64,000 bases of DNA from NCBI RefSeq assembly GCF_003704095.1, contig NW_020844837.1, positions 434,001 through 498,000 on the forward strand. Direction: 5' to 3'. Source of the stretch: Pocillopora damicornis (Eukaryota). Positions 1 to 64,000 of the stretch are shown piece by piece. The notes beneath the pieces were generated by a model, which had not been told where the DNA came from, did no database searches, and saw only the letters and a program-made list of their open reading frames with translations. The position numbers and the translations under genes are program-made. Each line of letters begins with the position of its first letter. The stretch's first letter is position 1.

Positions 1-497
1 GCGTACTGTCTTTTCAATGGACTTACGGTAGAGAGAGTGCAGCTTACTTGCTGCAGCCACACAGTTGATAGAAATCTTCGGTGTTCTTTTCCTCGGTAAA
101 AAAAGTCTAGATTTTCACTATGCATGAAAAGAACTAATGGACACAAGACGCTGAATCTCAGGATAGTCATTGCAAGCACTGCACATGAGTTAAAATTTAA
201 AATCCCAAAGAGGTCATCAAGGAAATCTTCTACTGACTGATTTATAGCCCGACTAGGGGGCTTTTTGAGGGGAGTGGGAACTGGGAGAGAGAGAAATAAA
301 AGGAAAGCCTTCCTCCTGCTCTCGCTCGGCCCCACTCCCCTTTCCTTGGGAAGGCCTGATACTCGAGCCAACTGATGTTCGCCAGAAACTGGATCATTGG
401 ATTATGCAATTTAAGAGCTTTCATTGCCTTAGCAATCGCGGGTTAAGAGCCATTATACCATGCGCGCATGAAGAAGAGGTATAAAATAAAGTCGGGT

Positions 498-520
498 ATA
501 TATATATATATATATATATA
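498..520. repeat. (TA)n microsatellite
   Basis: TATATA... run of about 11 units. Confidence 0.95.
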
Positions 521-542
521 AGGCTATATGGCCACCGTAAAG

Positions 543-2096
543 AAATCCGAGTTGCACGAAAATTACCCGAGTTAAATCCGAGTTGCACAAATATTACTCG
601 AGTCATAATAACCTAGCTCCGGCAAATTTTTAGAATGATAAAGAATCGTATCAAACAGCACAAACTTTCCATTGACAAGACACAAGTCGTACTCTCTCTT
701 TCTGATGAGCTGATCACACATGCACACTTGTGTATCTTGATGGCATCAGACACATGTTCTAATGCCACTGGCTCGGCACAGAGCCTTCCAATTCTTCGTG
801 GTCTTCATCTATCTTGTGAGCTCTCGTGTTCCTGTAGCTCTTCATCATCATCATCATCGATCACCGGAAGTTCAATTTTCTGACTCATACTTTTCCGTCT
901 GTTCTTCTTCAACACAGCAGGTGAGTCATTGATACTAGCAGAAAGAAACTTAATTCATTCGGTAATATATTACATAATTCATATATTTTAATAACCAGCG
1001 TGATAGACGTACTTCCCATCAACGCTTCTGCCAGCCCGCGAAAAAACGTCTGCGATCCCAAACGATTTCCGTGAAGTCATAATTTTTTGACCAATCATAT
1101 TTTTACTCTTTTTTTTGTCAAGCTAACAAGCGGGGGGCAAAATGGCGCCCTCTGAAAATACGGCTGTAACAATGAAGGACTGATATTCCAAAATGACCAA
1201 GCAGTCAATACCTGCACCTTTTGGATTTATTCTTACCTCTATGGTAATTATCTAAAATATAGAACTATTATAGTATTTTAAAGTCTCCCTCGGTTACAGG
1301 TCAGCTTTCTTCGTAAAAGAAACGAGGTCCACGTAGAGCGACTTAGTCCCGTTAAGTTTATCCTCGAAAACCGTTTTAGTCTCACAATTACGCCCAAACA
1401 AACTATTGAAATATTCCGGTTGACTATTAACCCAATGAATACAAACGAAACAGTTATGTAAAATTCCCCCAGTATACATTTCAGGAAGCGGAGAACTCTC
1501 CTTAAGAGCTGTAGGAGAACACAGATCAACGAGGACTGGTAATGAATCCTGTGGTGATCTTGGAGCTTGGTAGAGAAAAAAGAGGAATTCAGTTGTTCAG
1601 TTTACATCGTAACTTTGAAAGACAAAATAACAAAATCCTCTCTTACAATCCTCTCTTCAAGGGTAAACCGTGAACTGAAGGGACAGAGCAAAATGCTTTT
1701 TTTAGAGAGGCGTCCCCAAGGAGAGGTTCGACAGCATAAAGACAAAAAGTAAATCAAAAGGAATCGAATAAAACTGGTTAAAAAGAAAAATATTTAAAAA
1801 TCATCCCAGAAGTAATATGTGCGGTTCGCCACATATTTTTTTTTTCTGCCGTTATTCGATCATTCGACAAATATCATTCAAAATGAGAATATTTCACATC
1901 TTCTAATTGCCTTTTGAAAACAGAGGCTAAGCTAAGGCTTAAAAACTTAAATATTTTGATGTTGTTGCAACAATCAGCTGCAAACCACTTCGAGTATAGA
2001 GGATAAGGTTGTTAAGATGCTGTATCAGTGGGAGTGTTATATGGTGATTTGCTTTTATCACCGGAGTTGATGATGTAAACTGGTCATTGTAAAGAG
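543..2096. repeat. Left arm of ~1.55 kb inverted duplication (partner 23364-24947)
   Basis: Colinear reverse-complement match along its length, e.g. 1910-2096 vs 23364-23550 and 605-700 vs 24790-24885. Scattered substitutions and indels. Confidence 0.95.
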
Positions 2097-3596
2097 TTTC
2101 TAAGGTCGACGTTTCGAGACTTAGTCGAAATGTTAGCTTTAGAAAATAATTACGGTGGCCAATTTAAATCAACAACTCGGTTAATAAAGCCAAATCACTT
2201 TGAGTATAAGTCACAAACCTGACTTGGCTGAAATCTATTCGTGTCGTCGCCTTAGGGTATAATGAACATCTCACTGTCAATTTTCGCCTGTATTTTTTGC
2301 CAGGCAGTCATGGTATTCTCACCCGAAGGAAGAGAATGCCGTAGTCCCTGAGGTATGATCATTCTTTCCTGGTTATTTGGGATCTTTCGGGGCCAGGTAC
2401 TGGGACCCCCGATGGGGGATATAGGGTGCCAAGTGAAATTTGTCCTGAAAATCCTGATTCAGCTGCAACTAAATTGTGGGCTCGGAGAACCCAAAAAAAA
2501 GTGCAAAAATAAAACAGTTCAAGTGGTAAAATCCGCTCAAAAGTATTAAGGGAGGGACACATGAGGAGCCCTTTGGGACTTTCAGGCTGAGAAAAATAAC
2601 ACTATGTGTTCTTTAAAATATTTTTCTAGAGGAAAGAATAATCCAACACCAAATATACTTTCGTAGTCTCCTTCGCACCATGTGTTTGGTTTATCGTTAA
2701 GTAATATGCTTTCCCCATCCCACCCACCCCCCCCCCTCCCCCAAAAGCGTTGCGTGCCACCCCAAACCACGGCTGCGAAAGAGATTAACAGCCTCAACGT
2801 ATAAGAAAAAGGGATTTGTAGAAGTCTTTAAATTGAAGAAACTAAGCGGGTAGTTGATGTGACGAGATTAAATAGTGGGATAACTTACTGTGGCCTGGAT
2901 GGCCTCCCTGTCAGGTAATGAATTTTCATCAGCTGTTTCCACATCTTCACGAGAATACATCACATCCTGGTCAGAAATACCGAATATGTCTGTAGAAAGG
3001 CAACACTTCATTAAATTCAATGAAGATAATGGCTGAAAGTAAACTGTTACTCTCCTTAAATGGGGCACTATTTGTTCCCTAATCCATGGGCTAAATGATT
3101 TCTCAATTGTTTTAAAGAAAGAGATCAAGGACATTGAACAAAAAAACAATAAAACGGCAAATGATATTCACAATTCAGAAGAGAAAAATTCAAGGAACGT
3201 AGCTGGCCCGACAATTCACATAAAACGAACTCCATTGCCAAAGAACCCAGATCCCACACTCCAGAGTAGATGTACAGATTTGACATGCCCCAATTCATGC
3301 CCGTTAAAATTGCCACCGTGCGTGTATTGTTATTGAATGAGAGATCGTTATAAAAGGGTTGGTAAACGGTCTAAATTTCATGAAACTTTTTTCAGGTGGT
3401 ATAGATAACAAACATCTATAAGAAATCGTTTCCTTTCAGTTACTCACTCAAGGTGTGTAAAAACTTGATGTGTTTTTCCAGTTCATTGTCAGTTTTTCTG
3501 TGTTTCGAGTGCATCTGATCAAGCTGTAGTTGCGTTTTTGAATGATGAGGATCTTCCAGTGTGAACAAGTCACGTAACTCTTGGTGACAGAAATAC
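666..3596 (-). pseudogene. ERCC6L: Decayed 3' half of ERCC6L/PICH-like SNF2 DNA translocase (copy 1)
   Basis: Manually spliced minus exons: 3596-3448 (YFCHQELRDLFTLEDPHHSKTQLQLDQMHSKHRKTDNELEKHIKFLHTL), 2989-2889 (NIFGISDQDVMYSRED...AIQAT), 2490-2323 (VLRAHNLVAAES...), 1566-1478 (...PVLVDLCSP...), 934-666 (acidic). Resembles the post-helicase region of human PICH as recalled (YFSKQELRELF...GISDHDLMY). Lesions: acceptor GG instead of AG before 2490, in-frame TGA at 2359-2361, acceptor AA before 1566, and frameshifting indels (-14, -4, -1 nt vs copy 2) in the acidic exon. Confidence 0.85.
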
Positions 3597-6500
3597 CTGT
3601 AAGATGAAGTCATTTTTAGATTTAAGGTACTTTTTGCCTATTTCAAGACAGTGTAAGCTCTTAAAATAAATGACAAAAGCTCCTTGAATGGAGAAGTTAT
3701 AATGACAAACGGAATTGAGAAAGTCATGTTCAAGCCGGCACTGACAGCTGGGACCCTGAGGGCTCAGTAAGAGCGAAACAAGTGAAAAACCAATTCAAGC
3801 TATAGATTAAAGTTTAGTTCTTGCTCTGCTTTGTCACCCAGCACAGGCAATGTAATGGTTCTGATCTATGACGATGCAAAATAACNNNNNNNNNNNNNNN
3901 NNNNNNNNNNNNNNNNNNNNNNNNNNNNNNNNNNNNNNNNNNNNNNNNNNNNNNNNNNNNNNNNNNNNNNNNNNNNNNNNNNNNNNNNNNNNNNNNNNNN
4001 NNNNNNNNNNNNNNNNNNNNNNNNNNNNNNNNNNNNNNNNNNNNNNNNNNNNNNNNNNNNNNNNNNNNNNNNNNNNNNNNNNNNNNNNNNNNNNNNNNNN
4101 NNNNNNNNNNNNNNNNNNNNNNNNNNNNNNNNNNNNNNNNNNNNNNNNNNNNNNNNNNNNNNNNNNNNNNNNNNNTTCTAAACATATGAAATAATATGAA
4201 ACTAAAAAAAGATAAAGTTTCTAAGGTAGCCTCACTAGCCATAAAAAGATCCGGCTGCACCCAATTCAAGAATGGTTCCTTTACTTTCTTTTATCGTAAT
4301 GTCGATTTTTGTTATGTGAGTCAGGATCGTGGACGAAGTATTTGAGTGTCCACTATAGCGAGAAAAAAAAATCAAATGTCTCACTGCGGGAGGGGCATGA
4401 AATTGTCCACATTAACAATCAAACAAAACATGACGAAACCAGTGCACGAGTCCCTAACGTGACAAACAATCAAACCGAACACGTACAACACAGTGCGCGA
4501 GACACTAACGTGACAAACAATCCAACAGAACACAGAGAAAACGGTGCACGAGACACTAACGTAACAAAGAATCACACAGAACAGATACAAAACAGTCCGT
4601 GAGACACTAATGTAACAAACAGTCGACAGAACAGATAAAAAACAGTGCACAAAAACCGAACGTAACAAACAGTCAACAGAACACATACAAAACAGTACCC
4701 GAGGCACTAACATGACAAACAATCCAACACAACACATTCAAAACGGTGCGCAAAACACTACCCTAAGTAAAAATCTTACAAAACACATTCAAAACAGTGC
4801 CTAAGGCACTAACGTACCAAACAATCAAAGAGAAAACATACAAAAAAACTGTCGACAGAACATATACAAAACAGTGCCCGAGGCACTAACGTGACAAACA
4901 ATCCAACACAACACATTCAAAACATTGCACAAACAACAAACGTACCAAACAATCAAACAGAACACATTCAAAACGGTGCGCGATGCACTAACTTACCAAA
5001 CAGTCATACAGAACACATTCAAAACGGTGTGCAAAACACTCACGTGACAAAAATCTTACAGAACACATTCAAAACAGTGCGCAAGGCACTAACGTACCAA
5101 ACAGTAAAACAGAACACATAAAAAACACTGCGCAAGGCACTAACGTCATAGAGTCAACAAAAAAATACAAAACAGTGCGGGAGACATTAACGTAACAAAC
5201 TCTCAAGAAAACTCATACCAAACAGTACGCAAGACACTAGAGTCACAAAAAGGCAATAGAACACATAAAAAACAGTGCGCCAAACTCGAACGTAACAAAC
5301 AGTCGATAAAACACGTAGAAAACAGTGCCCGAGGCACTAACATGACAAAACAATCCAACAAAACACATTCAAAACAGTGCGTAAAACACTAACGTCACAA
5401 AAATTAAACAAAACGAATACAAAACATTGCGCAAGGCACTAACGTACCCAACAATCAAACAGAACACACTCAGAACACTGCACGAGCCACTAACATACCA
5501 AAAAATCAAACAGAACAAATACAAAACAGTGCGCAAGGAACTGACGTGACATACAATCAAACAGAACACATGCAAAACAGTGTCCGAGGAACTTACATGA
5601 CAAACAATCCAACAGAACACATTGAAAACAGTGCGCAAAACACTAGTGACAAAAAGGCAACAGAACACATAAAAAACAGTGCACGAAACTCGAACGTAAG
5701 AAACACATAAAAAACAGAACACATAAAAAACAGTGCCCAACGCACTAACGTAAAAAAAATTCTTACAGAACACATTCAAAACAGTGCGCGAGAAACTACC
5801 ATACCAAACAATCATAAGAACACATTCAAAACGGTGCGCAAAACACTAACGTAAGTAGAAGCCTTCCAGAACACATTCAAAACAGTGCGCGAGGCACTAA
5901 CGTACCAAACAATCAAAGAAAAGATATACAAAACAGTGCGCAAGCCCCTAACGTAACAAACTGTCAAGAAAACTTATACCAAACAGTGCGCGAGACACTA
6001 GAGTGACAAAAAATCTTACCAAACCACCATAAAGGACACATACAAAAAAGTGCACAAGGCACTGACGAGACGCAAAACAGTATACGAGGAACTAACGTGA
6101 GAAACAATGAAACAGAACACATTCAAAACAGTGCGCAAAACACTAACATAACAAAAAATCTTACAGAACACATTCCAAACAATGCTCGAGGCACTAACGT
6201 ACCAAATAATCAAAACACATTTAAAACGATGCGCAAAACACTAGCGTGACTAAAAACCTTACGGAACACATTCAAAACAGTGCGCAAGGCATTAACGTAC
6301 CAAACAATCAAACAGAACAGATACAAAACACTGCCCTGGGCACTAACGTCACAAACACTCAACAAAACACATAAAAAACAGTGCGCAAAACACAAACGCA
6401 ACAAAGAATCGTACAGCACACATTCCAAACAGTGCGCGAGTCACTAACGTACCAAACAATCATACAAAACACATACAAAACAGTATGCAAGGAACTGACG

Positions 6501-8409
6501 TGACATACAATCAAACAGAACCCATGCAAAACAGTGTGCCAACAACTAACGTGACAGAGAATCGAACACAACACATTCAAAACAGTGCGCAAAACACTAA
6601 CGCAACAAAAAATAAAAAAGAACACACACAAAAGAATACATAGAATCCAAAAGAACACATGAAAAACAGTGTGCAGGGAACTAAAGTGAGAAACAATCCA
6701 ACAGAACACATTTAAAACAGTGCCCAAAACACTAACGTAACAAAAATTCGTACAGAACACATCCCAAACAGTGCAAGACACACTAACGTATCATACAATC
6801 ATAAAGAACACATTCCAAACGGTGCGCAAAACACTAACGTAAGTATAAATCTTACAGAACACATTTAAAACAGTGCGCAAAGCATTAACGTACAAAACAA
6901 TCAAACAAAACGCATGCAAAACACTGCGCAAGAAACTAACGTCACAAACAGTCAACATAACACATACAAAACACTGCGCGAGACACCAACGTACAACTGT
7001 TATGAAAAATCATACCAAACAGTACGCGAGACACTAGAGTGACAAAAAAGCAACAGAACACATGAAAAATAGTGCACGAAACTCAAACGTAACAACCAGT
7101 CGACAGAACACATCCAAAACAGTGTCCGAGGCACTATCGTGACAAACAATCCCACATAACACATTCAAAACAGTGCAACACACTAACGTAACAAAAAATT
7201 GAACAGAACACATTCAAAACAGTGTCCGAGGCACTACCGTACCCAACAATCATACAGAACACATTCAAAAGAATGCGCAAAACACTTACAAAAGTAAAAA
7301 TCTTAAGGAACACATTCAAAACAGTGCCCAAGACACTAATGTACGAAACAATCAAACAGTAAAAATGCAAAACACTGCGCATGGCACTAACGTCACAAGG
7401 AGTCACCAAAAAAACAAAAAACAGTGCGCGACACACTAACGTAACAAACTGTCAGGAAAACTCATACCAAACAGAGCGAGAGACACAAGAGTGACAAAAA
7501 GGCAACACAACACAAACAGTGCACAAAACTCGAACGTAGCAAACAGTCGACAGAACACATCAATAACAGTGCACAAGGCATAAACGTGACTAAGCATCCA
7601 GCGCAACACATTCAAAACAGTGCGCAAAACGTTAACGTAACAAAATATCGTACAGAACACATTCAAAAGAGTACGCGAAGAGCTGACGTACAAAACAATA
7701 AAAGAACACATTTAAAACTGTGCGCAAAACCCTAACATCAAAAAAAATCTTTCACAACACATTCAAAATAGTGCGCGAGGCACTAACGTATCAAAGTATC
7801 AAACAGAACACAAACAAAACAGCTCGCAAGCAACTGACGTGACATACAATAAAACAGAACACATGCAAAAAAGTTTGCAAGGAGCTTACGTAACAAACAA
7901 TCCAACAAAACATATTCAAAACAGTGCGTAAAACACTAACATCACAATAAATCGTACAGAACACATTCAAAACAGTGCACGAGGAACTGCCGTACTAAAC
8001 AATCATACAGAACACATTCAAAACGGTGCGCAAAACACTAACGTAAGTAAAAGTCTTCCAGAACATATTCAAAGGAGTGCGTAAGGCACTAACGTACCAA
8101 AGAATAATATAGAACACATACAAAACAGTGCGCAAGCAACTGACGTAACACATAAAAAACAGTGTGAGAGAAACTAACGTGAAAAAAAAACCAAACACAT
8201 CATATTCAAAACAGAGCGCAAAACACTAACCTAAATAAAAAACAGAAAACATTCAAAACAGTGCGCGGGGCACTAACGTACCAAACCATTATGCAGAACA
8301 CATTAAAAACGGTGCCCAATACACTAACGTGACTAAAAATCTTACAGAACACATTAAAAAAAGTGTACAAAAAACTAACGTACCAAATGATCAAACAGGA
8401 CACATGCGC

Positions 8410-8463
8410 AACACTGCGCAAAACACTGCGCAAAACACTGCGCAAAACACTGCGCAAAACACT
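8410..8463 (+). repeat. 12-bp sub-repeat (ACACTGCGCAAA)x4 inside the satellite
   Basis: acactgcgcaaa repeated four times, consistent with local slippage. Confidence 0.9.
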
Positions 8464-8837
8464 AACCTAACCACAAATTGTACAAAATACATTTAAAACA
8501 GTGCGCGATGCACTAAAGTACCAAACAATTATACAGAACACATTCAAAACGGCGCGGAAAGCACTAACGTAACAACAAATCTTAAAAAACACAATAAAAA
8601 CAGTGCGCAAGGAACTAAAGTACCAAACACTCAAACACAACACAGATTAAGCATTGCACAAGGAACTAACGTGACAAAGCATCAAACAGAAGACATTCAA
8701 AACAGTGCAGAAAACACTAACATAAAAAAAGATCGTNNNNNNNNNNNNNNNNNNNNNNNNNNNNNNNNNNNNNNNNNNNNNNNNNNNNNNNNNNNNNNNN
8801 NNNNNNNNNNNNNNNNNNNNNNNNNNNNNNNNNNNNG

Positions 8838-9345
8838 GAGCGAAACAAGTGAAAAACTAATTCAAACTATAGATTATAGTTTGGTTCTTGCCCTGCTTTG
8901 TCACCCAGTACAGGCAATGTAATGGTTCTGATCTTAAACGATGCAAAATAATACAGTCAACTCCCGTTATTGCGGAAACCCGCAGAAGGGGGGGGGAGGG
9001 GGGGAAAGAAGATTTAGTGTCCGTAATAGCGGGGGTACGAGAGAAAAATTAATTGATTTGTCTCTAAACATACGAAATAATATGTAACTACAGATAAAGT
9101 TTTTAAGGTGGTCTCACGAACCATAAAAAGATCCGACCGCACCCCGGAAGGTAAAGAAACCATTCTTGAATAGGCTATTCAAGAATGGTTTCTTTACCTT
9201 CCTTTATCGTAATGTCGATTTATATTATGTGAGTCAGGATTGTGGACGAAGAATTTGAGTGTCCACTATAGCGAGAAAAAAACAAATCAAATGTCGCACT
9301 GGGGTAGGGGTATGAAATTGTCCATATTAACAATCAAACAAAACA
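8838..9345 (+). repeat. Diverged direct duplicate of 3771-4430 (unique intronic sequence at the satellite junction)
   Basis: gagcgaaacaagtgaaaaac...gatgcaaaata and ...aagaatggtt...gagtcaggat...tgaaattgtcca occur at both places, each running directly into satellite. Confidence 0.92.
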
Positions 9346-10156
9346 CAATGAAACCATAAATAAGTCACTTACGTGACAAACAATCAAAAAGAACACATAC
9401 GAAACAGTGCGCGAGACACTAACGTAACAAACAGTCAACAGAACGCATACAAAACAGTGCGCGAGACACTAACGTAACAAACAGTCAACAGAACACATAC
9501 AAAACAGTGCGCGAGACACTAACTTGACAAACAGTTAACAGAACACATACAAAACAGTGAGCGAGACATTAACGTGACAAATAATCAAACAGAACACATA
9601 CAAAACAATGCGCAAGACACGAACGAAACAAACAATCAAACAGAGCACACAAAACGGTGCGCGAGGCACTAACGTGACAAACAATGAAACAGAACACATA
9701 CAAAACAGTGCGCGAGGTACTAACGCGACAAACAATCAAACAGAACACATACAAAACAGTGTGCGAGACACTGGCGTGACAAAGAATCAAACAGAACACA
9801 AATAAAACAGTGAAAGAGACACAAACGCCACAAAGACTCAAACAGAACACATTCTAAACAATGCGTTAAGACTAAGGCAACAAACAACAAAACAGAACAC
9901 ATACGAAACAGTACGCGAGACTCTAACGTGAAAAACAGTCAAACAGAACACAGAGAAAAGTCACTAATGTAACATACAATCAAACACAGTGAAAACAGTG
10001 CGCTGTATACTAACGTAACAAACAATCAAACAGAACGCAGAAAAAAACAGAGCTCGAAAAGAGCACGAAACAGTATGTCAACTTATAATCGAGTAGAACA
10101 AACACATGACCAGCTGGAATTCCCCACGAAAGATAAAACGATCTCTTTGGTTTTAC

Positions 10157-10300
10157 CTGAAGGGATTCTTGGACAAGCCTGTGGTCTGCTTCATCAGAGC
10201 ATCTTTGAAGATCTGCTTGCGGTAAATCTTCTCTTCAAGTGTTCCACATGTGATTAGCCGGTAAATAACAACAGTCTTTTTCTGTCCAATTCTGTAAACT
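10157..10300 (-). CDS. ERCC6L: Isolated intact ERCC6L/PICH exon (SF2 helicase motif VI and following segment)
   Basis: AG/GT-bounded 144-nt phase 2-2 exon reads [49 protein letters not shown], closely matching recalled human [53 protein letters not shown]. Phase-compatible with exon 3596-3448. Lies on a small gap-bounded contig (8837-10312). Confidence 0.9.
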
Positions 10301-13300
10301 CTGTTTACAAAANNNNNNNNNNNNNNNNNNNNNNNNNNNNNNNNNNNNNNNNNNNNNNNNNNNNNNNNNNNNNNNNNNNNNNNNNNNNNNNNNNNNNNNN
10401 NNNNNNNNNNNNAAACCTAACACAACATATTCAAAACAGTGCACAAAAAACTAACCTAATAAAAAGTCGTAGAGAACACTTTCAAGGCAGTGCACGAGGC
10501 ATTAACGTACCAAACAGTTATACAGAACACATTTAAAACGATGTACAGTACACTAACATGACTACAAATCTTACAGAACAATTTCAAAACGTGCGCAAGG
10601 ACCTAACGTACCAAAGAATGAAACAGAACACATACAAAAAAGTGTGCAAAACACTAACCTTACCACAAATCGCACAAATCACATTCAAAACAGTGCGCGA
10701 TGCGCTAAACTACCAAAATATCATGCAGAACACATTCAAAACGGTGCGCAAAGCACTAAGATAACTACAAATATTAAAAAACACGATAAAAACAGTGGGA
10801 AAAGAACTAACGTACTAAACACTTAAACACAACCCATAAAAAAACACTGCGCAAGGAACTAACGTGACAAACCATCAAACAAAACACATTGAAAACAGTG
10901 CATAAAACACTAACGTAAAAAAACATCGTACAGAACCCATTCAAAACAGTGCGCGAGGAACTACCGTACAAAACAACCATACACAACACATTCAAAACGG
11001 TGCGCAAAACACTAATGTAAGTAAATGTCTCCCAGAACATATTCAAAGGAGTGCATAAGGCATTAACGTACCAAAGAATAATACATAACACATACAAAAC
11101 AGTGCGCAAGCAACTAACGTGACATACAATCAAACAGAACACATGCAAAAAAGTGTGTGAGGAGCTAACATGAAAGAAAACCAAGCACAACATATTAAAA
11201 ACAGTGCGCAAAACACTAACCTAACAAAAAAATCGTACAGAACACATTCAAAACAGTGCGCGAGGCACTAACGTACGAAACAATTATACAGAACACATTC
11301 AAAACGGTGCGCAATACACTATCGTGACTAAAAATCTTACAGAAAACATTCAAAACAGAGCGCAAGGAGTTAACGTACCAAACAATCAAACAGAACACAT
11401 ACAAAACAGTGCGCGAGGCACTAAACTACAGCCAAATCGTACAAAACAATACAAAAAAACCAAACAACATATTCAAAACAGTGCGCAAAATACTAACGTC
11501 ACGACAAATCATACAAAACACAATCAAAACTGTGCACGAGGCACTAAACTACAAAAGAATCATACAGAACACATTCAAAACTGTGCGAAAAGCACTAATA
11601 TAACTACAAATCTTAAAAAACACAATAAAAACAGTGCGCAAGAAACAAACGTACCAAACACTCAAACACAACACATAAAAAACACTGCCCAAGAAACTAA
11701 CGTGACAAACCATGAAACAGAACACATTCAAAACCGTACATAAAACAGTAACGTAAAAAAATCATACAGAACCCATTCAAAACAGTGCGCGAGGAACTGC
11801 CGTACAAAATAATCATACAGAACATATTCAAAACGGTGCGCAAAACACTAACGTTAGTAAAACTCTTCCAGAACACATTCAAAAGAGTGCGCAAGGCACT
11901 AACGTACCAAAAAATAACACAAAACACACACAAAGAGTGCGAGAGCAAGTGACGTGACATACAATCAAAACAGAACAAATGCCAAACAGAGTGCAAGAAG
12001 GTAACGCGAAAAAAAACCAACACAACATATTCAAAACAGTGTGCAAAACACTAACGTAACAAAAACTCGTACAAATTACTTTCAAAACAGTGCACCAGGC
12101 ACTAACGTACCAAACATTCATACAGAACACATTCAAAACGGTGCGCAATACACTAACCTAACCACAAATCGTACAAAACACATTCAAAATAGTGCGCGAT
12201 GCACTAAACTACCAAATAATCATACAGAACACATTCGAAACGGTGCGCAAAGCACTAACGTAACTACAAATCTTAAAAAGCACAATAAAAAGCACTGCGC
12301 AAGGAACTAACGTGACAAACGATCAAACAGAACACATTCAAAACAGTGCATAAACACTAACCTAAAGAGAGATCGTACAGAATCCATTCAAAACAGTACG
12401 CAAACTAGGAACTACCGTACCTAACAATAATGAGGAACACATTCAAAACGGTGCGCAAAATACTAACGTAAGTAAAAGTCTTCCAGAAGACATTCAAAAG
12501 AGCGCGCAAGGCACTAACATACAAAAGAATAATACAAAACACCTACAAAACAGTGCGCAATCAACTGACGTAACATACAATCAAACAGTACACATGCAAA
12601 ACAGTGTGCAAGAAGCTAACGTGAAAAAAAAACCAAACACAATATATTCAAAACAGTGCGCAAAACACTAACGTAAAGACAACTCGTACAGAACACTTCA
12701 AAAACAGTGCACGGAGCACTAACGTACCAAACAATCATACAGAACACATTCAAAAAGGTGCGCAATACACTAACGTGACTACAAATCTTACAGAACACAT
12801 TCAGAAAGGTGCGCAAGCAGCTGACGTACGAAACAATCAAACAGAACACATACAAAACGGTGCACAAAACACAAACCTAACCACAAATCGTAAAAAACAC
12901 ATTCAAAACAGTGCACGATGCACTAAAGTACCAAACAATCATACAGAACACATTCAAAACGGTGCGCAAAGCTTTAACGTAACTACAAATTTTAAAAACC
13001 ACAATAAAAACAGTACACAAGGAACTAACCTACCAAACACTCAAACACAACACCTAAAAAGCACTGTGCAAGGAACTAACGTGACAAACCATCAAACACA
13101 ACACCTTCAAAACAGAGTATAAAACACTAACATAAAAAAAGATCGTACAGAACCCATTCAACACAGTGCAAAACTAAAAGTCTTCCAGAACACAAGAGTG
13201 CACAAGGCAGTAGCGTACCAAAAAATAATACAGAACACATACAAAACAGTGCGCAAGCAACTGACATAACTTCAAACAGTACACATGCAAAACAGTCTGC

Positions 13301-14678
13301 AAGAAGCTAACGTGAAAAAAAACCAAACACAACATATTCAAAACAGTGCGCAAAATACTAACCTAATAAAAAATCGTACAGAACACATTCAAAACAGTGC
13401 ACGAGACACTAACGTACAAAACAATTATACAGAACACATTCAAAACGGTGCGAAATACACTAACGTGACTACAAATCTTAAAGAACACATTCAAAAAAGT
13501 GTGTAAGGAACTAACGAACCAAACAATCCAACAAAACACATAGAAAACAGTGAGAAAAACAGTAACGTAACCACAAATCCTACAAAACACATTCAAAACA
13601 GTGTGCGATGCACTAAAGTTCGAAACAGTCATACAGAACACATTCAAAACGGCGTGCAAAGCACTAACGTAACTATAATTCTTAAAAAACACAATAAAAA
13701 CAGTGCGCAAGAACCGAACACTCAAACACAACACATAAAAGACACTGCGCAAGGAACTAACGTGACAAACCATGAAACAGAACACATTCAAAACCGTGCA
13801 TAAAACACTAACTTAAAAAAAATCAAACAGAACCCATTCAAAACAGTGCCCGAGGAACTACCGTACCAAACAATCATACAAAACACATTGAAAACGGTGC
13901 ACAAAACACTAACGTAAGTACAAGTCTTCTAGAACGCATTGAAAAGAGTGTGCAAGGCACTAAAATACCAAAAAATAATACAGAACACATACAAAACGCT
14001 GGGCAACCAACTGACGTGACATACAATCAGGAAACATCCAAAACACTGTGCAAAGAGCTAACTTGATAAAAAAAAACAAACACAACATATTCAAAACAGT
14101 GCACAAAACACTAACGTAACCAAAACTCGTACAGAAGACTTTCAACACAGTGCGCGAGGCACTAACCTACCAAATAATCCTACACAGCACATTCAAAACG
14201 GTCTGCAATACACTAACGTGACTAAAAACCTCACAGAACACGTTCAAAAAAGTGCGCAAGGAACTAACGTACGAAAAAATCAAAGAAAACACATACAAAA
14301 CAGTGCCCAAGACGCTAACCTAACAACTAATCGTACAAAACCCATTCAAAACAGTACGCGATGCACTAAAGTGCCAAAACATCATACAAAACACATTAAA
14401 AACGGTGCGCAAAGCACTAACATAGCTACAAATCTTACAAAACACAATAAAAACAGTGCGAAAGGAACTAACGTACCAAACATTCAAACACAACACACAC
14501 AAAAACACTGCGCAAGGAACTAACGTGACAAGCCGTCCAACAAAACACATTCAAAACCGTGCATAAAACACTAACCTAAAAAAAGATCTTACAGAACCCT
14601 TTCAAAATAGTGCGCGAGGAACTACCGTACCAAACAATCATACACAACACATTCAAAACGGTGCGCAAAATACTAACG

Positions 14679-14705
14679 TAACCCTAACCCTAACCCTAAC
14701 CCTAA
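14679..14705 (-). repeat. Interstitial telomeric repeat (TTAGGG)4 within satellite
   Basis: taaccctaaccctaaccctaaccctaa on + strand. Confidence 0.9.
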
Positions 14706-17700
14706 GTCTTCCAGAACACATTCAAAAGAGTGCGCAACGCGCTAACACACCAAAGAATAATACAGAACACATGCAAAACAGTGCACAAGCAACTGACGTG
14801 ACGTGCACTCAAACAGTACACATGCAAGACAGTGCGCAAGAAGCTAAGGTGAAGAAAATCGAACAGAACATATTCAAAACAGTGCGCAAGAAACTAACGT
14901 AACGAGAAATCGTACAGAACACATTAAAAACAGTGCGCGAGGCACTAAAGTACCAAACAATCATACAGAACACATTCAAAACGGTGTGCAATACGCTAAT
15001 GTGACTACAAATCTTACAGAAACAAATTCAAAAACGTGCGCAAGGAACTAACATACCAAACAGTCAAACAGAACACATACAAAACACTGCACAAAACAAT
15101 GACGTGCAAAACAAATTAAAAACAGTGCGCGATATACTAAAGTACCAAACAATCATACAGAACACATTCAAAACGGTGCGCAAAGCACTAACGTAACTAC
15201 AAATATTAAAAAAACACCATAAAAACATGTGTACAAGGAACTACCGTACCAAACAATCATGCACAACACATTCAAAACGGTGCGCAAAACACTAACGTAA
15301 GTAAAAGTCTTCCAGAACAGAGTTAAAAGAGAGTGCAAAGCACTAACGTACCAAAAAATAAGACAAAACACATAAAAAACAGTGCGCAAAACAGTAAAGT
15401 AACCACAAATTGTAGAAAACACATTCAAAACAGTGCACGAGGCACTAAAGTACCAAACACTCAAACAGAACACATAGAAAACAGTGCAAAATTCACTAAC
15501 GTCACCCAAATTGTACAAAACACATTCAAAACAGTGCGCGAGGCCCTAAAGTACCAAACAATCATACGGAACTCATTCAAAACGGTGCGCAAAGCACTGA
15601 CGTAACTATAAATCTTAAAAAACACAATCAAAACAGTGCGCAAGGAATTACCGTACCAAAAACTCAAACACAACACATAAAAAACACTGCGCAAGGAGCT
15701 AACGTGACAACCTATTAAGCAGAACACATTCAAAACAGTGCATAAAACACTAGCGTAAAAAAATTGTACAGAACCCATTCAAAACGGTGCGTGAGGAAAT
15801 ACCGTACTAAACAATCATGCACAACACATTCAAAACGGTGCGCAAAACACTAACGTAAGAAAAACTCTTCAAAACACATTAATAGAGTGTGCAAGGCACT
15901 ACCGTACCAAAGAACAATACAGAACACACAAAACAGTGCAGAAGCAACTGACATGAAATACAATCAAAGAGAACCATGCAAAACAGTGTGAGAGGAGCTA
16001 ACGTGAAAAAAAACCAAACGCAACATATTCAAAACAGTGCGCAAGATACTACCCTAGCAAAAAATCCTTCAGCGCACTTTCAAAACAGTGCGCAGGGCAC
16101 TAACATACCAAATAATCATACAGAACACATTCAAGACAGTGCACAATACACTAACGTGACTACAAATCTTACAGAACACATTCAAAAAAGTGCGCAAGGA
16201 ACTAACCTACCAAATAATCAAACAGAACACACACAAAACAGTGCGCAAAACAGTAACATAACCACAAATCCTACAAAGCACATTCCAAACACTGCGCAAG
16301 GCAATAGGGTACCAAACAATCATACACAAGACATTCAAAATAGTGTGCAAAACACTAACGTAACTACAAATCTTAAAAAACACAATAAAAACATTGCGCA
16401 AGGAACTACCGTAGCAAACCATCATACAGAACACATTTAAAACGATGCGCAAAACACTAACGTGAGAAAAACTCTTCCAGAACAAATTTAAAAGAGTGCG
16501 CAAGGCGCTAACATACCAAAGAATGATAAAAAACACATACAAAACAATGTGCAAGCAAGTGACGTGACATACAATCAAACAGAACACATGAAAAACAGTG
16601 TGAGAGGAGCTAACGTGAAAAAAAAAACAAACACAACATATTCAAAACAGTGGGCAAAACACTACCCTAATAAAAAGTCGTACAGAACACTTTCAAAACA
16701 GTGCGCAAGGCACTACCGAACGAAACAGTTATACAGAACACACTCAAAGCAGTGCGCAATACACTAACGTGACTACAAATCTTACAGAATACATTCAAAA
16801 ACGTGCGCAAGGAGCTAACGTACCAAATAACTAAACAGAATACATACCAAACAGTGCGCAACAATATAACGTGACCACAAATCGTACAGAACACATTCAA
16901 AGCGGTGCGCGAGGCACTAGAGTACCAAACATTCATACAAAACACTAGCAAAACGGTGAGGAAATCACTAACGTAACTACAAATCTTAAAAAGCACAGCA
17001 AAAACAATGCGCAAGGAACTAACGTGACAAACCATGAAACAGAACACATTCAAAACAGTGCATAAAAAACTAACCTAAAAAAGATCATACAGAACTCATT
17101 CAAAACAGTGCGCAAGAAACTACCGTACCAAACAATCACACAAAACACATTCGAAACGGTGCGCAAAGTACTAACGTGAGTAAAAGTCTTCCAGAACACA
17201 TTCAAAAGAGTGCGCAAGGCACTAACGTACCAAAGAATTATAAAAAAACAAACAAAACAGTGCGCAAGCAAGTGACGTGACATACAATCAAATAAAACAC
17301 ATGCAAAACAGTGTGCAAGAAGCTAACGTGTAAAATAACCAAATACGACATATTCAAAACAGTGCGCAAGACACTACCCTAACAAAAAAAATCCTACAGA
17401 ACACTTTCAAAACAGTGCACGAGGAACTTACGTACCAATGCTTCATAGAAAACATATCTAAAACAGTGCACAATACACTAAAGTGACTACAAATCTTTCA
17501 GAACACATTAAAAANNNNNNNNNNNNNNNNNNNNNNNNNNNNNNNNNNNNNNNNNNNNNNNNNNNNNNNNNNNNNNNNNNNNNNNNNNNNNNNNNNNNNN
17601 NNNNNNNNNNNNNNNNNNNNNNNNNNNNNNNNNNNNNNNNNNNNNNNNNNNNNNNNNNNNNNNNNNNNNNNNGTGCGCAAGCAACTACCGTAGCAAACCA

Positions 17701-20700
17701 TCATACAGAACACATTTAAAACGATGTGTAAAACACTAACGTGAGAAAAACTCTTCCAGAACACATTTAAAAGAGTGCGCAGGGCACAAACGTACCAAAG
17801 AATAATACAGAACGCACACAAAACAGTGCGCAAGCAACTGACGTGACATACAATCAAACAGAACACATGCAAAGCAGTGTGAATTGAGCTAACGAAAAAA
17901 AAACCAAACACAACACATTCAAAACAGTGCGCAAAACACTACTCTAACCAAAAAAATTGTACAGAACACTTTAAAAACGGTGTGCAAGGCACTAACGTAC
18001 CAAACAGTTATATAGAACACATTCAAAACAGTGCGCAATACACTAACGTGACTACAAATCTTACAGAACACGTTCAAAAACGTGCGCAAGGAACTAACGT
18101 ATCAAATAATCAAACAGGACACATACCAAACAGTGCGCAACAATATAACGTGACCACAAATCGTACAGAACACATCAAAACAGTGCGCGAGGCACTAAAG
18201 TACCAAACAATCATTCAAAACACATTCAAAACGGTGCAGAAGGCACTAATGTAACTACAAATCTTAAAAACACAGCAAAAACAGTGCGCAAGGAACTAGC
18301 GTACCAAACACTCAACCACAACACATAAAAAACACTGCATAAGGAACTAACGTGACAAACGATCAAACAGAACACATTCAAGACAGTGCTTAAAACACTA
18401 ACCTAAAAAANNNNNNNNNNNNNNNNNNNNNNNNNNNNNNNNNNNNNNNNNNNNNNNNNNNNNNNNNNNNNNNNNNNNNNNNNNNNNNNNNNNNNNNNNN
18501 NNNNNNNNNNGTACAGAACACATTCCAAAGAGTGCGCGAGGCACTAGAGTACCAAATAATCATAGAGAACACATTCAAAACAGTGCGGAAAGCACTAACT
18601 TAAGTACAATTCTTAAAAAACACAACAAAAACAGTGCGCAAGAACCAAGGTACCAAACACTCAAACAGTACACATAAAAAACACTGCGCAGTGAACTAAC
18701 GTGACAAACCATCAAACAGAACACATTCAAAACAGTGCATAAAGCACTAGCGTAAAAAAAATCGTACTGAACCCATTCAAAACAGTGTGCAAGGAACTAC
18801 CATACCAAACCATCATACAGAATGCATTCAAAACGGTGCGCAAAACACTAACCTAGGTAAAACTCTTCCAGAACACATTTAGAAGAGTGCGCAAGGCACC
18901 AACGTACCAAGGAATAATACAGAACACACACAAAACAGTGTGCAAGCAACTGATGTGACATACAAGCAAACAGAACACATCCAAAACAGTGTGAGAGGAG
19001 CTAACGCGAAAAAAACCAAACACAACATATTCAAAACAGTGCGAAAAACACTACCGTAACTAAAAATCGTAAAGAACACTTTCAAAACAGTGCGCGAGGC
19101 ACTAACGTACAAAACAATTATGCGGAACAGATTCAAAACAGTGCGCAATACATTAACGGGACTACAAATCTTACAGAACACGTTCAAAAACGTGCACAAG
19201 GATCTATCGTACCAAATAATCACAAAAACAAAAACAAAAGAGGGGGGGAAAAAGTAATGTGACCACAAATCGTACAGAACACATTCAAAACAGTGCGCAA
19301 GGCACTTAAGTACCAAACAATCAAACAGAACACATACAAAACAGTGCGGAAAGCACTAACGTAACTAGAAATCTTAAAAAACACATTAAAAACAGTGCAC
19401 AATACACTAACGTGACTACAAATCTTACAGAACACATTCAAAAACGTGCGCAAGGAACTAACGTATCAAATAATCAAACAGGACACATACCAAACAGTGC
19501 GCAACAATATAACGTGACCACAAATCGTACAGAACACATTCAAAACAGTGCGCGAGGCACTAAAGTACCAAACAATCACACAGCACACATTGAAAACGGT
19601 GCGCAAATTACTAACGTAAGTAAGTCTTCCAGAACACATTCAAAAGAGGACGCAAGGCACTAACGTACCAAAGAATGATAAAAACACATACAAAACAGTG
19701 CGCAAGCAACTGGCGTGACATACAATCAAACAGAACACATTCAAAACAGTGTGCAAGAAGCTAACGTGAAAAATAACCGAACACAACTTATTCAAAACGG
19801 TGCGCAAAACACTACCCTAACAAAAGGTCGTACAGAACACTTCCAAAACAGTGCGCGAGGCACTAACGCACCAAAGAATAATACAGAACACATTCAAAAC
19901 GGTGCGCAATACACTAACGTGACTACAAATCTTACAGAACACATTCAAAAACGTGAGCAAGGAACTAACGTACCAAATAATAAGAAAGAAAACATACAAA
20001 ACAGTGTGTAAAACAGTAACCACGAATCGTACAAAATACATTCAAAACAGTGNNNNNNNNNNNNNNNNNNNNNNNNNNNNNNNNNNNNNNNNNNNNNNNN
20101 NNNNNNNNNNNNNNNNNNNNNNNNNNNNNNNNNNNNNNNNNNNNNNNNNNNNNNNNNNNNNNNNNNNNNNNNNNNNNNNNNNNNNNNNNNNNNNNNNNNN
20201 NNNNNNNNNNNNNNNNNNNNNNNNNNNNNNNNNNNNNNNNNNNNNNNNNNNNNNNNNNNNNNNNNNNNNNNNNNNNNNNNNNNNNNNNNNNNNNNNNNNN
20301 NNNNNNTGCGCAATACACTAACGTGACAACAAATCTTACAGAACACATTCAAAAACGTGCGCAACGAACTAACGTATCAAACAATCAAACAGAACACATA
20401 GAAAACAGTGCAACACATTCAAAACAGTGCGCAAGACACCAACGTAACAAAAAATCGTACACAACACATTCAGAACATTGCGCAAAGCACTAACCTACCA
20501 AACAATCAAACAGAACACTTTCAAAACGGTGCGCAAAACACTAACGTAGGTAAAAATCTTACCGTACACATTCAAAACAATGCGCGAGGCACTAACGTAC
20601 CAAACAATTATACAGAACACATACAAACAGTGCGCGAGGCACTGAAGTGACATACAATCCAACAGAACACATGAAAAACAGTGCGCGAGGAGCTAACGAG

Positions 20701-23363
20701 ACAAACAATCCGACACAACACATTCAAAACAGTGCAAAAAACACTAACGTAACAAAAAATCGTACACAACACATTCAAAACAGTGCTCGAAACACTAACG
20801 TACCGCACAATCATAGAGAACACTTTCAAAACGGTGCACAAGACACTAACGTAAGTAAAAATCTTACAAAACACACTGAAAACAGTGCAAAAGGCACTAA
20901 GGTACCAAAAAATAAAACAGAACACATACAAAACACTGCGCAAGGCACTAACTTCACAAACAGTCATCAATACAAATACAAAACACTGCGCGAGACCCTA
21001 ATGCAACAAACCGTCAAGTAAACCCATACTAAACAGTGTGCGAGAAATTAGAGTGACAAAAAGGCAACAGAACACAAGAAAATAGTAAGCAACAAACAGT
21101 CAACAGAACACGTGCAAAAGAGTGCCCGACGCATTAACGTGACAAACAATCCAACGGAACACGTTCAAAACAGTGCGCAAAACACTAACGTAACACAAAT
21201 CGTAGAAAACACACTCAAAACAGCGCGCGAGGCACTAACGTACCAAAAAATCAAACAGAACACATCCAAAATAGTGCACAAGGCACCAACGTCACAAACA
21301 GTCAACGAAACACATAAAAATCAGTGCGCGAGACACTTGCGCAAACTTTCAAGAAAACTCATACCAAACACTGCGCGAGACACTAGAGTGACAAAAAGGC
21401 AACAGAACACATAAAAAACACAGCACGAAACTCTAACGTAACAAACAGTCAACAGAACACATACAAAACACTGCCCTATACAATCCTACGCAACACGTTT
21501 AAAACAGTGCACGAAACACTGACGTAACAAAAAAACTTAGAGAACATATTAAAACAGTGGGCGAAGCACTAACGTACCAAGCAATCAAACAGAACACATT
21601 CAAAACGGTGCGCAAAAAACTAACGAAAGTAAAATTCTTACAGAGCACACTTAAAACAGTGCGCAAAGCACTAACGTGCCAAACAATTAAACAGAACACA
21701 TACAAAACACTGAGCAAGGCACTAACGTCACAAGCAGGCAACAGAACACATGCAAAACAGTAGGCAAGACCTTAACGTAACAAACTGCAAAGAAAACTCA
21801 TACCAAACGGTGCGGGAGAAATTAGAGCGACAAAAAGGGAACGGAACACATAAAAAACAGTGCGCGACACTCGAACGTAACAGTCGACAGAACACATTCA
21901 AAACGGTGCACAAAACACTAACTTAACAAAAAACCTTAAAGAACATTGTCAAAACAGTGCGCAAGGCACTAACAAACCAAACAATCGAACAAAACACATA
22001 CAAAACAGTGCACAGGGGACTAACGTGACAAATAGTCAAAAAAAACTCATACAAATCAGTGCGCGAGACACTTGCGTGACAAAAAGTCAACAGAACACAT
22101 AAAAACCAGTGTGCGATACCCGAACGTAACAAACCGTCAACAGAACACATACAAGACATTGTGTGAGGCACTAACGTGATGAACACTCCAACAGAAAACA
22201 TTCAAAACAGTGCGAAAAACACTAACGTGACAAAAAATCATAAAGAACACAGCCAAAACAGTGCGTCAGACACTAACGAACGAAACAATCAAACCGAACA
22301 CATACAAAACAGAGAGAGAGGCACTAACGTGACGAACTGTCAACAAAACACATAAGTGCCCGAGAAACTGACGTCACAAACTGTCAAGAAAACTCATACC
22401 AAACAGTGCACGAGACACTAACGTGAAAAAAGTCAACAGAACACATAAAAAACAGTGCCCGACACCCAAACACAAAAAAACCAGTCAAGAGAGTACATAC
22501 AAAACATTGTGCGAGGCACCAACGTGATAAACAATCAAACAAAACACATTCAAAACAGTGCGCAAAACACTAACGTCAGAATAAATCAAACAGAACACAT
22601 ACAAAACAATGGCACTAAAGTCACAAACAATCCAACAGAATACATTGGAGAGAGTGCGCAAAACACTAACGTAGCAAAAAATCTTACAGAACACATTCAA
22701 ACCAATGCACGAGGCACTAACATACTAAGCAATCAAACACAACACACACAAGACAGTGCGCAAGGCACTAACGTGACAAACAGTCAACAAAAAACATATA
22801 AAACAGTGTGCAAGACACTAACGTGACAAACTGTCAAGAAAACGCATACCAAACAGTGCGCAAGACACTAGCGTAGCAAAAAGTCAACAGAACACATCAA
22901 AAACAGTGTGCGACACCCGAAAGGTAACAAACCGTCAGCAAAACAGATATAAAACACCTCCTGAGGCACTAACGTGATAAAAGATTCGACAGAACACATT
23001 CAAAACAGTGTGCAAAACACTAACGCGAAAAAATCTTGCAGAAAACATTCAAAACAGTGCCGAGGCACTAACGTAACAAACAATCCAACAGAACACATAA
23101 CAAAATTGCGCACGCCACTAACGTGACAAACAGTCAACCAAAAAACATACAAAACAGTGCGCAAGGCACTAACGTAATAAAGAAAGTACACAGAACACAT
23201 ACAAAACAGTGCGCTAGACACTAACGTGACAAACAGTCACAGACAACGCATACCAAACAGTGTNNNNNNNNNNNNNNNNNNNNNNNNNNNNNNNNNNNNN
23301 NNNNNNNNNNNNNNNNNNNNNNNNNNNNNNNNNNNNNNNNNNNNNNNNNNNNNNNNNNNNNNN

Positions 23364-24947
23364 CTCTACAGTGGCCAGTTTACATCATCAACTCCTGTGA
23401 TAAAACCAAATCATCTTATAACACACCCACTGATACAGCGTCTTTACAACCTTATCCTCTATACTCGGAGTGGTTTGCATGTGATTGCTGCGACAACATC
23501 GATCTATTAGAGCTTTTAAGCCTTAAGCTTAGTCTCTGTTTTCAAAAGGCAATCAGAAGTTGTGAAATATTTTCATTTTGAATGATATTTGTCGAATGAT
23601 CGAATGATGGCTTTAAAAAAAAACATGTGGTGAACCGCACACATTGCTTCTAAGATGATTTTTTAATGTTTTTCTTTTTGACCGGTTTTATTCGATTTGT
23701 TTTCATTTACTTTTGTCTCTATGCTGTCGAACCTCTCGTTACGGACACCTCTCTAAAACAGACATTTTGCTCTGTCCCTTCGGTTCACGGTTTACCCTTG
23801 AAGAGAGGCTTGTAAGAGAGAATTTTGTAATTTTGTCTTTCACAGTTGCGATGTAAACTGAATAGCTGACTTCCTCTTTTCTTCCCACCAGGCTTCAAGA
23901 TCAGCACAGAATTCATCACCAGTCCTCATAGATCTTTGTTCTCCTGCAGCTCCTAAGGAGAGTTCTCCCCCTCCTGAAATGTATGCTGGGAGTATTATAC
24001 ACAACAGTTTCGTTTGTATTCATTTTGTTAATAGTCAACTGGAATATTTCAATAGTTTGTTTGGGCGTAATTGTGAAACTTAAACGGTTTTCGGGGATAA
24101 ACTTAACGGGACTACGTCGCTCTACGTGGAACTCGTTTCTTTTAAGAAGAAAGCTGACCTGTAACCGAGGGAAACTTTAAAGTACTTTAATAGTTCTATA
24201 TTTTAGATGATTACCATAGAGGTAAGAATAAATCCAAAAGGTGCAGGTATTGACTGCTTGGTGATTTTGGAATATCAGTCCGTCAGTGTTACAGCCGTAT
24301 TTTCAGAGGGTGCCATTTTGCCCCCCCGCTTGTTAGCTTTACAAAAAAAAGGGCCAAAATATGATTGGTTAAAAAATTATGACTTCACGGAAATCGTTTG
24401 GGATCGCAGGCGTTTTTTCGCAGGCTGGCAGAAGCGTTGATGGGAAGTACGTCTATCACGCTGGTTATTAAAATATATGAATTGTGTGATATATTACCTG
24501 ATGAATTAAGTTTCTTTCTGTTAGTATTAATGACTCACCTGCTGTGTTGAAGAAGAACAGACGGAAAAGTATGAGTCAGAGGATTGAACTTCCGGTGATC
24601 GATGATGATGATGATGATGAGGATGATGAAGAGCTAAAGGAACACGAGAGCTCACAAGATGACAACAACGACATAGATGAAGATCACGAGGAATTGGAAG
24701 GCTCTGTGCCGAGCCAGTGTCCCTCAGGGGAACATGTGTCTGATGCCATCAAGATACACAAGTGTGCATGTGTGATCAGCTCATCAGAGAGAGAGAAGTA
24801 CGACTTGTGTCTCGTCAATGGAAGGTTTGTGCTGTTTGACATGATTCTTTATCATTCTAAAAATTTGCCGGAGTTAGGTTATTTTAACTCGGGTAATATT
24901 CGTGCAACTCGGATTTAACTCGGGTAATGTTCGTGAAACTCGGATTT
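23364..24947. repeat. Right arm of inverted duplication (partner 543-2096)
   Basis: Reverse complement of 543-2096. Begins immediately after a 100-N gap and ends in a 31-bp tandem repeat. Confidence 0.95.
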
Positions 24948-25296
24948 AACTCTGATGATGTTTTTGCAACTCAATTTAACTCGGGTGACGTTCGTGCTTT
25001 TTGTTAGTAGCTTATTGGATTACGATGTGCTATAAGAACGAGAAATGACAGAAAATCACGATGCGAGGACTCAAAGGAGACTGGGCGCGCAATGATAATT
25101 GGGTAGCTCGCCTCAGTCCTCTTGGTATTTTTCTTTCATTTACAGACAACTGGAACTAGAAGGCAAGGTACAGGAGGCTGTTATGCACTATATGGACGCC
25201 TTAGAATTGATGGACAGTGATTATTCTGTACATGTCAAAGTTCTGGAGCTGGCTGAGCAAATGAATTTCCAACCTCCGTTGATTGAAACAGCATAG
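23892..25296 (+). CDS. ERCC6L: 3' end of ERCC6L/PICH-like gene (copy 2) with SIM-like motif, acidic tract and C-terminal TPR-like helix pair; 5' part absent
   Basis: Exons 23892-23980 (ASRSAQNSSPVLIDLCSP...), 24525-24824 (acidic), 25146-25296 splice in frame with canonical sites. End reads YDLCLVNGRQLELEGKVQEAVMHYMDALELMDSDYSVHVKVLELAEQMN, similar to recalled PICH C-terminus YETLVKRGKELKECGKIQEALNCLVKALDIKSADPEVMLLTLSLYKQLN. Possible extra small exons (24207-24221, 24424-24446) unresolved. Confidence 0.75.
24885..24997 (+). repeat. 31-bp intronic minisatellite (aactcgggtaatattcgtgcaactcggattt), ~3.5 units; ~2 inverted units at 543-605
   Basis: Directly visible tandem units at both outer ends of the inverted duplication. 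Confidence 0.85.
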
Positions 25297-26205
25297 CTTT
25301 TGATGAAGAATGCTCGATTACAGTTGGGTTAATATATCGCAACTGGTTAAAAGAGGCAATAAAGCTAAATTATTTAAAATTTAATTTTTTTTTGAAATTT
25401 TAAAATAAAAGGGAAGAAAAAAAGTGAGCAGACTATTAGAAATGTAAATCAGCTATTCTGAAAGATGAATTTGCATGTGCCGTTATGCTTCCATCTCGTG
25501 ATTCTTCGTGGTTCCGTAAATCTGTGCAACTATTCCCACTGAAAACAAGTAAAGGAAAGAAGGATTGTTTAGCTATACTGCCGACCATGTAAGTTTACGC
25601 GAGGAAATTCGTTGTATAGGTATTCGTATAAAATTTACAAATTGGTTGAAAACATTCCTTCAGATTTAAAGTAAGACAATGATATATCTTTACTCAAATG
25701 AAATTATTAAGAATTTTGGGTCAATTTTTTGTAATATTTCTTTTAACTTCTTTGCTGATTGTTTATGTGTAGTGTTTGTATTTAAGCGAAGGATAGTGTC
25801 TGACTTTAACCACTTACAACCGCTTTCGGACATTACCGTCCACTTCCGGACGGTAACGTCCAATTTCGGACAAAAGCGTCTACTTTCGGAGATTTTTTTT
25901 GTACCGACTTTCAAATTTTATCGAAAACCGTTCCATTTTCCAGAAAAGTTTTATCAATTTAGGGAACGCGGGTAAAATGTCTTCGCTTGGTAACGAAATA
26001 CTGATTTCCTTCAGGTTATATTTAAGCGTTTACACATCATCCAATGGGGGCGTTGGCTGGGACTAATCTTGTACCCAGATCCTGCGGCGGCGATTATGAC
26101 CCTCCAATCCAGACCATTACCAACACTTCTACTTCACGTATTGCTAAGCAACCCTTCGCCACATTTTCCTGTTCTTGACTCCTTCAGAAGCATTGTGCAC
26201 ATTCT

Positions 26206-41168: not shown

Positions 41169-43305
41169 CACAAATAGTAGCCGAATTCTTGGGTGGTTCT
41201 TTGAGTCCATGAAAACCTTCAAAACTAAGGGATGGCATATGTTGCTAATTTTTTTCAGGTTACCTAGCTCCCAGGATCCCACGGGACTGACGGCTTAAGA
41301 GAAGGGACGACATACCTCAAGCTTCGAAATCGTTCCTTGTCTGAAAATTGTTAAACTTCCGACGACAGCATACAATTTTTCTACCGCATTTTTAATGATT
41401 TCTCACAAACTTCTGTTAAAAATTTTAAACTCCATCAAGCAGCTTCTTTCCAATGGTTGTCTCTCATCTACTTACCTTTTAAACCACAGGAGTGATGAAA
41501 ATCTCACTTCCCCCAACAATTACAAGAAATTATTCCACTGCACAATTGATGGAGATAGGCAAACCAGCCAACTAGATGGTGCAATCTCTATTAAGCTTGA
41601 TATAAAACCAAATTCTCCAAACTCCTTTCGAGGGAAAAGTGTTGAAATTAAATGGGAAGAGACTATCACTGATCTTGAGACTACAGTGTACATGGCTAAG
41701 AGATTCTATTCCATTCTAAACAGTTAACCTTTTAATTTCACCTTAGCCCTTTCTTAAAATAAGGACTACATAAAGACCACAATATAATTTAAATAATTTC
41801 ATAAGTTTTAACAATAACTATTCCATGCTGCAGCTTAATAGTGGCAGTCTCAACTCACGGTTGTTTAACTAATATCAATACATCTATCTGAATAATAGGA
41901 CTGCTCCAAAACATGATATGCACCGATAAAAGAGAAAAAAACTGATAGTGTTTTTACAAAGAACATCCATTGACCCAAAAGGATGCAAAGCTACCTTATT
42001 TTCTGGGTAAACTTGCTGTATTGCATGGCAAAGGGCACTTTTTTTAGAGTGAGTGTACACCAAAACCTAAGTAATAATCACAGCTAATCAGGAGCATATT
42101 TTGCAAGGAGCCAATGAGAAATCAAAAGAAAAACATATAGCTCTAGCATCATAATTAGTTTCAATGACTTTCCACTTAAATTACAGCACATAAAAAGGCA
42201 AAAAAATGACAATTGCAGGCACACATTACTTTTGCCAGTTATGAAAAATTTGCAATGATTTTGCAATCTCTAAAACATATGTAATGCAATGTTTGATTAG
42301 AAACCTCTTAAACTGCAAAGCTATAGCAATTGAAGATGTTAAACCCTCACTTCTGTTGAGGATTGATTGATTAACTAATCAGAATACCTGATCTCATACA
42401 AATTTATCATTATTACTTAATGACAAGCTCTGTTTGTACTACCTTTATAATTTTGCTTGCTGTGTATAGCTTAAAAATTCATCTCCTTCTTTAAGAAGTA
42501 TAAAAGTACTTAAGTATCCTCAAGGTAAACCTCTACAAAAATGAACTGATAGAGGACAAAAAGATCGAGTTCCAGTCACTTTAGACACAGCTGATTTTAA
42601 ATTAAACTACAGTTCCACTCAGTAGTAAGTTAACAGTCCTTTGAAACTTAATTGTGGATACTTGATCCTTTACATGCAAAACTATTGCATAAAATGTGCA
42701 AGACAGCATTACCTATATATCAAATTGCTTATCACAGAGCCAATGAAAAACTAGATCTACTTTTCTCTCATAACTATCTCCTTACCTTCCTAAATTATAA
42801 ACATAGAAGCCCTTTTACTTCCAAGATTTCAGTATCAATTCTATTTACTCTGTGTAACACATTTCTTATGATTCCAAAGCTGACAAATTGGTGATGAATC
42901 AAGCAATATCCTCTATTTTGATTATTCTCTTTCTCCTCATCACCTCTCTAATGAACAATGTAATAAAGCAAAGGCACAATCACTTGTTGATATTTCTTGG
43001 AAGTGAAAGGGTCAGTTTGTCTGTGATTTACTATGTTGTCAAGCCGTCATATGAGGGGTCCACTTTGAGAGGGTAGCAAAGGGTCTAGATGTGATGTGAG
43101 ATTAAAGCCAAAATTAAGTCAAACATGATATGTGAACCCTGGATTTTTTTTTTTCATTTTGTGAAAGCCTCAACATTTCCCTGAAACTTTGCTCCAAGAA
43201 GAGAGCTTTGAAATTCACCCCTTTGAATTTGAAATGTATAAAATGCTGTTAAAAGTATATGTGATTTGGAATTTTTCTAAAATTTGTGCATAAATGGGAT
43301 CAGGA

Positions 43306-43333
43306 CCCCCCCCCCCCCCCCCCCCCCCCCCCC
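43306..43333. repeat. Poly-C tract (~28 nt)
   Basis: Uninterrupted C run. Confidence 0.9.
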
Positions 43334-43635
43334 GTTTTGCTACCCTACTTTCACATCTCTTCTAGCATAGGCTTTTATGACCAAATTAAAATGGGTTCAC
43401 TTACCTCACTTATCCCAGTATGACCTACACAAGGACAATTTTTTTTACAATCAAAGGCTTGTTTAGTTGGTGGTCATTTCCTCATCTTGTGATGTTGATG
43501 TTTGATTTAGGGGTGATATTGTAAGGAAAAATTACCAATAGATGCTAGTCACTCTAACTGGCCAAAGGGTTTATTGGAAACCTGTTGACATGCTTTGTCT
43601 ATCCCTACAATTTCAGTTTACAAATAGTACTTGAA

Positions 43636-44721
43636 TTATGCATTAGCTCCATGATCTTGTTCTCTGTTTTCTATGACTGTCACCTCCATATCATCATCAT
43701 CATCCTCTGGTTTGGGACTTGGTACCTCATCCCGCCTGATATATGTAGCTCCCAGCAATGATGGGTTTGGACAGCAACAGGTTCTCTGCATTGCCAGAAT
43801 CAGTGACTTCCTAAACTTCCTTAAACGCCAGGCAAAAACAAAAGGATCCATGGCAAACTTCCACAACAGGAAAAGCTGGGCAATCATCAATGCAATATAC
43901 CCGTTCAATGTAAAGTTGAACAGCACTAGGGCTAAAGTTATACAGAATGGCCAAACAGTTATGATCAACATTGCTGTCAAGATCAATGTTCCGTACACAA
44001 AATCTTTTTCAGCCTGTCGTCTCCGCTGTTCTGACTCAGTAGCTTCTGCAGAAAGTCCTTCCTGTCCTGCATTTTCCCCTAAATCAGCATTTCGATGTCG
44101 TTCAGCCAGCTTACGGAACTGGAAGTAAATGGCTATGTACAGTACTAGAAGGGCAATAGTCAACAGTGTTACATGCAGTATCAAGTCCGTCAAGATGTAG
44201 GCGAAGTCATCAACATCAAACATTTCAGGCAGCAATGCGAAAAATATTGCATAAATCCAAATGAAAACCACTCCGTTGCGCGCAGATTTTGGGCTTACAA
44301 ACTTGTCGTAAATTCTGGGGCTGTTTATCAGTAAATACTGAATAATCCCCAGTCCTAACATAATGAGGAAGGATGCGTTCATAGTGAAAAATGAAAAAGC
44401 TTGAGCGAAGCGAAGAAATTTCCACAGGTCTTCTGAATCGGAGGTGTAGGCCCAGAGATAGAACACCACATAAGCTGGCTCCACGATCAAACCAGTCAGG
44501 AAATTGGCGCTTGTCAAGCCAGCGATGAAGATCGCCGACGGAGTTCGAAGACACTGGAGCGGGTCTTTGTAATACGTAAACAGAAACACGCCATTGCTAA
44601 TAACTGTTGCTATAGCAAGTACAAACAAAACCATGATGGAAAACGCTTCTACCATGAAGTAGACATGATAATCTTCAGAGTATGTAGAATTTGTGGCATT
44701 TGTAAGATTGGATGAATTCAT
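43636..44721 (-). CDS. Intronless class A (rhodopsin-like) orphan GPCR, 361 aa
   Basis: Seven hydrophobic segments, N-terminal sequons, TM1 SN, KDPLQCLRTP in ICL1, TM6 WP, TM7 DPFVFAWRL, acidic tail. Confidence 0.93.
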   Translation of the reverse strand: MNSSNLTNATNSTYSEDYHVYFMVEAFSIMVLFVLAIATVISNGVFLFTYYKDPLQCLRTPSAIFIAGLTSANFLTGLIVEPAYVVFYLWAYTSDSEDLWKFLRFAQAFSFFTMNASFLIMLGLGIIQYLLINSPRIYDKFVSPKSARNGVVFIWIYAIFFALLPEMFDVDDFAYILTDLILHVTLLTIALLVLYIAIYFQFRKLAERHRNADLGENAGQEGLSAEATESEQRRRQAEKDFVYGTLILTAMLIITVWPFCITLALVLFNFTLNGYIALMIAQLFLLWKFAMDPFVFAWRLRKFRKSLILAMQRTCCCPNPSLLGATYIRRDEVPSPKPEDDDDDMEVTVIENREQDHGANA

Positions 44722-45787
44722 GACTTGTTTGCGGAAAATATTCAGCCAGCGCCTAAGTTACAGATCTGATATAACAGCTGGACGACAGCAAATTCAGAGC
44801 TTTAACACTTCCTCGGAGGGTTATTTTCAAAGCAATTCTTTAGCAACCACTGTTAGAGGGAAGAGTCTTCGAGATCTATTTCGTAACGGCGAAGTTACCC
44901 AAGCATTGAGACTATATGATCAAAGATGGAAAATTGCAGCTTGCAAGCTGCGCACTACTGATCCGCCCACGCCAAATGCCGTCGGGACCTGGGTGAAAGT
45001 CACGCAAACGTATCTGATGAGGTTGTGTGACTAAAGAATAACAAAAAAAAAGTTGTAGATGAAAAATGTCTTTCATATTTCTTTACTTTCAGCAACAAAA
45101 GCATATCTCGTAAATTATATTAATAAGAATAACCTCTGCTATGGAGAAGATAGCACTGTTCAACAGATGTTCCTTATAATTCCAAATTCGTTAGAAGTCA
45201 CCCAATAATGTTCTTTCACTGTTGGCGTCAGTGAAAGCGAAGACAAACAACCGAACAAAAGAACAAATAAACAAAGACAGTGTATTTGCAGCCTTGCCTT
45301 CAGATTGCTGTCGCGTGATCGCTCCCTAAAACTCGTATAATACAGGACAGACATTTCGAATCCTGGAAACCGCAGCTGAGGTTTGTAAATTATTAAGATC
45401 TTAGCTTTTGATGGTTTTTCGCCTCAAGTTTCACCGCAGTCATTACCGAACAAATATTAATAATAAATAAGTTTTTTTTCCTCTAAAAATAAAATAATCA
45501 TTCCTTTGTTTCTTCTGTATATTTGCAGAACAATCAATTCCTTAGGTCCGAATAATGTTGACGAATTTCAATGCCCGAAGCATCTAAACATTGCGCGCAA
45601 AAGGGGCAAAAGTATTTGATCTCTAATTTCTCATATGAATACTGAACTATTATTTTTAGTGAGGAGTCTCATTTCCGCGTCTGCCGGAACGAAGCTGAGT
45701 TCGTAGAGAAGTGGACCACGTGCAAGCTTTATTTGGTTCTTACGTCCCTTTCAAAGACCCTCTCGTGTTTTCATAGCCGAAGAAGAT

Positions 45788-46843
45788 ATGTCAAGTTCAT
45801 CGAATGCGACATATTCCTCCAGCGGTCCCCATGAGGACTTCGACATTTACTACGAGATAGACGTAGCCTCCATCGTTGTCATGCTGTTCTTAGCTGTTGT
45901 AACGGTTATCAGTAATGGGGCTTTTTTATGGACTTTCTACAAAGATCCACTAAAATGTCTCCGAAAGCCGTCTGCAATTTTTATCTCCGGTTTGACGAGC
46001 GCTAACTTTGTGAGCGGCCTGATTGTGGAGCCATCTTTTGTGGCGTTCTATTTCCGACATTTCCTCTCGCACTCGGCGGAATTTCTTCAGTACTTCAGTG
46101 TTGCGCAGTTGTTTGCTTTTATGACCACAACTACCTCATTCCTCGTTACTTTGGCACTGGCGATAGTTCAATACTTACTTATCAAGTTTCCCAGCAGTTA
46201 TCAGAAAATCGTGAGCCCTGTATCGGCATTTGTCGGCGTACTTTCCATTTGGATTTATTCGTTAATTTTTGGCTTGATTCCATTGATGTCTAACGTCAAC
46301 AGATTTGCATATGTGTTGACGAACCTTGTACTTCATATAATGATACCGACTGTTTTACTTGTAATCTTGTACATAGCTATTTATTTGGAGTTTCGGAGTC
46401 GTTTTCAAGTTAACTCTGACAGAAGAATGGAAGTACAACAAGCCTCATTTCAACTCACAGAATCCGAGGAACAGCGACGAAAAGCAGAAAAGGATTTCGC
46501 CGTCGGAACGTTCATTTTGACCTTTGTACTAATAATCCTTGTCTGGCCATTTTGTGTGTCTCTGTACATGGTGAACTGTTGTTTCACAAGGAGAACAGCT
46601 TTAGCAGTGAGAATCGCTCAACTTTTCTTACTGTGCAAGTTTGCCGTGGATCCGTTCCTGTTTGCTTGGCGTTTTCAAAAGTATAGGAAGTCGTTGTTTC
46701 TAGCAATGAGAAGTATCTGTTTTTGTTTCAAGCCAACGTTACCGCGCGCCATAATTGTCAGAAAAAATGAAAAAAACAGTCCTAAAACTGATGAGGATGA
46801 TGATGATGAAGAGGGACTCGAAGTAACTGTCGTGAGGGACTGA
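45788..46843 (+). CDS. Intronless class A orphan GPCR, 351 aa, paralog of 43636-44721
   Basis: Shared motifs YKDPL.CLR.PSAIFI.GLTSANF, AEKDF..GT, KFA.DPF.FAWR, acidic tail plus EVTV. Confidence 0.93.
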   Translation: MSSSSNATYSSSGPHEDFDIYYEIDVASIVVMLFLAVVTVISNGAFLWTFYKDPLKCLRKPSAIFISGLTSANFVSGLIVEPSFVAFYFRHFLSHSAEFLQYFSVAQLFAFMTTTTSFLVTLALAIVQYLLIKFPSSYQKIVSPVSAFVGVLSIWIYSLIFGLIPLMSNVNRFAYVLTNLVLHIMIPTVLLVILYIAIYLEFRSRFQVNSDRRMEVQQASFQLTESEEQRRKAEKDFAVGTFILTFVLIILVWPFCVSLYMVNCCFTRRTALAVRIAQLFLLCKFAVDPFLFAWRFQKYRKSLFLAMRSICFCFKPTLPRAIIVRKNEKNSPKTDEDDDDEEGLEVTVVRD

Positions 46844-48404
46844 TTAAGATAAACACTTTTAAAAGATTGATATAAGATAAGGCTAATCTGTGACTAATCT
46901 TCTCAGGCGTTCTATGGGATGTCACGCAACATTCCTCCCAAAAGGGGCTTTATTCGAGGCAGAGTTATCTGACATCTTTAACGGCTGTAGAAGAGTATAA
47001 TGTTTGGCAAACGCTACATATATAATTCAGGAATATTGATAGATCTCTTGCAAGAATAACGTAGACGGCAAATTCTAATAAATAGTGGAATATCCTAGAA
47101 TGGTTTTAGAATGTCAAGGGGTGTCAATTCTTGATTACAGGCATTCAAAGCCATGTTTGTGATCAGTAACCCTATTACTTTCAAGTTGATCAATGTTGGT
47201 ATGTCCTGCATTTATTTGACGAGTAGAATCATTAACATCATTCTCTTCAATTGTTTTGTAGAGGAACTCTAACGCTTGGCGGAAAGAGTAATATTCCTGT
47301 TAAAATGATTTTCATTCTATTTATCTATTCCTGACAAAATTACTGTACAAGACTTTACACAGTCTAGCGATACATCATTTTACGCTAGAATGGTACAATA
47401 CACTAAAAAACTGCCCTACCATATTACTAATAGTTTTTTAGTGTATTCAATAGTTACAGTTGTATTTTACAAAACTATGATGAGTTGACAACATATTCCT
47501 GTCCAATGTAAAGTTCTGCCCTATTTGTGGGTTGCTTTTATCTTGGCTATGAACACCTACCTATAAAGACAGATATTGCATTTATATGAATAAAATTCAG
47601 TTTATAATATAAGGTGTTTCAGATATAATGTAGTCTTCAGCAGTATCAAAACATCCAAAAATAACTTGTTCTGATGTTACAACTAGAGTTACTACATTAG
47701 TCAATAGTAAGATGAAATACAGTGCCAAAATGATTTTTTTGCATTAAGGGATTCTATGTCGGGAACCGTGAACAATGCCTTAAGTCGTTTTTAGTTTCGC
47801 TGTTGTTTTTGTCATGACCGGAAATGTCTCCAATCAATCAATTTCCCAGAATGTACTTTGTGCTCCGAGGTATCACGTTTCTTTTCTAGTTGGTTGAGAA
47901 ATCCTGCACGCGGTCGAGTTGTTGTTGATGCTTTAGTTATACCTGGATTATATTCGTCGATTAAAAGAGTTGATTAATCAGGGAACGTGTCTTTGGTGCG
48001 TTTTCGACATCTAACTCTGATTTGCAAAGGCGCAGAGAGGTGAGTCGATCTTTTTAAATTTGAAAAGGTTTTCTTTGGCGAAAACAACGATTTTGTTCAA
48101 AATATTCCCATATAATTGTATTAAGAGTAGTATTAAACGCTAGAGATCAGATTTCTTTATACTCTACCGAAAAGGTAGGGTGTTTTAGAATTAATAATAT
48201 ACATGAAAAAATTAGTTCTGATTGGTTAAGATAAATGCAGTTTTCAGGTAATTCAATGCAGAAGAGGCTTAAATTCAGTGCAAAGAAAGTAACAAACCAG
48301 ACGCTCTGATCGGTCAATACTCATAGAAAATCACAGAGAGCCAGTAAAATGCGAGCCTTGGATGTCGCGACATTTGGATACGCTGAAAATTTGCGAGAGA
48401 AACA

Positions 48405-48610
48405 ATGGCCGGTGTATTAAGTAGGTTTTCTTTCGCCACCGCAACAACGATTCAGCGGCGGAAAAACAGCTCTAACAACGAAAACACTGTTGGTTGTCGG
48501 TTTGGAAAAAGTGGTGTTTAGAGAAAGGAATTGCCAAGGAAATCGAAAATTATGAGCCGACCCAGCTTAACACTTTACTCGAGCGATTCTTCGCCGAAAT
48601 TAAACCTCGA
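48405..48610 (+). mobile_element. Crypton/DUF3504-like tyrosine-recombinase element fragment
   Basis: SRF...NENT...VWKKWCLEKGIAKEIENYEPTQLNTLLERFFAEIK resembles the region N-terminal to DUF3504 in Crypton/ZMYM/KCTD1-like proteins; frameshifted and truncated. Confidence 0.55.
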
Positions 48611-49534
48611 AACGACGATTCCATTTCATCGAAAGTGATTCGGACACAGACTGAACNNNNNNNNNNNNNNNNNNNNNNNNNNNNNNNNNNNNNNNNNNNN
48701 NNNNNNNNNNNNNNNNNNNNNNNNNNNNNNNNNNNNNNNNNNNNNNNNNNNNNNNNCTTTGGTGCGTTTTCGACATATGACATATTATCCTAAGCTGAGT
48801 GTTGACTGACTCATAACAAAGTTGTTTTTCGAGTTCTCGATCAGGGTAACGAAATCAAAGTATTTTATCGTCTGGTCGTCACACACTATACGCTAAGCCA
48901 CCGCGGTAGCTAGCTCTCTACGGTCAGCTGATAAGTGATAAGTGTACATTGACTCCAAAGCAAGTGACTGAACAGTTCTGTACGAGTTCACCAGGGGTGA
49001 AATTCCCGTGTCAGAATTTCGTCATCTCAAACGAGGCGAGTAGTTGCAGCAATATGTCCCCCGCTAGCGTCATTCCGAACTATCACCCCCTATCCCCCCC
49101 TCCACTAATTCAAATGAAACTTCCCCTTTTCTTCTAAGAGGCGGAAAATGAAAGATTATTTGTTTGCTTTTCTAAGAAACTGAAAAATTGGTAATTTAGC
49201 AAAGCAATCGAACCTTCCAACAGAAACGATTCAAAACATATCCAATATAATGCAAAGGCTTGAAAACTATAGGTATAGAGTACTTTATTATTGATAAAAT
49301 GAAGTCTTGATCGCATGCTTTCAAAATACATCGGGTTAATATAGCTGGTTGTATTACAGTTAAATCTTTTCAATTTTTTTCGAAACTTTTCCGGAAAAAT
49401 AAGAAAGTAACAAATTATCGCATCAACAATATTCATTATGATAAAAATACTAATATATTAATAAGTTAAAGGGGCAAGCTCAAAAGCTTAACGATTACCC
49501 TATCCTCTAGGCTCCAAAACCTAAATTTGCTTGT

Positions 49535-49680
49535 TAAATCGGACACTAATGTCCAAAATCCAAAAATGGAAGCTGGTGTCAAGAATCCAAAATCGGACCC
49601 TAATGTTCAAAATCCAACATCAGACCCTTGTATCCAGGAAATTGGACATAAGTGTCTAAAATCCAAAATCGGACTCTTGT
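49535..49680 (+). repeat. Degenerate ~28-30 bp tandem repeat (aaatcggacnctaatgtccaaaatcca)
   Basis: About five imperfect units. Confidence 0.6.
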
Positions 49681-49962
49681 GGCAGTCTAACTAAGAATGC
49701 ATGTTGCCACTAATGTAGCACAATTTTTGTAGTATTAGGAAGACCTAGAGTTTGTGTAATGATGCTAGAAGACGGTGCTAGAGAAGATTTGAAATTTTTT
49801 ATTTTTATCAGCTTTTGTTGTGTCACGGTAAGAACCGAAAAAATTATATCTTTTTATCTGCNNNNNNNNNNNNNNNNNNNNNNNNNNNNNNNNNNNNNNN
49901 NNNNNNNNNNNNNNNNNNNNNNNNNNNNNNNNNNNNNNNNNNNNNNNNNNNNNNNNNNNNNC

Positions 49963-50763
49963 GACGTCATGTTGGCCCAAGAGATCAGGAAACAGGGGAA
50001 GTCTTTTTTTTTCATTCGCACCAAAATTGATATGGATTATCTGAATGAGAGGCGAAAGAAATCTTTCAATGAGGCTGACATGCTGCGCAAAATCCGCATG
50101 GACTGCTTGAAGAACCTGGCTGAGGAAGGTTACAACCCCATCAGCGGTGAAGACAACGTCTTCCTGATAAGCAACCATCATCAAAAGAAGTGGGATTTCG
50201 ATCGACTTACGCAAGCGATTCTTGATGCATTGCCAAGATATCAGCGAGAGTGCCTCACCTTGTCTCTCAATACCCTGACCTGCTTATCAAGAGAAATCCT
50301 TAAGAGAAAAGTTGATGTTTTGAAAGGGCGCATGTGGCTCGTTGCAGGAGCATCTGCTGCAGTCGCATGTGTCCCTCTTGCTGGGCTATCTTTTAGTGTT
50401 GATGCCGTGCTGATATTCAACGAAATTACGCAGTACTTAGCCCAGCTTGGAATTCCTAAAGAAGGGTCGGAAATATTTGAGATTCTATGTGATACCACTA
50501 AACGACAGGTCGTCTCTCTTTATCTCAATTTCGCCAGTATCGCCGGAATTGCCTCGTTTTTTGCATCGGGGGCTAGCGCGGAAGCAGCTGCGGAAGAAGT
50601 TGTGCGTTTTATTCCGTTCATAGGGCCAGCAATAGCTGGCACTTTGTCCTTCGCTGGCACATTTGCCATACTTCGTATAGCTTTGGATAGAATTGAAGCA
50701 GTAGCATTAGCTGTCCTTGAGGACGCTGCCCAACAATCATTTGACGATTTTGATCTTGATTAA
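49963..50763 (+). CDS. Interferon-inducible GTPase (IRG/IIGP family), C-terminal part; 5' end lost at gap
   Basis: LAQEIRKQGKSFFFIRTKID (G4), VFLISN...WDFDRL..AILDALP..QRE.L.LSL, VPLAGLSFSVD, IPFIG..IAG.LSF are typical of IRG proteins. Confidence 0.85.
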   Translation, partial: DVMLAQEIRKQGKSFFFIRTKIDMDYLNERRKKSFNEADMLRKIRMDCLKNLAEEGYNPISGEDNVFLISNHHQKKWDFDRLTQAILDALPRYQRECLTLSLNTLTCLSREILKRKVDVLKGRMWLVAGASAAVACVPLAGLSFSVDAVLIFNEITQYLAQLGIPKEGSEIFEILCDTTKRQVVSLYLNFASIAGIASFFASGASAEAAAEEVVRFIPFIGPAIAGTLSFAGTFAILRIALDRIEAVALAVLEDAAQQSFDDFDLD

Positions 50764-52389
50764 GTTTGTATTAATCCAGTGTTTTGGTTAATTTGATATG
50801 TTGTTCATGGCACTAAGCTAAATTGTGAGTCACGGTTGAGATGGAGGCCAAAACCTAGCTGAAATCCGGCACTCTCTTCTTCAAGATCAGATAGAAATCA
50901 GGAATAAAATTTCCTTTCTAGTTTGTTTAGTAGCAATCTTAACTAGAATATTTTGAAGTCAACTGCAACTCGAAAATCTTTTCGTCGTATCAAAAAACCT
51001 GGCAAGTAACTTTCTGCACAAGGAGACACTGTATACAAATGTATTAATTCATATACGAGATGTAAAGTTATCTTGATTATTTCTGGGAGACAGATTCTAG
51101 CTTTTTCTTCTCATTAACATAATCACGGGTCTTCGAAGTCACTTGAGACTCAGTCAATGGCTTAAAACATCTTTTCATATGGCACGTATATCACCCAAAC
51201 TGATTCGTGAAGAATGTAACGGTTTTCTTGTAAATTTACAAATATCTCTTAAACCAACTAAGTGAAGCCAAACAATCAAAAGTGCCTAGAGAATTAGAGA
51301 CAATGTCAGCTCTTTCAATAAAATTAAAGAGTGTAACTATCTCTGCCTACCGTTCAGCCAGTGAAGCTCATAAGATATTATCCATTGGAGTTGTGCCAAT
51401 CTCAGTTTTGTTTTTCTATAAGGCATATTTGATTAATTAATTGTTTGGAAAGTAAAGCAATAAGTAGGGATAATTAGACAATGACAATACTATCTGTTGT
51501 AGCTAAATGTTTTTAGGATAATGATAATATTAGGAAGATTGGGTAATAGCTTTGTAGGTGAAGAATTGTGAAATCTTCGGTTTTCATTGCTTATTTGATG
51601 GAACATTGCTCATGGTAATTATAATCAATTAATTTTTTTGCTATTTTCTCCTAGAACGCTGAATTTATTCAGCCTGTTTTGTTAGCGAGTAGTTAAATGA
51701 CTCTTTGTAATAAAGAAGTTGAGAGATGTAGCTGTCTTTCAAGAACTTTTACTCAAAACTCGAACTCGCCTTTGGAAGGAGTTTCATGGCCGTATTCAAG
51801 GGACTTCCCGCCCTTGAGTAGAAGTACAAAAGCCAGATTAATCCATTCACACTCGATATGTGATTTGTCGAGGCTATAGGGTCATCTTGCTTTACAATTC
51901 GACAAATATTTTCGCTCGCGCACGATCACTTTGGACGAGTTACAAGACCAAATTTGCCCCTAGGGAATGTTCCATGATATTCCTCAATTTTAAAACTTTG
52001 AGTCCTATGCATTTATTTAAAGGTAAAGCGGTCTAGAGAGCATTCTGCCGCTTCTACTGGAGAGAGAGACTTTTTTCCTGAAATGGCTCTGAAATATCAA
52101 CGAAAGATTGCAACGATAACCGAATATGCCTCAGCTAACACCGACGACAATCCAGCACTACATCCAAAGTGATATTCAAAATTTGTAAACCTTCGTTTGC
52201 AAATTCAAAGTGTTCGTCTAAGATTGAGTTCAAGATGAGAAAGCAGTTAGCTGTTGTTACAGAGGACGGGACATGTTTGTTTGTTCATAAAGTCGTTACC
52301 AGTGCACACTGAAAAGTATACGTCTCACGCAGCAAACGATAAGCTGTCGGTAAACATATTTCCTGTGCTTCGCAAAAATATTTGATGGA

Positions 52390-52565
52390 TACTAAACACA
52401 GTAGCCTCCATTTGGGGCTAAATTATGCTCGTATATTTGTCCTTAAACATTATCAGCTCCTCGTAGCCCACGGTTTTCGTGAGCTTTGCTCTGGGGAAAA
52501 GTGTTCGCTTTTCGGACAAACATCCGAGCCTATTTTTGCGCCAAATGGAGGTTATTGTTTATATA
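52390..52565. repeat. Dispersed repeat end with internal inverted repeat
   Basis: tagcctccatttggggctaaattatgctcgtatatttgtcc pairs imperfectly with ggacaaacatccgagcctatttttgcgccaaatggaggtta. Confidence 0.65.
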
Positions 52566-53610
52566 ATTTCAAGCTAATGTTTATCACCCAGCACGAGACG
52601 ATTAAAATATTGAGGCAAATATTTTTCAAAATAGACGCTTTCCGATCTCTCGAAATTTCTGAGAAAAAAGCAAATAGAATATTAGAAAATTAAGCTCATT
52701 TGACGTTTACTTTAGAATTATCCAAAACAATTTACTTCCCTCAAGCTCAGTGAATATTTTTGATGCCGTTTTTTTAAAGTACATTGGATAACAAATCACA
52801 AAGAAAGAGCCAAGGTTTTCTCTTGCACTCTGCAAATAACCTGTTTGACCAAACTCATATGCGACGATGAAGCAATTAAGAGCGATTAAATATTTAAATT
52901 ACCATGTCATATTTTCACACTGACGGATAATTTTGATGAGGCCTTCGATGATTCCACAGAACAAATCGTAAATAAAGACTGGAATTTCCGTAAAAGGAGG
53001 AGCAGCAGAATAGGATATGTTTCTCGTTAATGTCGTTTGCGATCTCAACCACAAAGCGTTTTTGTAGGTTATCAAGGTTCTGCTGATTCGATGTTTGTCT
53101 TTTTTTTTTTAATCTTTTTTTAATCACTACAAAGATGTGGAAAGCTACGGGCGTGACCTAAATAATAAACATTCTCTTCTGTAGTAAAATGTAAACTTTC
53201 TTAGGTACAACAGATCTGTCACTAATTAATCACTGACCACTGGCTTTTATTCCACATGTACAGACTTTGGTAAAAAAGTGGCAATAAATTGTATTTGAAG
53301 TAAAGGTGTCAAACTGTCTAAACAACAAAGCGGACAAATACTTGTTACAACTAATGACTTCTTCAGAAATTCAATACATTTTTTAAAACAATTATCAACT
53401 GAAAACATTAACTTGCGGTCCCCCAAAAAAACAGAACTACAGCCTGCTTTTCAACAGTAGAAATGTTCCTGAATCCTCTCGAACCATTGATGAGATCAGT
53501 TTCCAATCAATAATCTTTTGAAAAAGCTCAACTCTAAGTAACTGTATTAAAGGTTTGAGTCATTTCGCAAAATAACATTAGTCAAGGTTCCCCATTAACT
53601 GCGGACACCT

Positions 53611-54591
53611 TTACTGCGGCGAAAGCGAAACTTCTGTAAAACGGTTGGTATGTCTCCCGTTGATGTACCCGTTCCTTTCCTTTGCCCGCCGAAAAAAAAG
53701 CATACTCATCGTTCGGCGATATGTTGGTAGGCGCCATGCGTAGACAAACGCGTCCAGGCACACTTTTACAAACAACAACAGATCGGAGATTTCGAGAGCA
53801 ATCTGAATGTTTTCATTGGCCTGAGGAGAAAGCTCGTCTGATAGATAAAGGAATATTTGAGCTGTAATGACATGTGGCAGCGCGGATAAGAGCAAAATAG
53901 CAGCTAAATACATCGCCACTGCTGTAAATTGCTGCTGTAGATTTTCGCGGCGGGTTTTTCGACTGCTTCGCGGCGAAGAGCTTTCCTCGTGCTGTTCAAA
54001 AGCGCGTTTTCTCTTCAAATGGCGTCGGAAAGCTGCGTTTAATAAAAACAGAATCACCATCAAGTTAATAGATAGGAAAGACGTGTTTAGGGCTAGACTG
54101 AGTTTTAAAAAAGTGAATTGATCCATGATTCCCACAAATTGAAGACTCATGAAAGACAACAAGTAAAACAAACTGAGCATATTGAATATAATGGCGTTTC
54201 TCCTAGTGACGACTTTTTTAAAACTGTGCGGGCATTTTATGGCTATGTACTGAGCCCAGGACAAAGCCAACACGATCAAAAAAGAATAACAAATAGCCAC
54301 AGTGGATATGTTACTTCCTGCCGTAAAGAGCGTTTGTAAGACACCATTGACTGCGTCCCTTCCCTCAGTGTACACCACATAGTAATACGCCGCGAAGAAC
54401 GGTTCCGTAGTAAGAGCTGTGACAAGGTCCGCTAAACTTATACCTACAATGAAACTCGTCGTTGGAGAGCTAAAACATTTAAGCGGATCTTTCCAAACAG
54501 CAATAAGAAGAAGTACGTTGCTTGAAACTGTGGTAACAGATAAGATGGATAGACAAACAGCACTGGCGAGATGAATGACCTGTCCAGCCAT
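53611..54591 (-). CDS. Intronless class A orphan GPCR, ~326 aa, same KDPL family
   Basis: First ATG in the ORF (MAGQ). WKDPLKCFSSP, SLADL, AQYIAI..P, FVKVCLDAFVYAWRLP.YR; seven TM segments. Confidence 0.92.
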   Translation of the reverse strand: MAGQVIHLASAVCLSILSVTTVSSNVLLLIAVWKDPLKCFSSPTTSFIVGISLADLVTALTTEPFFAAYYYVVYTEGRDAVNGVLQTLFTAGSNISTVAICYSFLIVLALSWAQYIAIKCPHSFKKVVTRRNAIIFNMLSLFYLLSFMSLQFVGIMDQFTFLKLSLALNTSFLSINLMVILFLLNAAFRRHLKRKRAFEQHEESSSPRSSRKTRRENLQQQFTAVAMYLAAILLLSALPHVITAQIFLYLSDELSPQANENIQIALEISDLLLFVKVCLDAFVYAWRLPTYRRTMSMLFFRRAKERNGYINGRHTNRFTEVSLSPQ

Positions 54592-57077
54592 CTTGATATT
54601 GATGCCCTCTCGTTTCTTTCGCACGGAACACAGTTCTTTTGTTGATTTGTTTGCAGTGATTGAAAAGAAGCCGGAAAATAAATACTCTTTGCGAACCACG
54701 TCGTCAATTTGGCACCAAGAATGAATCTTTTGAATAAACGTCACCTGATATGAGTTAATTTCTTCGCCTTTTCTGTTTTCTCCAACCTGGACGAGGCGGA
54801 AATTGCTCCATCAGTAAATGAATAGAGGTAATCTTTCAAACAACAATTAGACTACTCTCCTTATGCACATCACGGCAGGTGATGATCACAGCGGAGAAAC
54901 AATGTCGCTGTGTTGTTGATATTCAAAACAAAGAACCTTCGAGTTTTCTTTTATATCTATAAATCACTAGCAACAAAGCCGTCAAAGTTTCACCTCTCTC
55001 AACGACCCTTGGGTTTTAACGATTCTGTGTACAGAGAATAAATCCAATGGTAATTCAAAACGTACGGCGTGAGCTGATCTGACGCAAGTTTACACTTATT
55101 TTTTGGCAGCTGCCGACGGCCTCGCCACAGAAGTTGAATTTAAAGCTGCAATTTTTGTTGACTTTCTACTTGTCATTACACTGTCAGAAAAACCGACAAA
55201 CCGTATTAAATTTTAAAATGATAGAGTCATTCTTTTCTTTCAGGGTTTAAATCGCTTCTAACAAATGTTTCTCGCACAATTAAAAGTAGAGTCGATTTCT
55301 TGTTTCACAGAATCGGGTTTTTTGCGAGTTGTGGAATTATGATATCAATGCACTTTAAGTAGAAAATGTCCTAAGACTCTTTTTACATTACACTTCAAAA
55401 TTGACGCTCTGTAATAAGTATTTGGCAAAAATAAGTTAAATATCTTATGTACGATTTAAGATTCCGCCGAAAGTCGTAATCCAGTCGTTAATTAAAGCCA
55501 TAAAATATACCGCTTTTCAAGCCCCTTTCAAGCATCTTCTTTCTTTAAAATGGAGGCGTTACATTTTTAGAATTTTTTTTAATAAAAGCATCATTTATTA
55601 CCCAAGTTAATTTCGAAGGAAACTGCTGTAGTTCAATAGCGGTCCTCTAAAGGAAAAAAAAAATGACAGCATTTTGTTTGAACACTTTGGTAATTCACAC
55701 AGGATTTTGACATTTTTGCAACGAATATGAAGTGCACAATGGAAGCTAAAACACAGTCGAACTGAAAAAGATCCAACACTTCACAAAAGAGAACATAAAC
55801 ACAACCCCCACTTGTATTTAAAACATCGCAAATGAACCGTCCAAAACTTTTTTCCCCAAATTGAAAATCAAACTGGCCGATGAGATCTAACCGGCAGAAA
55901 ATAAGCCTAAACACTTCATGACGGTTTCTTGAATGAAGTCTGACAACATCGATGATTTTGCAATTTTTTTTACAACTAGCTTCGTCTTTTTAACCTAACC
56001 CTCCACACCCCAACATCAGTATGCATATTCTCCATACTGTTCTCTATACATTTCCTAAGGTGCTGACAAGGAGAATTTGTTAAACAATCGAGAAGTTCTT
56101 AAGTTGGTGATCATTTTCATTATTCGCATGACCTTAATGAGTGATTTAAGGGCGACATTTGTAAGGAGAAATTAGAAGCTGGTCACTTTTAAGGGTTAAG
56201 GAGTTAAGATTTCTAATCTAAGGAAGCAGATGTAATATCTGTGAAATCTGTCGAGTAAGCAATTTTGCCCGCGAACCTGGTCACCTATCGGGATGGAAGA
56301 TGGATTAAAAAATAATGATTGAGCCAATTGTTTGATGATCTAAACTCAGACAGTTTTAGATGCGGCACAACCAAAACATTTCGAGGCTTACTCTTAATTG
56401 ATCTATTATGGGAAACTTGGCATCTTAATGACCTGATGTGGTAGACTAGGTTGAGGTGTTAATTGTGAGAAAGAAATTGGCAAATACATCAACATTGATT
56501 TTAGATAAACATGGAGAAGGAGCCGTCAAATAAATCTGTCTCTTCATACTCGTGCCAAAACTTAGCACTTAGGGAAGAAAAAAGAAAATCAAGTAGTAAT
56601 TTACATTTGAAATACAACTAATTTACAATATGATCGCATGGTATAGTTTAGATAAGCGTAGCTTTTTAATTTAACCTTTTCTCTCAACAGTGCCGGAGTA
56701 CAATTAAGCCAGTTGATTGATTTTTCAGACTGTCGCGCCCTGTGTAATCAATGGTTTGATTACGAACCGCCTACGAACAAAGGGTTACCGAGATATGACC
56801 CAGATGAAGCCACAGCTCCAAGGTAACATAAACGATTTTCAATTAGCTAACCAAAAATAAGTGTTTATTTAAATTCATTGATAGCGCGAAGCTTTATAGC
56901 AGGCGAAAGGCAGAAGCCTTTTACAAGGCAAGAGTTAGAAACTCGTTTCTATCTCTATTTTCCCTTGATGGCCCTAAGCTAAATCTTTATGGTATTGCCA
57001 GAGTCTTCTTGTCAAAGAAAGGGCAGCAAATAGCGCCTAGATGGCAAGTTGTTTTGATAGGAAGGATTAATACAGCA

Positions 57078-57355
57078 ATTTTCAATTGAATGTCAAAGTT
57101 ATCAAATCCGAGATTGCGTTGTTTTCCAAGTGCTTTACTTCGCTCTGTGATTGGTTCAGAAAACTTGCGCCACTTTCTTAACCAATCACATATAAAACTA
57201 CTATCAATCACGACAAGGCCACCCGCGTTTTTCTGCGCCTTAGGGTGTTTAGTTGATTGTACTTAGCGTTCTCACTGGCTCTCAAAGCATTTTATTTTTT
57301 CTACGGCCATTGTGCTTACTTAAATGTTACGAACCTCAATCAAAAAGCGCTCTCA
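57078..57355 (+). repeat. Dispersed ~280 bp repeat (second copy ~61885-62148 in MLXIP intron)
   Basis: Shared tgtgattggt.cagaaaacttgcgcc.ct.tct.aaccaatca...ccgcgtttt...ttctca.tggctct. Confidence 0.75.
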
Positions 57356-59117
57356 AAGAAAATTATGTGTGACGCTTTCATAAATCAGACTCAGTAAGTC
57401 TGATGAAACCAAGAGCCATTACCGGTTTGCCAAATTTCACTTAAAAATAAAAAAGCGACAACGAAATATTCTTAAGAGGTTGTTGTAAAAAAGCAGTTTA
57501 TTTTTGCAAAAAATCCTTTTTCCACCTTACAACTCACTGCAAATTGAATTTGCACCATATCCTCAGTATAAAACTGCTAATTTAGTGACAAAGCTAAACA
57601 GAGGCCAAACATTGGACAATATAGTTACACCTGGATAATTGAACAAACAGAGGTATTCTCGTAATAGACTATAAAACAAATACAGATTTGAGATTGTGAA
57701 CTGCAGTTTACATGTTGAATACAGCCTTTCACGAAAGTTTAATGAGTTAATTTATGGAGTCCTTCCTTTTGCTCAGATGATCGGCAAACGTCGACGTGAT
57801 TGAAACAAGTTACCCTATGTACAAAGAATTATCACTCAAAAACTTACATTTACAGTGCTAGATAGAGAACTATTAAAATTCTATTAGTATTTACCTACAT
57901 TATAAATTCTCTAAGGATTAATCGGCCTTAGTCAAGCGATCTAACTGTTCGCCTAACGTCAATATCAGTACCTGGGCAACTGCCCACCACTAACACAGGG
58001 GCAAAATACAATGTACAAGGCAAATCCAGTCGTTACACATTAAACTAAACACATAACGTACATACCATAGAGATGGCAGGATAACTTATGGATCAATATA
58101 GAAGCAGTAAGGCTTGAATAGGAACCAAGCCAAACTAGACTCCAGACCTCCTCCTAAACTTAACACTGAAAGACTCCTGGGACTGAGAGTTGAGAATGGC
58201 ATACAAAAGCGACAGTTTGGATAAGAGAATTAGGAAGTATCAGCTTATCAAAGAGATGCAGTCGAATGTATTCGCTTATTATAGGAAAAGTCATTTGACG
58301 ACAACAGCTTATAGTACAAGTTATACTTTTTTCTCTAGTACAGATATGGATATTATTAGCTAGTGTTGGAATTAGGAACAGTTAGATCTGAAAATAATGA
58401 CCTTTAACAGGTTTTGAACACAACATTTCGTTTATTTATAGGTTATGTATTTTTTTTTATCTTTGAAGACAAACTACGACTTCACTTACAGGAATCATCA
58501 CATTTATCTCTTGATCACTCATATTTCAATTAGCAACAAAATTACGTCAAGCTTGGAAAAAGAACCTCTTTCATATTGGCCGATTTCTCACCAATATTAT
58601 ACCCCTGCATTACTTCTCACACTAAATATACAGCATCATTCATATGCCAAAAAAGCGCATCTATAAACGTATTCGCAAACACGCAAATTTTCCTGTGCTC
58701 TTTCTGTACCATGTCCGTTTCACTTCAAAATGTTTCCTGGCATATTTTTGTAATCTTTTTTTGTTCCTTACTCGAAAGGATCGAGTTGAGTCCTGGCTTC
58801 CAGGGTCATGTAGACCGATGCAAAGTGTGACCAATAACAGGTCACGTGTTTGGCAGGTCGTCTCCTAGAGGGAATACTATGTACAGAATGGCGTAAAAAG
58901 TTTCTCCACACAGTGCATCAAACTTTTTAAAAAGATGTTGTGCAATAAACTGAGTGGCTGCTGGTTAGAAGTGAGTGTCTAAACCAAGGAAGTTTCCTTC
59001 TGAATCGTAGAAGCGTCAATGGAAAGCCTCGCCGATAATTTTACAAACAATGTTGAGATGCCACTTGCAGAGACTAAAGGAACATTATTTACTAGGGACA
59101 ATGTGTCTAGGTCCTTC

Positions 59118-62100
59118 TCAACTGTAGCCGGCTGCTGCCCCACCATTTCGAACCCCACCATTGGCACCTGGAGGAGCCATCATGGCGGACAGGTCTGTAG
59201 GATCCCTGTTGGCTGTAGCTCTCAGCGCCTGCTCAGGAACTTTCGACGGGTCTGACAAGATCGACGTAGCTTTACTGAGGTCGCGTAACGAGGACAATGC
59301 CGCTGAGAACGGATAAATATACGTGCGTTATTGACCCAGCTTGAGGTCAATAAGGTTGGTCATTTGCTAGGTTCTGTTTTGGAACCGAGGTCAATATCAG
59401 CCATATTGATTGACCAAGCCAAGCTACCGGACGATTTACCATGTGGCACACCAAAGAACTGCCACATGAACTCGTCTTAGGCTTCTTTGTGTGACTTCTC
59501 ACATCATACACGATAGTAGTCACACAGTACTTTTCTTCGCGGGCAGGCCCTCGTTATTTGCGTCACACGACGCACGTTTCTTCGCCTGCGGAGGCCTTGA
59601 GACGAGTGGGGAAGAGGTTTGCCAGGAGTCTGGCACTTTGTCAGTGCCAGACCCCACTGCAGACCTCTCGCCGTCTTGCATAGCTTAAGGCCTCATGATT
59701 TTACCGCGGGCGAAGAACGCACCTGTTGAACCGCTAATAATGAGGGCCTGCTCGTAGGCTTCAGAGGTAGTAGATAGGGAAACAGTTACGATACAATACT
59801 TACCAGGTCTCAGTGCGGGTAAAGAACAGTGCTGTTCAAGCCACCCAATAACTGTTCTACAGAAGTCTTCCACACTGGCTGTAGACACCGTGTTATTATA
59901 CTCTTCAAACAGATGACGCATCAGTACGCTGAACTGAACGATGAGTTAAAGATGTGAATATTTTGTTATAAAATTAGCGAAAACAAGTAAATACACATAA
60001 CTCGAGCTTTCCGCGGGCGATTTAAAATATTTTATTCTGAAACAAACTTTCAAGACTCTTTGTCAACCCACGGTATTGCAAGAGCATCGCGTAGTTGAAA
60101 TAAAAGCCAATCAGAACACAAAATTCAACGTCTGAACCGCATCAAATTAAAATGAAAGGTCAGGCGCGCAAAGCCGCACAGACGAGAAAGAGTCTTAAAA
60201 CTCTGGCAGAGAAAACTTCAGTTTAATTTTTTGAAACTTTAGAATAGAGGCAAGCATCGCGTGTGAAGAAGGAGGTAACTGAGTTATATTTAAACATTCA
60301 GGCATGCGAAGAGTCCACAGGATTTACCATGCACTACTCATAGATGTGACTAGAAACTTAATCTGCTCCACTGCATCATTGAGCTCCTGTACTCTGTGCA
60401 CATTACCGAAAAAATAGGGAAAGAAAAGAATAAAGAGAGAAGGAAAATCGTCTTAAAAGGATACTATCCAGAACTTGAAGTTGTCCTGCGTTCGTGTCTT
60501 TACGTACTGATTAAACATGGACCACATTTGATCAACACGCTGTCAAAGAAAAACGTAATAATTTAACGTTAGCATCTCAGTAATGAGGTATGAGTAATGG
60601 AATCAGTACGTTCAACATACTCGAGCTAAGTAACTCTCACTTTAAGAGACAATGAGAAAATTCCATCCGAAATTGATCATTATGAGGTATTTTTGATCGT
60701 CCAAAAAGTAACCTCAATTCTAATTATCAAAAAAGGGGTAGGGATGAGGCAGTTTGAATATCTTTCCCATATACTTTTAAAATTAATTTCCTCCAGGAAC
60801 TACCTTGTTCCTATTGTTCTGATTGTGTAGATACAGATTAGAGAAGAACGCGCCTTGAGAGTTGAGTAGTAGTGACATCTGCTACGATTTAAACTCATTA
60901 AGTGATACAACTAGGGCTAAATTAAACGACAATAAGTTTATTTCAAGGACAACGATACAAAAAAAAAAAAAAGAGGCACGATACTGCCGCAGACTAACTA
61001 GGAGCTTGAAACAAGTAAACATTAACTTGATACATCAAACGAGCTCGACGACTCATTAAATGTATCATAGGCATTTACCTGTCTTGCAACTGGTACTCCT
61101 GTGGCCGGAAGCTGTTGTTGACACATACTGCGAAGGAAATACACCAAAACTCATTCTCAATGCCAAAAAAATAAACTCCCCCTTGTAAACTGAGGTTCTA
61201 AAAAATTAAATCGCCTGGGAACTAGAGCTAAACGCAGAACTGAGTTGGCTTTCCATTGATATTTTAATTTTATCATTCTAACAGTGTTACCTTACCGTGC
61301 ATGAGGTGATTATACAGAAATCTTGGTTTTCATTAGCAACGCAAGCATGGGCGCAAGCGCAAGCACAAATGCAAAGACAACAGCTCTTCTTTCACCGTGA
61401 AAACGGCCTCGACGGAAGTAAAAGGATCAGAACTTTTCTTTTGTCTTGTGCTTGCGTCGGGGCCGTTTTCACGATAAAATTGTAAATGTTAAGCTTGCCT
61501 TTGTGCTTGCTTCGCTTGCAAAAAACCGGCTTAATACTTAATCACAAAGATATAAACACTCACCTTATTGATGCATTTAGCTCCTGGATCTGTTTTCTGA
61601 GCAGGTCAGCTTCCTCCTGCATGGTTTGTCTCTCCCGCTGCAGCTTGGTGGTATATTCAACAGCTGAAACAAAAACCAAAACGAAATGAAAACAAAAACA
61701 AAAACAAAACAAAACAGACAGGCAAACGAGAAACATAAAACAACCTCGATACCACAAGACAATGCCGACCATACAACAACATGCCTGATGTTATGACTTG
61801 TAAAACTGAGTTAGTGACGATTTCTTAGAGAGAATTTATTAAGTTCCACAACAAATCTTGTGAGAAACTGAGAAGTAATATATGCAAGGTAATGTCTGGG
61901 ATTAATTTGATTTTGCTTTATTTCGGTTTGTGATTGGTCCAGAAAACTTGCGCCGCTCTCTCAACCAATCAGATGCAAAAGTAAAACTAGTCACGACTTG
62001 ATCGCCCGCGTTTTCCCGCGCTTAGGTAGCTTGCTTGTTTTTACTTTGAGTTCTCATTGGCTCTTTAAGGTATTTTCCTTCGTTCTGATTGGCTGTTGCG

Positions 62101-63796
62101 ATTACTTTGGTTTTGGTATATTAGAGCCAATCGAACGGCGCTCTAAAGTAAGTGTAAACGAGACTTACTTTTCTGCAGAACTGTGGCTTTGCTAACTTTG
62201 GAATTCCTTTGACTGGCAAGTGACGGAACAAGTGACATCAACTGATCGAAGCCCATCTGGACAGAAGCAAACCGATAACTATGCGTTATTATCACTGTAA
62301 GATTTTATAGACTTTAGTACAATCACCTACAAAATATACGGAATAAACCAAGAACTGGAGGATGACTGACTGGCTGACAGACTAAATGAGCTCAGTGCCT
62401 GACGATTGCCTGGTTGAGTGACTGAGCGAGAAAGGCAGCAGCTAACAAACCGACCAACCCTTTTTCATTTCACACTTACTTTAATATTACCACGTCTCTT
62501 CTGTTCCGCTGTTATGTGCGAAATTCGTCTGTGTTCCTGACAGAGCAGAAAAAAGCCTTACACATCAATTTATATCAAACAAATCACAGTGTTAAATAAA
62601 TTGCTGAGACCGATACAATTTCATGATAGGACTAAATTCCTTTATCTTCACACTTTGCACGGAGGGAAAGTCAAGATAAGGAATTCACTTATTTGCTCAC
62701 TTTTGCGAGACGATGGCAAAGCATCAGTGAAATAGCAAATGTAATCCGACAGATGACTGTGGAGTTGGTAGGCTCACTTATCGAGACTTTACATATGCAT
62801 GACTAATTGAGAAGAAATACTTGTGCAGTATACAGTATAAAGTCTCACAACAAATCTCACATGACGTTCTAACAGTTTAACTTACCTTGTACTGCTCCCG
62901 CTGTTCTGCAGTTACAGGTCTTGTCTGTTTGGCAGGCGGCTAAAATAAAAGAAACTTGGTTTCAAAAATGACATACAATGTCGATAATTTTTCTACACTC
63001 AAAAGGTATCTGTCTGTCTGCTTAACCTTTAGACATTAATTTATCCCTTCGTTTACGAATTTATGATTTTTTGGGTGGAAACCTGGTGCTTCTGTGTTGT
63101 CTTCTTGAGGAAAACTTTTCACCCGACTCACTGTACCTCTCTTTGGCAAAAAGAATCCTAAGTAAATGGACCAGCAACTTGACTAATGTGCTAAGAAAAA
63201 CAGGACAGGTTTTGTTTTGTCAAAAGTATTCAGCTTAATTTTGTCCTAGTGATTTAATTACTTGTGGCTGGTCTGTTTAAGGCGTCCAGATGGTAATTGA
63301 AGCGCGGTAGTAGCGCAGACCGAAAATAGGAGAGAGGCTTGGACAGGGTCGCGTGGGCTTGGGGCGGCTCGTGAGACCTGTCCCAAACCTCTTTCCCTTT
63401 TCGCCTTGTCACCCAATTTACTAAGTAAACACCTGGAACAAGCTACTCTGAGGCGTGTTCCCAGCCGTATGTTGAATTGATTATTCGTTCCACTTACAGG
63501 CGTTTTTGTTGGCCTCATTCCTCCTGTGTCCTGAGATTCAGTCACAAGACCAGTAGTTGACACTGCAACAGCTGAGGGAAAGAAAGCTCAAATTTTATCC
63601 CCTGAATTTAACAACAATTCCTGATAGTGTTACCGTTTTGTAAGAGGTACACACTCAAATCATGATAAAGAAAAAATTGATCGTAAAAAAAAGTATGTAA
63701 CTCACCCATTGAATTCTTGGCTCCAGCGCTCATAGTCGCAACTGTTTGTAGAGGAGAGGAACTATTGACAGCGCTTGATGGTACAGGAACAGTAAC
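59118..63796 (-). CDS. MLXIP: Mondo/ChREBP bHLH-ZIP transcription factor, 3' ten exons; continues beyond window
   Basis: Exons 63796-63706, 63571-63498, 62939-62886, 62536-62480 (EHRRISHITAEQKRRGNIK), 62256-62169 (MGFDQL...SKATVLQK), 61663-61564 (zipper), 61127-61079 (CQQQLPATGVP), 60539-60465 (RTQDNFKFWI), 59933-59804 (WLEQHCSLPALRP), 59302-59118. Probably co-ortholog of MLXIP and MLXIPL. Confidence 0.93.
59934..60464 (-). other. U12-type (minor spliceosome) GT-AG intron
   Basis: 5' site GTATCCTTT and branch-like TCTTTAAC about 11 nt before the 3' junction, with no long polypyrimidine tract. Confidence 0.88.
61322..61533. mobile_element. MITE-like palindromic element in MLXIP intron
   Basis: ggttttcattagcaacgcaagc...gcttgcttcgcttgcaaaaaacc; GCAAGC repeats on the left mirrored by GCTTGC on the right. 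Confidence 0.55.
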
Positions 63797-64000
63797 CTAA
63801 GTGGCACATAACAGCGTAAAAAATTAGAACTCTGCCCACTCAGCGAGTTTTCCATTGGAATATTTAGACTGAAAAGGACAACGTGAAATATAAGCTTATA
63901 CAGCAACGGCACAAGTTCAAATTCCGCTGAGGTCTAAGATCAAAATACATGATAAATACTTTAAGAAATCCGCTTGCGCTGTTAAAAGGCGAATGAAGTG

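What the first reader, a model, noticed from the sequence alone, without database searches (positions are those of the whole stretch)
543..25296. Giant satellite array embedded in a duplicated PICH/ERCC6L locus
Seen: the ~19 kb satellite starts inside the intron separating the helicase motif VI exon from the next PICH exon, and is bracketed by two oppositely oriented 3' halves of the gene, one decayed and one apparently intact. Established: PICH is the SNF2 translocase that coats ultrafine anaphase bridges, mostly at centromeric repeats. Inference: an intronic minisatellite of this gene amplified into a centromere-like array in a duplicated copy that became a pseudogene, i.e. a satellite whose birthplace is still visible.
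Basis: partly seen in the sequence, partly recalled or inferred. Interest (0 to 1): 0.8.

Follow-up and report, generated by a model that had tools for sequence, protein, structure and literature searches.

The report
Satellite blown up in pseudogene intron
A coral's broken spare copy of the gene ERCC6L (PICH) carries about 30 kb of a 51-base tandem repeat exactly where the working gene has only about 1 kb, but the mirror-image layout in this assembly is a scaffolding error.

Summary
The repeat is real: a 51-bp, A-rich unit fills window 4414-23262. ERCC6L exons lie on both sides. The picture of one array bracketed by two inverted gene halves is an artefact of the short-read Pocillopora damicornis scaffold.

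Gapless contigs from near-identical Pocillopora show two separate loci.
- **Working gene.** It consists of scaffold C1987, the misplaced contig 8837-10312 (motif VI exon), about 1.7 kb missing from the assembly, and window 23364-25296. Its intron after the motif VI exon holds only 0.75-1.4 kb of the repeat. RNA contigs from four studies are all of this type.
- **Partial, unprocessed pseudogene.** It consists of C2740:7706-5808, the array, and window 4413-543. It lacks the motif VI and last exons and has frame-breaking deletions, three of them shared with the sister species. Its array at the same intron position is about 28 kb or more. The array runs on into C2740, not into the right-hand copy.

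The core inference holds: a short intronic array became very large in a decaying duplicate. Three parts do not hold. Nothing supports "centromere-like". The family was not born here, because it sits at nine or more other loci and in a second ERCC6L intron. Whether the pseudogene expanded or the parent contracted is not fully settled.

An earlier scan note (s1-784426) made the same short-versus-long observation.

The parts
543..3885 (-). 3' part of the ERCC6L pseudogene (left copy). RNA-defined exon equivalents lie at 3450-3601, 2887-2989, 2218-2488, 1478-1565 and about 656-934. Frame-breaking deletions lie near 2401, 810, 758-760 and 692, with a premature stop at 805-807.
   Evidence: tblastn with ERCC6L proteins. 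RNA joints, and letters that transcripts put in relative to this copy. Alignment with the sister species and with the working gene. ORFs.
3886..4175 (.). Assembly gap inside the pseudogene intron. Its true size is about 119-122 bp and its flanks are continuous.
   Evidence: Sister long-read contig L025 and TARA scaffold L059 bridge it at 98-99.6% identity.
4176..4413 (-). Unique intron flank next to the array. It is a paralog of the working gene's flank (L042:6007-6158).
   Evidence: about 90% to the working-gene type, 99.6% to TARA left-type scaffolds.
4414..8736 (.). Proximal part of the pseudogene's 51-bp array. Its consensus monomer is 94% identical to that of the working gene's intron array.
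8837..10312 (-). Misplaced, inverted contig from the working ERCC6L gene. It holds the motif VI exon (10156-10308), the short intronic array (about 9330-10074) and the intron flank (8838-9329).
   Evidence: It is 98.3% identical to long-read contig L042:4327-4564, and 95-97% to right-type scaffold L028 against 83-92% to the left type. The exon is 72.5% identical to ERCC6L.
10413..23263 (.). Four more contigs of the pseudogene array: 10413-17514, 17673-18410, 18511-20052 and 20307-23263. Their order and orientation match the gapless TARA scaffold.
   Evidence: 98-99% identity for the last three.
23264..23363 (.). 100-N scaffolder join that is false. It joins the pseudogene array to the working gene.
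   Evidence: The satellite's strand is wrong for the right copy.
23364..25296 (+). 3' end of the working ERCC6L gene (right copy). It holds exon 23893-23980, the acidic exon from 24525 to about 24834, and the last exon from about 25100 to the stop at 25294-25296. Three upstream exons are missing from the assembly.
   Evidence: It is 99.2% identical to long-read contig L042:8183-13537. RNA runs hold 40-59% of its words. Transcripts carry right-type letters. The last exon is single-copy in the genome.
24883..24997 (+). 31-bp tandem repeat (3.7 copies here, 2 copies at 543-603) where homology between the two copies ends.
25343..25940 (+). Segment downstream of the working gene. Its only paralog (86%) lies upstream of the pseudogene's exons, on C2740:10636-11219.

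Best explanation
Pocillopora damicornis has two ERCC6L loci, and the short-read plus proximity-ligation scaffold has fused them at a shared repeat.

**Locus 1: the working gene.** Its intron after the motif VI exon holds a length-variable 51-bp minisatellite of 0.75-1.4 kb.

**Locus 2: an old, partial, unprocessed duplicate.** It runs from the intron before the exon for aa 520-567 to just short of the last exon.
- It has lost the motif VI exon.
- It carries frame-breaking deletions.
- No transcript of its type was seen.
- In the paralogous intron the same minisatellite is about 28-31 kb long. Parent-like monomers sit at its edges and a derived variant sits inside.

**Inferred mechanism.** Once the duplicate was no longer needed as a spliced gene, replication slippage and unequal exchange could lengthen the array unchecked, and the array swallowed the neighbouring exon.

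**Inferred cause of the misjoin.** The scaffolder linked array-bearing contigs of the two loci. That produced the apparent inverted bracket, dropped the motif VI contig into the array, and left C1987 and C2740 as separate scaffolds.
For: **Structure of the working gene**
- The gapless long-read contig ctg66862 is 98-99% identical to this genome. In order it holds C1987:3612-1, a mini exon, the motif VI exon, a 1.4-kb array, exons for aa 642-692 and 691-729, then window 23364-28717.
- A second contig of the same sample has a 1.0-kb array.
- TARA scaffolds agree.
- A more distant coral has the same order and the same downstream flank.

**Structure of the pseudogene**
- The sister long-read contig has at least 14.4 kb of array followed by the left copy with the same left flank.
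- TARA scaffold_178 is gapless from the left copy through 28.3 kb of array to a tail that equals C2740:2979-3267 at about 99%.
- Three samples agree at 99.8% over 12 kb.
- C2740:6263-7706 is about 89% identical to C1987:1-1554. C2740:5808-6029 is 88.7% identical to the intron just before the motif VI exon, and the array starts there.

**Decay of the pseudogene**
- Deletions of 12, 14 and 4 bp are shared with the sister species, and each species also has private frameshifts.
- There is a premature stop.

**Expression**
- RNA contigs from 4 studies laid on the left copy are all 85-95% alike and carry the right-copy letters and insertions.

**Monomers**

**Assembly method**
- PMC6208414.
Against: - Direction of change is not settled. 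The array in the more distant coral is at least 2.1 kb but was cut by the fetch limit, so the parent array may have shrunk rather than the pseudogene array grown.
- The far end of the array was reached only in short-read metagenome scaffolds and in this assembly, not in a long-read contig.
- Missing left-type transcripts in assembled RNA contigs is weak evidence of silence, because contigs drop rare variants.
- The distance and orientation between the two loci on the chromosome are unknown, so a much larger-scale inverted arrangement is not excluded.
Confidence: 0.85

Rival explanations
1. One reading: one giant array lies between two head-to-head 3' halves of ERCC6L, a palindromic duplication centred on the satellite.
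For: The scaffold as assembled. Both copies are on scaffold C1472.
Against: - Gapless contigs place only 4.5 kb, with a 1.0-1.4 kb array, between C1987 and 23364.
- The array continues into C2740.
- In every gapless copy the satellite is T-rich in the gene's sense, but next to the right copy in the window it is A-rich.
- The link rests on 100-N scaffolder joins only.
Confidence: 0.03
2. The left and right copies are two diverged haplotypes (alleles) of a single locus, assembled side by side.
For: The published genome paper reports high heterozygosity. Two working-gene haplotypes in one sample differ by 3.3%.
Against: - Left and right differ by about 10%.
- They have different outer flanks.
- The left type, with the same flank and shared deletions, is present in the sister species at 96%.
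- One TARA sample (ERZ28655956) yields both a working-gene scaffold and a scaffold of the large array.
Confidence: 0.03
3. The direction of change is reversed: the ancestral intron already held a very long array, the duplicate kept it, and the working gene later trimmed its array to about 1 kb.
For: The array in the more distant coral is at least 2.1 kb with its upper bound unknown. The giant array is more heterogeneous (62-73% match) than the short one (88-90%), which could mean it is older.
Against: - Loss of the motif VI exon and about 360 bp at the array's edge is specific to the pseudogene.
- The interior of the giant array is built from a derived monomer variant absent from the parent array and from the more distant coral.
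- The working-gene arrays are all 0.75-1.4 kb.
Confidence: 0.1
4. The array is, or is becoming, a centromeric or other chromatin-organising satellite.
Against: - It is a single locus with poorly homogenised monomers.
- Other arrays of the family are 0.3-3 kb at scattered sites.
- No chromatin data are available.
Confidence: 0.02

Closest known systems
Seed-and-amplify ('library') model of satellite DNA, in which short tandem arrays at scattered sites occasionally amplify into long arrays (for example retrotransposon-derived repeats in plants; PMC7004042, title and abstract only)
   Same: One repeat family occurs as many short arrays (0.3-3 kb) and one much longer array. The array's edges keep the ancestral monomer type and its interior carries a derived one.
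   Different: The seed is not inside a transposon, because flanks of the different arrays are unrelated. Parent and amplified arrays can be paired directly through paralogous introns of a gene and its pseudogene.
Unprocessed (duplicated) pseudogenes
   Same: It keeps introns, covers only part of the gene, has frameshifts and a premature stop, decays independently in two species, and shows no transcripts of its type.
   Different: Its pieces are circularly permuted relative to the parent: the parent's downstream segment lies upstream of exons for aa 520-605. One intron has grown to about 30 kb.
ERCC6L / PICH, the SNF2-family translocase of ultrafine anaphase bridges (function known from human cells; my own knowledge)
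   Same: The working coral gene has SNF2 and helicase exons and the conserved stretch after motif VI. Its best matches are proteins that sources name ERCC-6-like.
   Different: No evidence links the protein's function to the repeat in its intron. The association looks coincidental.
Repeat-induced scaffold misjoins in short-read plus proximity-ligation assemblies
   Same: 100-N joins connect contigs that end in the same repeat, a small contig is inverted, and neighbouring scaffolds are left out.
   Different: Nothing unusual. The published gene model pdam_00005360 is a chimera that follows from the misjoin.

Membership tests
ERCC6L / PICH | SNF2-related ATPase lobe | tested here: met
   Exons of the working locus hit PF00176 at 3e-12 and 1e-10. 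The exon chain for aa 113-605 lies on C1987 and L048.
ERCC6L / PICH | Helicase C lobe with motif VI | tested here: met
   Window 10156-10308 is 72.5% identical to the motif VI exon of ERCC6L proteins. Single exons reach only sub-threshold PF00271 scores.
ERCC6L / PICH | Conserved stretch directly after the helicase domain (YRYF..QELR.LFTL..TQLQL) | tested here: met
   The exon at 3449-3601 finds 180 proteins. The full-length ones include proteins that sources name ERCC-6-like.
ERCC6L / PICH | Terminal TPR-like repeats | tested here: inconclusive
   The last exon has no Pfam hit. The N-terminal exon on C1987:5042-5173 aligns to the N-terminal region of P0012.
ERCC6L / PICH | Binding to ultrafine anaphase bridges | not testable with these tools
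   Needs cell biology.
Unprocessed pseudogene | Retains introns and paralogous non-coding flanks | tested here: met
   About 90% identity across exons and introns alike.
Unprocessed pseudogene | Disabling lesions | tested here: met
   Frameshifting deletions, a premature stop, and loss of the motif VI exon, the last exon and all exons before aa 520.
Unprocessed pseudogene | No functional transcript | tested here: inconclusive
   No left-type contig appeared in 4 RNA runs. Assembled contigs cannot prove absence.
Centromeric satellite | Long, homogenised arrays bound by CENP-A | tested here: not met
   Length is met at one locus only. Monomer match is 62-73%. Other arrays are 3 kb or shorter. 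Chromatin binding could not be tested.
Minisatellite (VNTR) | Unit of 10-100 bp with length variation between individuals | tested here: met
   The unit is 51 bp. The working-gene array is 0.75, 1.0, 1.4 and at least 1.15 kb in four assemblies. The pseudogene array shows kb-scale differences between individuals.

The most novel reading that the evidence does not exclude
The pseudogene's pieces are circularly permuted relative to the parent gene: downstream segment, then exons for aa 520-605, then the array, then the 3' exons, with the last exon lost at the break. This could mean the duplicate arose by re-insertion of an extrachromosomal circle excised from the ERCC6L locus. The same route could scatter the 51-bp repeat to its many unrelated sites, with runaway growth once splicing no longer constrained the intron.
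Probability: 0.1. Interest if true: 0.55.

Novelty: new member of a known kind. Interest (0 to 1): 0.33.

Why it matters
**For users of the P. damicornis reference**
- Scaffold C1472 is chimeric near 437.9-457.4 kb.
- The working ERCC6L gene is split over three pieces and lacks four exons in the assembly.
- The published model pdam_00005360 is a chimera of repeat, working-gene and pseudogene exons.

**For repeat biology**
- This is a clean natural pair: the same minisatellite at the same intron position is about 1 kb in a spliced gene and about 30 kb in its decaying duplicate. Both are conserved across two species.
- The pair lets array growth be dated, and it allows a test of whether selection for splicing limits intronic repeat length.
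- It does not bear on centromeres.

Tried and rejected
- **Word search with a snail ERCC6L protein.** It confirmed the family name but listed no coral among the best 120 hits.
- **Looking for the sister species' working copy through a neighbouring receptor gene.** This did not reach the sister contig. It did lead to the long-read contig ctg66862.
- **Transposon-carrier idea for the repeat.** Rejected, because flanks of eight arrays share nothing.
- **Simple tandem duplication.** Rejected, because the working gene is followed directly by its usual downstream genes in long-read contigs.
- **The 2.9 kb between the two paralogous pieces on C2740.** It is unique in the genome and unexplained.
- **One look-up failed.** The called ORF contains stops in the standard code.
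- **Pfam on single exons for TPR.** It gave nothing.
- **Literature.** No paper links ERCC6L, a pseudogene and a satellite.
- **Spliced model.** It was searched exon by exon by reference.
Full report
**What is in the window**

Tandem Repeats Finder finds a 51-bp unit from 4414 to 23262, with higher-order periods of 102-398 bp and only 62-68% matches between units. The + strand is A-rich across the whole stretch (AT skew about +0.5), so there is one orientation throughout.

The stretch is cut by N runs at 8737, 10313, 17515, 18411, 20053 and 23264. A further gap lies at 3886-4175 just outside it.

A 1.55-kb inverted repeat flanks the stretch: 543-2094 against 24947-23364, 89.6% identical. The right arm stops exactly at a gap. 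Homology ends at a 31-bp tandem repeat present in both arms.

**The genome**

The assembly has 234 Mb in 4393 scaffolds, and the window is C1472:434001-498000. An exact protein look-up ties C1472 (680,225 bp) to Pocillopora damicornis through protein RMX47960.1. The published assembly used Illumina shotgun plus Chicago libraries scaffolded with HiRise (PMC6208414). I therefore take the 100-N runs to be scaffolder joins; this is my inference.

**ERCC6L exons**

The ORF at 3443-3637(-) finds 180 proteins. The full-length ones are proteins that sources name ERCC-6-like. Two of them (P0022, P0012) were used as probes, exon by exon.
- The window holds the motif VI exon at 10156-10308(-), then exons at 3449-3601(-) and 2880-2996(-).
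- Exons for aa 7-605 lie on another scaffold, C1987:5173-116(-), which ends just after them.
- A third scaffold, C2740, starts with 5.8 kb of the same repeat. It then carries an 89% paralog of C1987:1-1554, covering exons for aa 520-605.
- The last exon (25099-25293) and the exon at 3449-3601 are each single-copy in the assembly.

**Gapless relatives resolve the structure**

*Working gene*
- L042, L048 and L040 come from ctg66862, a 1.01-Mb long-read contig that is 98-99% identical to this genome.
- In order it holds C1987:3612-1, a mini exon, the motif VI exon (equal to window 10312-10075 at 98.3%), and only 1.4 kb of repeat.
- Next come exons for aa 642-692 and 691-729, then window 23364-28717 at 99.2%. 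It continues collinear with the window to 44 kb.
- A second contig of the same sample has 1.0 kb of repeat.
- TARA scaffolds agree.
- A more distant coral contig (L027, 78-88% identity) has the same order and the same downstream flank, so the right copy sits at the ancestral place.

*The misplaced contig*
- Contig 8837-10312 is 95-98% identical to this working-gene type and only 83-92% to the left type. It is therefore misplaced and inverted.

*Pseudogene*
- The sister species' long-read contig (L025, deposited as P. meandrina) has at least 14.4 kb of repeat. It is followed by the ortholog of the left copy (94-98.7%) and by the same left flank.
- TARA scaffold_178 is gapless from the left copy through 28.3 kb of repeat. 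It ends in a non-repeat tail that equals C2740:2979-3267 at about 99%.
- Scaffolds from three samples agree at 99.8% over 12 kb.
- The window's array contigs map onto that scaffold in the same order and orientation, and C2740 follows 23263.
- On C2740 the repeat begins at 5808. That point is about 100 bp before where the motif VI exon should be, so this copy has lost the exon and about 360 bp around it.

**The gaps**

| Gap | Finding |
|---|---|
| 3886-4175 | Real, about 120 bp, flanks continuous |
| 8737-8836 and 10313-10412 | Surround the foreign contig 8837-10312 |
| 17515-17672, 18411-18510, 20053-20306 | Lie inside the array and hide about 2.1, 1.9 and 0.55 kb |
| 23264-23363 | False join |

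**Which copy works**

RNA runs from several studies hold 40-59% of the words of 23364-25296. Contigs of four RNA runs were laid on the left copy at 85% likeness or more.
- None is 99% alike on the gene part.
- All carry right-copy letters. Relative to the left copy they put in 1, 3+1, 14 and 1 bases at 692, 758-760, 810 and 2401.
- Their joints define exons 3450-3599, 2887-2989, 2218-2488, 1478-1565 and one ending at 934.
- They run on into the motif VI exon.

The left copy shares deletions of 12, 14 and 4 bp with its sister-species ortholog, and each species has further private frameshifts. It has a premature stop at 805-807. This is what neutral decay of a pseudogene older than the species split would look like.

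Left and right copies differ by about 10%, and the two left orthologs by 3.9%.

**The repeat family**

Arrays of the family lie on at least nine other scaffolds. They are 0.3-3 kb long and have unrelated flanks. A second array of about 0.9 kb, in the opposite orientation, sits in another intron of the working gene.

Consensus monomers compare as follows:
- The working-gene array and the edges of the giant array are 94-98% alike and share the word CACATAC.
- The interior of the giant array uses a derived variant (84-88%).
- Other loci and the distant coral have different words at that position (80-92%).
- Units match at 88-90% within the short array, against 62-73% within the giant one.

**Reading**

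Shown:
- There are two loci.
- The arrays sit at paralogous intron positions and differ 20- to 40-fold in length.
- The long-array copy is decayed.
- The scaffold is misjoined.

Inferred:
- The array grew after the duplicate lost its function. The distant coral's array length is unknown above 2.1 kb, so a shrinking parent array is not excluded.

Unexplained:
- In the pseudogene the parent's downstream segment (25343-25940) lies upstream of exons for aa 520-605, separated from them by 2.9 kb of unique DNA. This is a circular permutation that a simple tandem duplication does not give.
- The chromosomal distance between the two loci is unknown.

**Known or new**

I found no paper describing this. 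It is an instance of short-array-to-long-array amplification in an unprocessed pseudogene, together with an ordinary repeat-driven misassembly. Nothing supports a centromere role. The earlier scan note s1-784426 had already seen the short and long states of the intron in this window.

Noticed in passing
L048:8750-9629 (equal to the gap C1987:4039-4138): A second array of about 0.9 kb of the same 51-bp family lies in another intron of the working ERCC6L gene, between the exons for aa 253-297 and 297-329. It is in the opposite orientation, and its monomer type is closer to that of other loci.
   Followed up: partly
window 543-10312 (protein RMX47960.1, pdam_00005360): The published 288-aa gene model is a chimera. 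It combines peptide read from the repeat, the working gene's motif VI exon and pseudogene exons, and it ends at the pseudogene's premature stop.
   Followed up: yes
window 23364-23440 and 2020-2094: The inner 75 bp of both arms match 35 or more other places in the genome at 77-90%. This is a short dispersed repeat inside the intron.
   Followed up: no
L009:7707-10635 (C2740): 2.9 kb of DNA unique in the genome lies between the pseudogene's exons and the paralog of the parent's downstream segment. Its origin is unknown.
   Followed up: partly
L073:16882-16941, L075:12064-12377, C2740:3040-3267: A non-repeat insertion of at least 314 bp interrupts the pseudogene array about 2.5 kb from its far end. 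It is conserved between this assembly and TARA scaffolds.
   Followed up: no
window 28718-28817: This 100-N gap corresponds to about 1.07 kb in the long-read contig (L040:3820-4892). The flanks are collinear.
   Followed up: yes
I used them only as landmarks.
   Followed up: no
L060:166-1056 and similar calls in TARA scaffolds: Metagenome gene callers report ORFs of 100-300 aa inside the repeat, some with in-frame stops in the standard code. These are spurious proteins that populate public protein collections.
   Followed up: no
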